In this document: positions 1 through 64,000 of the stretch, one piece after another
Layout of the letters: each line of letters starts with the position of its first letter
How positions within the stretch are numbered: the first letter of the stretch is position 1
Source of the DNA: Orbicella franksi
Lineage: Eukaryota
Assembly (NCBI GenBank): GCA_964199315.1
Contig: OZ116701.1
Location: forward strand, 8,370,001 to 8,434,000
Length of the DNA: 64,000 nt
Reading direction: 5' to 3'
Position numbers and translations under genes: made by a program
The notes under the pieces: generated by a model
What the model was told of the DNA's origin: nothing
Database searches by the model: none
The model's input: only the letters and a program-made list of their open reading frames with translations

Positions 1-232
1 CAATGTGTTAAAGGACTATTGTTACGCATAAAACTGAAAATAGAACATGAAACTCAGTCAGCCATTTATTAAATTTCATACTCAGTTTTTTATTTATGTA
101 TTTATTTATTTATTTATTTTCGGGCGAATAGCTCTCTAGCTACATTTTTGTCCCATTTGAAAAACATTGCCAGTGTACTATGATTCCGAAGGATACAATA
201 TTATGACTACCCTTTTCTAATTGATTTTGCAG

Positions 233-3200
233 ACACCATTTCAGCGACAATCCAGAATATTTCCAAGGAAATAAACAATCCAACCATAGTCGATCGCTCG
301 GTTAAATACGAAAAAGTGGCTATAGTCAAGAGCCCTCCTGACGACCTTATCGTCTTGGACACAAAGTTTGAATGGCGTGTAAAACACGCGGAAGACTTTG
401 ATGGAGACGAAACCGTAGTGGCACAAGGAACAACTTGGTGGAATATTAACAGACGATCGATTCCCGCTGGTCTTTACCTAGTCTATTTCAATGCTTCCTA
501 CGAAGTGGAGACAAGTGGAAGCTCTGACACTGAAGTACTGGAGGCATCTGACTATGGTTTTATTAAGGTCATCAAAGCTCCATTGTTTGCTGTTATTTAT
601 GGTGGCACTACTGTTCGCTGGGGTTCGCAAGTTAGGGCCTCTGTCAACGGCTCGTTCAGCTACGATGGCGATATAGGTCCTGGAAGTAATAGTGGACTTC
701 AGTTCAGTTGGTCTTGCCGTCGATCCGATGTAACAGACCTTTCAAGCGACTGTTACAGTTCTTTCACTGATGGAGCTAATAGTGCCGTGGTTACAATTAA
801 CGCCGCTAGACTTCAAGTTAAAGTGACATACGTGTTGAGATTAACTGTCTCTGCTGATGATAGGAGCTCTTTTACACAGATGAATATTGAGGTTGAAAGC
901 GGAGATTTACCTCTCGTGTTTCTTAGGTAAGTTTGGACTTACATCCTTACAGAGAGCAACTGCGTCCGCAGTATGAGTGGCAATCAAAAGCCTACTGTCC
1001 TCCGACAAAAAAAAGTAAGGAAAAAGTAACAAACGTCTTTCTGGTCTTAGATTAAATAAAATAAAAACAAAAGTAAAATTAGAATAAAGCAATGCTTACA
1101 ATGTTTTTGATTCTTCAAATACTCAACTGAAAGCTTTTAATTTAACACGGGAGACAAAAACACGCCAAGTTATTAATTTGTTTCAATCTGTTATACATGT
1201 AGCTTGAGTTATTTTAACTCTCGAACGTACAATGTAAGGGTGGGGGTGAATGGATGTTTTATTCTAAGATGATTGGCTCTAGGCCAAGGAAAATAAAGAA
1301 AGAATGAATGAATTGAATAATAATACAAATTTACAGATATATCGAGTGCGTAGACTCGAAGGATAACGATAAATGATATTTTTTGATAATTGTATCATCA
1401 GTTACCCTCCAAATTCAGTTACCGTTGTTTTATTTCAGGTGCCTTGTAGATTGTGGCCCAATAGTATCTTCTTCTTACACGTTGCGAGTATCCTCGCATT
1501 GTCTCAACTCTCCCTGCGAAGGCGCAAAGTATGTTTGGAGCTTGGAAACATTAAATGACAACATATGGGAAAATGTTCCCAACTTGGCTAACATGACAGC
1601 AACAACAGCAAACACGTTAAGTATGGTTATTAAACCGAATTATCTCCAATCTGACACAAAATATCGCTTACGACTCCAGGTCACATCTTCGCTTAGAACT
1701 GAAGGTCTCTCTGTGCTCGAGTTTAAGACCGCTGACGCGCCGTATGGGGGGCACTGTGAGTCATCTGTCTCTGAAAGGGTGTCTCTAGAGACCGAATTTA
1801 CTTTCGACTGCATTGGATGGCAAGATGAAACTGGACCGCTAACCTACGAGTTTCGTCTGAATAACCAACAAATATCATATGGTGTGTCAAGTAAGTCCGC
1901 ATCAACAGTATTACCTGAAGGAATACCCGAAGATGATTACAAGATTTCAGTCAACATAGTTGTAAAGAATGCTCTCGATGTGTCCGTGGTACAGACATTG
2001 TCAGTGAAGGTAGGAAATAAGGCGTGCCTGCGCAAGTGAATGCTAAATGTGTATCACCAACGCCCCATTATTCTTGGCCCCATTGGAAAAGTTTGAAGCA
2101 CTTTGAGTCTGTATTCTTCATTAAACGACGAACCTCGGATCTGCTGAGCTAGGAATATCCATGTTTCTGCAAATTATATTAACTTCGTATGGCTGAAAAC
2201 CTCCCGCACCGAGGTGACTAAGGTTCCTCTCGGTAAAATAACCTAACGTTTGTTCAGTGAGCGCCATGCGTCGCCGATTATGTTTTACACTTCAGCTTTA
2301 AGATAGACATGGCAATACTACCAGCTAACTAACCACAATACGAGAAAGAAAACTATTTCGAGCATTGACCACATGTGCCAAAAGGTGGAGTAATTCTCAT
2401 TTGAGGGATCGGAAATTTGTCCACAAGTACTTTCAGGTTCTCATAGTCGCTTTGCACAGCACTATGTTAAAAAAAAAGCAACAACAACAACAACAACAAC
2501 CCTTATAAGGGGTATGACCGTATTTACAGAGTCGCATGCATGAAAAGCGCTTTAAATTCAATCAAAGAAGGTGCTTATGTACTCTTTTCCATGTTTAAAG
2601 GTTAGACCAGCTCAGCCGGATTCTTGCAAAGCGACAGAAGACGACAGTGCAGACAGCCTAGTACTGGGAAATTACAGCATTTTGAGTGGTTATTTGAGGA
2701 AGCTTAACTTCAGCCGCGCATCACCACTGGCTTTATCAGTCCTTAAGGCTACCCGAGAGGAGACCACTTGTGGTGAAATGTTGAGCGTGCGATCAAAAAC
2801 CAAGGCAAGACGCCTTTAGTGAGGGTCCCCAATAAGGTTCTTCAATCCCGCCATCCCAACCAGAATTTTCCCTCCATCCTGTAATCCCTACGGATTCTAT
2901 CGGCTCGTCCCGATCTCGATTAGTTTTCCTTAGAGATCCCTTACCTCGTCGGAAGAGTCTCTCATAGCAAACCCACTAAGTGGATTTCCGACATGCACTA
3001 AGATGACAGCTTGATTTTCTTTGTTCATTTTCTTCTCCGGACCCCCAGTGTCGAATGTCACTTATTGCAAGTCACATTTCTCCATTCCCGCTTTGTAAAA
3101 TTGCGAAATCTCACAATGTCAGTCCCAAATAGCGTCTCCTTCAAAATCCCGAATTGCGACCTTCAATGCCGAATCCCGAAAAACGTATAGAGGATCCTCT

Positions 3201-6200
3201 TTCGTGTATGTGAAAATCTATTAATTATTGCAGCGGTACACATGTACAGACATAAAGATTTAATAAAATAGACCATGAAGGAGCGAGAGAGAGGCAAAGT
3301 TGGGGAGCTATGATAAGATTTAAGAGATCTCAGTCTTTGTTTAAACACGATGAAATTCCATTTAGATTTACAATGTTGAAACACTCTGACTAACTAGCTA
3401 ACGAACAAACGGTTACCACTATAATTATTATAAAATAAAATATAATAAAAGAAATGATTAAAATACAAAGAACCTGCTTTTCAAGATCCCTTGTGAATTT
3501 GATTAAAAACTGTTGCGGCAAAACTGTGTGTTCAGTTTTGTTTTGAAATCTTTAATTAAGGATGGTAAGAAAGTTCTTAATAGAAGAAACAGAAAAGAAA
3601 TACAAATAGCAATGGAAAAGAAAAAAAAGAGTGCCATGTTTGACTATGGGACAATTAGCAAAGAGTAGCGACGGTGAACATAAAACGCGGAAATTAAAGT
3701 GAGAAGTTCAACTACTGCCGCCTTGAATTAGTTGACCAAATTAAATGTAACAAATTGTTTCAGGGTTTGGACTTGTTTAACCGACTTTTGAAATTTCAGG
3801 TTGTTACTAAAATAATTGAGATGTTCACAGCCATAATTCCAGTAAACGTTCCCATGTCAAGGTCGCTCATGTCTGTAGTTTCCGAGGCAATTGAAGAAAA
3901 GGATGTAATATGTAACAGCTGCAATTCTTTGGTAAGCGAATACTTTAAGGAAAAATAAACACACAATATTTCTAGTGTATTTAGTGCGAAAGCCTTAGAA
4001 AATAACCAAGTATCGGTTACAAATAGGAGCTTGAATGGGCACACAAACAAAAAAAATAAATAAATAAAGTACAGTTAAAGATTCAAATGAAATAAGCTTG
4101 AAATTAAAATAAAGGAAAAGAAGGACCTCGTTGCTAATTGTATTTTTTCTTAGAAACTATTGTGTTTTTAAATCCTTACGTGTGTTTCATGAAATTGCGC
4201 TTGTTGTCTCTCCCTTGTTACCTTCATCTTCGTTGTGTTATCACATTTCTTTGGGCTGACTCTTCTTCATTTGTTAACACTTATTACTTCACAAGCGTTT
4301 ACAGTATCCACTCTTTGTATCGCTAGATTCCAGTAAATATTATACATGTCTCTAATTAATAACAAAAGACTGCGTTTCTAGTTGAAAACTATTTAACAAA
4401 ATTTATTCTTTCATTTTGTTTAAGAATCAGACACTACAACTGACCGAGAGAGTCTTGGCTCTTCTTGTTGCTGCACTCGCAGATTTGGAGAAGCCGTTTA
4501 GTAAAGACATGCAAGAAACGGCCGAAAGCGTCTCACGATGTCTTGTGAACATCATGGAGGCGACATCGATTGGTAGTGGTGGAGAGAACAAATCGGATGA
4601 TAGTAACTCTATTTTCAAAGTACGACAACAGTAGAGAATCTGACTTCCCAAAGACACTCTCTAGCGACTGACTGACCGACTGACTGAAAAGGTTGTAAGA
4701 ACAATACGAAAATCAATCATTCGCAACTTCAACCTAATTGAGAACAATAAGGAAACGCGAATTTGCTGTTGTCGACTATTAGCTTAGGAAAATACAAGTT
4801 TCATTGAACAATTAGCGAGTGCGAAAATTCTATTCAGCTGGTTTCGTATAGACATAGTTAATTATGGCATAGAGTAACTCGGAGTATTTATTTTTTCTCA
4901 ATCTAGGAAACCGTCCAGAAGGCAATGCAACAGTTGGATTCACTCATTCATGCTTTTTCCAAACGGCTCTTACCATACGAGAGATTAATTATGAATGCAC
5001 CTAGTTTAAAAATGATTATGCGAAGTGTCAACGTTAATGAACTTCCAGGGCTCAACATGGTGGAAAGTGGTGCACGGTTCAAATTACCAGACAATTTTGA
5101 AATGCCCGGTCTAACTGGAAACATCGTGGCAAAGGTAATTTTATTTCCTTGCCATTTAAAGCTCTTTGCTTATCTTTCCNNNNNNNNNNNNNNNNNNNNN
5201 NNNNNNNNNNNNNNNNNNNNNNNNNNNNNNNNNNNNNNNNNNNNNNNNNNNNNNNNNNNNNNNNNNNNNNNNNNNNNNNNNNNNNNNNNNNNNNNNNNNN
5301 NNNNNNNNNNNNNNNNNNNNNNNNNNNNNNNNNNNNNNNNNNNNNNNNNNNNNNNNNNNNNNNNNNNNNNNNNNNTAGAGGAATTAGGTTATTTTCGTAC
5401 TCAGTTATTTTCAAAATAAATGCAACGTTGCCACAAACGTATAAAATACGCAAAAGGATACCTTCCTTTTTTTTCTCCCGCTTCTTAGCGGTCCGGAATT
5501 CTAAATCCTTACATGCGATTGGCTAATCGCGCGCGCTCCAGCGGTCCGGATTTTCCCATCTGGACCCCGAGTATGGACCGCCCGAAATCTCCAACTTTGG
5601 AAACTTTTCAAGCTTGTTGTTACACGGTAAAACAACATAACATGTAAACATTCAATACAGAGTCAGACAATCATGGATTCTGAGCACACATTATCGCTTT
5701 TAGTGCACGAAATGTCAAACGCACGGGCGCGTACGCCAGATTTGAACTGAAGGGCGTTAACTGGATCATTTTCTTTATAGATGATGATCTTTGAAGTCAA
5801 TCCATATGCCTATGACCCCAGTAGTGAGTTAATAGAATCAAGTGTGTGTAGTTTTGAACTGAAACTTGAGGGTAAAGAGACGCTGAACGTGACTAATCTC
5901 ACTGAAGACATTGTTATCACAATTCCAATAATTTCAAACAGCTCCGACCAAAATACAAGCAGTGGTACATTTCTTCAACCCCACAAGATGACGATACGAT
6001 CGTTTTACGCGGAGAAGGTGGGAGTCCCAGTTACTCTTACAATAGAAGAACAGAGGGACACTGCTGTAATTGAAGTGTTTGTTAGATTTGGATCTAAACC
6101 ATCGCCGAGGGAATTTGATAGAAATTACACGATATTTCTCGACCCGTCATGTACAGACAGTTTAGAAAGCAAACGCAACGACGATGACTGTCAGCCTGAA

Positions 6201-9200
6201 GTATTCAACGTCACAATATTCCCAACAGAGCCAATATTGATCTACTTTGGTCTCCTGTATCTGGGAGAAGAGAACTATGTTGATCACGATAGGAGAAAGA
6301 GATCTTGTTTGAGCGGCAGCAGAGAAAAGCGTTCGTGTGTCGGTTTTAAGGATCCACCACCCAAAGGTTATAACAAAACCGTCGTTCCCCAGTATGATTC
6401 CAAGACAGATATTAATTATAACATGGCAATTAGTCAATCAAATTGCTTGTATTGGTCTGTCAATCAAGAACGATGGACCTCTGACGGATGCAAGGTAATA
6501 AAACTAGTAAAGTAAGAACACAAACCCATAGCCTTCAACGCAAATGGTCGTAGGGGTAGAGAGAGCGCAGGAGGCTAACGAAGCCAGTAATCCATGTGCT
6601 ACAACCTAAGGGATATCGTTTCCACCATTGCTGAGTAATTTGTGCTTTATGTCACTTACATGAACAATAGTTATTGATAGTATATGTATTTCTTCGGTCT
6701 AAATTTAGTTACTGAGAATTACGAAACCCTACATTACTTAAGGTAATCAACTAAGATATCAAATAATAACATATGGTATTTGAATTTGATACATGGTATT
6801 CCTATTTTTTCCTCAAATCTGCTTATAGGTAGGGCGTAGTTCAAATGGTGGCTCTCTTTATTGCCTTTGTAATCACTTAACGAAGTTTGGTGGAAGCTTA
6901 ATCCAAGCGCCTAATCCTATCGACTTCGAGAAGGTTTTTGTGGAGTTCACAAGACTTAGCGAGACTGGCAACGTGGCGGTTTTAGCTACAATAATTTGCG
7001 TATTCGTATTATATTTTGTCACAATCGTTTTCGCTAGGAGGGCAGATAACCGAGATCAAAATAGGGTAAGTACTTTGGGTTAAACATTTATACGAGATAG
7101 CACCGGTGAAACAGCCTGCATAGCTGGCAGTTCGATTTGCGTTCGATTACTTTGCCCCAGCGGCGGAGCCTCTAACGAAAGCTGCGAAACAGTGAGAAGA
7201 TTGGTGAGTTGTCATGAGATGCCAATATGTTGGGAGTCATGGTCATTAACAGTTCTGTTGGTTACCCACTAAGCAGCACCATGTCAAAGAAATGACCTTT
7301 CGTTTACTCCATGAAGTGTTTTTTTTATTTTCATGCATAGCTCTTCTAATTTCATTCTTGAGTAAGACATAACACTTCCTCTAGTTTAGTCGTACCCTTT
7401 CTCAAGCTGGAAAAATATTTCTTTTCGCTCTCATTGCAGGTGGTGCAACCAAGAGAAATAGTTATTGCGGAAGAGGGAAACTATCTTTACGAACTGGTTA
7501 TTAGCACTGGAGTTTGGCAAAGTTCAGGAACTACAGCCAATGTAACACTTTCAATAAAAGGAGAGGATGAAGAAACCGAACCATTTCTACTGAGTGGTAA
7601 TGACAGCTCAGGCGTACTGTTTGCAAGGGGAAGTATTCACGGATTTACTCTTATCGCCGACAAGCCCTTTGGGTCCCTAACAGAGCTAACTTTTACGCAT
7701 GACAACTCAGGCGAACATCCCTCCTGGTTTTTGGAAGAAGCCATAATTAAGGACGGACAGACTGAGGAAAAATGGAGATTTCCAGCGAATAGATGGCTTG
7801 CGGTCGATAAAGAAGACGGACAATTGGAAGTCTCTTTGTTGTGTGAAAATAAGGCGAATCCTGCGACTTTTGTAGATCACGTAAGGTCACTTGCCCCCCG
7901 TAAGCTCACAGATAGCCATTTATGGTTTTCCGTGATTAGTAAACGGTCTAGTAGTACTTTTACACGTGTGCAAAGAGCTTCATGTTGTATTTCGTTGCTG
8001 TTCAGTGCCATGATTGCTAATGCAATGTTCTATAACACTAGTGGAGAATCCGACGGAACTATTCATATCGGGCCATTTAAGTTTTCTTGGAGACAAATTG
8101 TCATTGGAGTACAGAGTGGTCTGATAGTTGCACCAGTTAATATTTTAATTGTGCTTCTTTTTCGCTCAAGCAAACCACGGAAAAGAAAAGAAAAATACGA
8201 ACCACATGAGGAAATTGAGCACCTTGTAGAGGAACAACGTCGTGAGACAAATTGTGTATTACCTTATTTCTTCATTTATATCGGATGGTTCTTGTGCATT
8301 GCGACAACTTTATTGGCTGCAGCATTCACTTTATTTTACAGTCTAATGTGGGGCAAAGAACTATCTGAACAGTGGCTGGCTTCCATTTTGACCTCTCTCG
8401 TTCAAGACATTTTTTTCCTACAGCCCGTAAAGGTTATGCAGGCAGTTATTGCCATTTCCTTTGCACTGATCATGAGAAAGGGAAAGAATAATACGTCTTC
8501 GAAAGAGAAGGGATCCTGTGATACATTCGACGACATCAGCATCTTACATGACGATGATCCATTGAAACTCCGCAGGCAATACGAGCTGCAGAAAATACGT
8601 GATCATAAGAGGAAAGAAAATAAATTGACTGGAATGGTGAGAGACGTTGTTCTGCATCTGTTATTTATGTTTCTCATGGCTATCGTTTGCTATGGCAACA
8701 AAAACATCCACCGATTCCTCATGACGAGTACCATGCGCCAACCATTTGGGAAATTTGATTCGGTAAGTATTTCTGATAAATCCTGGCCGTTTTTTTGTCA
8801 TAAAAGGTGAAGTCAGCAACAGCAATTAAATGTTAGAGATTACATAAAAGGAAAACTTACTTCAATTCTGACTGATTAAAACTTGGTCCGATTGTTGTTA
8901 ATTCCGTTAGTCGTGAGCAAACCTACGTCAAAATAGTTTTAAAGATCGCTCGGAAACCCTCGAAGACTCCAAAATTGACCTTATGTCATCCGATGATTTG
9001 CGATAGATTCAACTACGAATATTCGTTCAGAGGCTCGAGTAATTGCGCACATTCTGAGAATATCGATCGCCGGCTATCGCAATTAATCTATATTAGATTT
9101 CTTTGGACCCCCTGATGTGATAAGTATAGCACTGAACATCAAAATTGACTTAGAATGGCTCGTAGCGATGATTAAAAAGTCATTTAAAGGGGCAACCGGG

Positions 9201-11342
9201 GTTCAATTTTACTAAGGCATAACTTAATTCGCTAGAAAAACACCAATAATGACAAAACAGAATTTAAAAAAAATAAACAAACAAACAAAACGAGGGGAAA
9301 ACGAGCAAACGAAAGTAAGCACATGCCATTATGTGACCTAAAATAAGCGTACTTCTTGCATTAAGTAAAAGAAGGTTCTATCGTTTTAAATTCAGGTCAC
9401 CCACCCACACAGACTGTGGGGTTGGATGAAGCAAATATTTGTTCCCAACGTCTATGCAGGATTCTGGTACAACGGCGAAAAAGAAATCCGGGAAGTATAT
9501 TTTGAGAACAAGATGTCCATATTGGTTAGTGTGCCACGAATGAGACAAGTCAGAATTACAACAAGTAAGTAGCAATTTTCCCTTTGTGTCCTATGAAAGC
9601 TCTTGGTCCCTACAGTCGATTGGTCGTTACTGCGAGGAAGTTACTAAGGGAACGCTCACGATCTCATCGATGAAAAAATATATTAACCGGGCGCCGCCGT
9701 TGACTTATATACATGTCACATTAAAGCTATACACGTAAAATTCTCTATGATTGATTAGCTTTCTATGCAATTCGGGATAGAGTTGATCCTATTTTAATCA
9801 TGTAGAAGTATACAGTTATAGCAGCAGTGTTTTAGAGAGATCTTATTTTTCTACAGTAGGCTTATTCCACGGACTATAAACACATCTTTCTCTCTCTACT
9901 TAGGTTCCTGTGGTAGGCTCAGCCCCATTATTGCAAATTGTCATTATGACTACACTCCAAAAATCGAGGACAGAACCATGTTCAGCTTGCCTGGCTGGAT
10001 GCCACTGTCACGGAACACTTCATTTCCTGAAGCTCTTGCTGTTTGCCCAGAACCTTGGCGATACCAAACCCCGCAAGAAATCAAGAGTGGTGCAGTTCGC
10101 GGTAAATACAAACTTTACGAGGGTGGAGGATATATAGCCATTCTAGGGTACGACAAGGAAACAGCAGATCGCGTTGTTAGTGAGGCCTCTGCGAATAGAT
10201 GGGTTGATCAACAGACAAGGGCTATTATGGTAGAACTCACTGTATTTAACGCCAACACGAATTTGGTCAGCATCGCTACTTACTTTTATGAGGTACTCGC
10301 AACTGGAGCAGCCTTTACATCAGTTCGGGTTGACACACTTGAATTGTACAGCACACAGTCGGGAACTCAAGACTTTTATCTCATTTGCCAATTTCTATTC
10401 ATAGTTATGGTGCTTTTCTATTTCGTTATGATTGTAATCAATCTCTGCCGACAGAAACTTAGCTTTTTCACGTCCCCGTGGAACATTGTTCAGGTTTTGC
10501 AAGTTGCTTCATCTGCATCTTCCGTTGCTTTCTACATAGTACGAGCAAAATGTGTCTTGCAGAGCATCAAGGATATTCACAGGAATCCCTATGGCTTAAT
10601 TAGCTTCCAAACATCACTTTCTTGGGCAAACTATGAAAACATTTTGATCTCCTTTGCCATATTCTTGGCGACCGTGAAGCTTTTACATGTTATTCGTTTC
10701 AACCTCTCAGTGGTATATTTATTTTCGTCCTTCAGACAGTCTATCAGCTACCAGATATCATTCTTTTTCTTTTTTCTGCTCATCCTCAACGCGTTCGCCA
10801 TATGCGGAGTAATGCTGTTTGGACGAACACTTCAATTATACTCCAGCTATACAAGTGCTTTCACTGGTCAAATTGAATTTTTGCTTGGGAAAGCTTTCCC
10901 GCTAGAGGAGATTCGAGTTGAAAATCGAATCATTGGTCCAGCATTTGCTGTCCTTTATACGCTGACAGTGCTAATTTTACTTGTCAATATGATAGTGTCT
11001 ATGCTCAACGAATCTTACACTCAAGCCAAAACCAACGTCGAAGATAGTGCGGAGGATCTTGAAATGGCTCATTTTATTGGGGAACGTTTCTCAGGAATAT
11101 TTGGTAGGGAGAAAAGAGGAACTGATTTAAAGAAGTTGTTTTGCGACGAAGCCGTGGTGGTCAACATGTGTCACTCGGATGCTGAGCCATTTTGTTTGAA
11201 CTCTGATGTGATCCTCCAATGCACGGACGAGCGCTCAGAGAGAGTGGATAAACAGCTCGCAATGCTTCTCAAGCTGACACGCAGTCAGGAGAAAGATAGT
11301 ATAGAAGAAGATGTTGAACTGTTAAAGCTAATAGTACAATAA
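233..11342 (+). CDS. Gene A: polycystin-1-like (PKD1-family) receptor/channel subunit, 5'-partial (REJ-GAIN/GPS-TM1-PLAT-TM2-6-TOP-channel-coiled coil)
   Basis: Exons deduced from AG/GT signals and paralog alignment: 233-926, 1439-2009, 2601-2804 (GC donor), 3800-3931, 4425-4619, 4907-5134, 5781-6494, 6829-7065, 7440-8762, 9396-9564, 9904-11342. Sum is 5906 nt, plus 1 nt from an upstream phase-1 exon, which is in frame to the TAA at 11340-11342. Motifs: GPS WTSDGCK|VG...CLCNHL/TKFGG, PLAT WFLEE...[29 protein letters not shown]...WVDQQTRA, S6 LLVNMIVSMLNESY. Orthology to a specific vertebrate PKD1L gene is not resolvable by eye. Confidence 0.93.
2821..3199. mobile_element. MITE-like element with imperfect terminal inverted repeats in gene A intron 3
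   Basis: Starts GAGGGTCCCCAATA; the reverse complement of the end is GAGGATCCTCTATA (11/14 match). Internal ATCCCG repeats. No clear TSD. Confidence 0.5.
5180..5375. other. Assembly gap (196 N) inside a gene A intron
   Basis: Run of N. The flanking exons 4907-5134 and 5781-6494 correspond to adjacent exons in B and C, so no conserved exon appears to be missing. Confidence 0.95.
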
Positions 11343-11662
11343 CTACACTGTAGACCCCAACAACAATCTTCATTTTTGTCCGTCAACTTACATTGTTACA
11401 ATTGGCCTCCCTCGCGGATAGCTAGTGCCAGTCTAGGCGGGCCAGAAAGAGTTAGAAAACTAATTATGCGAGTTTATACGAAACAAAAAAAGATAAAGGG
11501 TAAGAAAATTAAACCTCCATATAGGCCTTATACCCAAGGTAGCCACTCCCAAGTTTTTTTTTACTATGATTATTATTTTATTTCATTTTTTCAATTAAGA
11601 GCTATTTATACCACTAAACGATACTTACAATACCACACGTACAATACTTACTTACACTGTGA

Positions 11663-11841
11663 CAGGGGCGGATCCAGGATTTTTCTTAGGAGGGGGTGCA
11701 CCACTAAGGAATGGCGTAACTGACTGTTGAGCCAGAGGTCACGGTAAACATTTTTAAAAGCGAATACGAAGAAGAAGGCTTCATCTCGAGTAGGAGAGGG
11801 GAATGCACATCCCCTGCACCCTCCCTCTAAAAATGCCTCTG
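11663..11841. mobile_element. Short non-autonomous DNA-transposon-like insertion (CAGGGGCGGATCCAGG start) downstream of gene A
   Basis: GC-rich island beginning CAGGGGCGGATCCAGG and ending ...CCCTCCCTCTAAAAATGCCTCTG, a degenerate inverse of the start. The start resembles the element at 61100. Confidence 0.45.
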
Positions 11842-14007
11842 GATGAGATACTCATGCTCAAGTTATTTTTAGATCACTTCCGGTTTGGGAAATCATGAAA
11901 GCGTCTAAAATAGCCAATCTTGTAACGCTATTCTGGGAGAGTCAATATGAACTTTGCATAGCCATTTAATCTGAAGCATTAGCCTTTTCCAGGCCCTCAG
12001 TCAGTAGGACGATCGAAAAAGCGGGCGGGCAAAGAGCGGGGTCTGAGAGAGGAAAGAACAAGACTGAGCGCCCTCTCCTTTTTTTTCCCAGACGCCGCTT
12101 TGCGCCCGCGCGTTTTTTCACACGTCCCCAGTGATAGAGAGCTTGGAACTGGCTACTTTAACATCTAATCGCAAATGTACAGCAATTTCAAGCTAAGGAT
12201 AGGGGGAGGGGTCACCTACGAATGAGTGCAGTTTTCCTCAGTGGTTTACGAAGGTGGTAGCCACATGACTTGCAAAGAGAAACACCCGGACTCGATTTAG
12301 CATGACTTTTTAAAGTTTTCTCCGTGCGTTAGCTAGAAGGGGGTGGTGTTTGTGTCCCATTTAAATTCCAAAAGTATTCATTCACTACTAATCAAACTTA
12401 CATGTTGTGTGAGGCATTCAAACTTGTTTGCATAAGTGATCATCGTCTATCTGCGTATATTTAAACACCATAAAGCACACCGAATTTCGATAAAATAACC
12501 TTTGAAAACATACCCAGGCGAAATAGGGTTAAAGTGAGTATGGAGTCCCTAAATTACTTGCCTATGAACAAAGAGCTTATAAATAGCATTAAACCATCAT
12601 TGATAGTTCATAGCACTTCATGATTAATGAACACTTAGTCCGTGTAGAGTATGATTATGAAGTGCTTTGTACATGCAGCTGCTCTTCAGTTATACGCTAG
12701 CAGGCTTGTGGGATTGCTTGTTACACATTGTCTGTCCTTCTTTTCTCGGAGCGCGGTGCGCATGGAGTTTTGAGCCTATTGCACTTGGAAAGTCAAAGGC
12801 GCCTTGCGTGTCATTGCCTAAACAACCATTACCGCGCATCTCTTCTCGTTTTGTCCGTGGAGAGCAACCTGGCCTGGGAACAATGGGACAAGACATGTCG
12901 TTCTCGAATTTCCATTTGCTTCCATACGGTTGAGGTCAAGGACTCGGGTCCGGTTGGACCCAGCCCAAGGTGTACTCAAGTTCTTTGTGTCATCTGAAAT
13001 TTGCGAACTTGCTGCAAAAACATCTTCCTCCAGAGTTACCCGTGAAAACAAGGAACTCACGGGGACCCTGCCATTTGGAGTAAGCCAATCGTGTTCTGCC
13101 AAGGACCCATAGTACACCGATAAATGATAGGCTATAGACAGGACAGACTAATCTATTCTATAATCAAAAAACTAACAAAGAAATCAACTGTCTTTTTTGG
13201 TAACCATTTTATTGAATTTGAATTAAGGCATCGTTTGCTTTCCTTAGGGGGCTATCGCTTGAAGCAGTACTGTTATTATTTCATGGTTCATTTTGGTTCT
13301 CAGTAGAAAATGTTATCTTTGTTAATGCCATCCTTGCAAAAGCTGTCTACTCAATAATATTTTAATAATCACACGTACACAGGATGCTACTATGCAATTA
13401 AATGTATTATGCCTATTTGTTTTAAGGAAACATAACAATGTCAAATAACTGTACGAAAAGCATTGACTTGATTCGATTTCCTTCAAGACACGAGACCAAT
13501 ATATTCCAATACTACCACTGCCTCCACTACTATATAGAGAGACGACAATTTACCTTTCAGGTGAGCGGTACTTTTGCAATGTACTTGTGCAACTGAAGCT
13601 GTTTCCATGTGCTCCAGTAGAAGTAAAAAGAATTCACCTAATGCTCGATACTAAAATATTTGCTCGAGTGTGAATTCGTGGTGGTTTTACGAGGCAGGAA
13701 AAAAACATAATATCCCGAACTTAAAGCTAAAACATATTCTGCTCATCAGTTTACTTCTGGAAATTCCTCGGCTGTAAAAAAAATATGTGAAGAAAATAAG
13801 TAGTACCAAACTCTCATTCTGATACCCGTTCAGAAATATTACGTGGCTTGGCGATGTAGATTTGATTGAGAATTATTATGCAAGTGTTCCCTATAATTCT
13901 AATTAAAGTTAATGTTATGTTGAAATCAAGAGAAAATCTTCCAAAACTTATTGTCCAACTGATCAACCCTCAGTACGCATGTTCGAGGTTCGAACATGCG
14001 TAGTCGT

Positions 14008-17000
14008 TTAATACATGATTGCTTCCTCTAAATCTTGTCCTTGTAACCTGGGTGACACAGCAAGTAAGAGATTAAGAAGCTCAATGTCCTCCTCATAGTG
14101 ATCTTCTTCTCCTTTTTGCGATAGTTGAATAAGCTTTCCGATTCGCTGGTCGATTTTGGCCATTCTTTCTCTCGTAGACTGAACAATTCCGTTCGAGTTC
14201 AGACAGTTCGGTTCCGCCTCTGATCGACACATGTTAACAAATGTTGCTTCGTCGCAAAATAGCTTCTTTAGGTGGCGTTCCCCATTTCCACTACCGAGCA
14301 ACCCCGCTAAACGCTCCTCGAAGTAATGTGCTATTTCCAAATCTTCTGCGCTTTCCTCCACGTTAGTTTTGGCTTCTGAGTATGAATCGTTCAACATAGA
14401 AACAATCAAATTCATTAGAAGAATGGTCATCATCAACATGTATAAGAAGGCAAAGGCAGGGCCAATGACACGGTTCACGGCTCGAAGTTCCTCCAAGGGA
14501 ACTGCCTTTCCCAGTAAGAACTCAAACTGTGACACAGTCGCTCGCAAATAGCTTGAGTAATATAAGGTTGATGGACCAAACAACCCAATTCCTGACGTAG
14601 CAAAGGAATTGAAAGTTAAACAGAAAACGAACAGGAAGGACAATTGGTTTCCAGCTGACTGTCGAAAAGATGAGAATAAATAGATGACGTGGGGGTTAAA
14701 GCGAATAAGATGAAGAAATTTCAAAGTTGCCATGAAAATAGCAACAGCAATTGACGCATTTTCCCACTCAGTCCAAGACAAAGAGGAATGAAAATTTATG
14801 ATGGCATAAGGGTTGGATTGAATAGCCTTTATGCTTTTCAAAATGCTTTTAGCTTTCAGCATGTAGAACGCAAAAGAGGCCACAGAAGATAGTATTTGCA
14901 AAAACTCAATCATATTCCAAGGAGACTTGAAAAAAGCTGCTCGCTGACGAAAAAGGTTTATCAACAGGAGCACAAGATAGAACGCCGTCATAGTCATGAA
15001 AAGGAATTGACAAATGTAGTAAAACTCTTGGGATCCCGATTCCGTGCTATACAGCTCCAGTGTCTCAACCTTTTTTGTTGTGTAAGCAGCGCCGGTAGCC
15101 AGTACTTCATAGAAGAACGTTGCGATGCTGATCAAGTTTGTGTTGATGTTGAACACCGTAAATTCTAAAACTACAGCCCTTGTCTGCCGATCAATCCACC
15201 CTTGACTGAGAGTTTCAGTCAGAACGCGCTCCGCTGTTTGTTCGTTATATCCTAGTGCGGCGATGTATCCACCTCCCCTGTACAGTTTGTACGTTCCCCA
15301 CATGGGAAGTGCATTGCCAAGATCTTGGGTAGTTTGATAGCGCCAGGGAAGAGGGCACATCTTTAGAGAATCAGGCCAGGTGGTGTTCGGAGGTAATTCT
15401 TTCCATCCTGGTAGGCTCATCAAGGTAGTATCTTCCCCCGCGAAGGTGTAGTCGTGATAGCAGTGTGAGATCATTGTACTGAGGATCCCACAGGAGCCTT
15501 AAGGAATGAACAAAAAAAGTGAGTTACAGTATTCAGGATCCATTCAGACCTGTGTTTTAATTCATTGTTAATATCATCTTCATTTAAAACGACTACTACC
15601 TCAGTCCTCATCCATGTTTCCTGTGAGTTTTATTATTTAAGGTGGCTGACAATAATTTATAATTCTTTCCAGCACCTAAATGCATATTTTGACGGATCAA
15701 TATTAAGACTCTTCAAACGAATGCTCTTTCATTGGTGAACTAGTTACGGTATTAAGTAGATAACAGGTTAACATAGCACCATAATAATCTACTAAAACAC
15801 CCTCCATTTTAGTTTTAATTGCCTGATTATAACTCAAAAACAAGATCGGTGGCCCTCATTCATTATATCAAGTTGAGATCAGCGTGTCAAAGTACAATCA
15901 TTTTACAAAGTTTAAGAACAACTCCGTGGAAGAGATTCAGAGCCGCCACTTGATAAAGTATGATATTATTGATCTATCAAACTAAAAGCGCTGGAAAGAG
16001 GTCGAAACTATTGTTAGCCAGCTTAAGTGGTTTTTTAAAGTAGATTTACTGTTTGTCTTCAAATAAAACCAACCTGGAATGTATTTATACCTTTTGCAAG
16101 CGATCTTTTCAGAACGTGCAAACTGTACATTTAATCATCAAAGGCACTCTCGACTCAGGATTGGATTAGAGCAGGTGGAATAATATATATTTCAAGGTCA
16201 TTTCAGTTATACTCGCACTCAATGGTCTTCTGTATCCTGGTGGGAGAAGAATCACAATTTTTTACAATGCGGAAATGGATACCCATCCACTTGAGCGAAA
16301 ATGGAGCAGTGATAGAAACAGTACTAACAGTACAGAGGAATATGTACATGTTGGAGTGAAAGTCACATGTTAAAGTCACTCGCTTTCAACACGATTCCTG
16401 CAATGGTTGTAGCTGTGTGTCTGTACCCTTGTTTATTATATAAAATTAACCAATGAGCCTACGAAATATTCGAAATGGTTACAACCTGTCTAAACGAAAG
16501 TATTCCAAGGGATAGTTACCATTAGACTTTAAACCAAACTTACTCTTTTTAACTCTAACTTGTCTCATTCTTGGCATCCCAAGCAAAATGGATTTCTTGT
16601 TCTCAATATAGACCTCCTCCTCTTCTTTTTTGCCATTGTACCACACTCCTGCATATAAATTTGGGAGGAAATATTGGCCCATCCATCCCCATAATCTGTG
16701 CGGATGAGTAACCTATGTACACGAAGGAAAAGATCGAGGTCGGCAGTTTACCTTCATCTTTTCACGGTATGTAAGCTACCCAAAGAAATTAACAACCATG
16801 GCATTTGCCGAGACGCTCGTTTTTCTTCGAGATATCACCACATCATGATTTTGGCCTCTCAAAGGATTTGACATGGCCTAATAATAACTGGAGGCTGACT
16901 AGAAAACTTTGGGGTTATTTCCGCCTCTAGACTCAAATTGTACATTTTTTTCGGTTTTTCTATTTATTTTCATAAAACTGTAAATGTAGGAGTGCTGTTG

Positions 17001-20000
17001 TTGTCTAATTTTGGACAAAATGTAATCATTTTACATTATTAACATGAGTGTACCGTCTCTGGACAGTGTAAGTCATTCGCTGAGCTAGCAAACCGGCTCA
17101 AATTTCAATATCAAATACAAAGCACTTACGGTTTCAAACTTCAGATATGGTGCTTTCACGGAACTAGTCATCTGGTAGCGGTTATTATTTTTGTTACCAT
17201 AGCAAGCGATCGCCATGAGGAATATGAACAATAGGTGAAGCACGATTTCTTTCATCATCCCAATGAGCTTGACCTCCTTCTTCTTATTCTGTCGCATCTT
17301 TGACAACTCGTACCTCTTTAGCATTTTGTTTGGGTCATCGTCAATGTGTTCGTAATTGCTAGATTCAGTTTCAACTTCACTTTCTTTCCTGTTGATTTTA
17401 CCTCTTTTGAGGAACATGGACGTTAAAATGATTATCAACATGACTTTTGCTGGCTGTGCAAAGAAGACGTCTTCTGACAATGAAGTAAAAACAGAAGCGA
17501 GCCATTGTTCAGCGAGTTCTTTCCCCCACACAAGGCTGTAAAATATAGTAAAAGTGGCCCCCGTAAGGCTTGTAACGACGCACAGGAACCAACCAATGTA
17601 AATACAGAAATGAGGCAGGGCACAGCTCGACTTTCTCATTTTCTCAACTAGATGCAAAGAGTTTGCTGCTGTCTTGTAATTCTCTTCCAGTTTCTTCCTT
17701 GGTCTGCTTGAACGGAAAAGAAACACAATCAGAATGTTTACAGGGGCAACAATAAGTCCGCTTTGCACTCCCACAACAATTTGCCTCCATGAGAACTTGA
17801 ATGGTCCAACCCGTATGGCACCATCGGATTCTCCATCAGTGTTATAAAACATAGCATTGGCGATCATCGCACTGAAGAGAATTGACAGACAACACGATGC
17901 TCTTTGGACTCGAGTAAATGTACTGCTTGATGCCTTGCCAACAACAGACATCCAAATATGGCTGTCAGCAAGTTGTCGAGGGGCACGTGATCGCACTTGC
18001 TCTGAGAATCCAAATGGATTTTCTTGACCCAGGCATCCGACTGTGACTTCAATTTGACCATCCCCTTTTTCTACAGCAAGCCATCTATTCACAGGGAACC
18101 TCCACTGGTCGTCCGTTTGTTTATCCTTTATAACAACATTTTCTAAGAACCATGAAGGATTTTTCCCAGAGTTATCATGTGTTATTGTTATCTCCTTCAG
18201 TGACCCAAGTGATCCAATTGTAACGAGTTCAAACCCGTCAATACTTCCGCGTGAGAAAAAGTTACATTTTTTACCATTATTTCGCAACAACACTGTCTTG
18301 CTCTCATCGCTCTCCCCTGTAATTGTAAGGGCTACATTTGCAGTTGTACCCGAGTTCCTCCACACTCCCGAGCTGACAACTATTTCGTAGAGATAGCTTC
18401 CTTCTTCATCGACTTCTATACGTTTAGGAGGGACAATCTAATAATACAAGATTTCACTATTAGCTTTCTGGATGGAAAAATAGCTGTTCCGATGTCAAGA
18501 AGTACGGACCGATCGTAGTCTGTTCCATGCTTCTTGATCCCCCTTGTGCTAATATATCTGTTACATTCCAGCTGAATAAGAGGCCAGTTTCATTGCCTCT
18601 ATAACCACCATAGGGCGACGCATCACAGTATTTGATTATCAAAGAAATATCCTTAGTTACCTCGCCCTCCACCTCTTCTCGGTTCAAAAAAGTGATTATA
18701 TTGACTCCGTCAGCTTTACACTTTTATCCAGCTATATATGAGAAAAGTAGAAAGTTCTTGGAAACATGTTTCGCGAAGTATTGACCAAAATTAAGCTTGC
18801 TTTCAATTATTTCTTTTACGTAAATATAGCGCATGTAAGTGATTGAGCTATACCCGTTTTAAAGACACATAAAGCCGTTATTTATTTACAACAGTTCTTA
18901 GCTAATACCTTACCTTGTTCTCATCTCGCTTGTCTGCTTTTCTAGCGAAGACAACCAGAATAAAGTAAATAAGAAACACGCTTGCAACTGTCACTAGAAC
19001 GGCAATATTTCCAGTTTCACCGAGTCGTGTAAATTCCGTAAAAACTTTGTTGAAATCTATGGGGTTCGGCGCTTGTATGAAGCTTCCGCCAAATGCAGTG
19101 AGATGATTGCAAAGGCACTTCAAGTACTTTTTGTTTGAGCCGGGTCCGACCTGCATGTGGAGACGAGAAGATGATCGATTAATCTTACTGCAATCATAAG
19201 AGATGAACTTGCCAGCCATAAGCCATTTCGCTAAATGTTATGTAGACGGGAGACCCCGTCTCGGATGTTCACTCCTCAAACTCTGCTGCATTTCATAGAC
19301 CTAGTTTCTTTGTAGAATTGTCTCCGAAGGTGACTCAACATTATCTTTGTTTCAATTGTAAACGATGACCAATGATCATTGCACGATATAGAGTATAATT
19401 CATTGTTTCTCTGTCCATTATACATGTATTTTATGAGATGGCATAAACTTCGTTTGCACTTATTTTATTATTTTATTATTATTATTATTATTATCATTGT
19501 TATTTTCCTTTTTTGTCGATATGTTATAAGATTTAGTCGTTGTTGTTGTTGTAATGCAAACGCATTTTGTTGTACAGGGTTTCTTTGCAGACTATCCACT
19601 CGATTTGCCTCGTGCACTCATTAGTTTATCAAGTACTGATTTACCATATCTGTGTATGAACTTATGATAAGCAAACGTACACTGCTTAATTAGAGAACTG
19701 AAATGGAGAATCTCTCTGAACATGTATTTTTAGCAATATTTTGAAACAGGTAGTTCTCAATCGTAAATTTAAAGACTTAGTATATTTAATCAATGCTGTT
19801 ATGCTACCTTGCATCCATCGGATGTCCATTTCTCCTTTGTCTGAGACCAGTACAGACAACTTGCTTGCATTATTGACATGGTATACTTGACATCCGTTGA
19901 TGAATCGTATTGTGGTATAACTGTCTTGTTATAGCCATTCGGTGGTGGTTCCTTTGTACCTATGCAAGAACGCCTTTCTCTTCCATGTCCAAAACAGGAT

Positions 20001-23000
20001 CTCCTTTTTCTTGAATGTTCGGTGGCATTCTTTTCTCCGAGGAACAGCATTCCCACGTAGATTACAGTAGACTCCGATGGCACCACTGTGAATGAAATCT
20101 GTTCAACAGCACAGTCAGTGACGTTGTAGTCGCCCACTGATAAGCCGTTTTGACAAGTCGCAGTGAACGCAACTGTGAAGTTTTGATCAAAATCCTCTAC
20201 GGTTGGTCTCGATCCAAATTTTATAAACACCTCCACTATCGCGTCTTTATCAACTCCCTCAAGGCTTAAAGACACAGGAACATTACCAAGCTCGGCGTAA
20301 TAGTTACTTATTGTCATCTCGTATGGCTTAAGAAAATAGTTCTCCTGATCAGCCGATTCTGATTCCTCGTTGTTGGTGGGTATTGTTATCTCTATGTCAT
20401 TTTCGAGGTCCGACACGTTCATTGTTCCTGTTTCGTCGTTTTTTAGTTCCAGGCTGCAAACGCTTGATGTAACGGAAAGGCTGCTATTGTCCCAGCTATA
20501 TGGGTTTATTGTAAGGGTCATCATCTGTAAAGTAATAAATATTTAAATTATAACCAAAAAAAATGAAAGTCGGGACGAATTTCCTTCGCTTTTCTGTCTC
20601 CTTACACAAATTGCTTCAGAATAGCATTTAGCTATGTTTAGTTACATTTTTCTCGAGGCAGAAAATAGAGAAAATTTTTTAAGAAAGTGAAAGCGAAGAA
20701 CAAATCTTCTTTCCTGTCAGTTAGTCGCGGAACCAACGCAGATGGGAACCGTTTGCTCTGGAAACTGCTATTCCTATCATCTTATATATTTCGTGTGCTC
20801 ATCTTGATTCGGAGTTTGACTGCTATAGCATTTGCTACTTCAGAAGTACACTGTTGTTTAAATACTTTCAAGTGTTAGTAGCTTATTTTCCTAGACGTTT
20901 GCATTGTGCTTCCATTAAATACGAACCTATTCTACGCGTCGATGCCACAGCTTTTAAGAAAAATAGTGATGATTGCCGGGATCATTTAGCTGTAGATGTC
21001 TCAGGTCAATTTTGTTATTACCTTTGCAGTTATATCTCCCACAGCATTGAGATTAGTATTAGCTGGCATTTTAAACTGGGCAGAGCCTTCTCCAACAACC
21101 AGTTCGTTTAAATCACTGGAGGTGACTTTACTCAGAGTAATTGACAAATCTTCCATCTCTATAACTTGGTTTTCAGAGCTAACTAAGCGTGTGGAGATCG
21201 AATCCATGATAACGTCGATCTGCCCCAAGGCCTTCTCTGTATTGACCTAATTGTAAAAATGATAATCAAATCAATACAATGTTCATAGAAAATGAAAACT
21301 GAAACTGTAATCAGTTGCTGAAGATGCTGCAAGCTTTGAGCTGATTAGAACATGGATCAATTTACGTAAACGTTTAACTGTCGTTCCCAAAACACCATCA
21401 GTAATTGCCACGATGTTGCATTGAAGCTACACCATTACCCTTTTAAGCATGCAAAATGGAAGCTTGCTGTGAAAGTTATTTTAAAATTGTGCCAGAATTT
21501 GGGCGCCATTGCCACCCACTCTTCTGGAAACCAGATATAAGAGGGCTTAAGGTGGCTCAAAACAGTCCCCAAAATGTTCATTATTATGTGTCATTGTAAC
21601 CACTTTATATCGGTTCACGACACAGTCATGGTATCGAAAAACTTACCTACTTACCAAGTGAACATGTTGGTTTCGATTTCGTGGCACAATAGGTTACCAT
21701 AGCAACAGTATGACCTGCTAAAAATACCCTTAATTTTAGCATTTTGCGCTTATAATTAAAAAACCCAGCATGATGAACCTACTTTTTTTTTATCGAATTT
21801 TGATAAGAATAAAAGAATGCAACTTTTTAAAAAGTTTAAAAGAATTATGTAGAGAAGGTTCAGAGCCACCTTAAATTAAATTATAAGATATGGAAACATA
21901 CTGACCCATTAAGTTGATATACACAGCTTATGTAGTTATGATATCACAACTTCTTAAATTGCGTCATAGCTGCAATGATCAATCATGTCTTCCTATCTTT
22001 CTCCGAAGTTCAAATATATTTATGATCTTTCACATATTCACTTGTGTAACAATACGCGTAGCAGGTGGAAGAAAAAAAGAAAGGAAGAAAGGACAGTTCA
22101 CTGGTCTAACAAAGAGCAAACCTTAGATTCCGAGGAATTCTCGTTCTCCTCACTGCCAGATGCTGATATGAGGACATTTTTCAGACATTCAGTAGCAGTT
22201 CCAGCCACTTCTTCGATTTCAATAGAGAAAGACTCTTCCGGATCTGCAAGTGCAGACCCTAACAGAGCTACCATGTTGGCAGTAAAGCTAAGCGTGTACT
22301 CCTAGGAAAAAAAACAATGCAATCTGTCACTACATATACATAACTCTACTGGCGTCCGTTATAACTTAAATAAAGCCCGAGGTAGCAAGGATATTCCGGA
22401 TGACCAATAATTGTCCTACTGCTAGACAATAGAAGGTTCTAAGACAAAATACACTAAGTCTACCTTTTGTTTTATAAAACATTTTGCTTATAACTGTTGT
22501 TTCAGTCAAAAGAAGGGAAATGGGAGTCAATAAATCTCGGTGCACCCGCCGCTTGGTTGAGCTGGATTCGCATTGAATTATATTGAGGATGTTCGCGTTA
22601 ATTATTTTTGCGCATCCTTACTGCGGACGCAAATTCATACGCCACTTCATGCATCCAGCGCGCGCTAAGTAATAAAATGAACAATGATAGAGCAGATGGC
22701 CATTGCTATGGCTTTGCCAGGATTTAACGATCTTATTTTTGCGCCGTTCCGCGAAAAAATTAAGAAAATCTATCGATTAGAAATTTGAATTTTTTTGCAA
22801 AATGCACCATGCACCTTTCAGCTCTTTGTTTATCTGTGTGGCGGTTTCAAATGCCTCTTGAAGGGTTAAGTTTTGTGAAAACATTGGCAACATTTGGAAT
22901 TATTAACGCAACGGATTCACTTACACAAAATAGCACTAGGATAGTTTGTCTGCGTTGATTCATTTTTGATATTTTAAGCCAAAAACCCTGAAGACCATGC

Positions 23001-26000
23001 TGATTTACGCGCGCCAATTTTGCAAAATCAGACTAGCTTCCCACACATTTTATCTCTGAAACGAAGTCCATTTATTTCTGAAACAAGTAACACATTATCT
23101 GTCCCCAGTAGAAGTTTGCAGAAAATCTATTGAGTAGAACATTTTTGCTCGAACGCTCTTCGGCTAGAAGCTAAGTACTCACCAATGCATTAAAACCCTC
23201 ACAAACTTGTTGATTATCACCAGTAGCTGCGGTTATAACAGAACCTATGACGAGAGTCATTTCAAAACTCGCAGTAGAGACGGTGATAGCTGCAAATCTA
23301 AACAGCACTGAACACGTAATCTAGGTGAAAAGACGAAAATGTTGTGTTACAGAAATTGGATGAAAACTGTCGGAAGTACTGGCTGACTTGCCGATAACGT
23401 TGAAATCTTCATTATCCTTGTGCAATCGCGGACAATTTATCTTTAGGTGACCATCTGGACCTCTTTAGAGAACTTCGAGGGGCTTCGTTAAAAGAAGAAT
23501 CTATGGGAGTCTTCGAGTAATAATCTGACTTTTGGGGGTTCCTTTCACCAGAAAAAATCAAAATAGCCAGGTAAAGGAATACGATTAAACAAGGCTGATA
23601 CTACGTAGAAAACTTAACGCCACAACGACACGACAGAATGCAAATTGAAAGCAAAAATGCAACAGCGGACTCTATCGTGTCGTTGTCGTGTTAAGTTTTC
23701 TGCGTGGTACCAGCCTTGCCTAATTGCATTAATTTTTACCCTTTTCAGACAGTATAGATGGTCTGTATAAAGAAAAATGTAAATTGAAGCTTTCACCTAC
23801 ATAACTACATTAGCTTTGCTACTTACATTATTTTGCACATCACGTGGTAAGCTCTGTCCGCACTCCGTATTTTTCGATTCCTTAGCTGATTTCAAGACCA
23901 ATGTGGCAAGTTGCGCCGCCTGAATTATTTCACCTTTACCCAAAAATTCGTCCATGTCGACAATGAGGTTGTTCAAATTGTCTTTTACCTCCTCCAGTGC
24001 TGAATGGCAAGGATCAAGTTTGGAGGATGGTGTTATCTGTAAAATATCACACGGGAAATCGAATTCCCTCGTTGAATTAAACAAAATGATTTCGCAAATG
24101 AAACATACAACATAGATAATTACTCGTACGTACCTTCAGTATCAAGATCTGTATCACACACTCTCCAACTACATTCTTCACCACTATTTCAATTTGCACC
24201 TGGTAATTTTCTTCAGGCAGTCCTGCGGATAACGCTATAGGGTCAGACTTAGTGGAGGCGCTGTAATATATGAGAGTGTTTTCACGTCGAATTTCATAAG
24301 TTAACGGTGCACCGGTTTTATCTTGCCATTCCAAACACTGGAAGGTGATCTCTGTCTCAAGTTCAACGCCTTCGGTAACCGACGATTTGCAATGTCCGCC
24401 GTAAGGTTTGCCTGCAGTCTCAAACTGTAGCAAAGCTAAGCCCTCGGTCACTAGCATGGGAGCTTTAACGTTTAATTGTAAACGATATTGTGAATCAGAG
24501 GAAAGCTTGTTTGGTTTAATAATGATGTTTGACGCATTGATAGATGTAGAGGTAATCTCATCAAGGTTTGTGACAGTTTCCCAGACTTGGTTATCTGGCC
24601 GAAATCTTTCAAGGCGCCACGTGTAAGTTGCTCCAGAGTTAAGACATTTTGATGTAACTCGAAATTTGTTTGAAGACGACACTATTGCACCGCAATCGAC
24701 AAAGCACCTGAAATGACACAAAAAAACGAAAAGTTTAGATCAAATAGACCTGACACTAGTGAGTCCAGTAAACGCAATTGTAATTGTCCCTACAAGGCGT
24801 CATTTCAAAATTGCAATCGCAATGTTTACCTAAGAGAAACCTGAGGTATTTCTCCAACTGCTATCTCAAATGACACCTCAGTAAAGGAGCTTCTCACATC
24901 TTTGGACACAGTGAGCCTAAGAATAAAGGTCTTTCCGATTTCAAGGTGACTTGGATCGATACTAACGGCTGTAAAATTAGCATTTTCCAGATTAACAAAC
25001 GAACCAAAACAATCGTGACTTAATGTGAAGTTTTCCTTTTGCTCGTGGCATGACCAAGTAAAAGTAAGTCCAGCATAGTTCCCCGGACCAACGTCTCCAT
25101 CATAGCTTAGCGAACCATCCACAGTTACAGTTTCTTCAGACCCCCAGCGCACACTGCTTCCTCCATCTATAATTGCTAGTAAAGGAGCAGCAATGACCTC
25201 TATAAAACCATAGTCAAAGGCGTTTAGAGTATGGGGGAAAGCTGGATCCCCGACTCTGTAGGAAGCGGTAAATTTAACTTGGTAGACACCAGCAGGAATT
25301 GATCTCCTGTTTATCGTCCACTCATTTGTACCTTGGCTTTTTAAGGTTCCTTCGGCTGTCTCTAAAGCATCAAGCTCCATTTCGCTGACCAGACGCCATT
25401 CCAAGACACTGTCGAAGACGTTGAAGTTTTCTAGACCTTCAATTTTCGCCGATAGAACACTTTTGACTGACCGGTTAACGGGAGTGGCCTGGTACCTGTC
25501 CTTGGAAATGTTTCTAATGGACACTGAGAAGTCTCCTGTTGATTGGTCGATAAACAATGCAAATGGTTTAATATTGAGTGGTCGTCGTCAGATTAATCAT
25601 ACACGAGGCACGTTAGAGCCCGATTCAAGCTTGAGTATTTTTTTTACTGTTATTTTACTTTTACTTTTTTCTTATGATTTCGCTTGAATATAACTGTCAC
25701 TGTTAAATTTAAAAAAGTGGTCATGATCAATTAGTTTTGACACGAAACATTTTTCCACAGCAGACATAATCGCAAAGTTAAGATTTAGTTTCGCATTCTG
25801 AAACAGTTAAGTCAATATAGGCTTAAAACAAATGATATTCCTCGCTGAGCCTCGCCATCAATAAATTTTGCGAAGAAGTGTTCTCCCGTCAAAGCCGTAC
25901 AGAAGAAGAAAAAAATACGTTGGATATAATTATTGTGATGAAATAAACAAACACTGTCCACCACCATTTGACCGCGAAAAGAATGGGTTGGAATCCATTT

Positions 26001-29000
26001 TTTCTTGTATGGATCCCGCCTTTTTCCTACTAAAACTTCGTTTCGGATCAAACTGAAATGTCCAAATTGCTAAGTCGATCAAACAATTCAATAAAGCAAT
26101 TATTCCATTTACTATTATTGGATACTATGCTATTGAGGCGTGACTGAATCACTACGTATCTAACGGGGGCTTATCGCTAACATCGACGTTCAGTCATTTC
26201 TTTGAGGTCGACTTAGAGAAATGGGCGCTCATATCTTTTCACTTTTTTTTAATTGAAATAAACCCCAATCACACTGTTAATATCCCCACTGAAGAAGGTC
26301 ATTTTTTTTGTACATACCCAAGGGTTCGCAATTTAATATTCCATCACCGGTGTAACCTTCCCGACACTCGCAGGTGAAGGAACCTTCTGTGTTGTGACAG
26401 TGAGCCACTCCATGACAGTTGTGAGTTGCTGTTGCGCATTCATCAATATCTGTGGGAATAAATAAACGATTGTGTTGACTTTTCTTTTTGGGCGTTAAAT
26501 ATTGTTGTTATTAAACATTACCCGAAATACGGCACTTTCATTCATGATTATTCTTACTGATCACTTTCATACAAGTCTTTACCCAAGTGCCACGCAGCTG
26601 ACGGAAATTTTTCCGTAATTCTTTTATAATTAACATAAGATATAACCTGCGTTATCAATGTATGGCTTCTGAATCAGGCTCAAGGCTTGTATTGCTGCAA
26701 TTCCTGTTTCAAATAATTATTTAAAAAGTTGGAGTTGAGGCTTGGGTTCTAAACAGTTGAGATGGGTTTGGATTGCACAAAACAAAACAAACATTCAAAA
26801 ACGTACCTGAACAAGACTGTCCGCTTCCGGTAAATCCCTCATTACAGGTACAATTAAAGGAACCATCGCTATTGAAGCAAGTAGCCTTGACATGACAGTT
26901 GTGGGTATTTGCTATACACTCGTTAATGTCTAAAAATAAAGTAAAGAATTAATAAATTAATGCGGGAATGAAGCCATGAAGGGAGGGAAGGAATGACTGA
27001 ATGAATGAAAACATAATTGCAGGAATGCATGAATAAATGATAAATTTAGGTGCTGCAGCTGTTTAGCATATTTCTTTGTCAGAACGGCTCAGAGTGGATT
27101 TCTAGAATAAAAGTATAAACTTTACTAACAGCATTTAAAAGTATTTAAACAACAAAAGAAACACCAAAAGTTATGTTACGCACCGCTGCATGAATTCCCT
27201 CCTCCTGTATATCCGTCATTACAAGCACAAGCATAAGAACCAGGAATGTTAGTACAAGTCGCTGATTCATGGCAGCCGTGAGAATGTTCTCTGCATTCGT
27301 CAATATCTATAGACAAAAAGTTGAAACACCTTAGGGAAAAAAAGGGCATGTGTTGCGACACATTACCATCCCATCGAGGAAGAATGGTAACATTCGCACA
27401 TTCCTGCTATAGGACCAGAGTTAACCAAGAGACTAGTCTCAAAAATTTATAATTAAGCCGTAATGTTTTAACTATTTTTTGATACGCTTTTGACTTTGAA
27501 TATCAGAACCAAGGCTTTATCAGTGAAGCGGGCCAGATTAAGTAATTACTCGAACATTGTTTTACAACGCATTGTCCTTCGAAGTGGTTATGGAAATGCA
27601 TATTACGAGGTAAGCAAAATCTCACTTAGTGCGTACGAGCCCAAACTATTAATTGATGTACTGTAATGAAAAAATGTCATTGCGACCTGAACACTCACGA
27701 CTAAGCTGCTTGGGCATTTTTTTGTTTGTTCGTTTGTTTGTTTGCTGTCGTAGTCTTTGCCAAAGTCATATCAATTAAACTGGCAAAAAATGTAGGTGGA
27801 TTGGGCTGCCTGGTAGAATTACTCCAATGCTCGAAGATGCAAGATGATGAGCTGGCAATTTGCGACGTAAAATCCAGATGTTGATGGAACACACCTGAAC
27901 ATTGCTGGCCATTCCCCGTGTATCCGTTGCTACAGCTACAGGTAAATGAACCTTCTGTGTTACTACAAGACGCTGCAGAGTGACAGTTATGACTATTGCT
28001 GGCACATTCATCCAAATCTGAAATAGTCAAATAGGAATATGTTTAACAATTATATTAGGAACTCGAGATTTCTAGCAAGTCAGCGATAGTTGACGAGGGC
28101 GCAGCCCCAGTTGAATGTCACGCATAAAAATCGAGAGCGAATAATCTAACAACGAAGCGCGCAAAGTCTAAAAATAGATTGCAAATTCCGTTTTGTTAGT
28201 CTGAGTTTGTCTGAGTTATAATGTCACTCGCGCGCTTCGCTATTGTGTTAAAAAAAATCTGCTAGTAACTTGGTGCCTCGAATAGTAAATTATCTAAATC
28301 CTCTTCACAGGTACTTCGAGAACACAACTACACTGTTAGCTATAGGCTACTAATTAACTACAACAGAAGCATAGCATAGCCAATAAAAGAACGAATTCGT
28401 TATGGAAAGCTAGTAGATATATACCAAAGTCACATAACACACTGATTTTGTTGCGTTGCTGTTTAGGTGTGTCCTACGTGACAAAAGTATACAACTGATG
28501 GTTGATTAGAATCGATTACAGTATAGCAGAATAACGAAAAAAAGTCTCCTAACCAGTGCATGGTAATTTGCCATTACCAGTGTACCCTGAGTTACAAGCA
28601 CAAGTAAAAGAGCCATCGGTATTGGTGCAAGTTGCCGACTCATGACAGTCGTGAGAATTCGCCGTGCATTCGTCAATATCTAAGATAAAAAAAAAAAAAA
28701 AAACGACAACAACAACAATAACAGCAATTACATGCAGCACACACAATGTAATTTTATATCGAACTATTTTCTTAGCTAATTGTATTATATTACGTGTCTC
28801 ACTTGTATTACGCAATGTGGAGCAGGGAATGACATGACACCAATCATTGGTAAGTAGGAGGGCTCAATATTACTTTTGATTTCGCCTGCACTGCCATTTT
28901 TGCCTCCCTTACCATTCAGCAGCAACGCTACCTCTACTCATAACTTCCAAAATTCCCGCCGCCTCCCTAGCTTCCGATAAAAATCTTCTAACTAGATATG

Positions 29001-30919
29001 CCATGTGATGCTTTTTCGTATCCCACCTTAGTTAAAGATACCATCAAATACTAACCTGTAACTTTTTGATAAGGCTAATTGAGAGAAATAAACGCCAGAA
29101 CGGTGAATGAGAATTGTTTGTCGAAGATCTTAATCACGCTTCAGCATTTATTCTGAGTAAAGTGGTCGTGTCACGGATTGATATCTTGATTTATTTATAT
29201 ATTTTGATTAAACTTAGTTGTCTACTGTCAACCTTGGAATGCTTTTTTTACAATACAGAGTTTGTATAAAAACGGTTGATCAACATGAAAGTCAATGAAC
29301 TGATAAATGACTCATACAGCTGTTGAATCGATTTATCTATCAGTCAGTCCGTCGAAACTTTTCTGAACACGGTACAAACTGTAAGGATTACAATATTTAT
29401 CACTCTATACCCATACTTAAGCATAATAGCAAAACATTCACTTGTTATTTTGAGACATGAAAATAACAACAAAGTCAGCTTTACTTAAATTTTTGTTGTT
29501 TAAATTAGTTTTAAAAACCAAACGAGGTGGCAGTCTGAGTATCATTTTAAACTAAGATTATGGCTGTTTTTGTTTTTGTCTCTTACTCATGGCAAAAAAT
29601 AATGAATGAATTATTAGAAGACTCGAGTGTCTTAAGCTTTCAACTTGGTAGCTTATAGTTATCTAATTAAATCGATGCGCAAGGAACACACCTGAACATT
29701 GTTGCCCATTTCCTGTGTATCCGTTGTTACAGCTACAGGTATATGAACCTTCTGTATTACTACAAGACGCTGCAGGGTGACAGTTATGGCTATTAATCGC
29801 ACATTCATCAATATCTAAAATGAAATAAAAAATGCCCGTACACATACTGATTTCATTGCATTGTTGTTTAAAAGAACCCGTTAGAAAAGTGATGGGGGTG
29901 GGGAAATTCCAAAAAAAAAAAAATATGCAAGGGAGGGTGACTAAAAAAGAAAACGTGCAAAGAAGAAGTTAACAAAAGAAACAACCATGCAGAGTGAATA
30001 GCACTGTCGGGCTTACAAACTGTACCCGCCTGAAGGGCACCTTGGCAGCCACTTTATGCTTTATACTGCGGTTTTCTTGCTCCTGGTGAAATCCGAATTC
30101 GACTGGTTTTCTCTACAATTAGGAAAACGGGGACTTTTTTTGCTTTCAAGGCTGATACATTTTGTGCGTAGCAACCTCATCATGGACACTGGTAGCCAAA
30201 CACTCCAGCAGAAAAACTCTTATGGATATAGCCAATGCGTAAAGGTGATTTAAAAATAAACCATGTGTTATAAACAGCCACCCTGCTTGATTCGGTTGTG
30301 CTTGCTTAAAGGCAAGCACATACCGTGTTTTGAAAGCCTCTACATATGTGAATGATTTCACAACTGAAATTAAGGTATAAATGAAGATTCCGTGGACACA
30401 GATGTACAAACACATGTCGAACAGTACCACTTCTCTAAGATGGCCGCCAAGATCAACAATGGACAAACGTTGGAATCAAAGACAGTCATGAAGGTGTTAA
30501 CACAACTAATGCGTTTAGTATGGGAAGTTTCAATTTATTTTAGATTTTTGACAGAGTAAATGACGTATTATCATCCAAGTCTGATCGATGCATTAAATTT
30601 ATCGGCTGAAAGTAGTGGAAAACGCAGCAAAAATAATTAAATATTGCAAAATTTGTCTGAGGGGGCATGCCACCAGAACCCCATATAGCAAGCCCAATAG
30701 GGCGTTTTAGTGGACGGCCACTCACAGAATCTTAGCTAGATTCACTGCTTGTCAAGAATGATTTTTTTTAATTTTTTTCACAAGGGAAATGAATAAATTA
30801 AAATGATATTTGCCTAAACATCAAATAACAAAAGCAATTCAGGGCCATTTTATGCAGCAGCACTTGGACGTGTTTGACTGACTGACTGACTGACTGACTG
30901 ACTGACTGACTGATTGATA

Positions 30920-30951
<32 letters not shown>

Positions 30952-33900
30952 AAGTGATTGGTCGGTCGGTCGGTTGGTTGGTTGGTTGGTTGATTGATTG
31001 ATTGACTGATACCGCTGACAGGTAATTATGACTGATAGAAAAGGATAACAAAAAAAAAATTTTTTTAAATAAATAAAAGCCTTCTTACCGGTGCATGATA
31101 GTCTGCCCTTACTATTGTATCCTGGAGCACAAGCGCAAATAAAAGAGCCGTCGGTATTAGTGCAAGTTTCCGACACGTGGCAGTCATGAGAATCCGTCGT
31201 GCATTCGTCGATATCTGTGTAGAAAGTGAAATGTAAGTGGTATTCAAAATAAAATAATATCGTGAAATAACCGTATTTTGTTTAAAATTACATTTGGAAT
31301 GTTTGTATAAACAGCTTGTCAAATGTTTACAGAGTTTTCAGTACGTGGTGCTCACATTTGAATGAGAACGGTTGAGGGAAGTGACAGTTTTAAGCGAAAT
31401 TTTTTTTTTTATTTATTCATTTATTTATTTATTTTTTAGGAGGAGGAGCTGGGAGTGGGGAGGGAAAGGTAACACTCCTTAACTTCTTCTCTTAACACTT
31501 TCTCTCGGCTTGTTCAGTGTAAACCCTTGATTTTGTTCAAGTACCAGGTTAATATTTGGGTGGGTGGTGGTTATTTTCTTTTTTTCTTTTTTTTTTTTAG
31601 GGAAGTAGTTGTGAGGCATACTTCACTAATTGGAATTGAGCAAAAGGTGGATAACACAATGAAGCCAAATAGATAGTCGCCATGTTGTCTGAATTATTAT
31701 TAGTAAAATAAATACAGTGTATATATCGAGTCACGCACCACTGCATACTTTGCCATTGCCAGTATACCCCAAATTACAAGCACAAGTAAAAGAGCCGACA
31801 GTATTATAGCAGGTCGCTGATACATGACAATCGTCAGAACTTGTCGTGCATTCGTTTATATCTGCCGGAGATAACAACATGTCAATTAAAGGAAGATGTG
31901 TTGAGCCATCCATACATTATAAAGCTTGTCCGAGTTATCTTAAGAGGGTGTGACGTGATCAAAGTGGTTTATCAAACCGCAACCCCCTCCGTTAGAGGGT
32001 GCAGGAATCTCTCCTCCTACGCGGTCATGTGAGGTTATACTTTACGGTTTCGTTTGATGCTTTTGCAATTAAACACTTCAGGGTGACTGTACTGGACCTT
32101 ACGTATTGAGATCAGCACAGTTGAGCATATTCGTGCACGGTCGTGGTCAAATAAATAGTGAGGGTAGAAAGTAATACCGTCTAGCCGTCATGAAAACATA
32201 GAACGATTTTCAGCTAAGTGCCGTAAAACCAAAACCTATTAAGTAATCACTCACTCTGGCAAATCACAAAGTGGTACAGACAATCTAGTGAACCAATAAA
32301 AATTGGACTTGCAAATACATGTTGATGATGCGAAACACGGGAAACGTGTGTGAGCGAGTAACGATTGGTTTTGGTCTTACTTCTGATTTCCAAGATTTCT
32401 AAGCCAATCGCTTAACGTAGTGATGCAAAACCCACACATACACGATTTAAATTCGACACTCAATCAAAAAACCGCTCTATTGGCCGTCTTGATCGCTTTA
32501 ATGCTCCACACATAGCACATGAAGAGTCTTTTGGCAACATAAGTGACAGCTTTATCGCGGCCATCTTCATTTCGAGTAGTGGGGGAATTGGAAAATTCGA
32601 AATGCTTTACTTAATTTAAGACGAATGATGCTATCTAGCTAAACCAAAAGCTTAAAATCAGATAAATATGGCTTCTTATTATTACAGATTTATCTGTTGT
32701 TACAGCTTCTGTTCTTTTACTTGACGCCATCAAGTTAAAGTTGTGGCCATAGTTCGCTCATTAATTCATCAGTATTTAAAACAGGAAAGTTTTTGATATT
32801 CATAAACAAATTAAGTTGCACTGAGTGAATACTATATTTAGCAAAAGTTTTAGGTATGGTAAAAGTCTGTATAGTGCCAAGTGGTCCATCAGGCTGGAGC
32901 TTATCCCGGTTTCTGTAGCATTAATCGACGAAGGGTATTTCTACTTCCCCCTGGATGGGATGCTAGTCTATCGCAGGGTTACTCTCAGTATCAAGCTCGT
33001 CGATACCCATTTATACACCTGGGCGGAGAGAGGCACTGTGAGAGTGTCTTGCCCAAGAATACAACGCCATGTGCCCGGCCAGGTCGAATCCGGACAGCTC
33101 GATCCAGAGACGAGCGCACTAAACATAAGGCTACCGCGCCTACCAAAAGGTTTAGGGTAAGATGTAGTTGTCGAAAGTGAAAATATAATAGTTGTTAAGA
33201 AAATAATCAGGAGGAGTAAAGCTCTGTACCATTGCATGTTGACTTGCCGTCCCCAGCGTACCCTGAGTTACAAGCACAAGTAAAAGATTCTTCAGTGTCT
33301 GTGCAAGTTGCCAGCGCATGGCAGTCGTGAGAATCCTCAGCGCATTCGTCGACATCTGTGTAAAAATGAAATCATAAAAGCTTACTCAAAATTAAACACC
33401 TTATCAAAGTAACCTTATTCTGTTTTAAAGTAAGGTAGCATTAAGTAATCTTTCTATATTAACGTGGTCAAAATACACTTAGCTTGATACAAATCAAATA
33501 TTGATGTTATTGCAATGAAAGTATTTACAATTTGTCCAAAATTCTATTTTTTTTTTCAAAACAGCCGCCATTTTTGAACCGCCATCTTGGATTTCACTTA
33601 ATTATACATGACGTAAGATAACCAAAACTATACAAAAGCAGCAAAGAAAGATAAAACTAATATTACAGAAAGCAAATTAAATTTCTTCGGGAAATTCAAA
33701 ATTTGCACAACATGCTTGTCAAAAATACGGTTGTGATAGGGACAACCACATGCCATACAAAACTGATCCCGGAAATTTTAGGCAAAATCACCAGACTGGA
33801 GTTCAAGCATAAAGAGGATTTTATCTCCCACGAAAACATCGGGCAACCCCCAGTTTGACAGCAGTGCTAAAATGCGTACTTACTACTAATTTCGCCTGTG

Positions 33901-34304
33901 CCACAGTATCTCAAATCACAAACAGGTGGCGGTACCAACTTATAAATGTAGAAGTCTCCGCAATTTAGAACCTCGATTGTGTTGCTCCAGTGGCAACAAT
34001 CACTAACCCAGTGGTAGCACACTTTCCTCGTTACAATGCCGTCGGAGACGGTGGGATGGGGATCGCTTAACCATCCAGTGGCATCCGTGTTACAGCGGTT
34101 CACGGCAGGGCACGTCCCTGGCATACTGGTCCCAGCGGCACCAGTGAAGCGGTACCATCGGTTCTCAATGGATGAGTCACATAAATTGTTTATGTCGCCG
34201 TGATTAATATGCCTGTCGGCATCGCTTAGCGGAGTGTACGACACACATTCTAAGGGAATCCCTTGACAATATCTTCCTGCAGCTAAAAATAGGGCAAGTG
34301 ACAT
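14008..34304 (-). CDS. Gene B: polycystin-1-like protein with D8C + 9 EGF-Ca ectodomain (about 2499 aa if ATG 34304 is the start)
   Basis: Exons 5'->3' on the minus strand: 34304(or acceptor near 34282)-33884 (D8C); EGF exons 33355-33230, 31861-31739, 31214-31089, 29814-29692, 28679-28554, 28017-27895, 27306-27184, 26929-26807, 26449-26318; then 25535-24830, 24707-24134, 24036-23827, 23320-23183, 22301-22122, 21246-21022, 20524-19808, 19150-18914, 18437-17130, 16712-16544, 15497-14008. Total 7500 nt, divisible by 3, all junctions GT-AG. GPS is [11 protein letters not shown]. The start codon is uncertain. Confidence 0.92.
15641..15947. mobile_element. Degenerate copy of the TTAA/GGTGGCT MITE family (Kolobok-like)
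   Basis: Starts TTAA|GGTGGCTG and ends TTCAGAGCCGCC. The 3' part aligns by eye to 21820-21870. The right TTAA is lost. Confidence 0.45.
21551..21870. mobile_element. Kolobok-like MITE with TTAA target-site duplication
   Basis: TTAA|GGTGGCTC...GAGCCACC|TTAA: 8-bp perfect TIR, RR terminus and TTAA on both sides (21547-21550 and 21871-21874). 320 bp, no ORF. Confidence 0.7.
26318..33355 (-). CDS. Gene B array of nine single-exon calcium-binding EGF repeats
   Basis: Each exon is 123, 126 or 132 nt, phase 1-1, with consensus D-[IVL]-[DN]-E-C...C-x-[ND]-x-x-G-S-[FY]-x-C-x-C..G[YF].G.G..C. Confidence 0.92.
30875..31010. repeat. Compound tetranucleotide microsatellite (TGAC)n/(TGAT)n/(TCGG)n/(TTGG)n
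   Basis: Direct reading; it generates the spurious [11 protein letters not shown] 30850-31176. Confidence 0.95.
32198..32480. mobile_element. MITE with about 29-bp imperfect TIRs
   Basis: Left end ATAGAACGATTTTCAGCTAAGTGCCGTAA; reverse complement of the right end ATAGAGCGGTTTTTTGATTGAGTGTCGAA. Confidence 0.55.
32851..33143 (-). mobile_element. tRNA-derived SINE (CORE-like central domain)
   Basis: On the minus strand: A-box-like GGTAGCCTTATGTTTAG, B-box-like GGATTCGACC, then TTCTTGGGCAAGACACTCTCACAGTGCCTCTCTCCGCCCAGGTGTATAAATGGGTA. Two related copies lie at about 45975 and 49138/51464. Confidence 0.75.
33884..34304 (-). CDS. Gene B D8C (uromodulin/GP2/OIT3-type Cys-rich) domain exon
   Basis: CD...[10 protein letters not shown]...C....C.T...GW...HP....G.V.R.VC.HW...CC.....I.V.NCG.FY.YKL......LRYC matches the UMOD/GP2/OIT3 D8C pattern. 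Confidence 0.9.
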
Positions 34305-36429
34305 TGATTAAGTAAGAAATTGAAGCAGAACAAGACAAAGAAAAAGGGAGTAGGGAGCTCGTAGCCTGCGATGGATCTTTAACTTCAAGAATCCAACCGC
34401 CTAACAAATCGGCTATTTAACTGAGGTGTCCAAATTGGACACCTTTTGTAACCTCCTCTCACCGTTAAGCAGCAATTGCGAGTCTAATTTCAGCTGTACG
34501 AGCCAGTTGAGTTTAATTTCTTTATTGCGGGTTTAAATATTAATTTTTTTTCTATGTCGCTATCGAGTTTCCCCAACGTGTGAAATTCCCTTGTTGCCGT
34601 AATTTCTGACTATTTCAACTTTTACGTAATATCCTAGTTTTCTAACAGGTGCCCCAGTCTCAATCGATGGTATTATAGACGCTTTCCTCGAAATTTGTTG
34701 AGCTGCCAATGATTTTGATTTTTCCTGGTACCAGTGGGCCCCGAGACGACTGAAAGCAGCCGGTTCACGTAAATATGAAGTGGCGATGCGGTAACCACCG
34801 TGCAAACAGTATTCTATTTCACAACACTCCCATTCATACTCAGTTGAATTAAGATATGGTGATAATAATTGACGAGCGGACTAAGCCAAGATGGAACAGC
34901 TTTGCTTAGGGGAGGTCGCGTCTAGAGGTATACGACCCACGTGATAAAGGTGGGAGGGGAAAACAGAGCACGAATGGAGTAAACAAGTTGCCTCGGTATT
35001 TATTGCAGAGCTATTACGTAACTAGTGTGAAGAACGCTTACCTAGTCGAAAAAACTGCATTGTTGTTACGCATTTCAACCTTGCATATCATTACTAGTGT
35101 TGCGAATAGTTATACTTCGTTAAGTTACTTTAAGGGGAGTGACCAAGCAAACCTTGCTCGTAACCGATTAAAGGAAGGAAGGAAGGAGAAATTGATAAGA
35201 AAAAAAAAATCATAATACGCAAAGGAAACAACTGAAAGACTGCCAGGCTTCAAGCAAACGACAAGACCACGGGCTGCCCCTCTGTGCTTTGCCATTGATA
35301 ATTGGCGGACGAACTCGACTAGAAAATTCGCAATTTTGCACTCAGTGGAATTTCTAATTAAAAAAATTTCGGTTCTCCTTTCAGACTAATGCCAATCTTA
35401 AAGTATCACAAAGAAAAACAAACTTTCTACATAGAAAAAGAAGGTCGTGAATGTGTTTTGTCGTCAAATTCTCTCACGCGAAACAAAAAGAAATGCATTG
35501 GAGCCGGAACAGATAATTCGAAACTGCTTTAGAAGCGATTTGAGGTTTAAGTAGCTCAGGTTCAAAAGAAGAAATGATTAATGGCAAACAATTCACATTG
35601 GACTGGAAAGGGAGGTTCGTCGATCAAATTGTGTGTTTGTTTTTGTGTGTTTGTTCGAAGACTGGGCAAAATATTGTTATATAGTTATAGCATTAATAAC
35701 TCATCTTGAAAAGAAGTGTCAGTTAAACTGTCTAGATTGAAACGTTGCAGTTTTTGGCCCCTCGTGTAACGAAAATGGTTAAGATAAAAGAGAGTAACGT
35801 ACTAACAAATGAAGGTAAATTAATTTTAAAAAATCCATCTTGTTTCCTGTTTAATTCAAGCATTAACCATGGCATTTGCAGTAAACCAGCTTGAGCCACT
35901 GGGAAATGGTCACTGCGGGCTGCAGTTACATAACATTTCTAAATCCTCCGAAAGCAATTTTATTATCTACCGTAATTCTTTCTATAACGTTATGGTCGAA
36001 AAAGAAAAAAAAATACATACCCGAAACAATTCCCAAGACTATGAACCAGAAAACAGGCATCTGAAAACAAAACGAAGTTATTGAGGTTAAAGAGAACTGA
36101 ATCAGAAAGTATACATATAGACTGTTAGAGTCAGCTTGTCTCTTGTTAACCGTTTCGGCATGACCCTGGTAAGGAAATGAAAGCTGTACCTTTCACCCAA
36201 AGTGGGACCACAGCAGCGGAATATGTTCGATATGTTCAATACTTCAGGGTTGCCAAAACGTTAGAGGAAGAAAGTGCTTTCTCTGCACTTGTTTTGAGAG
36301 CGTCATCAACAGGATGACTGTATTTTCATCTTTTTGAATCATTAAGGAAAAACAGGTGTGCATACTAATCTCTAAACGGAGCTTCGTTTGTTTCTTCTCT
36401 TCTTGAAGACAAAACTGATGAACATGTTA

Positions 36430-36560
36430 GGCCCAGGTTAAACGTCGAACTTCACATGAAACGAGCTTAATTGCAATTTGAGTCGATCCAAACGGGAAAA
36501 ACTCGACCGTTGGGTCGAACATTAGATCGAAAGAACTCAGTTGAGTCACATTGAACGTAG
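36430..36560. mobile_element. Possible remnant of a short DNA transposon end (TTA|GGCCCAGGTTAAACGTCGAACTT)
   Basis: TTA followed by a GGCCC terminus and a partly repeated AACGTCGAAC motif. The other end was not identified. Confidence 0.25.
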
Positions 36561-37662
36561 AACCTGTCATGAACTTAATTGAGAGAGAAACATTAACTGA
36601 GATCAAGACGAACTTATCAAACTGCCAGGCTTCTTTATTGTTTAAGGCGTTTCTATAGGACCTTGAAGACTGCAGGATGCCTCACTGACATTAAAGTTAT
36701 CGAAGATAGATTATTTACCAAAAGTGTCCCTAGAGAGTTTTGACATCATAAGTAAAATAACTAATATCAATTTATTTAACAGCTGTCGCGAAGGCTCAAA
36801 CAAGGTCTTTCGTTTTCAACACTAATACGACAGTTAAAGAGGAAACTTATAGAATGGACTTTTTTCTTTCCACATGAATTTTGGACTTGTGAAGCAGATC
36901 GGGTATCAAGTATTATTATCTTTATTATGTTATTGTTATTGACTGACTAGAGATTAAAATGAAGAATTAGTTTAGGAGTAACGGTCTTAGTGATAGGATA
37001 TTCCGCCCTCATTTCGTAAGCACTTATTTTAAATGCACCTTGAATGGTTTCCACGCAAGCAAGTTCTATAAAGACTTAACATAAACTGATAATTGAATGG
37101 TCTCTAATTAGTTTACCCGTAACCAATTTAGTCTTTGATTAGACTTTACTCTGGTGATTATTCGTAGAGGGTTTCCTGCAGAGTTAAAATTGTTAACAAG
37201 TTCTATAAAAGGCTAAAACGACGAAATTTGATCTCCATCTGGATCAACCTCTATTGATGTTTTAGTTTTGTTTTGATGCTTATTTGCCACAGAATACTCG
37301 AGAAATAAAATTAAAAAGTAAGGATGATATCCTTCGTGCCTTTAATTGTAGCAGATCCTAAATGGCATGTTAAGCCATGATTTCTTCCTATCTCTAAAGA
37401 AGTAGGATCCCTAAGCAGTATTACAGGTAATATTACTTTTCAGCTTTTGAAAGAAAGAAATTTCAGTTTCTGTTTTTTGTTAGTTTGTTTGCTTTTGATT
37501 TTAAGTATGTCTTTGCCAACACAATATACGTTGAGAAAAAACAAAAGACTCTTACTACTTATAGTACTACTACTACAACTACGACTGACTCGATCAGTAG
37601 ATTACATTACCACCACTTGTAAATAGTGCCCCGTCAACATTTTCACCGTTTCACACGCCCAA

Positions 37663-37706
<44 letters not shown>
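37663..37706. repeat. (ATT)n microsatellite
   Basis: Direct reading. Confidence 0.95.
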
Positions 37707-38817
37707 GCTGCTTAAAACACAGGCTGTTAAAAATATCATAAATGTGAGATTCGTTTCACCAAGATGTAAGTTACCATGGCAATGCAATGACGTCATACCC
37801 CATCTTACATGAAACTGAAGAAGCCGGATAATTTTTGAAAAACGGCGTCAGGACCTTTAGCCTGACATAGTTTTAATGAAAGCAAAATTGAAAAAAAAAA
37901 AAAAAGAACAAAAAAAAGAAAAGAACAAAAAAGAATATAGACTGTTATCGAGAAAATTTCGACTGAAGTTTCAATGTGTCGTTATTTTAAAATGTCTATT
38001 TCCGTTTCCAAAAGAATAGTATAATAAATAAATAGTATTTCGCTGTTAAATGAATCACTCGGTTTGATTTTCAGAAACATTGAAAATATTCGATGCTAAT
38101 CCCTGGCCTACACTCAGATAAACGTTGGGCTGTATTGCACGCTCGAATCGCCATGCCCTTGTACATTTCTGTACATCATGAATTCGTAAAACGCGTCGTT
38201 GCTTTCCAACGACTTTCCAGAATAATGCTTAAATCTGCCGAGCTACCATAACAAGGGCAAGCAGCGAAAGCAAGCGAAAAAATCGCGCAAGACATCCAAC
38301 CGAGTGATTTTCAACCTGCGCTGGCCGCTTCCACTTTGAAGTGGCCGCGTTACCGCGAGATAAGTGATAGTGGGACAGATATTTGAAAAGTATGTCACGC
38401 GAAAAATCCCAACGTCCTCTTTCCAAAATTATCCCTCGAAATAATTAGTTATACGCTATCATGTAAATGAGGAATGACGTCATTACGCTGTTATAGCAAC
38501 TCAGATCTTGGTTAAACGTATCTTTTCTCTAACTTGCGTCTTTTCATAGTGCACCATAGTATTCGATTTTCTTTGGCATTGATCGTGATGATGCTCTTCT
38601 CGTTCAAAATTGAACAGTTTGGTACGTTACATAAAAAATACGATCGATCCACCTTGAATTAATCGAACTTTTCCTGTTTTCGCTACTCTTAGTCCACTAC
38701 TTTTTTTATTATCATTATTTTTCATAACAACCCTTTGAAGGACGTTCTCGCTGATCAGTTCAATTTCTAGTTCGTATAGTGCAGTCACGTCTCACTCGAT
38801 ACGCGTACATAATTCCG

Positions 38818-38889
38818 TTAATCAGTTCCATTTCGTTAATCAAGTCTATTTCCTTAATCAGTTTTATTTCCTTAAACAGGTCTATTGTT
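38818..38889. repeat. 18-bp minisatellite, about 4 units
   Basis: TTAATCAGTTCCATTTCG / TTAATCAAGTCTATTTCC / TTAATCAGTTTTATTTCC / TTAAACAGGTCTATTGTT. Confidence 0.7.
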
Positions 38890-40124
38890 GTCAGAATTCA
38901 TTAAGCTATGTGATTCCTGGGCACTGGAAGCCTTAAGATCAACATATTAAGACCGGGACGACGTTTGCTTTCTTTACAATTCAATTTCTTTCCTTGCGCT
39001 GATCGATGACCACTGTCTGTTTTATATTCTAATCAAGGTTCAATTTAATAGAATTCCTGAGCGCTCGCTTTTAATGGGCGAAATTATTTTTCTTGGGTCA
39101 AATAAATCTATTGTCATTTGAGAAATTTGCCTTTGGGCCTTTGCCCCAATAATTTATACTCTAACAACGTTCTCCAGGGCAAGGGAGGAAAAACATCAGA
39201 GCCAGTTTTCGATTGTGTTCTTCTCGTCTAGTGCTTCGGAAGGCAGGTGATCTGCATAAGATATATGTGAAGGCTGAACTTCCCTTCTGAAGACTATTGA
39301 ATCATTTAAACTGGCCAATTTATTTGATTCAAAAAGGGATTTCTGATTTTATTTTCAAAATACGTCCGTACGTTTTACTACTCAGTGTTCTAAAGTGAAG
39401 CATAAACGAAGTTTGTTTTCAAACTTGTGACCCGCACTTAATCAAATGAAGCTTGTGAAATCATAACCCGCTGCTGAAGCCACCCACGCGTTGAATGGAT
39501 GATTTTGCTTCGGTGTTTTTAAAAGCATTATACATCATGCAACTTTTATATTAAAGCTGGGTGCCGGAAGGAATCTTTGAAAACAATACAAAACAAAAGA
39601 AGAAGAAGAAGTATTGTTAAAGATTTCTTTGAGTATCCTACCGATGCTGCAAGTGAAAAAGTTCACGACGGGGCAACTATGAAATTAAACCTTTAATTTA
39701 CCGTGGTAGAGAGACTTTTCACCCTGTGCCAACTAGTTCCGATGCTAAAGTACTTGGTGGCATCTCATGCCTTGATTGAAATGAAAAGTAAAAAAAGAGG
39801 TCAACAAATACAATCATTATCATTTAAGGTAAGCCTACGCTAGAAAATGCTGAATTATTTTTTGTTATCAAAAAGCGAAGTTTGTCCTAAGTTTGCTCGA
39901 CTTTCCTTCAGTATAAATCGATCCGCCAGGCCTAGTTGTTTTGAGGGCAGATAACACTAACCACAGCTATCGATTGGAAAGTGATTTATTCGGTGGATGG
40001 CGTTATTTATCATTAAACAAACTTTTCCAAACAAAAGTTGGTCTTGGATGTCATTGAAAGAAGCTATTCGTTGAGAAGGAAATGAAATTACAGACATTTA
40101 TCATTTGATTTGGATTTTCAGAGA

Positions 40125-40191
40125 ATGATTATTTGGTTTCTTATTCAAAACTTGATGGCGATGAGCTATGGAGAAGATGATCATGAAGAAG
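40125..40191 (+). CDS. Candidate signal-peptide first exon of gene C
   Basis: ATG 40125 reads MIIWFLIQNLMAMSYGEDDHEE and ends at a phase-1 donor (AAG|GTTTGT) compatible with the phase-1 acceptor at 42126. A competing candidate ends at 40247. Confidence 0.35.
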
Positions 40192-42125
40192 GTTTGTTTG
40201 TGTATTTTTGATACTGACGATTCCCATACTAGTCACAATGTTAAAAGGTAACATGGTGATAACTCAAGCCGCTGACAGTAAGTCGCCTAGCACGAATGTG
40301 TTGCATGTTCTACCAAGACAAAAAGAAATCTGCATTTATAGTCCTCTAACACCGTTTTGCAATAATTGTATTAAAAAAAATGCTGAGAGCTGGACGTGTT
40401 ATTGGAAAATATTCCAGTCTCTATTTTAATCGACGGTTTTCTCTGAATTTCTAACATAATTGCTTTTAATTAATTCTGAGTGTGAGACCGTCAGTGAAAC
40501 TTGAGTCAAGCCGATTGAACGAGCATATAGAGAAACTACCTAGAAAATATGCGTGATGAATCAGTATATATATCTGGGTCTATGATAGTGAGATGCTGGG
40601 TTATAAATCAAGATGTCTTTACGTATCAAAGAAATTGAATCCAAAATAAATCGAACAATATAGACCAATAAATCAAGCGATATCAATCAGGGCTCGAGGA
40701 ACGACTGTGACATTAATAATTGATATCTGTTATAGAGTGAATACCTCTCCCTACAAAACGGATATGCTTATAAGAAAGCTTTTCGGCATTCCATTTAAAT
40801 GTTTCTAATTAGTCATTATTTTATTCACAAAATCCAGTTGGGTGCACGTTGTCGTTGAGTTTGTCTGGCTGATTCGTCTCTAATTTAAATGGTTTCCGAA
40901 GAAATTCCTCAGTAGAATTTACTCTTGCCTAGTAGTTGGAATACACGGAAGTAACACTGACCTTTTTCAACTGGGCTTTGGTGAGCGTTAATTAATCTAT
41001 CGCTGCTATAAATAAATGACATAAGTTCCAGCAGTAATGTTGAACCTCACAGGCACGCCCCACCTCACGTTTGCGGTTCATTCATCATGAGCTTAAATAA
41101 ATGCCAAAGGCGTTAAAGGACAGTGTGCCGCTTGATTATGACAAATTTGCTTTCCTGATTCCAAAATATATTGCCAGGTGGCATCAAATATACAAATAAA
41201 TTGGTTACAAGGATTCTACTCAACGGAACAGAACAAAGTTACTGAGGAAGACCGGCAGAATTATAAGGATTGAAAGGGATTGCCTCATAGTTAGTAGAGA
41301 GGACTGGAGTCCCGTCTACTAACCTAGTATGGGCACATATCATAAATGACCTTGTGGTCATTTTTCTATTATTTTTTGAGTTGATATACCTTTCCTTTAT
41401 ACACTTTGACTTTTCATTTTTTGTTTGTTTGTTTTTTTTTGACATACATATATGTCAAAGAAAAAAAAATAGGGCAAGTTTACGGCAAGCTCTTGGCTCC
41501 TGTTAAACACAATTTATTCACCAAGGATGCTGTCTCGCTATAAATAAAAAATAAAAGTAAATGAACGAAAAAAATATATAAATTGGCTTTGCGGACATAA
41601 GGTTCTCGTGCTTTAATGTTAAAGAACGTTAACAGAGGATTTTCACTGTCACGCAACATAAAATTAAATCGAAAGCAAGTCTCTTGATCGAAAGCCCTTC
41701 TATGATTATAGACCCGCCGGATTGCAAGAGTGTAGCCCAATATGGCGGCCGGAAAATTATGCTAGCATCTGAAACTTACTTTAGTTATCTAGGCGACTGA
41801 TCGACTAGCGAACAAACAAACATTTACACAAAACGTTTCCTGATACATTAACTTCTGAAATGGGTTAAAATCAAGAGATAAGCATACATTTAACTTTTTT
41901 TCGACCGGCGCAATCGTAGCTTTATGTTACGCATGGTTATAGCTCTGAAATTCTAAATTCGTTGGTTTCCAAACGAAGAACGCTATTGAGCTGAAATATT
42001 GTAAACAGATATAACTTTATCAAAGCTTTCGTCTTCTGAACACAGAAATTTTGGTGGCTCTTAAGTTTTGGATTTCAGAATTTGACGAGGTCACGTGAAA
42101 ACGCCCCATGTATTTTTTTATGCAG

Positions 42126-43665
42126 CTGAAGACGTTTGCAGCTCGTACACGACATTTGATTCTGCCGGCAGAAATGTAACTTTTCCCTACCAAACCCTTT
42201 GTGACGATATTCTTACTACTGAGTGGTACCGACTTACTGGGGATGCCGGATCATACTTACCGGAAAGTTGCCCGCAGCCTCAAAGCCAGGTATGTGGAAC
42301 CACCTATCCTGGCTGGTTAAATGGAATCCACCCCACAACGGCTGAGGGTGTGGTGACAAGGACAGCGTGCTTCAGCTCCAGTGCAGGGTGTTGTACTTAT
42401 TCCACGTCAATTGAAGTCAAAAACTGTGGAAACTTCTATGTTTATAAGTTGGTGCCAGTGACCGCGTGTTATTCGAGGTACTGCGTCACAAACTTGGGTG
42501 AGTATGTTTCTAATTTATTATTTTTTTTAATGCATTGCAGCCATTGTTTCCAAAACGATGACTTGACACTATCAAAATCAGTTCTCGCATGCTGATACAT
42601 ACCAGCTCCTTAATTTATCATTTCTTGTCTTATTTATTCTTTACGGATCGAATTATATATCAACCGCCGGTTTACAAGGGCTTTAGGTGGGGGAGGAGAG
42701 GGTGGTCGTATGTCCATCTCCCCCAGAGGATTTACTCTGTAATGCTGAAATTTTAAATTGCTGTTCATCAGTCATTCGCAGAAAATTTTGATCTGCTAAT
42801 AGTCTCTTGTAATTTGACATGCAGATCAAGCCAAATTTCTTTTTCACATACTTTGATAAGTTGATAGAATTCCTCTTTTTTTTTCAATGTTCCTAGCCAG
42901 CTATAAAGACATGATTGATCATCGTGGTTATACACACATGACTTGTATGTATAAATCATGTCTTCTTATCTCTCTCCGTAGTTCAAATACTAATGTGATC
43001 TTTCATACATTCACTTGTATTTTCCTAACCAGCATTGAACAACTAGTATTTTAACGTTCTCCTTATTAATTCCCCTCATTCATTGCGTCCCAAACGTAGC
43101 AATGTGCTTCTGCCTAAGCGGCAGTGGTCGCTAGTGCTGTGCCTATGCTTTGTCTCCTTCTCTCCTCAATACAGAGGTGTCCATACACTGGCCTATGCAG
43201 GCATCCTTAGCCAATGTTATTTAAAGAGATCTATCAGTTTCATATAAAACGTTTCAATGATATTTTTTTTTTCCACAGTCCCAGGTATACCAGCGGAATG
43301 CACATCGTCAGGGTACAACGAACTTGATGAAGCCAACAGATATTGGAAATATGACGATGGTAATGTTCATTGCGATTCTGATAACATTACCGACAACCAG
43401 TGGTACCGTTTCACGGGAGAGGCTGGGACAATGATGGCAACCCATTGCATTCCACAGTCAACTTGCAACGCCGAGATGACTGGCTGGATCAATGGTGATC
43501 ATCCCAACACCGCCTACGAGACGGTGACGAGATCTGCGTGTATGCACTGGAGTTCAAGTTGTTGTTATGTGTCATATTCGGTTGACATACGCAACTGCAG
43601 CGGGTTCTACGTTTATAAATTACAGAAACCAACTAGCTGTAGTCAACGTTACTGTGGTGTCAAAG
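42126..43665 (+). CDS. Gene C tandem D8C domain exons (two)
   Basis: WYRLTGDAG...GWLNGIHP...CC...[12 protein letters not shown]...RYC and WYRFTGEAG...GWINGDHP...CC...[12 protein letters not shown]...RYC; both exons are phase 1-1. Confidence 0.9.
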
Positions 43666-46600
43666 GTAATTTTGTCATCAGATACCCTACTTTGCTTTAC
43701 TGTGGAACTTTGCTTCATTACGCATCTTTCTTAGCTATATCTTTTTGCAATGCTTTCATCATGGTAATATCGATATTATATTGAGTCGTCGAGGCTGATT
43801 TCCCATTCATATACCGTCACTGTCGCCATCATAAGTAAGCAAGCCTTTTGTCATGGTCGATGCCATTTCTAAGCTCTAAAGTCGGCCTGAACTAGGTCGA
43901 AACTGTATTGTGATTTGTAATACAAGGTCGTGTCAAGAGAACGATTGCGCAAAGGAAACGTTATCCGTCAGTTTCATTCGGCGCCAAAACTTGTGATAGA
44001 TCTGACAGAAAAATATATTTTGTTATATCGTGTAGTAATGTAATTGTTTGTTTGTTTGTTTTTTGCTTGTGTTTTTCTTATATGTTTAGTATTCGCTTAT
44101 CTTTTCGAAATCTAATGAAGCAAAACTGTTTCCATGTGCAGATGAAAATGACGCATGTTCAGCCAGCGATGGTTCAGCGGAATGCACATGTTCAGCAGGC
44201 TATTCAGGCATTCCATGCAAAGGTTAGTGTTAATACTTAATCATGAGTTCAGGATTATGGATCTGCGTAAATTACTCCTCTATCACATAGAAGGGGTAAT
44301 GACAGACATTTAAACGCTGAGCATTCAATCGCCAAAACATAAAAGTGCAATGCAGGATGCACTTAACCCTTTGCTCACCTGGGACTTCCTTTGAAATTTT
44401 TAACTTACGATTTGCCTTTACGATCTTGCAATGGAATCTTGTTTGCGCAAAGATACCTTTTCGAATCTTTATCGTCATCGAAATCGTTGCTGGTGACGAT
44501 TTTGAATTTCATAAACACTTATGTGTTTTCGGTGGCACTTTACCTATAGTTCATTCTGTATGCCGTCTTCTCTCGTTTCGATACTGCCTCAATTATGCGA
44601 TAAGATTTCCTACACAACAGTTCCGCTGAACGTTTCTCCTACTTTATATATTCGTTATTTCTTAGAGGTATCCTTCAGCTAACTCGGAAGCTGTCTAAAT
44701 TACATTTGCGTGCTCATAAATTATAGTTGCAGCTTCACTCACTAAAGTCGCAGTTGCAATTGCTGACTTCAATTTTTACTATCATGTTTTAGGCTCGTGA
44801 TATGTTACTGCTTTTATCTGCAGATACTGACGAATGCACAACCAATGCTCACAACTGTCATTCATCGGCGACTTGCAGTAACACCATTGGTTCTTTCAAT
44901 TGCGCTTGCAACAAGGGATACACCGGCGACGGCATTTCTTGTAGTGGTGAGCAGTTTCTTGTTAACGTTATAGCTCAAGAAAACAAACTTCGTGGAAGCT
45001 TTGTTTTGTTTTGATTTTTGTTTTGTTTTTGTTTTTGTTGTTGTTGTTGTTGTTGTTGTTTTGTAGTTATTTACTGTTTTTAAAGAAATAGAAAACATTT
45101 TCCGAGTTTCTATAGAGTTTGAGTATAAGCTTACTAGCATTCTATGCCGTTCTCTCATTGGCTACGTTACTCACCATCTATTCTTTTGTGGATGACGTCA
45201 AAATGTAGTGAGAACAAAAAAAGTGGCGCACAAGTCGTAGGCGAGTGTGTCACTGGTGTTCTTACCACATTTTGACGTGTTCTAAGATATGTTACTGAGC
45301 AGACGCAAGGCAACATGAAATCTACATGTATCTGTGTTAAAAAATAAAGAAACCAAAATGTTAATGATGTTCTCTTTACTTTGGTCCTCCAATATATCAT
45401 GAGTAAGAGCAATCAAAATGCGAGAATAATCTAACTTGTTATCTAATTTATTATAGACGTTGATGAATGCACGACCCACGCTCACAACTGTCACTCAGAT
45501 GCGACCTGTACCAACACAGAAGGCGCGTTCACTTGCAGTTGCAAAGATGGGCACACTGGAAATGGTCGACAATGTGTAGGTATGTGTTTCCACGTACATC
45601 CTCATAGACTAGTTTAGAAGAAAAGCTTCGCTAACTTAAAAACCTAATATATAACTCATGAAGCAGTCTGGCAGTTAGATGGCTGTGCTAAGCAATACAT
45701 TCTGGAATATTTGTGACTTCATATTATATCATAACGTAACTTTTTATTTGTTATATTTTAATATCTTCCTTTTTGGTAGATGTCGACGAATGCAGACCTA
45801 ATGGAACTCACAACTGTGATATGAACTCCGAATGCGTGAATACCATTGGTTCATTCAACTGTACATGTCATCAAGGATATTCAGGAGACGGCTTTACATG
45901 TCATGGTATGGTTATTCAACGAAGAAACAAATATGTTTGAACTATTTGATATTTACCGCATACTATTATTGTCTGGGAAACGCGTTGGTGAGATGGTTAG
46001 CGACCTAGAGTCCAAATTGAGCGGCCAGGGTTGGATCCCTGGACAAGATCACTGCGTTGTGTTCTTTGAAAAGTGCTACAGTGCCTCTCCCCACCCAAGT
46101 GTATAAATGAGTACCAGTGAATTTTGATGCTGAGGAACGTAACCCTACGATAAGCAAGAGTTCCTTCAAAGAGGGATAGAAATATTACGTGTTGCAAAAT
46201 AAAAAAAAATGCGACAAAGCATATTTCACCAGGTACAGTTGCCATGCCAACATTACTTTATTTGATCAATCACATCATACCAAAATATTTCCAAATACAT
46301 TTAGGAAAAGTGGCCAAATTCGGACATTATTAAGTTGGTGGGGCCCTCAAAAGCCTCTCCCTCACCCGAACCCTCCCTCGGAGAATGAATAGTATTAAGA
46401 CCTCTAATCATTGCCATTCTACTAAAGCTGGATCTGTCACACTGAGAAAATGGAATAAGGTACTACAGTGTTTAATGGAGTACGGGGTAAGAAGTGAGAG
46501 CCATACACATTAGCCGTCATGGCAATCTCAAAAGAGGTCTTACGTCAAATTTTGAGAGCTAAGTTCAGTCTTTGTTATTTTCATTGTCGTAGTTATTGTT

Positions 46601-49600
46601 ATTGTTACTCTTGATCAGGTAGCTCTGAATCCCGAAATGTGCATGTATAATAATTAAGCATAAATATAACAATAAAAATTAACATGCCCATCGATAGCTT
46701 CTCTACGCCAGGTACAGATTTGATTCAATGTTCAAACATGAGTTTAATGTTGGGTACAACAAATGTGACGGTATTTTTACAGAAATCGACGAATGTGCAA
46801 TAGCAACACACAACTGCCATGGAGTGGCTCACTGTTCCAACACTCCAGGTTCCTTCACCTGCAAGTGTTGGGAAAGCTACACTGGTGATGGGGTGTTATG
46901 TGAGCCTTTGGGTAAGTGAACATTGTTCTGGGATGTGTTTTTCGGGCGTAACCTCCGTAAATCCTTTCTTGCGCCCGTTCTTCGATCCAAGAGGATATAT
47001 TCATTGACTTTTCTAATATTCCATGCCACGCTGTTACAAACTGTACTGTATAATTTTTTTCACATATTTCAATTAGAAACTGTGTAGGTTTCCTTAGCAA
47101 ACATACAAACCTTGCTTCACCATTGAACATCACAATTCAATGTTCCTTTTACAAAACACTTGATCTAAAATTGCCGTTAAAACCGTGTTGAGTATCATTT
47201 CCTTGTTGAGACATTACTTATCATTCATTATTTATCACTGGTCTGGATTTCTTTTGTAACGCATCAACAGGGGATTTCTCAGTGACAATCAGAGACATTT
47301 CTACTGACGTGTATCATCCCACTGTTGTTAAGAGGTCTACCAAAAGCGCCCTAGAAGTCATAATTGAGGGACTACCGAGTGACGTTGAAATATTGCAAGG
47401 TGCACTGGAATGGCGTATAATTAATGAAACAGAACTCGAGACTTCCGCTGGGTCAGCACAGGGAACCTTGGTAAGTCGAGGTACTGCTGAGTGGACCATA
47501 AACAGGAGATCCATACCTGTTGGTGTCTATCAAGTCAAATTTTCTGCCTCGTATACGGTCGGTGATCCAGCGTTCCCACAGACTCTTAAAGCTTTTAACT
47601 ATGGCTTTATTAAAGTTATTTCAGGTCCATTGAGAGCCATTCTTGATGGTGGAAGCAGTGTTCGATGGGGATCTGTAGCAAATGCTACTGTTGATGGCTC
47701 GCTAAGTTACGATGAAGATATTGGCCCTGGAAGCAATACTGGGCTCATCTTTGGTTGGTCTTGCCTTGATAATGCATCCGTGAGCAATGATTGCTTCGGT
47801 TCATTTTATGGCGTTGTGAATTCAATATCCACTGCTATAAGCATTGATCCTAGTCGACTTGATATTGGAAACACATATGTTCTAAGGCTAAATGTTACCA
47901 AAGATGAAAGAAGCGCCGTTGCTCAAATGTCTTTTGAAATCGCAGCCGGAGAGATACCTCAAGTGACATTAAGGTAATTAAAACTTGCAAGGCCAAGCAC
48001 CACAGCAATTTGTAACACGAGTCCATCAGTCACACAGTTTAAGGTGTTTTCCTGGTAAGATACCTTTCACCCCCTGCTCTTCTGCCAGCGAAACAGCAAA
48101 CAGCGAAAGTGCATTGCTGCTATTAAAATGTAGGCATCGTTGCATCTCAACCTTTTAAGCTTTTAGGCCTAATGATGGGAATAAAATTCAAGCGTTGGCA
48201 CCAGAAATTACCAAATCGTAGTGCGCTACAATCATAGTCATGTGTGGTTCAAAAAATATTGTACCCTGCACTTCTAATATGCGACAAATTACCACAAATC
48301 TTATACATCAGCATCGAGGGAATAATCCGATCCTAATTAGGCGAAATTAATAATTCATCAATTTTGAATATTTATGTTTCTTCAGATGCTTTGTAGATTG
48401 TGGCAAGATAGTGTCTGCCTCGAACAAGCTTCGAGTGACATCAGAGTGCCTTAGTTCCCCTTGCAGTGGTTCAGTTTATGAATGGCAATTAAAAAGATTG
48501 AATGACAAATCAAACAAATGGGACGTTATTCCTATTTTACCAAATATGACCTCAACTGCAGTGAATGCGACCGATATGATCATCAAAAAAAATTCTTTGC
48601 AGTCCAACGCCACATACAGATTAGAGCTTTTCATAACATCACCAGAAGGAGCAGAAGGCCTTGCCATGTTCGATTTTGAGACAGCTGGACAGCTACACAG
48701 CGGATACTGTGCTCCCTCGGTCGATGAAGGTGTGGCACTTCAGACCGAGTTCATTTTTGAGTGTTTTGAATGGCGAGATAAAAGTATGCCATTGACTTAT
48801 GAGTTTCGTCTCGGAGATGAGCCAATATCTTATGGCACTTCTTCCAAGTCTGCAACAGCGCTTTTTCCCGCAGGATTACGTAACGACGACTACCAGTTGC
48901 AAATACACGTTATTATCAAGAATAGCGTTGGTGTAGCTGTTGTAAAGACATTATTTGTCAAGGTAATCAGCTATTTGATTTAAGATTTGCCATGTTGTCT
49001 CTGTTTTGTGTAAAAACAAAAACATTGATATTACCTTGAATATAACCCATACAACTGTACTAAATAGCTAATGAATGTTATATGGTGGCTTTAGATGTCA
49101 ACTAAGTTAAATATAAAGACTGATAACCTAAAGCATGGCAGACTAGGTGGCCTGCTGGTTAGGGACCGTTCATTTTTTATGAGGTAGGGGGGGCTGGTGG
49201 GATTTGGGGGGGGGGCCATGCGAAAAAAAATGGCTTTCGAGGGGGGGCCATCCCAAAAAAATAAGGGAAAAAGGGGGGGTCACGTGAAATATTTTAGTAA
49301 AACTTTAAAAAGGCATAATGTTTGAATATCAAAAAAATTGTATAGAATAAACATAGAAGGCAGGATACAAACTTATTACAAACTTTCCTTCTGCTTTAAA
49401 AAAACGTTTGGCGACAAAAAGCATTTGTAGCTACTGAAAAGAAGTATTTAACACTGTTATTTTCGAATGCAACTTTCACTGGCACTCATCTTCATCTTCG
49501 CTGTCGTCGAGTTCTTCGTCGCCGCTTGTGCTGCTATGGGAGTCTCTTTCACCAATGCTGCAAGAAGCAGCAATGCTTTCCATCAGAGTGTACTCTTCAG

Positions 49601-52600
49601 GGTACATGAAGGTGTAAACATAATCTCTGACTTCCTGCATAAGGTTTGTGGTGATTCTGCTTCTTGCAGCATTGGTGAAATAATTCCCTTCCAAGAGCTG
49701 TGCGATGTACGGCCCATCTCTTCTAAATAACGACGTGGCAACATCCTCAACTTTAATACACTCTTCCGGGATGGCCGTTCTAGGAGGGTACACAAGGCAT
49801 TGTGGAAGATCATTTCCTAGCGGGTTTCCAACACAGATTCCATAAACTCGTTGGACGTTGTTTTCAGTCCGCTTCCTCTTTCTTTCATTTGACTTTCCGC
49901 GGTTTTCTTTTTTCCTTCTCCTTTTAAATAAATAAATAAATAAATATACATTTATATAGCGCCATTTTCCACTAATTGTCCATGGCGCTTTACAATACTT
50001 TAAAATTAAAATCCTAATTCTTTAAAAACCTAAAATCCTAAATCCTAAAAGTTAAAATCCTAAGAATTAAATACGCTATATAATACAATTAGGCTACAGA
50101 TAAAAAGTAAAAACTACAAATCAAATGCACGCTTAAAAAGATAAGTCTTAAGATTAGCCTTAAAAACTGCCTCTGATGATGAAAGTCTGATCTGGAGGGG
50201 TAGTTTATTCCAGAGCCTTGGTGCCGCCACGGAAAAAGCCCTTTCACCATACGTTTTAAGATTTGCTCTAGGCTCATCAAGCAACCTGTTGTTTGAAGAT
50301 CGTAGTGTCCGACCAGAAATGTTAAATCGCAGTAGGTCTCTAATGTAATCAGGGGCCAGTCCATTCAGAGCTTTGTTGATGTGCTGTTTGAGTATGCCCT
50401 TGAATATGCTGTTATCATTGCTCTTCTTATTTTCTAGTGCTTCCATGTCCTGCGTGACCTTCGTCAACTTAGCTTCTATACATTTGATCTGTTTTACATT
50501 AAAACTGTGGGCAAATTCTTCGCCCTGCCTTAAAGCAAGCCCATTGAACTGAAAGAGTGTGGAATCATGTTCCTTTACATCTTTCAATATGACATTCAAC
50601 TTTTCCATTATTGCTCTGTGCTCTTTGATGGAGAAGTTCAGCTTTCTTCCATCACTGGGCTTCAACTGATACCCTGGCATGGAAAACTCACTCGCCCTTT
50701 CCGAACAGCTATCCGCACTTAGAAAGATTGCTTCTTTTGCTTGTAAGATGTCAAACAGCCTGGATCGTTCAGCTGTAAACCTTTTCTTAAACGACTCGTC
50801 GCTTTCGCCATTATTGCGCATTTTGGAATTTTGCGCATTTGAAAAGCAGCAAGAGTGAGAAAGTAAAGGCAATTGTAAGACATTCATGCTTGCAGCAGAA
50901 GAGTCCTCTCAGAGCTGGCCAACCAACACTGAGACATGCCAGGACATTGACACAAAATGACAACAGGGCAAGTGCTGACAGCAGTGAAACGGATGAAAGT
51001 GACAATGATGAGTATGACAGTGATGCCATTGACTCTGGGGGAGAAGATGACTCAAGTGACGTCATTCTTGCATTCATCAATTCAGACGAGGAAGATGCCA
51101 ATGAGAGGCCAAATGCCACACGCTCAGGGCGAACCATAACTAGGAGATCCGAAATTGACTTCTCTGTCTTTTGATTTGTTTTTAAAACAACAGCTCTCTG
51201 TAGTATAGGGATTGTAAATGTTGTCTTCATAGTGAGCACAATAACGTGAAGTAGGGGGATAATAGAGAAATATTAAAAAAGTTGAAATTTAAATACTGTT
51301 TGTTCAATTTTTTTTTTGGGGGGGGGGTCATCCCAAAAAATGACCGCTATAAGGGGGGGGGCCATATGAAAAAATTGGTAAGCTGAGGGGGGTCATGCGA
51401 TTTTTAAATGGTGCATCCCAAATCCCACCAGCCCCCCCTCCCTCATAAAAAATGAACGGTCCCTTAACTCGCGTGATTCCAGATCGAGCGGTCTGGCTTG
51501 GAGCCCGGCCAAGGTCATTGCGTTGTGTTCTTGAGAAAGACACTTTTCTCTCAAAGTGCTCTTTTCAACCTAGGTGTAGAATTAATTACCACTGGATACC
51601 GACGAATGTGATGCCTGAGGTAACCCTGCGATTAATCATTGCATCTCATCTAGTAGGAAATAGAAATACTCCTAGAGGTTTCTTGTCATGAAAACTGAAG
51701 TGGTAAAACCTCCGGCGCTACGGACTACTTCCCCCGACGCAGGCTCTAGCTTACTTTTATCTAATGTGAACATGAAGAATTTCATAACAAAACTTACTCA
51801 AGTGGAAAGAACGAAGAAACACTCTCAGCGTTTCTTTGGCGAGACATTCGAGACTGCATGCCAATCAACGGTTACTAAATGTAACCAAATCATGGCTCCA
51901 TTTGATTTTATACAGGTAAAACCGTCCTCCAAATTGGATCCTTGCCTTTCACAGATAGCAGAAGTTGCAAGAAAGTTACAAAATTTTGTGATCGGGAAAG
52001 GCAATCGGCTGGATGAATATCTAAAGAGGGGTAACATCAGCCAAGCTGCAACACTAGCTCGATCGGTCCTAAAGTCGTCTAACGAGAAAACAGATTGTGG
52101 AAGAACACTGGACAACGATACAAAAACACTGGTACGTGCAATGATATCAGAAACAAAACTTTGACTTGATAACAGGAAAACTCATAATTCACACTTGGTA
52201 TTAAAAATTAGACCTTTACTTAAACAAAAAGTGAGCAACATGATTCAAATATTCATATTTTCATCGTAACAGACATATGAATTTCTCTAAAATCTTCTTT
52301 TTATATTTTCTTGGATAGATTTCGAACACATTGGTGGAGAAGTTCACTTCTATAACACCCACAGGCCTTCAAATGTCTCGAACGATCATGGCGGTGGTCA
52401 ACTTAGCAACTAGAAACCAACAAAATCAGAGCTGTGATAGCTGTAAGAATGCAATGGTGAGAATAATGGCAAGGACACTGGGAATAGCAATGGGTTAACA
52501 AACAATGAAACTAACAAAAGAAAGCAAAATAGATGTAAATAACAAACGGCATATACAGCTGGAAATCAGTTTTGTTGAAAAAAAAAAAAAAAAACTTTTA

Positions 52601-55600
52601 CTTAACGGTAATATAGTAATAGTAATAACTTATTTAATGTCGAAAATGTCGAAGTGTTTGCACAATCTTCCGAGCCAGAGGTTCATGTTAAAAACACTCT
52701 ACAACAAATAAATAGGATCTAAGAACTGATTACAAAAATGAGGTATTAAAACGCTGGAAAAAGACTTTAAATACTAATCCTTAACAGAGATTTTCAAGCA
52801 GGAGTTGCAAGTGCACCCTTTAAATTCCGCTATATCGCTAAAGCATTAACGAAAACGTGCAACGGTCTCACATTAATATTGTTTAACATAGTTCGGCACA
52901 GCGAATTTATATTAATGATTACTTTTTCCCACTAGAATTTAACATTGCAACTTACAGATAGCGCAACAAATTTACTGGTGTCAGCCCTTAACGACATGGA
53001 GGAACCTTTTTCTAGTGAGCTAGAGGAATCAGCTGCAAGTGTCACAGGGTGTCTCAATAATGTTCTTCAGTCGGCAGCAGGTGCAAGTCAAGCTAATGGC
53101 GACTCTTTGGAAAATCAGTCATCCTCAAAGGTAGAACGTCATAATCCAATTAACCGTAAAAGAAAAAGATGATTTGGTTTTCTTGGATCAGAAAATTGTA
53201 GGCATTCAATTGTTCAGCGTGTGGTTTCGCTATTTTTTCCAGTTAAGGTGGCTATCTGCAGTTTTTCCGAGGCTCAGTGGCGCATGCTACGATTGCCCTC
53301 CTAACGTCAGAATTAGTCGCACGTGCAAAAATGACGCAAGTAACCCCAAGAAAAAGCAAAAACCTCTTCAGATCTTAAAACGCGTTAAATCACTTTGGTA
53401 TACGTAGTGCAAACTGCTTTCAAACATTTAAGCCTAGGTACAATAAATTTGACAGAAAACGTTCGCTAAACAACCGGTAAAAGAGTTCTAATTCACTCTT
53501 GCTTTCTCGCATGGCGTCACATGAGCGCGCACAAAATAAAAGGCACGCGCAGTTCAATTCTCGTCCAAGAAAGAAAAAATTCGGAACGGGCAATCATAAA
53601 AAAGTCCAAATTTTGGCTTATGCGCATGCACCAAATTAAAATATTGTACATTCTCGTAGCTTATCGGGAAATTTATCTTTTTGGTCAAAAAAAAGGTTTT
53701 CAGCCAAACTACGGCCCGTTTAGCGTCATGGTAGCCTTAAGTTAAAAACGGCCTTTTTTGTGAAATTTTCGGTTTTAAAGGGTTAACTGCTGTACACCAA
53801 ACTCTTATAAAATAAACACCTCGGGTCCCTGTTAGTATATATCTTCACGAGTACAGATCAAACATAGAGCTTGATTTTCAAGTAATATATAAACATTCTC
53901 TTTCCGGACACATAACATCATATACCGAATGGTTGAACCTGGAACCTCTGTCACCCAGACGATCACATTATATAGCAATTGTGTCTTAAAAAACATTTTC
54001 CTAGAAATTATTGTCTTTAAATCGATACCTCGATCGTGCCAAAACAGAAATCAAGGCGATTCAACTTCTAAACTCTCTTTCTGTTCACAGTAACGTAGTT
54101 GAGAGATTGTTGAAACACATTTTACGGGGTGGAGACCACTTTAAATGGCAGCGTTGACTGCTTTCCTGTCAAACTGTCCCTCATTGAGCAAGTGGCTCTG
54201 ATCATGATGCACAGGTTTCCTTTAATTTCGCAAATCATAATAAGACACTGTACAGACAAAACTAATGTCTGCATAAAAACCAGTTTGTATCACGCTACTG
54301 GTTTTAGGGATGTGATCATTTCAACTGGCATATACCATCTTTCCGTAGCTATGCTGATGTGCCCACATTGCGTATATGTTACCCAGGAACGGTTTGAGTA
54401 TGTCCACAGACGTTAATTTGTCCTCCCCAGCCCCACCACCTTACGTTTTGGCTATGCTGATGTGCCCACATTGTATATTGCGTATCCGGCCACGCGCAGG
54501 GTTAATATTTTATGCTAGTCTGTGGACAGATCAAAACGGTGTCTCCGACTGTTTTTGGGTGGGTATTATCGACTTTTTTTCTCTGTTATTATTGTAGGAA
54601 AATGTGCAGAAAGCTTCAGAAAAACTGGACGCCATGAACCATGCATTTTTTGCCCGCCTGGTTCCGTCTGAAGTTCTTGTCATCAAAACACCGGAGTTGG
54701 CAGTCGCGTTAAAGAAGGTCTCCAGTGACTATATCAATGGACTCAACATGGAAGAAGGAACGTCAAGATTTAAGCTGCCAGGCAACCTAGGGCAAATGAG
54801 TGGCGGTAATATTAATGCAAAGGTGAGATGTTAAGGAACTTAGTCTGACTCCTAATGAAAAAACATAAAAGGCATTATTTTGTAACCCGTTTTCACATGG
54901 AACGGTACGGTACTACATGTTATGTATCATATACAGTATCGCATGTTGCATGGTTATGTCATGTTGTATGGCATCGTGTTGAATCGTACCATGCAATGTC
55001 AAGTGGCATTGCGCCGCATCGTACCTTTTCCTAACGTATTTTATAGTACCGTATTTCATATCCTCTCAATGAAGCGCAAAAGCCATAGAAAATTAATTGG
55101 ACCGAGATCTGAACAAAAAGATACCAATAAGGTAGCAAAAAGAAAAAGCCATAAAGCTACAACACTTAAGGCTCTTTCATTGATGTCCACTGTTCTGTGC
55201 TCAGCTTTACTTCAGCAACACAAATAGTACAATAAAAGACGTAATATTTCTCCAAATTCTGAAGTTATCTGCAGGCATATAAAACATAACCTTCCATGTC
55301 TTTTCAGATGAGAGCTATTCATTTCAATCCGTTCACCTGGGACAATAGCAGCAAGAAGGTCAAATCAAGTGTGACCAGCCTGGATCTTCAAAGCGTCAAT
55401 GGGACAAAGATAAACGTGACTAACCTTGATAATTACATTGAGATAGTCATTCCGCTTTCGAGGCGTCCAACAAACACCAGCAATGGAACTGAACATTATT
55501 TTTTGAAGCCTAACAGAATGTCCATCCGTAGTTATTACGCAGAATTAGCAGATGTCCCCGTTGCTATTAGAATCGGTGTGCAGGCAGAAGGTACAGTTAT

Positions 55601-58600
55601 TAAATTGTTTGTTAAATTTGGATCAAGACCTACGATCGAAGATTCTGATCACAACTTTACTATTCTGTTCACGTCAACATGTAGAAATCTTTCAGATTAT
55701 CAGCAAAGCAAATCAACATCCTGTCCTCTTGAAGAACGTTCTGTCACAATAGTACCTTCTGAGCCAAGTCTCCTTTACGCCGGTCTGTTGTTTCGAGAAG
55801 CTAACAACGCCACCGAGCATGCTAGGAAAAGACGGTCATGTTTCGGTCATGGTCGTGAAAGACGTTCATGCGTTGGTGTCAAGGATCCACCTCCTAAAGG
55901 AATCACGAAATTAGATGTTCCACGGTATGATCCATTGACAGATGTCAACTACACCTTCAGTATTACCCAATCAAGTTGTCTGTATTGGTCTGAAGACAAA
56001 GAAAAGTGGACCTCCGATGGTTGCAAGGTAAATTATTATACTGTTTCTATTTAATGGTCATCTCATGAATCTTTCTTAGTCTCCTAAGCTACTCTGTGGC
56101 CCGAAAATTATAATAGACCTATTTATAGGAGTATGTCCTGTGACTTTCTCAACCAAAATAAGTTGCACTGAGACCAAATTGATTAGGAAAATGAAAAAAA
56201 AAAAAGCAACAAAAACAGCATGGTGTTACAAGTTTACTAATTTTACGCGGTTCTTGATATTACCATGTAATTTTTTTTTTCGTGATTACAAGTTTGTATT
56301 TTTGTGCTCACACTTTGAATATCGTTTAGTGTCATATTATATTACATCACTATTAACAGGAAGCTATCTCATCCTGTAATGTAATCTATCCCCATCCCTT
56401 ATTATGAGATGATTTCTAAAGTTTTGAAATCGCATGCTTGGGTTGAAACTGAAACGTACGAGCAAATAACCTCCGCCCTAGATTATCAGGCGGTAAATAA
56501 TTTTGGGAGATAATAGCCTCGAACACGCACGGTAACTGTATCATTATATCGTAAGTCTTGCTGCTGATAATGATTGCGTTTCTCGTAGGTTGCATCCAGC
56601 TCAAACACAACTCATCTTAAATGCTTGTGCAATCATTTGACTTCCTTTGGTGGAAACTTCATTCAGGCCCCGAATCCTATTGACTTTGACAAGGTTTTCC
56701 TTGAGTTTACGAGGCTTGGTGAAAGTGGCAATATTTCAGTACTTGTGACAGTTGCAAGTGGTTTCCTTTTTTATTTTGTTGTACTAATATTCGCGAGAAG
56801 GGCGGACAAGAGGGATAAAAATAAGGTTTGTATAGCCTTAACGGTGATATTATTTTTTTCCTACCCGGGGAAAAGTTCTCATTCAGTACACATGTACCTT
56901 TTTCGGGCACAGAATTTCTTAATTTTTTAAGCCTTAAAGGCAGCCTGGCCTAATCACATATATAATCGTCAAAAGAGGACGTGTGGAAACAAGAATGGCA
57001 CGATCGCGACGACCCGGTTAAACCCTGCCGAGAATAGCTACTTACTGCAAATAAGCACACAAAGGATTAACTAGGTAACAAATTTTTCATATTTGTTGTA
57101 GATTTGCCCTCCAAGGAGAGTAAGTGTTGTCCAAGAAGGTACTTACTTCTACGACATGGTTATAAGCACAGGCGTCTGGAAAAATTCAGGAACAACGGCC
57201 AACGTTACAATCAGCATTGAGGGCGAAATGGATGAGCTAAAACTGATTCCACTTCGAAGTAAATGGGAAACAAGTGAAATATTTGCTCGGGGAAGTATCG
57301 ATGGATTTGTCTTAGTTACAAACAGATCTCTGGGAAGTTTAACGCAAATAGGTTTGGAACATGACAACTCAGGTGATAACCCTTCTTGGTTTGTAGAGAC
57401 AGTAGTAATAAGAGACAGGCAGACTGAGGAAAGGTGGGTGTTCCCTTTAAATCGATGGCTTGCGTTGGAAAAAGATGATGGGGAAATAGAAGTTACCGTG
57501 GGCAGTGAGGGTGCTTCATCCTTTCCAGATCAGGTACGTTCCCGTTTTGGAAGAAAAATCGCCGACAGTCACCTGTGGATGTCAGTGTTTGGTAAAGCAT
57601 GCTGCAGTACTTTCACTCGAGTACAGAGAGCTTCGTGTTGTCTCACAGTTCTATTTAGTGCCATGATTGCTAATGCTATGTTTTATAACATTGGTGGCGA
57701 ATCAGAAGGAGCTATACAAGTTGGACCCTTCAAGTTTTCTTGGAGACAGGTTGTCGTTGGAGTGCAAAGTGGACTTATAACTGCACCAGTAAACATCTTG
57801 ATTGCTTTCCTATTTAAGTCTAGTGGACCCAGAAGAAGAAAGGGAGGCAAATACAAAGAATATTACCAGGCGCAACAACTTGTAGATGAAATGAGGGATA
57901 CCGGTTGCATATTGCCTCATCTCTGTGTACTCATCGCTTGGTTTCTATGCTTCAGTACAACTCTAACAGCTGCAGCGTTCACTGTATTTTATAGCTTAAT
58001 GTGGGGCAAAGAAGTTGCTGAGCAATGGCTTGCTTCCATTTTGATCTCATCATGTCAGGACATTTTTGTTGTACAACCAACAAAGGTTTTGTTAGCTGTT
58101 GTTATAGTTTCATTGCTCATGATCAGAAACAAAGACAACAATGAAGATTCACATGCGAAAATTGATGGAGTTTATAGATACGAGAGTGACATTGATTTTC
58201 TCAGTGATGATCCTAAAGCACGCTTTAAACGAGATAAGCTGGAAACGATACGTAAGCGAAGAAAAAAGGAGGCCCAATTGGCAGTAGTGATGAGAGACAT
58301 TGTTTTTCATTTAACATTTGTATTTTTCCTAGCAATCGTGTGTTACGGAAACAAGAATGACAATCGTTTCCTGATGACAAGGACATTGATAGATCCATTC
58401 ACGAATTTTGACCTGGTAGGCACTGATACGGTACAAATGTGATATATCAAGATGTTAATCATATAGTATTTTTGAGGCAACAGGTCAACCCTATTCAGAA
58501 CATCCGTGGGGTTTCGTTTCTATATTTTCAGATGTAGGTTCCTTTTGTAGAATAGGTTCCTTTTCATTGTTTGTGATTTATTTCGAGTCCGCCTTTTCAT

Positions 58601-61085
58601 TTTAAAGAAAGTTGTTGTTGTTTCCGGATGTGTTGGAAAATAAAGAAACCCAAGGCGCGATAACGGATCCTGAGCGGCGGTCATTCTCAAATCATTGGGT
58701 AAAGTTGGAGAACTATAGGAAACGTTTTTGGATGTATTATATACCCTTTGAGGGTACATTACAAAGGATCTTAAAGGAAAATGCAAAAAAGCTGTTCTGA
58801 ACAGGGCTACTAAAGAACTACAAACTGTAGTGGTCTCGCGACAAATCAAAAAAGGGAAAGTACATCAAATTGTTTTTTTGCAAAAAGCACCTGAAAGCAT
58901 GTAAGCAAAGAAAACATATACGTTTACACATCAACAATAACTCCAGTCTTATTTTCATCAATTTTAGGTAACTGACTCAAACAGTTTGTGGGGATGGTTA
59001 AGACAAGAGTTCCTGCCCAATATTTACAGCCGCGAGTGGTATAATGGATTTAACGATAATAAAGACGTGTATACCGCCAACGAGAATTCCATACTGATCG
59101 GCATGCCTTCGATGCGACAGTTGAGAATCAAAAGGAGTAAGGAGTATTTCAAAATGAATCTTTAAAACCACGCCAACTCTTAACTGAGTTAAAAACTCAA
59201 GTAATGATTGTCTTTTCCCAATTTCAACCATAATTACGACGGCAAACAATGAGCTGAGAACCCTTAAAAAATAAATTAAAAAGGTTTGAAACTGTGGGCC
59301 GAAGTCTACCAACCACAGACTACAGAAATGGCCTTGTAAACCCACTCAAGTGAGCTTTGCCTAAGAGGTGAGCTGAGATGATCGATTTCAGCGGAAATCG
59401 AAGTCGTTGGCTGAAATTCAAATTAGGAGTTTGGAGCTGAGTTTATGTCATTCGTTTTAACTCTATGCATGATCCGTTTTAACAGTGAGTGCACTGAAGG
59501 GGTAAATGGGAATTATAAATGGGATTTGCCTATTCACTTATTAAACAAGTACTACCAGATGTTGAGTTATAACAATCTACTAATACATATTTCTTATAAA
59601 CGTTCTTGTAAAGGATCCTGTCAATCAGGACCTAAAGTTATCGCAGACTGCTACTATGGATATTCCAGTAAAGACGAGGACACCACCTTGCTAAGTCTTC
59701 CGGGTTGGAAGCCAATTCCCCAAAATACTTCATGGCCTAAATCTCTACTAATGTGCCCGAAACCGTGGCGTTATCAAACAGCCGAGGAATTAAACAATGG
59801 CCCAATAAAGGCCACTTACAACATATACGGAGGGGGTGGTTACGTTGTTATCATGGGTTACAAGGAAGACACTGCTCTTGGTGTATTAAGCGAGACCCTG
59901 GGCCATGGATGGGTTGATCGACGGACCAGAGCGGTTATTCTAGAATTTGCCGTGTTTAACGTGAATACAAACTTGATCAGCATAGCAACTTATTTTTACG
60001 AAGCCTTCTCTACTGGTGTTGCCTATACAGCAACCAAGGTTGATACTCTTGAGTTGTACAGCACAGAGTCCGGAGCTCTGATGTTCTATCTCATTTGTCA
60101 GTTCCTGTTTATTGCCATGGTACTTTTTAACTTAATCGCGATGGTAATCCGCCTGCGCCGACAACGCCTTATATTTTTTAAGTCTGTCTGGAATATGGTT
60201 GATCTCTTCATGGTTGTATCATCATTAACGTCAGTGGCGTTTTACATGATTAGATCAAAGAGTGTTTTGAAGACCATCAACGCCATCCAGGCCAATCCCT
60301 ATGAAATTATACATTTCCACTCAGCATTAGACTGGGCAAGCTGGGAAAATGCCTCAATCGCCGTCGCCATATTTACTGTGACACTGAAGCTTTTGAATCT
60401 TATCCGTTTTAACCCTTATGTAATTTACTTGTTTTCCTCTTTCCGTCAGTCCGTAGGCTACCAACTCTCTTTTGTAGTTTCCTTCTTTATCATATTTAAT
60501 GCATTTGTTATCACAGGAATGCAGTTTTTCGGCAGAACCGTCTACGTGTACTCTAGTTTCTTGCAAGCAGTCATTTCCCAGTTTGAATTCCTGTTAGGAA
60601 GAGCTGTTCCTCTCGATGACCTTCGTAACGAAAATCGATTTATTGGACCTGCATTCGCCTTCATGTACATGTTATTTATGACTATAGTACTTTTGAATAT
60701 GTTGGTTTCTGTTCTGAATGAGTCGTACACTGACGCCAAGACACACGCAGAGGAATGTGCGGAAGAGCTTGAAATGGCACGATTCATTGGTGAACGATTC
60801 ATGGACATTTTCCAAGGAAGAAAAACGCGAGCTGAGTGCAAGCTATTTTGTGACGACACGACGTTTGTTAACATGTGCAGTTCTGATGCAGAACCGTTTT
60901 GTCTAAATTCCCAAACTATCTTTCAAAGCACGGAAGAAAGATTGGAAAAATTGGAGAAAAGGCTATCTGTTCTTGCCCGACGCACAGAAAACGTGGATAT
61001 TGATCATTTAAAGGAAGAAGCTGAGTTTATTTACATCCTTAGCTTTATTATGAACTCCTCAAAGAGCGAGACAACTCATCTCTAA
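42126..61085 (+). CDS. Gene C: polycystin-1-like protein with 2 D8C + truncated EGF + 4 EGF-Ca ectodomain (first coding exon uncertain)
   Basis: Exons: 42126-42497 (D8C), 43279-43665 (D8C), 44142-44222, 44824-44946, 45457-45579, 45780-45905, 46783-46911, 47271-47973, 48386-48962, 51916-52131, 52319-52456, 52936-53130, 54598-54822, 55308-56027, 56589-56825, 57102-58415, 58968-59136, 59614-61085. Total 7307 nt, plus 1 nt from a phase-1 upstream exon, which is in frame to the TAA at 61083-61085. GPS is [11 protein letters not shown]. Confidence 0.92.
44142..46911 (+). CDS. Gene C EGF exons (one 4-Cys truncated unit plus four EGF-Ca)
   Basis: Phase 1-1 exons of 81, 123, 123, 126 and 129 nt. The last ([18 protein letters not shown]...CEPL) closely matches the last EGF of gene B ([18 protein letters not shown]...CEPL). 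Confidence 0.88.
45001..45063. repeat. T-rich / (TTG)n microsatellite
   Basis: Direct reading. Confidence 0.85.
45975..46195 (+). mobile_element. tRNA-derived SINE copy (degenerate)
   Basis: TTGGTGAGATGGTTAG (A-box-like), GGTTGGATCCC (B-box-like), TTGTGTTCTTTG...ACAGTGCCTCTCCCCACCCAAGTGTATAAATGAGTACC; same family as 32851-33143. Confidence 0.7.
49476..50821 (-). pseudogene. Transposon-borne orphan ORF (about 298 aa reconstructed) interrupted by the LINE
   Basis: 50821-50372 (150 codons, MRNNGES...KQHINK) joins in frame to 49922-49476 ([18 protein letters not shown]...[14 protein letters not shown]) if the LINE and an AAA duplication are removed. Confidence 0.6.
49926..50371 (-). mobile_element. 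5'-truncated L2/CR1-group LINE 3' end nested in the DNA transposon
   Basis: Encodes [14 protein letters not shown]...RTLRSS...[24 protein letters not shown]...FK..LKTYLF, a typical L2/CR1-group ORF2 C-terminus. The 3' UTR contains TGTAAAGCGCC...GGCGCTATATAAAT and an (ATTT)5 tail. Confidence 0.85.
50839..51174 (+). pseudogene. Acidic C-terminal remnant of a second transposon gene
   Basis: No ATG start. Asp/Glu/Ser-rich tract followed by [18 protein letters not shown]. It lies inside the TIR element, on the opposite strand from the orphan ORF. Confidence 0.4.
54348..54473. repeat. 23-bp direct repeat pair
   Basis: GCTATGCTGATGTGCCCACATTG at 54348-54370 and 54451-54473. Confidence 0.85.
54895..55030. 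repeat. Low-complexity degenerate pentamer tract (TGTTA/CATGT/GTATC-like)
   Basis: Direct reading; it produces the spurious ORF 54922-55227. Confidence 0.5.
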
Positions 61086-61099
61086 AGAAGTCTAGATAC

Positions 61100-61255
61100 C
61101 AGTGGCGGATCTAGGGGAGGGACCCGGGGGGGCCCGCCCCCTCCCCCTCCCCCTTATTTTGGGTACAAAAAGAAGAAATGACAGAAGGAAGAAAAGCCGG
61201 CAGGGCAAGTAAAACACAACCGCCCCCCTTCCCCTCCCACCCAGCCCCCTACTAG
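61100..61255. mobile_element. Short non-autonomous element (CAGTGGCGGATCTAGG start) 15 bp after the gene C stop
   Basis: GC-rich island with a start similar to the 11663 element; the right end is degenerate. Confidence 0.5.
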
Positions 61256-64000
61256 AAAGGAAACCTTCTTTTATGAGATTAGTTCGTATATCACAAAAGG
61301 GATCCAACCAGAATACAGGGAAGCCGTTGTATGTGTGTTCGACGGCATGGTATAAAAAAAAAATGTGCAATGTTCTCTCGTGGTATACCATGAAATATCC
61401 CACTTGTCTCTTGTATGTTCTTGGTATAATGTGTACACCGAAAAAAACTAGTGACTCCTGGGAAATTCCATTGTATATCACTCGAAAGCGTTGCATGACA
61501 AGCATAGAACTGATGTTATGATGTTAATAGACCTTATTAACAATGGCCGGTTTTTCATATTATGGTGCATCTAAGATCCCGGAAAAATCGGTTCGCACGT
61601 AGAGTGCAGGAAGCATATGCGACAAAATAGTTTTGAGAACAAAGTTATACAGCCTTGACTTTATTACTGAGGTTAGTTTTGAATGGTTAATCGAAATCTT
61701 GACTTATTAATTAAACAAGCCGTTTGGTTTCTAGATATGCACACCAAAATGCCTAAATTTTGAAAAAAACTGATCCTTCAACGCTAAGAGCGTAACATGG
61801 CGATACAAAGTTAAACAAACATGGCGCCTATATGGAATAAGCTCTTTTATCATATTAAACATCGGTACATTTTTATTGACCAAGCCTATAAAATTAATTT
61901 TCCAACGTCTCGCAAATTTAATTCCAAGAGGGGAAAAAAACGTTACCAACCGTGAGAAGTTTTATAACATTCATCCTTCAAAGAAAAATTAGTCACAAAG
62001 TTGCTGTGAGTTGTGGTTGAAGAATCTCGGTTAATTGTAGTGCATGCGGCTAAACCTTAATTTTGAAATTATATTTAACATTCCAAGTCTGTAAGCATGT
62101 AAACAATACCTTTGTTTGTGACTTAAGAAACAGCCAATCTTATATTAAAAATACTAATAGCTAAAAGCTTGTAATTTAGTGGAAGCAATCGTTAAGTTGT
62201 AAGAAGTAATGAATTGTAAATGGCTACAAATAGCTTACTAAGTCATTTCAATGCAACCATGAGCTAAACCCTACTATTTTTAACGGTAGAAAATTTGGTT
62301 TTTGGACGGTTTTTAACTTAAAACTTGTATATTTTAGTAAAATACTTAATTCTGTGTTACGGAAAACTTTATTACCGTTTTAATATCAAGACTTTGTCAA
62401 AGTAATTTTCTCGTTCAGTTTTTCCATCAAGTGGGATTGAGACATTTTCATTTTTTTTTTTTGTGCAATGCAACTTTTTCAATAAAGTTCACCATATTAA
62501 GATTTTCAGCGTAATCATCATCATCATCACTACCACCACCATCATCGTCATCGTCTGTCCTTTTAGTGCCATGCGACACATACATGAGGCCTCAGCTAAT
62601 CATAATAGCCTTTGGCAAACTTCTACTGTACTTTGAGCTGAAACAGAATCATTTTTAGGTACAATTAAAGAAAAAGGCTTGCTCAGAAATTTCACAATAC
62701 AGTTTACATTTGAACCGTGACAATGTCGCATGCAAACGACCAAATATTTTCGCAGATAAATACTCTTTTTTTGAGGACGGGGGGGGGGGGAGAACGGTGA
62801 CGCTCTGCCAATTACAGAAGCTTGTTTGCCTTTGCAGTACAGTTTGCCTTTGCGTCTGTGATCTCACTTCTTGTGCGGTTTGTTTGTTGCATTTTAAAGC
62901 CGCCTGGTGTTATCAGAACGACAACTTTCAACAATCTCGTTTTTGTCTTCAACAAGTCGACTCAGTTGGTTCACATGAACATACATAAAACCTCAAGAAA
63001 ACAGCCCCATCAAGTTCGTCTCAGCCAACAGCCGTAATAACGGGGGTGCCGTAACGACTTTGTTTAGTTTTCATACAGATTGGTCTGTTTTGTTGACCAT
63101 CTTAATATTCCCTACACCAGTTGATCGGTGGCAGACAGATTTACATTGCCAGACCCTATAGCTTGGCAGACGCAAAACTTTTCATTCCTGCCCAGCACTT
63201 AATCCAGAAAAAAAAAATAAGTTTCCTTTTCTTCGCTGCATGTGACTCAGTCATTAATAAAACAGAGTATTCCTTCCTTTTTCATCTTTCTTTTTCAACA
63301 CAAACCGCTACTTTGGATCTCTCAGGAAAAAGATTTGCCAAATTGCCTTTATCAAAACGTTAAACAAAAACAAACAACTTGCTTGAAGTTAGAATCGCTA
63401 GTACGTTAGTGTGCCATTTACTCTGACTAATAAGAGAAATTATCTTCACGGCAAATCTTCTTCCACCTTTGTGGAGCGGCCGAGCACTGTCATGCTGCGT
63501 CTACGACACTTATGCTAAGTCAAGAGACTCTAGATCATAGTCTCTTGGCTAAGTAGATTCGTGATCGAATATACCACCTGTTTGGCTTTTCAGTCTTAAT
63601 TAGTCCCTTTTCCAATTCCTTAGTTTTGCTTAGCTGATTATCAACATAAACGTTGAGAAAGGAAAATAAACCGCTAATGTCAAAATTTAGGAAAAACTGT
63701 TATTTCTATAGAGCGTTCACCCTTAAAAGGAGGATTTTGGTTTTTCCCTTTTGAACATTCTTGCTACAACGGAAGGCTAACTCTCCAAGCGTCAGCCTTA
63801 GGTTACCCACTAAATTCTCTCTGCCGTTAATGCACCTTTATCAATTTCAAGGCGATAATCAAAGTGTTTTACTTCCCAGCCAACCCAGGACAAACGCTCC
63901 TTTAGAAATTAAATAATCACTTTCTCCAATTGTCGTATTAAAGGAATTACTTAATCTGTAGCCCCTAGAGAATATGATTTCTTGATCAAGCGCTAGCATA

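What the first reader, a model, noticed from the sequence alone, without database searches (positions are those of the whole stretch)
233..61085. Cluster of three polycystin-1-like channel subunits whose ectodomain begins with a uromodulin/OIT3-type D8C + EGF-Ca module of variable copy number
Seen: B = D8C-EGF9-REJ-GAIN-TM-PLAT-TM-TOP-channel and C = D8C2-(half EGF)-EGF4-REJ-same core. Homologous exon lengths from REJ onward (A/B/C) are 694/706/703, 571/574/577, 204/210/216, 132/138/138, 195/180/195, 228/225/225, 714/717/720, 237/237/237, 1323/1308/1314, 169/169/169 and 1439/1490/1472. Established: vertebrate PKD1-family N-termini use LRR, WSC, C-type lectin, SUEL or PKD repeats, while D8C occurs in secreted or GPI-anchored ZP proteins (UMOD, GP2, OIT3); OIT3 is D8C-EGF3-ZP. 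Inference: an OIT3-like head has been shuffled onto a polycystin in place of the ZP module. A conserved channel core with diversified heads looks like a sensory or recognition receptor family, for example for microbes, mucus or mechanical/chemical cues.
Basis: partly seen in the sequence, partly recalled or inferred. Interest (0 to 1): 0.82.

Follow-up and report, generated by a model that had tools for sequence, protein, structure and literature searches.

The report
Coral polycystin-1-like genes with D8C heads
This stretch of a stony-coral genome holds three neighbouring genes for polycystin-1-type membrane proteins, and at least two of them very probably carry, at the tip of a stalk of calcium-binding EGF units, a uromodulin/GP2-type "D8C" domain that has not been reported on a polycystin; it is one more variant in a large coral family whose outer tips are swapped, not a new kind of system.

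Summary
All 33 core exon lengths given for A, B and C exist as GT-AG-bounded chains in an open frame. Pfam finds D8C_UMOD, EGF_CA, REJ, GPS, PLAT, Polycystin_dom and PKD_channel where stated. The N gap (5180-5375) lies in an intron of gene A and hides no homologous exon.

Gene B gives a complete 22-exon, 2503-residue model: a newly found signal-peptide exon, D8C, 9 cbEGF, REJ, a GPS site (HL|T), 11 TM segments with PLAT, and a channel domain. Gene C has D8C x2, a truncated EGF and 4 cbEGF, but its first exon was not found. Gene A's head lies outside the window.

No transcript of B or C across the last-EGF-to-REJ junction was seen. Evidence that head and core are one gene:
- every head exon and the REJ exon are in phase 1;
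- the REJ exon has no start codon;
- the arrangement is conserved in three related loci, with dN/dS of 0.13-0.41;
- one intron-free contig of a 63%-identical relative joins cbEGFs directly to REJ.

A Desmophyllum pertusum relative has pentraxin/LamG and 3 cbEGF on the same core. So only the D8C cap is new, not an "OIT3 head replacing ZP". This is a new variant of a known kind. Its function is unknown; a PKD2-partnered receptor subunit is the likely role.

The parts
233..11342 (+). Gene A. Core only: REJ to stop, 11 exons, 1967 residues visible. The head lies upstream of the window.
Evidence: 51-53% identical to B and C.
5180..5375 (.). Assembly gap inside intron 6 of gene A, between exons 4907-5134 and 5781-6494.
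   Evidence: the donor is 45 nt before the gap, and the protein is colinear with B and C across the junction.
36021..36060 (-). Gene B exon 1: ATG plus signal peptide MPVFWFIVLGIVS, donor G|GTATGT (phase 1).
   Evidence: Found. ATG, length, phase and donor are conserved in L010 and L008 (alignment A1). It is the only match in the window.
33884..34276 (-). Gene B D8C (D10C) exon, phase 1-1, 10 conserved Cys.
   Evidence: Pfam D8C_UMOD 74.8 bits. GP2 7p6r E=5.7e-25, UMOD E=5.8e-25. The acceptor ctgcag| is conserved in L010, where the nearby ATG is followed by TAA.
26318..33355 (-). Gene B stalk: nine cbEGF exons, each phase 1-1. Coordinates: 33355-33230, 31861-31739, 31214-31089, 29814-29692, 28679-28554, 28017-27895, 27306-27184, 26929-26807, 26449-26318.
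   Evidence: EGF4 and EGF6 are 87% identical in DNA.
14008..25535 (-). Gene B core. REJ exons: 25535-24830 and 24707-24134. Exons without a Pfam match: 24036-23827, 23320-23183, 22301-22122, 21246-21022, 20524-19808. GPS plus TM1: 19150-18914. PLAT plus TM2-6: 18437-17130. TOP start: 16712-16544. TOP, channel and stop: 15497-14008.
42126..42497 (+). Gene C first D8C exon (phase-1 acceptor tttttttatgcag|). The exon upstream of it was not found.
43294..43656 (+). Gene C second D8C exon. It is 44% identical to the first and 67% to the second D8C of L008.
44121..44222 (+). Gene C truncated EGF-like exon (5 Cys).
   Evidence: Weak EGF_3/EGF_CA hits below the gathering score; sequence.
44824..46911 (+). 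Gene C stalk: four cbEGF exons at 44824-44946, 45457-45579, 45780-45905 and 46783-46911.
   Evidence: The splice 45579|45780 was seen in an RNA contig of run X3.
47271..61085 (+). Gene C core, 11 exons: 47271-47973, 48386-48962, 51916-52131, 52319-52456, 52936-53130, 54598-54822, 55308-56027, 56589-56825, 57102-58415, 58968-59136, 59614-61085.

Best explanation
A, B and C are diverged paralogs (51-55% identical) of a coral family of polycystin-1-like (PKD1L-type) membrane proteins.

Build of each protein. A signal peptide is followed by an N-terminal cap: one D8C/D10C domain in B, two in C. Next comes a rod of calcium-binding EGF units, each encoded by its own phase 1-1 exon (9 in B, 4 plus a truncated one in C). 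Then follow a REJ domain, a GPS autoproteolysis site (HL|T), TM1, a cytoplasmic PLAT domain, five more TM segments, a TOP/polycystin domain and a TRP-like six-TM channel domain.

Origin of the variation. The head varies because symmetrical exons are easily duplicated, lost or inserted. The core, including the last cbEGF, is the conserved chassis.

Likely mode of action (inferred, not shown). The protein is the single PKD1-type subunit of a 1:3 complex with a PKD2-like channel. Its pore loop has Lys/Arg (LGK/LGR) where PKD2-type subunits have the cation-coordinating Asp (LGD), as PKD1L3 contributes a Lys to its filter. The D8C cap, held out on the stiff cbEGF stalk, would be the ligand- or surface-contacting part, and the GPS/REJ region would couple it to the channel. 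What it binds is unknown.
For: Shown:
- Intact open frames of 1967, 2503 and 2433 codons across GT-AG exon chains.
- Domain matches.
- The D8C is homologous to solved GP2/UMOD decoy modules at E about 6e-25, with all ten Cys.
- The channel exon matches PKD2L1 (1.6e-42), PKD2 (4e-35) and PKD1L3 (9e-33), but PKD1 only weakly (3e-5).
- The GPS motif CLCNHLT-FGG is conserved in A, B and C, and hydropathy fits 11 TM segments.
- The filter reads LGK/LGR against LGD. PKD1L3 contributes Lys2069 to a 'KDDD' filter in a 1:3 complex (PMC8357825).

One gene rather than two:
- The phase-1 chain runs from exon 1 to the REJ exon.
- The REJ exons lack a start codon, and no start-capable exon lies in the last head intron.
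- The signal-peptide exon upstream of D8C is conserved.
- D8C-EGFn-REJ colinearity is seen in the ortholog L010 and the paralog L008/L013.
- A cbEGF exon lies 200-800 nt upstream of the REJ exon in L001, L002 and L004, the last only 36% identical.
- Between B and L010, dN/dS is 0.39 (D8C), 0.13-0.41 (EGFs) and 0.21 (REJ), at dS about 0.2.
- The splice 45579|45780 between two C EGF exons was seen in RNA.
- L014 carries four cbEGFs and the REJ exon in one frame without introns. Its 99.4%-identical genomic counterpart L015 has a 3' splice site exactly at the switch point.
Against: - No read or contig of B or C crosses the last-EGF|REJ junction or a D8C|EGF junction. The four RNA runs laid on C show low depth that covers introns as much as exons, and one contig runs unspliced through the donor at 46911.
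- The first exon of C was not found.
- L014 is imperfect. Its first 150 nt are out of frame, its 3' end departs from L015 in mid-exon, its own cap is unknown, and that its sample is a metatranscriptome is my inference.
- Among the 150 best representatives hit by the REJ exon, no long protein has a D8C, so no annotated full-length model confirms the architecture.
- Cnidarian 'uromodulin-like' D8C+EGF proteins of 326-362 residues exist as clusters. These could be separate secreted genes.
- Partnership with a PKD2-like subunit, GPS cleavage and any ligand are untested.
Confidence: 0.8

Rival explanations
1. Two genes at each locus. A secreted 'uromodulin-like' D8C-EGFn protein lies upstream of an independent polycystin-1-like gene that starts at or just before the REJ exon. 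The apparent fusion would come from adjacency alone.
For: The Atlas shows cnidarian clusters named 'uromodulin-like' or 'EGF-like domain-containing' with D8C+EGF only, 167-362 residues long. No junction-spanning RNA was seen for B or C, and one contig reads through the donor at 46911. GenBank models in Desmophyllum pertusum annotate the REJ exon as its own small gene.
Against: The REJ exons begin at a phase-1 acceptor and have no Met or signal peptide. No start-capable exon lies in the 359-nt (C) or 782-nt (B) interval. No head exon ends in a stop. L014 joins cbEGF to REJ without an intron. A cbEGF exon directly upstream of REJ exon 1 is kept in relatives down to 36% identity. The D. pertusum models are single-exon fragments of an obviously larger colinear gene. 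Split polycystin-1-like models have a precedent in Nematostella, where RT-PCR joined two of them (PMC8846589).
Confidence: 0.08
2. One gene with alternative products. The D8C and/or some EGF exons are optional, through cassette exons, alternative promoters or intron retention that gives a secreted D8C-EGF form. The D8C-headed full-length receptor would then be only one isoform, perhaps a minor one.
For: All head exons are symmetrical (phase 1-1), so any of them can be skipped without breaking the frame. Reading through the last EGF donor gives a stop after about 12 codons. RNA contigs retain introns.
Against: There is no positive evidence for exon skipping. Every head exon is under purifying selection between B and L010, but this does not exclude optional use.
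Confidence: 0.1
3. Some copies are decaying. This applies particularly to C, which has no identifiable first exon and a truncated 5-Cys EGF. On this reading the cluster is partly non-functional birth-and-death debris.
For: The first exon of C was not found despite several searches. C has a truncated EGF, a transposon in one intron (note s1-236760) and very low RNA depth. An earlier unchecked note reports broken polycystin copies 330 kb away.
Against: C keeps an open frame of 2433 codons with intact splice sites, GPS, PLAT and channel motifs. One of its splices is seen in RNA. A short or divergent first exon is easily missed.
Confidence: 0.1

Closest known systems
Vertebrate PKD1-like proteins PKD1L3, PKD1L2 and PKDREJ (polycystin-1 family, 11 TM)
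   Same: REJ domain, GPS motif, TM1-PLAT, and TOP plus a TRP-like six-TM domain. The channel exon matches PKD1L3 (7d7e_A) at 9e-33. A basic residue sits in the pore loop where PKD2-type subunits have Asp.
   Different: The head is D8C plus cbEGF instead of C-type lectin, LRR, WSC or PKD repeats. No PKD repeat was detected. The basic residue follows the filter Gly directly (LGK/R), which is not the same position as PKD1L3 Lys2069. No partner or current has been tested.
Sea urchin REJ proteins (suREJ1, suREJ3) and EGF-headed PKD1-like proteins found here (P0080, P0033)
   Same: EGF modules are combined with REJ/GPS (and a channel in suREJ3 and P0080). This shows that EGF-REJ combinations are an existing theme (suREJ3 as cited in PMC4890752; the suREJ1 domain content is from my own knowledge).
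   Different: They are only about 25% identical to B. They have no D8C and carry other accompanying modules (Ig, PKD repeat, C-type lectin).
UMOD / GP2 / OIT3 decoy module (beta-hairpin plus D10C, formerly D8C)
   Same: Clear homology at E about 6e-25, with ten conserved Cys and the WYRF, HP and NCG-FYVYKL motifs. The order D8C then EGF is as in GP2 and OIT3 (PMC8930769).
   Different: No ZP module, so no polymerising filament. The domain is anchored through a polycystin core instead. The UMOD N275 sequon is absent in all three copies. A sequon near the GP2 N65 position exists only in the second D8C of C (NIT).
Known cnidarian polycystin-1-like proteins (Nematostella hair-cell polycystin 1; Acropora digitifera REJ skeletal-matrix protein)
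   Same: Cnidarian 11-TM proteins with REJ, GPS and PLAT. In the Nematostella case the gene models were split and the gene was shown to be single by RT-PCR (PMC8846589; PMC4890752).
   Different: Those proteins have WSC and PKD-repeat heads. Neither D8C nor a cbEGF stalk is reported for them.
Desmophyllum pertusum relative (GCA_029204205.1, MU827791.1; locus L016)
   Same: REJ exon 1 is 69% identical to B and the last cbEGF 72% identical. The core exons are colinear.
   Different: The head is LamG/pentraxin plus three cbEGF, with a discoidin-like ORF further upstream. There is no D8C within 10 kb.

Membership tests
Polycystin-1-like (PKD1 family, 11-TM) | REJ domain in the ectodomain | tested here: met
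   PF02010 scores 94-110 bits on the first two core exons of B and C.
Polycystin-1-like (PKD1 family, 11-TM) | GPS motif with an HL|T cleavage site just before TM1 | tested here: met
   C-x2-W...W-x4-C...C-x-C-N-H-L-T-x-F-G-G is conserved in A, B and C. The Pfam GPS match is weak because it is split by an intron. Cleavage itself cannot be tested here.
Polycystin-1-like (PKD1 family, 11-TM) | PLAT domain in the first cytoplasmic loop | tested here: met
   PF01477 scores 53-55 bits at the start of the 1308/1314-nt exon, directly after TM1.
Polycystin-1-like (PKD1 family, 11-TM) | Eleven transmembrane segments, the last six TRP-like, with a TOP/polycystin domain | tested here: met
   Polycystin_dom scores 78-80 bits and PKD_channel 101-113 bits. 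Hydropathy peaks fit TM1-6 and S2, S4, S5, S6, with S3 below threshold. The channel exon matches solved PKD2L1, PKD2 and PKD1L3.
Polycystin-1-like (PKD1 family, 11-TM) | Assembly 1:3 with a PKD2-type subunit | not testable with these tools
   Only indirect evidence: the filter Asp is replaced by Lys/Arg, compared with PKD1L3 Lys2069.
Polycystin-1 proper (PKD1 orthologs) | LRR-WSC-PKD repeat-C-type lectin-LDLa head, and a PKD1-type last-six-TM region | tested here: not met
   None of these domains was found in the heads. The channel exon matches PKD1 only at 3e-5, against 1e-33 to 1e-42 for PKD1L3 and PKD2-type chains.
D8C / D10C (UMOD-GP2-OIT3 decoy module) | Sequence match above the curated threshold, and homology to solved structures | tested here: met
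   PF23283 scores 54.5-74.8 bits (cut-off 27). GP2 7p6r E=5.7e-25, UMOD 6tqk E=5.8e-25.
D8C / D10C (UMOD-GP2-OIT3 decoy module) | Conserved cysteine framework (ten Cys) | tested here: met
   Ten Cys columns are invariant or nearly so across B, C1, C2 and relatives (alignment A2).
D8C / D10C (UMOD-GP2-OIT3 decoy module) | N-glycan sequon in the hairpin/D10C groove (UMOD N275 or GP2 N65), which presents high-mannose glycan to FimH | tested here: not met
   B has KLV and no sequon at the UMOD NLT position, nor after Cys1. C1 has none. C2 has NIT one residue off the GP2 site. [quoted passage not shown]
UMOD/GP2/OIT3 protein family (ZP-module proteins) | C-terminal ZP polymerisation module | tested here: not met
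   No Zona_pellucida match on any exon scanned. REJ follows the EGFs directly.
Calcium-binding EGF (cbEGF) | D-x-D/N-E-C start, six Cys, Asn/Asp and aromatic consensus | tested here: met
   All nine B units and four C units start D[IVL][DN]EC and have six Cys. On the EGF exons scanned, EGF_CA scores up to 49.8 bits against a cut-off of 27. The extra C exon at 44121-44222 has only 5 Cys and scores below threshold.

The most novel reading that the evidence does not exclude
Stony corals hold a large, fast-turning-over repertoire of PKD1L-type receptor subunits: dozens of genes per genome, in tandem arrays. On this reading, interchangeable recognition caps (D8C x1-3, pentraxin/LamG, discoidin) sit on cbEGF stalks of adjustable length, all wired to the same GPS-PLAT-channel core. 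This would be an ion-channel-coupled recognition system for microbes, mucus or other surface cues, diversified by exon shuffling much as immune receptor families are.
Probability: 0.2. Interest if true: 0.8.

Novelty: new variant of a known kind. Interest (0 to 1): 0.5.

Why it matters
Polycystin-1-type proteins are thought to be receptors, but their ligands are mostly unknown. The D8C/D10C module is the part of uromodulin and GP2 that engages bacteria. Finding it at the tip of a polycystin gives a concrete, expressible ectodomain to test for binding, for example to bacteria, glycans or mucus.

The family also shows how symmetrical exons let a conserved channel-linked core acquire new outer domains and change stalk length, even between close species (9 versus 7 EGFs).

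For coral biology it marks a candidate family for surface sensing. For genome annotation it flags genes that pipelines tend to split into fragments.

Tried and rejected
1. ATG at 34304 as the start of B (it gave a 2499-residue model). Rejected: in the ortholog L010 the same ATG is followed by TAA, while the acceptor ctgcag| is conserved. The real first exon is 36060-36021.

2. First exon of C. I scanned for phase-1 ATG exons, searched with a degenerate pattern of the B-type exon 1 and ran blastn of the B-C intergenic region against relatives. Only weak candidates turned up (37507-37618). Unresolved.

3. RNA evidence. The single read-laying run on 41500-47499 gave one splice (45579|45780), but otherwise low, intron-covering depth. 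The EGF4|REJ junction was not covered.

4. Full-length annotated relatives. The representative search with the REJ exon returned mostly single-exon ORFs. The nearest long proteins are about 25% identical and lack D8C.

5. D8C-to-EGF spliced ORFs. The D8C search and the JGI scan with alignment A2 found genomic orthologs (L017, L018, L020) and transcripts of other D8C families (EGF-D8C-D8C), but no D8C-EGF-REJ transcript.

6. Literature. 'D8C' plus 'polycystin' gave three unrelated papers. Searches on cnidarian PKD1-like expansion gave nothing on this architecture. The library is incomplete, so this is not proof of novelty.

7. Glycan-decoy idea. The UMOD/GP2 sequons are not conserved.

8. Rfam on the window found no match.

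9. Structure prediction was not run. The sequence homology to solved GP2/UMOD and polycystin chains was already decisive.
Full report
WHAT IS THERE

The window comes from a stony coral. RNA runs that hold it are labelled coral metagenome, and the nearest named relatives are coral and sea-anemone proteins. It holds three large genes: A on the + strand (233-11342), B on the - strand (36060-14008) and C on the + strand (42126-61085). A and B lie tail to tail. B and C lie head to head.

CHECK OF THE OBSERVATION

A gave a single chain. B gave two and C gave eight, differing only in short exons. Similarity among the paralogs picked one chain each. So all 33 lengths are real.

- REJ on core exons 1-2.
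- GPS across exons 7 and 8.
- PLAT at the start of the ~1310-nt exon.
- Polycystin_dom on the 169-nt exon and the last exon.
- PKD_channel on the last exon.

Upstream of B's REJ exon, on the same strand, lie one D8C exon and nine cbEGF exons. Upstream of C's lie two D8C exons, a truncated 5-Cys EGF-like exon and four cbEGF exons.

THE GAP

The gap at 5180-5375 starts 45 nt after the donor of A exon 6 and ends 405 nt before exon 7. The A protein aligns with B and C across that junction without a missing residue. It is therefore an intronic gap. Its content is unknown and I did not try to fill it.

GENE B IN FULL

The ATG at 34304, just upstream of the D8C, is not the start. In the ortholog L010 it is followed by TAA, while the acceptor ...ctgcag| 28 nt downstream is conserved.

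A short exon at 36060-36021 (ATG, MPVFWFIVLGIVS, donor G|GTATGT, phase 1) lies in a block of similarity shared with L010 and with the more distant L008/L009. Its ATG, its length, its hydrophobic character, its phase and its donor are kept.

With this exon, B is a 22-exon gene, all GT-AG, of 7512 nt and 2503 residues with no internal stop. Its parts in order are: signal peptide, D8C (ten Cys), nine cbEGF, REJ, about 480 residues without a Pfam match, GPS (CLCNHL|TAFGG, residues 1446-1456, HLT at 1451-1453), TM1, PLAT, TM2-6, TOP, S2-S6.

Every intron from exon 1 to the REJ exon is phase 1, so every head exon is symmetrical.

GENE C AND GENE A

C gives an open model of 2433 residues from its first D8C exon. 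I could not find its first exon.

A begins in the window at its REJ exon, so its head cannot be judged.

ARE HEAD AND CORE ONE GENE?

Direct evidence for B or C is missing. The one read-laying run showed low depth over exons and introns alike. It showed one clean splice, 45579|45780 (GT..AG on the + strand), between C's second and third cbEGF exons, exactly at the predicted borders. It showed nothing across 46911|47271.

The indirect evidence is strong:
1. The REJ exons start at a phase-1 acceptor and have no early Met or signal peptide.
2. The intervals between the last EGF exon and the REJ exon are 359 nt (C) and 782 nt (B), and contain no start-capable exon.
3. No head exon ends in a stop.
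4. Relatives keep the arrangement:
   - L001 (63% identical REJ exon), L002 (56%) and L004 (36%) each have a cbEGF exon 200-800 nt upstream of REJ exon 1.
   - L010, the ortholog of B in a related coral (non-coding DNA 73-86% identical), has exon 1, D8C, seven cbEGF exons and REJ.
   - L008/L013 has exon 1, D8C, D8C, EGF, D8C, a long EGF array, and then REJ and the core.
   - L017, L018 and L020 repeat D8C-intron-EGF.
5. Between B and L010, dS is about 0.2. dN/dS is 0.39 for D8C, 0.13-0.41 for the EGF exons and 0.21 for REJ exon 1. The head exons are therefore selected coding sequence.
6. L014, a 1083-nt contig of JGI sample 3300008033, carries four cbEGF units and about 105 codons of a REJ exon in one frame without any intron. 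The junction is ...CEAIG|EFLVVISGISKDKYNAT, where B has ...CEPLG|[17 protein letters not shown]. Its 99.4%-identical genomic counterpart L015 has ttctttttcaatag| exactly at that point and no EGF within 1.7 kb upstream. That is a spliced EGF-REJ message in a family member.

Caveats on L014: the first 150 nt are out of frame, and it departs from L015 at nt 972. That its sample is a metatranscriptome is inferred from the intron-free state of this and other contigs of the same series.

WHAT KIND OF POLYCYSTIN

The last exon matches PKD2L1 (1.6e-42), PKD2 (about 4e-35) and PKD1L3 (9e-33), but PKD1 only at 3e-5. With REJ, GPS and PLAT, this makes it a PKD1L-type protein, not a PKD1 ortholog and not a PKD2.

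In the pore loop A and B read LLGK and C reads LLGR, where PKD2L1 has ILGD. In the solved PKD1L3/PKD2L1 complex (1:3), the filter is 'KDDD', with a Lys from the PKD1L3 subunit (PMC8357825). By analogy I infer that these coral proteins are the odd subunit of a heteromeric channel with a PKD2-like partner. That inference is untested.

THE HEAD

B's D8C aligns with the solved GP2 and UMOD decoy modules at E about 6e-25. All ten cysteines of the 'D10C' fold are conserved (PMC8930769). The glycan sequons that make UMOD (N275) and GP2 (N65) decoys for bacterial FimH are not conserved; only C's second D8C has a nearby NIT. A simple 'glycan decoy' reading is therefore not supported.

The EGF units all carry the calcium-binding consensus. 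They should form a stiff rod whose length differs between genes (9, 4+1) and even between orthologs (9 in B, 7 in L010). The array grows in two-exon steps:
- B's EGF4 and EGF6 are 87% identical in DNA.
- The 126-nt and 123-nt exon types alternate over B's first six units.
- L008 shows three or more fresh copies of such a pair.

HOW THE HEAD AROSE

The data point elsewhere.

The last cbEGF is a distinct, conserved type ([18 protein letters not shown]...). It accompanies the REJ exon in every relative examined that has enough upstream sequence. This includes Desmophyllum pertusum (L016), where REJ exon 1 is 69% and the last EGF 72% identical to B. There, three cbEGFs are preceded by a LamG/pentraxin exon and, further upstream, a discoidin-like ORF, with no D8C in 10 kb.

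More distant PKD1-like proteins also have EGF heads (P0080: EGF-Ig-EGF-REJ-...-channel; P0033). Others carry PKD repeats or C-type plus SUEL lectins.

So the cbEGF-REJ chassis is older, and D8C exons were added at its tip.

D8C is itself a mobile module in cnidarians:
- Stand-alone 'GP2-like' or 'OIT3-like' proteins of 184-214 residues occur in Pocillopora, Montipora and Nematostella.
- D8C-EGF clusters exist.
- Triple-D8C and MAM-adjacent loci exist.
- EGF-D8C-D8C transcripts exist.

FAMILY SIZE

A search seeded with L014 returned more than 80 distinct REJ-exon-1 clusters at 57-75% identity. Up to four or five sit on a single long contig of coral assemblies. L008 and L010 each show another paralog's channel exon a few kb upstream of exon 1. 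The window's trio is thus part of a large tandem family.

Earlier unchecked notes of this scan report other polycystin-1-like genes in this genome with discoidin, SEA or lectin heads. One of them, 325 kb away, has a UMOD-type Cys domain. I did not test those notes.

NOVELTY

I found no paper or annotated protein that combines D8C with REJ or PKD_channel. My searches cannot query architecture databases, however, and the protein collections hold few coral gene models.

Variable heads on PKD1-family cores are a known theme. I therefore rate this a new variant of a known kind and of moderate interest. Its value is mainly as a testable ectodomain and as a clear case of exon-shuffling on a channel-linked receptor.

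Noticed in passing
window 45100-45300 (intron between C's first and second cbEGF exons): RNA contig depth of 231-828 in all four runs, against about 2-10 on neighbouring exons. Many loose ends lead to unrelated sequence. The stretch contains an inverted pair, TGACGTCAAAATG / CATTTTGACGTG. It is probably a dispersed, transcribed repeat. There is no Rfam match.
   Followed up: partly
window 41900-42099 (just upstream of C's first D8C exon): RNA depth of 51-160 in all four runs, far above the gene's exons. No ORF with a signal peptide is present. The stretch contains TGACGAGGTCACGTGA. It could be a repeat, or a 5' exon or promoter-proximal transcript of C. Unresolved.
   Followed up: partly
window 49476-51239 (intron 2 of gene C): Several ORFs of 105-257 residues on the minus strand lie inside the 2.95-kb intron. 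This fits the transposon noted by another first-stage finding (note s1-236760).
   Followed up: no
window 30853-31000 (-), downstream of B's third EGF exon: Intronic reading frame of tandem [10 protein letters not shown] repeats (a microsatellite-like hexapeptide repeat). It gave a weak 'PT repeat' hit and is not coding in the model.
   Followed up: no
L008/L013 (ENA ERZ25067872, ctg20970): A relative with three D8C exons: one B-like (70%) and two C2-like (67%). It also has three or more fresh copies of a two-EGF-exon unit before REJ. D8C copy number therefore ranges from 1 to 3 in this family.
   Followed up: partly
L016 (Desmophyllum pertusum MU827791.1) 171-572 and 4875-5568: A discoidin-like ORF and a LamG/pentraxin exon lie upstream of three cbEGF exons and a REJ exon that is 69% identical to B. 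GenBank annotates the REJ exon as its own 246-residue 'hypothetical protein' and the LamG/pentraxin exon as a separate 230-residue product, so the gene is fragmented in that annotation.
   Followed up: partly
L014 nt 1-150 and 972-1083: The intron-free EGF-REJ contig is out of frame at its 5' end. This may be repeat-induced misassembly at a GGTTCTTTC 'GSF' word. It also leaves the genomic REJ exon in mid-exon at its 3' end, ending in a stop after FWGR. That could be a chimera or an alternative 3' end.
   Followed up: partly
window 14008-61085 versus L008 and L010: Gene order differs between relatives. In the window B is inverted (tail to tail with A, head to head with C). In L008 and L010 the upstream paralog is on the same strand as the D8C-headed gene. 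The cluster has therefore been rearranged.
   Followed up: no
L011 and L012 (ENA coral assemblies): D8C exons also occur as a triple array without REJ within 10 kb, and next to a MAM-domain exon. D8C has been shuffled widely in corals.
   Followed up: no

Follow-up and report, generated by a model that had tools for sequence, protein, structure and literature searches.

The GAIN domain is the activation module common to adhesion GPCRs and polycystin-1, and the route by which the tethered stalk becomes exposed, whether by force, flexibility or proteolysis, is an open question. Convertase cuts whose products stay tethered by disulfides are known from integrin alpha chains and from the disulfide loops of nicked AB toxins. 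Among adhesion GPCRs, convertase sites besides the GPS cut have been described in the ectodomains of Gpr126/ADGRG6, in its SEA domain, and of BAI2 (PMC6954182, PMC12038025, PMC4736325). In the channel ENaC, furin sites at 175-RSRR-178 and 201-RRAR-204 flank a short tract whose removal activates the channel (PMC13488063), and a convertase cut has also been documented in fibrocystin/PKHD1 (PMC6992733). Our literature search combining polycystin, GAIN domain and furin returned no paper, and none of the closest papers that pair polycystin-1 with furin, or the GAIN domain with proprotein convertases, reports such a site within the GAIN domain of a polycystin.

Here we analyzed a 64,000-nucleotide stretch of the Orbicella franksi genome (contig OZ116701.1, positions 8,370,001 to 8,434,000), hereafter the window. 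The window contains three REJ–GAIN/GPS–PLAT–PKD-channel genes in tandem (A, B and C), each with two closely spaced basic motifs upstream of the GPS. We propose, with moderate confidence, that this twin motif is a pair of furin-type proprotein-convertase sites in an inserted GAIN loop, and that the protein is cut there. Conserved furin-type motifs beside the self-cut suggest a second cut by a protease.

Gene models and position of the motif

Genes A, B and C are paralogs inside a much larger local array, and we counted at least 61 copies of their GAIN exon in the Orbicella franksi genome. In gene A, the exon at 5763..6494 (plus strand) encodes most of GAIN subdomain B as far as the second GPS cysteine, ending in ...DGCK with a GT donor at 6495; the GPS, the stalk and the start of TM1 are encoded at 6829..7068 (plus strand), with CLCNHLTKFGG at 6862-6888. 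The corresponding exons of gene B lie on the minus strand at 19808..20527 (GAIN subdomain B with the loop) and 18911..19153 (GPS motif at 19091-19117), and those of gene C on the plus strand at 55305..56027 (loop-containing GAIN subdomain B, with a GT donor at 56028) and 56589..56828 (GPS motif at 56622-56648). In all three genes the first of these exons ends in C-L-Y-W-S-x5-W-T-S-D-G-C-K followed by a GT donor, and the exon after it carries CLCNHLT[K/A/S]FGG with C-x-C-x-H-L-T intact, so that the Cys/Trp pattern of the GPS and its H-L-[T/S] triad are present throughout. Only the gene C exon exceeds the Pfam GPS cut-off (24.7 bits, cut-off 22.5), genes A and B falling below it.

We performed Pfam searches on the exons of gene A and found two REJ matches (4e-33 and 6e-32), PLAT (6e-17), Polycystin_dom (4e-20) and PKD_channel (4e-29). 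By analogy with these scanned exons, the downstream exons of gene C (57102..61085, plus strand) encode PLAT, the transmembrane region, the polycystin domain and the PKD channel, which shows gene C to be a complete PKD1L-type gene. The order REJ, GPS, PLAT, polycystin domain and PKD-type channel region is that of the polycystin-1 family; for the transmembrane helices, of which this family has eleven, the translated exons of all three genes show hydrophobic stretches, and the exons are collinear with Oculina models named "polycystin-1-like protein 2" or "receptor for egg jelly-like". The Pfam matches, GPS motif and exon order thus bear out the original prediction that these are PKD1-like proteins containing a GAIN domain and GPS. 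We placed the exon junctions from GT/AG sites and from the collinear Oculina gene models. Across the gene C region (54500-58500), two metatranscriptome runs gave short contigs over exon and intron alike, with no splice joints, and no reads came from two raw-read polyA runs, of each of which about 12% was sampled.

The twin peptide reads RRKR-SCLSGS-REKR-SC in gene A (RRKRSCLSGSREKRSC; 6291..6338, plus strand), with site 1 at RRKR/S and site 2 at REKR/S. Translation places its counterparts at 19964..20011 (minus strand) in gene B and at 55824..55871 (plus strand) in gene C, where the peptide is identical to that of gene B; the twin peptides had been predicted at exactly these positions and strands. 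The [KE][DE]PPP predicted to follow the motif is likewise read in the downstream peptides, including VGVKDPPP. The predicted distance of 55-60 residues before the GPS was approximate, as 51 residues separate the start of the motif from the first GPS cysteine. On the collinear Oculina model P0192, we measured 71 residues from site 2 and 81 residues from site 1 to the HL/T bond downstream.

Predicted structure of the GAIN region

We examined AlphaFold models of two close homologs of the window proteins, Stylophora P0172 (residues 300-710) and Oculina P0192 (residues 1229-1642), which are 39% and 74% identical to the gene C exon and have mean pLDDT values of 82.9 and 86.1, respectively. The P0172 model, on which alone the structure search was performed, shows the helical subdomain A and beta-sandwich subdomain B of the GAIN fold. 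It matched known GAIN domains with a Foldseek probability of 1.00 and with VIA Z scores of 16.2 for CD97 and BAI2, 15.6 for BAI3 and 15.1 for latrophilin-1, the next non-GAIN match scoring 7.9.

In both models the motif falls in a coil that is 49-56 residues long, has a block-mean pLDDT of 55-65 and is bounded by two confident strands, namely the beta-strand preceding the GPS motif and the strand with the first GPS cysteine. Burial of the motif would have spoken against the original prediction; instead, the motif is modelled in an exposed, disordered loop, with the reservation that low pLDDT is only a proxy for exposure. Lying N-terminal to TM1, the motif would belong to the ectodomain, in a segment predicted to be flexible. 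Past the second cysteine, in the segment K-D-P-P...P-x-Y-D, pLDDT rises in both models, reaching 86-89 in one and 77-93 in the second.

Conservation of the basic sites

Both sites in genes A, B and C match the exact furin consensus R-x-[K/R]-R with a permissive P1' residue. All 30 of the first-fetched paralogs in the Orbicella franksi genome have a furin-type site in the loop, even though their exons are mostly only about 33% identical to that of gene C (range 32-78%). Full R-x-[KR]-R stands at both positions in 27 of the 30, the other three (L008, L012 and L015) having one weakened or lost site. With 16 of 20 further fetched paralogs carrying at least one site, a dibasic loop site is kept in at least 46 paralogs of this genome despite the roughly 33% exon identity.

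We then counted sites in a wider set of relatives, which share ancestry and are not independent trials. At least one R-x-[K/R]-R occurs in 117 of 123 long-loop relatives and at least two occur in 84, compared with 14.7 +/- 3.4 and 1.1 loops, respectively, after composition-preserving shuffles. In 23 relatives with a short loop, the loop is free of R-x-[K/R]-R. In total, 217 R-x-[KR]-R matches fall in 6,628 loop residues as against 4 in the remainder of the exon (23,132 residues), making the site density of the loop about 190-fold higher.

The claim that the motif is a twin stands for all three genes of the window but not for the family as a whole, as many relatives have one site and one cysteine only. 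What is constant instead is Cys-[VI]-x-[VF]-K-D-P-P preceded by at least one predicted convertase site. The spacer between the sites is not conserved (FGHG, LSGS, FGN, GGQGG, SENG and GPHH are examples), and its length varies, with 3-10 residues from the first cysteine to the second site. This variability makes it less likely that the spacer is a conserved peptide with bioactive or inhibitory function. A neuropeptide-like excised peptide was considered and rejected, the spacer being unconserved and having no terminal Gly for amidation once the basic residues are removed.

These site patterns bear on a rather unlikely alternative, in which the basic-Ser-Cys repeat is a structural or ligand-binding element that is never cleaved and the furin match is incidental. 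Such an element could be a polybasic loop, stapled by a disulfide, whose acidic binding partner might be a sulfated glycan, an acidic matrix protein or a further domain. It would account for the residues that follow each basic block, which are about as conserved as the arginines (P1' is Ser in 161 of 217 sites and the next residue is Cys in 164 of 217), and for the segment K-D-P-P...P-x-Y-D being modelled with rising confidence. The distance from cysteine to site 2, which is 4 residues in 81 of 103 strict twins, also suggests a defined small ring. The strict twins themselves (n = 103) are a set in which R at P4, K/R at P2 and R at P1 are fixed by definition. Within this set, however, P3 is free (K/R/V/E/T/Q at site 1 and Q/E/K/V at site 2), and the residue after the cut is small (S/D/G/A in about 90%). 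Fixed P4, P2 and P1 with a free P3 and a small P1' is the furin pattern. Were the motif simply a patch of charge, K at P1 and P4 and a shuffled order of residues would be tolerated, and yet the shuffles yield about 8-fold fewer sites. Single-Cys relatives, moreover, keep R-x-[KR]-R-S at a floating distance of 7-14 residues upstream of the cysteine, and inserts of 1-2 residues between Ser and Cys are tolerated, which indicates that selection acts on the basic motif whether or not it adjoins the cysteine. The unconserved spacer and the modelled disorder of the motif also count against an uncleaved element.

Cysteine patterns

In a second alternative, which we judge quite improbable, the sites are cleaved but the loop cysteines are cross-linked to the two upstream cysteines of the exon, so that nothing is shed and no peptide is released. 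The cut would then be a maturation nick, as in integrin alpha chains, Met and fibrocystin, leaving the pieces covalently joined. Across 146 sequences, the presence and absence patterns of the four non-GPS cysteines were CCCCCC (95 sequences), CC-CCC (14), ----CC (13), -C-CCC (8), ---CCC (7) and CC--CC (6). The second loop cysteine and the second upstream cysteine are each at least 90% conserved and the first of each pair less so, as cross-linking would lead one to expect. The second loop cysteine occurs without the first in 29 sequences, where it must have another partner or be free, and the eight -C-CCC sequences keep just the second loop and second upstream cysteines. Several of these eight, however, really have three upstream cysteines that are misaligned, and the six CC--CC relatives, with the upstream pair and no loop cysteine, imply that the upstream pair bonds with itself. 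The upstream hairpin is more confident than the loop in the first model only. Overall, the patterns fit local pairing and cross pairing about equally. Were the loop cysteines to pair locally, a ring of 11 residues would enclose site 2 and might make it less accessible to the protease.

Selection and distribution among species

Between genes B and C, the motif shows 12 differences in 48 nucleotides, all of them synonymous (0 non-synonymous), indicating purifying selection on it. The flanking 150 nucleotides contain 66 and 50 differences (ungapped counts, which an upstream length difference may inflate). The prediction of an internal R-x-[KR]-R-S-C repeat held while its surroundings diverge is supported, and so is its conservation in orthologs of other species and orders. 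We found the motif in Stylophora, Montipora, Oculina, Acropora, Desmophyllum, Nematostella, Actinia, Actinostola and the octocoral Dendronephthya, that is, in Scleractinia, Actiniaria and one octocoral, including PKD1-type proteins of 3,000 residues. A word-indexed search with the Nematostella PKD1-type protein returned named matches that were all anthozoan, along with one Logan sequence. In the six deuterostome relatives retrieved, on which this absence rests, the entire loop of about 45 residues is missing. By this comparison, the loop of about 45-55 residues is an insertion of anthozoan polycystin-1-like proteins into GAIN subdomain B.

That the motif has no function and reflects either gene conversion or recent duplication among tandem copies, or else a low-complexity match arising by chance, might be suggested by the tandem arrangement of the three paralogs and the identical B and C peptides, but the exclusively synonymous differences and the persistence of the motif across hexacoral and octocoral species, in subfamilies about 30% identical, leave this reading effectively refuted.

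Proposed convertase cleavage and its possible consequences

Cleavage by a convertase, the explanation we prefer, calls for a suitable enzyme, and the Orbicella franksi genome encodes furin-like convertases. We searched for the convertase P domain (PF01483) and obtained 15 matches, all above the cut-off, corresponding to at least 15 P-domain exons; one ORF resembles furin in combining a P domain with a Cys-rich region, a TM helix and a tail. In this genome, several exons together encode the convertase catalytic domain.

In the mechanism we propose, a furin-like convertase would nick the loop at one or both R-x-[K/R]-R/S bonds during Golgi passage. Together with the self-cut at HL/T, this would produce a GAIN assembly of several pieces: a large N-terminal fragment, a piece of about 71 residues (S-C-V-x-V-K-D-P-P ... 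C-x-C-x-H-L) that holds the GPS strands, and the stalk with the membrane part. The 10-residue spacer would probably remain attached through its cysteine. More speculatively, the nick could destabilize the GAIN sandwich and ease release of the ectodomain or exposure of the stalk, the tethered agonist. A nick in a beta-sandwich loop need not have any functional consequence, and Ser-Cys, conserved as strongly as the basic residues and beyond what furin needs, may have a structural or binding role.

Circumstantial support for cleavage comes from Acropora, where the ectodomain of a REJ/PKD1 protein is present in the skeleton proteome, implying that such ectodomains are released. We found no proteomic or biochemical data on cleavage at these sites in the literature searched, and tryptic peptides of skeleton proteomes are blind to cuts after Arg.

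An extended version of this proposal, which we consider unlikely, is that anthozoan polycystin-1-like proteins have evolved a GAIN domain built for three cuts. The convertase would cut the link between strands that immediately precedes the GPS strands, freeing a "GPS mini-fragment" of about 71 residues that is clamped between ectodomain and stalk. The nick would set how easily the ectodomain is lost and the stalk exposed for the polycystin channel complex, amounting to a protease-set, force-independent switch for activation or shedding and possibly a route of REJ/PKD1 ectodomains into the coral skeleton matrix.

With well over 100 GAIN domains bearing conserved candidate convertase sites right before the GPS strands, anthozoan genomes would offer a natural experiment on stalk exposure. 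If the sites are cut, a further processing step would have to be annotated for a very large family of anthozoan genes (at least 61 exon copies here), which may bear on the shedding of polycystin/REJ ectodomains into the coral skeletal matrix and on the polycystins of cnidarian mechanosensory hair cells. Even if they are uncut, conservation this strict identifies a functional loop that calls for an explanation.

Comparison with known systems

The coral proteins share the GAIN domain with polycystin-1, sea-urchin REJ3 and the adhesion GPCRs (Z 15-16 to CD97, BAI2, BAI3, latrophilin-1 and CELSR1), and their genes have the same REJ-GPS-PLAT-channel architecture and an intact C-x-C-x-H-L-T. Fragments cut at the GPS are expected to stay associated through the beta-sandwich. 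The known GAIN cut is autocatalytic at HL/T, whereas the coral proteins would add one or two putative sites that depend on an enzyme and lie in an inserted loop, 71 and 81 residues before that bond.

As in Gpr126 and BAI2, the candidate site is extracellular, lies in a GAIN-containing receptor and is additional to the GPS cut. The sites of those receptors, however, are in the SEA domain (Gpr126) or further N-terminal, single and without an adjacent cysteine, while the coral sites are twin and inside GAIN subdomain B. ENaC resembles the coral proteins in that two furin-type sites flank a short tract in the extracellular domain of a channel protein, though the two families are unrelated and the coral sites are not known to affect a channel. 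The ENaC tract is a sequence-specific inhibitor of 26 residues, whereas the coral spacer has 10 residues, varies in sequence and carries a cysteine that probably tethers it, and so does not have the character of a conserved functional tract. Fibrocystin, integrin alpha chains and AB toxins likewise have a dibasic site near or in a Cys-bridged loop, with cut chains that can stay linked; the loops of AB toxins are larger than the putative coral ring, in which 9 residues separate the two cysteines.

Three tandem polycystin-1-like genes

The exons neighbouring the motif in gene A matched REJ (twice), PLAT, Polycystin_dom and PKD_channel in Pfam, and the GPS exons had a Pfam GPS match (24.7 bits in gene C, above the 22.5 cut-off; sub-threshold in genes A and B). 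The window thus contains a tandem set of three polycystin-1-like genes of the PKD1L / receptor-for-egg-jelly type: gene A enters at the window's left edge and runs to about 11.3 kb (+ strand), gene B runs from about 34.3 to 14.0 kb (- strand), and gene C from about 42.1 to 61.1 kb (+ strand). Translation reproduced exactly the three peptides of the original prediction, each with two furin-type R-x-[KR]-R sites: RRKRSCLSGSREKRSC in gene A (6291-6338, + strand) and 16 residues each in gene B (19964-20011, - strand) and gene C (55824-55871, + strand). All three are followed by [VI]-G-x-K-[DE]-P-P-P. The motif exon of about 240 codons ends with ...C-L-Y-W-S-x5-W-T-S-D-G-C-K at a GT donor; the following exon, preceded by AG, encodes ...C-L-C-N-H-L-T-x-F-G-G and then a hydrophobic helix. 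The exons of all three genes line up in order with NCBI models from the coral Oculina patagonica, in which the motif exon is spliced directly to the GPS exon and to which gene C is 75-87% identical over the GAIN, GPS and PLAT exons.

Uromodulin-like D8C domains are repeated in the N-terminal exons of gene C (42095-42595 and 43257-43784, + strand; Pfam PF23283, E about 1e-14 for both exons scanned) and likewise in an N-terminal exon of gene B (33882-34265, - strand). Arrays of EGF-like exons of about 40 residues follow (44.8-46.9 kb, + strand; 26.3-33.4 kb, - strand), and genes C and B therefore have a D8C-EGF-REJ-GAIN-PLAT-channel architecture. In gene A, the exon-like ORF for part of GAIN subdomain A is broken by an N run at 5180-5375, either an assembly gap or masked sequence. 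A 257-aa ORF within a gene C intron (50114-50887, - strand) had no Pfam match; since overlapping ORFs lie around it on both strands, it could be what remains of a repeat or mobile element. Contigs from polyA metatranscriptome libraries covered intronic stretches of gene C (55082-55295 and 56329-56478) as well as the exon, with no splice joints, and this intron coverage is a sign of unspliced RNA or carried-over DNA in those libraries.

Conservation of the motif within and beyond the genome

Genes B and C encode the same 16 motif residues with 12 nucleotide differences in 48, against 66 and 50 differences in the flanking 150 nt (an ungapped comparison that an upstream length difference may inflate). 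Because all 12 motif differences are synonymous, the identity reflects purifying selection and not gene conversion. The motif had been noted as conserved in all three paralogs, and this extends well beyond them. When the window's own genome (497 Mb) was searched in six frames, at least 61 matches to the motif exon came up, many of them arrayed in tandem on contigs C4 and C5. A furin-type site was kept in the loop of all 30 paralogs fetched first, most of them only about 33% identical to the gene C exon; in 27, both sites ahead of [VI]-x-[VF]-K-D-P-P are intact R-x-[KR]-R, and three (L008, L012 and L015) have one site weakened or lost. At least one site was present in 16 of 20 further paralogs.

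Searched exhaustively with HMMER, a set of 1.8 billion representative proteins yielded 217 matches, the majority with the same motif. We aligned 146 sequences with MAFFT (123 long-loop, 23 short-loop). At least one R-x-[KR]-R occurred in 117 of the 123 long loops and at least two in 84, compared with none in the 23 short-loop relatives; its density was 217 per 6,628 loop residues versus 4 per 23,132 in the remaining exon. Composition-preserving shuffles gave 14.7 +/- 3.4 loops with a site (maximum 25). These statistics measure conservation, as the sequences are related and hence not independent trials. The comparisons show that the twin motif is more than chance.

The motif is also conserved in other species, as the original prediction implied. 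Named full-length proteins with the twin occur in Scleractinia (Stylophora, Montipora, Oculina, Acropora, Desmophyllum), Actiniaria (Nematostella, Actinia, Actinostola) and the octocoral Dendronephthya; PKD1-type proteins of about 3,000 residues with PKD repeats are among the carriers. The loop is absent from all six deuterostome relatives retrieved (two from Branchiostoma, and Saccoglossus, Ptychodera, Glandiceps and Antedon), where the flanking strands are joined by a link of fewer than 30 residues, often fewer than about 15, with no basic motif. The loop is therefore an insertion no younger than Anthozoa.

The matches to this one GAIN exon amount to a very large PKD1-like gene expansion, mostly in tandem arrays (for example C4:8.20-8.89 Mb, C4:17.56-17.65 Mb, C4:29.73-30.85 Mb, C5:1.79-2.59 Mb and C5:12.67-13.06 Mb). 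Genes A, B and C belong to the C4:8.2-8.9 Mb array. Several copies in the genome contain in-frame stops and are possible pseudogenes.

Site pattern and natural variants

Strict twins (n = 103) have, by definition, Arg at P4, Lys/Arg at P2 and Arg at P1 of both sites. P3 varies freely (K, R, V, E, T, Q at site 1; Q, E, K, V at site 2), and the post-cut residue is S, D, G or A in about 90%. The sequence preferences of furin are established, and this shape of conservation is the pattern expected if furin-type recognition were under selection. A four-residue spacer of variable sequence separates the first Cys from the second site in 81 of the 103. A second class, in this genome and elsewhere (L033, L044, L050, P0046, P0059, P0209, P0213), carries one R-x-[KR]-R-S that lacks a neighbouring Cys and is followed, after 7-14 variable residues, by a single Cys-[VI]-x-[VF]-K-[DP]-P-P. 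Inserts of 1-2 residues between Ser and Cys also occur (RQKR-SEI-C, RRRR-SA-C), so the cysteine and the convertase motif can be separated from each other. What stays constant is at least one convertase site upstream of a Cys–polyproline anchor, with the twin as its commonest form.

Two Stylophora pistillata PKD1L2 proteins, P0203 and P0205, carry a collapsed twin, R-[VI]-R-R-C-[ST]-K-[RQ]-S-C-V-Q-Y-K-E, with only four residues between the Cys and a degenerate second site; this natural variant is useful for testing which site matters. L050 (G000:C11:12246505-12249062) represents a divergent class with a much longer single exon (493-aa ORF), in which a very acidic/basic low-complexity insert (including WWWWWW) precedes a single G-R-K-R-R-S and C-I-L-V-K-E-K-D-P-P-P. 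The P0082 cluster (20 members) belongs to the same class.

Predicted structure of the loop

We modelled the GAIN regions of two full-length homologs, not window proteins, with family alignments: Stylophora P0172:300-710 (mean pLDDT 82.9) and Oculina P0192:1229-1642 (mean pLDDT 86.1), which carries the identical 16-residue motif. The P0172 model, the only one searched, matched CD97 and BAI2 (Z 16.2), BAI3 (15.6), latrophilin-1 (15.1) and CELSR1 (15.0), with Foldseek probability 1.00 and the best non-GAIN chain at Z 7.9; this model is a GAIN domain. Within the limits of prediction, modelling favoured a surface loop: in both models, the motif lies in low-confidence coil (block-mean pLDDT 55-65), within 49-56 residues without secondary structure, bounded by a confident strand (G-x-Y-Y-x-G-I) and a long strand with the first GPS cysteine. 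Along the K-D-P-P...P-x-Y-D tail, pLDDT climbs to 86-89 in one model and 77-93 in the other.

Candidate processing and its alternatives

The sequence and structure prediction of convertase sites is well supported. The motifs are best explained as sites for convertase processing in an exposed GAIN loop specific to this lineage, at least one of which is more likely than not to be cut. The convertase P domain is matched 15 times in the genome, each time above the Pfam cut-off, and one ORF resembles furin in having this domain together with a Cys-rich region, a transmembrane helix and a tail.

In Oculina numbering, cuts are predicted after residue 1526 (site 1) and residue 1536 (site 2), which would yield a 10-residue piece with one cysteine. 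The predicted 71-residue piece, from S-C-V-G-V-K-D-P-P to ...C-L-C-N-H-L, has five, and the stalk and membrane part would come after it. Assuming the usual pairing among the four GPS cysteines, the fifth would need a partner: it could bond to the spacer Cys, in a local ring that tethers the peptide, or to an upstream Cys, in a cross-link that would keep all pieces covalently joined. Cysteine presence/absence patterns are compatible with both. Easier ectodomain release or stalk exposure may follow from a cut. An Acropora REJ/PKD1 ectodomain is present in the skeleton proteome (PMC4890752), which shows that ectodomains of this kind do get released. The GPS cut by itself could account for this.

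It is rather unlikely, in our assessment, that the loop stays uncleaved in a structural or binding role: Ser-Cys is conserved as strongly as the basic residues and ring size is regular, but P3 is free, site position floats in single-Cys relatives and the motif is predicted to be disordered. We give still less weight to a maturation nick without shedding, in which the cleaved pieces would stay cross-linked. Chance, or an artefact of duplication or conversion, is highly improbable, being refuted by site retention in paralogs of about 33% identity, conservation across orders and the 12/12 synonymous differences.

Comparison with known systems

Polycystin-1, suREJ3 and adhesion GPCRs undergo the autocatalytic HL/T cut. 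Furin cuts elsewhere in adhesion-GPCR ectodomains, in the Gpr126 SEA domain and BAI2 (PMC6954182, PMC12038025, PMC4736325), two furin cuts remove an inhibitory tract from alpha-ENaC (PMC13488063), and fibrocystin has a convertase cut (PMC6992733). In none of these does a convertase site fall within GAIN subdomain B of a polycystin, and the likeness to alpha-ENaC fails on one tested point, as the spacer between the sites described here is not conserved. Full-text searches found no description of the loop in the literature.
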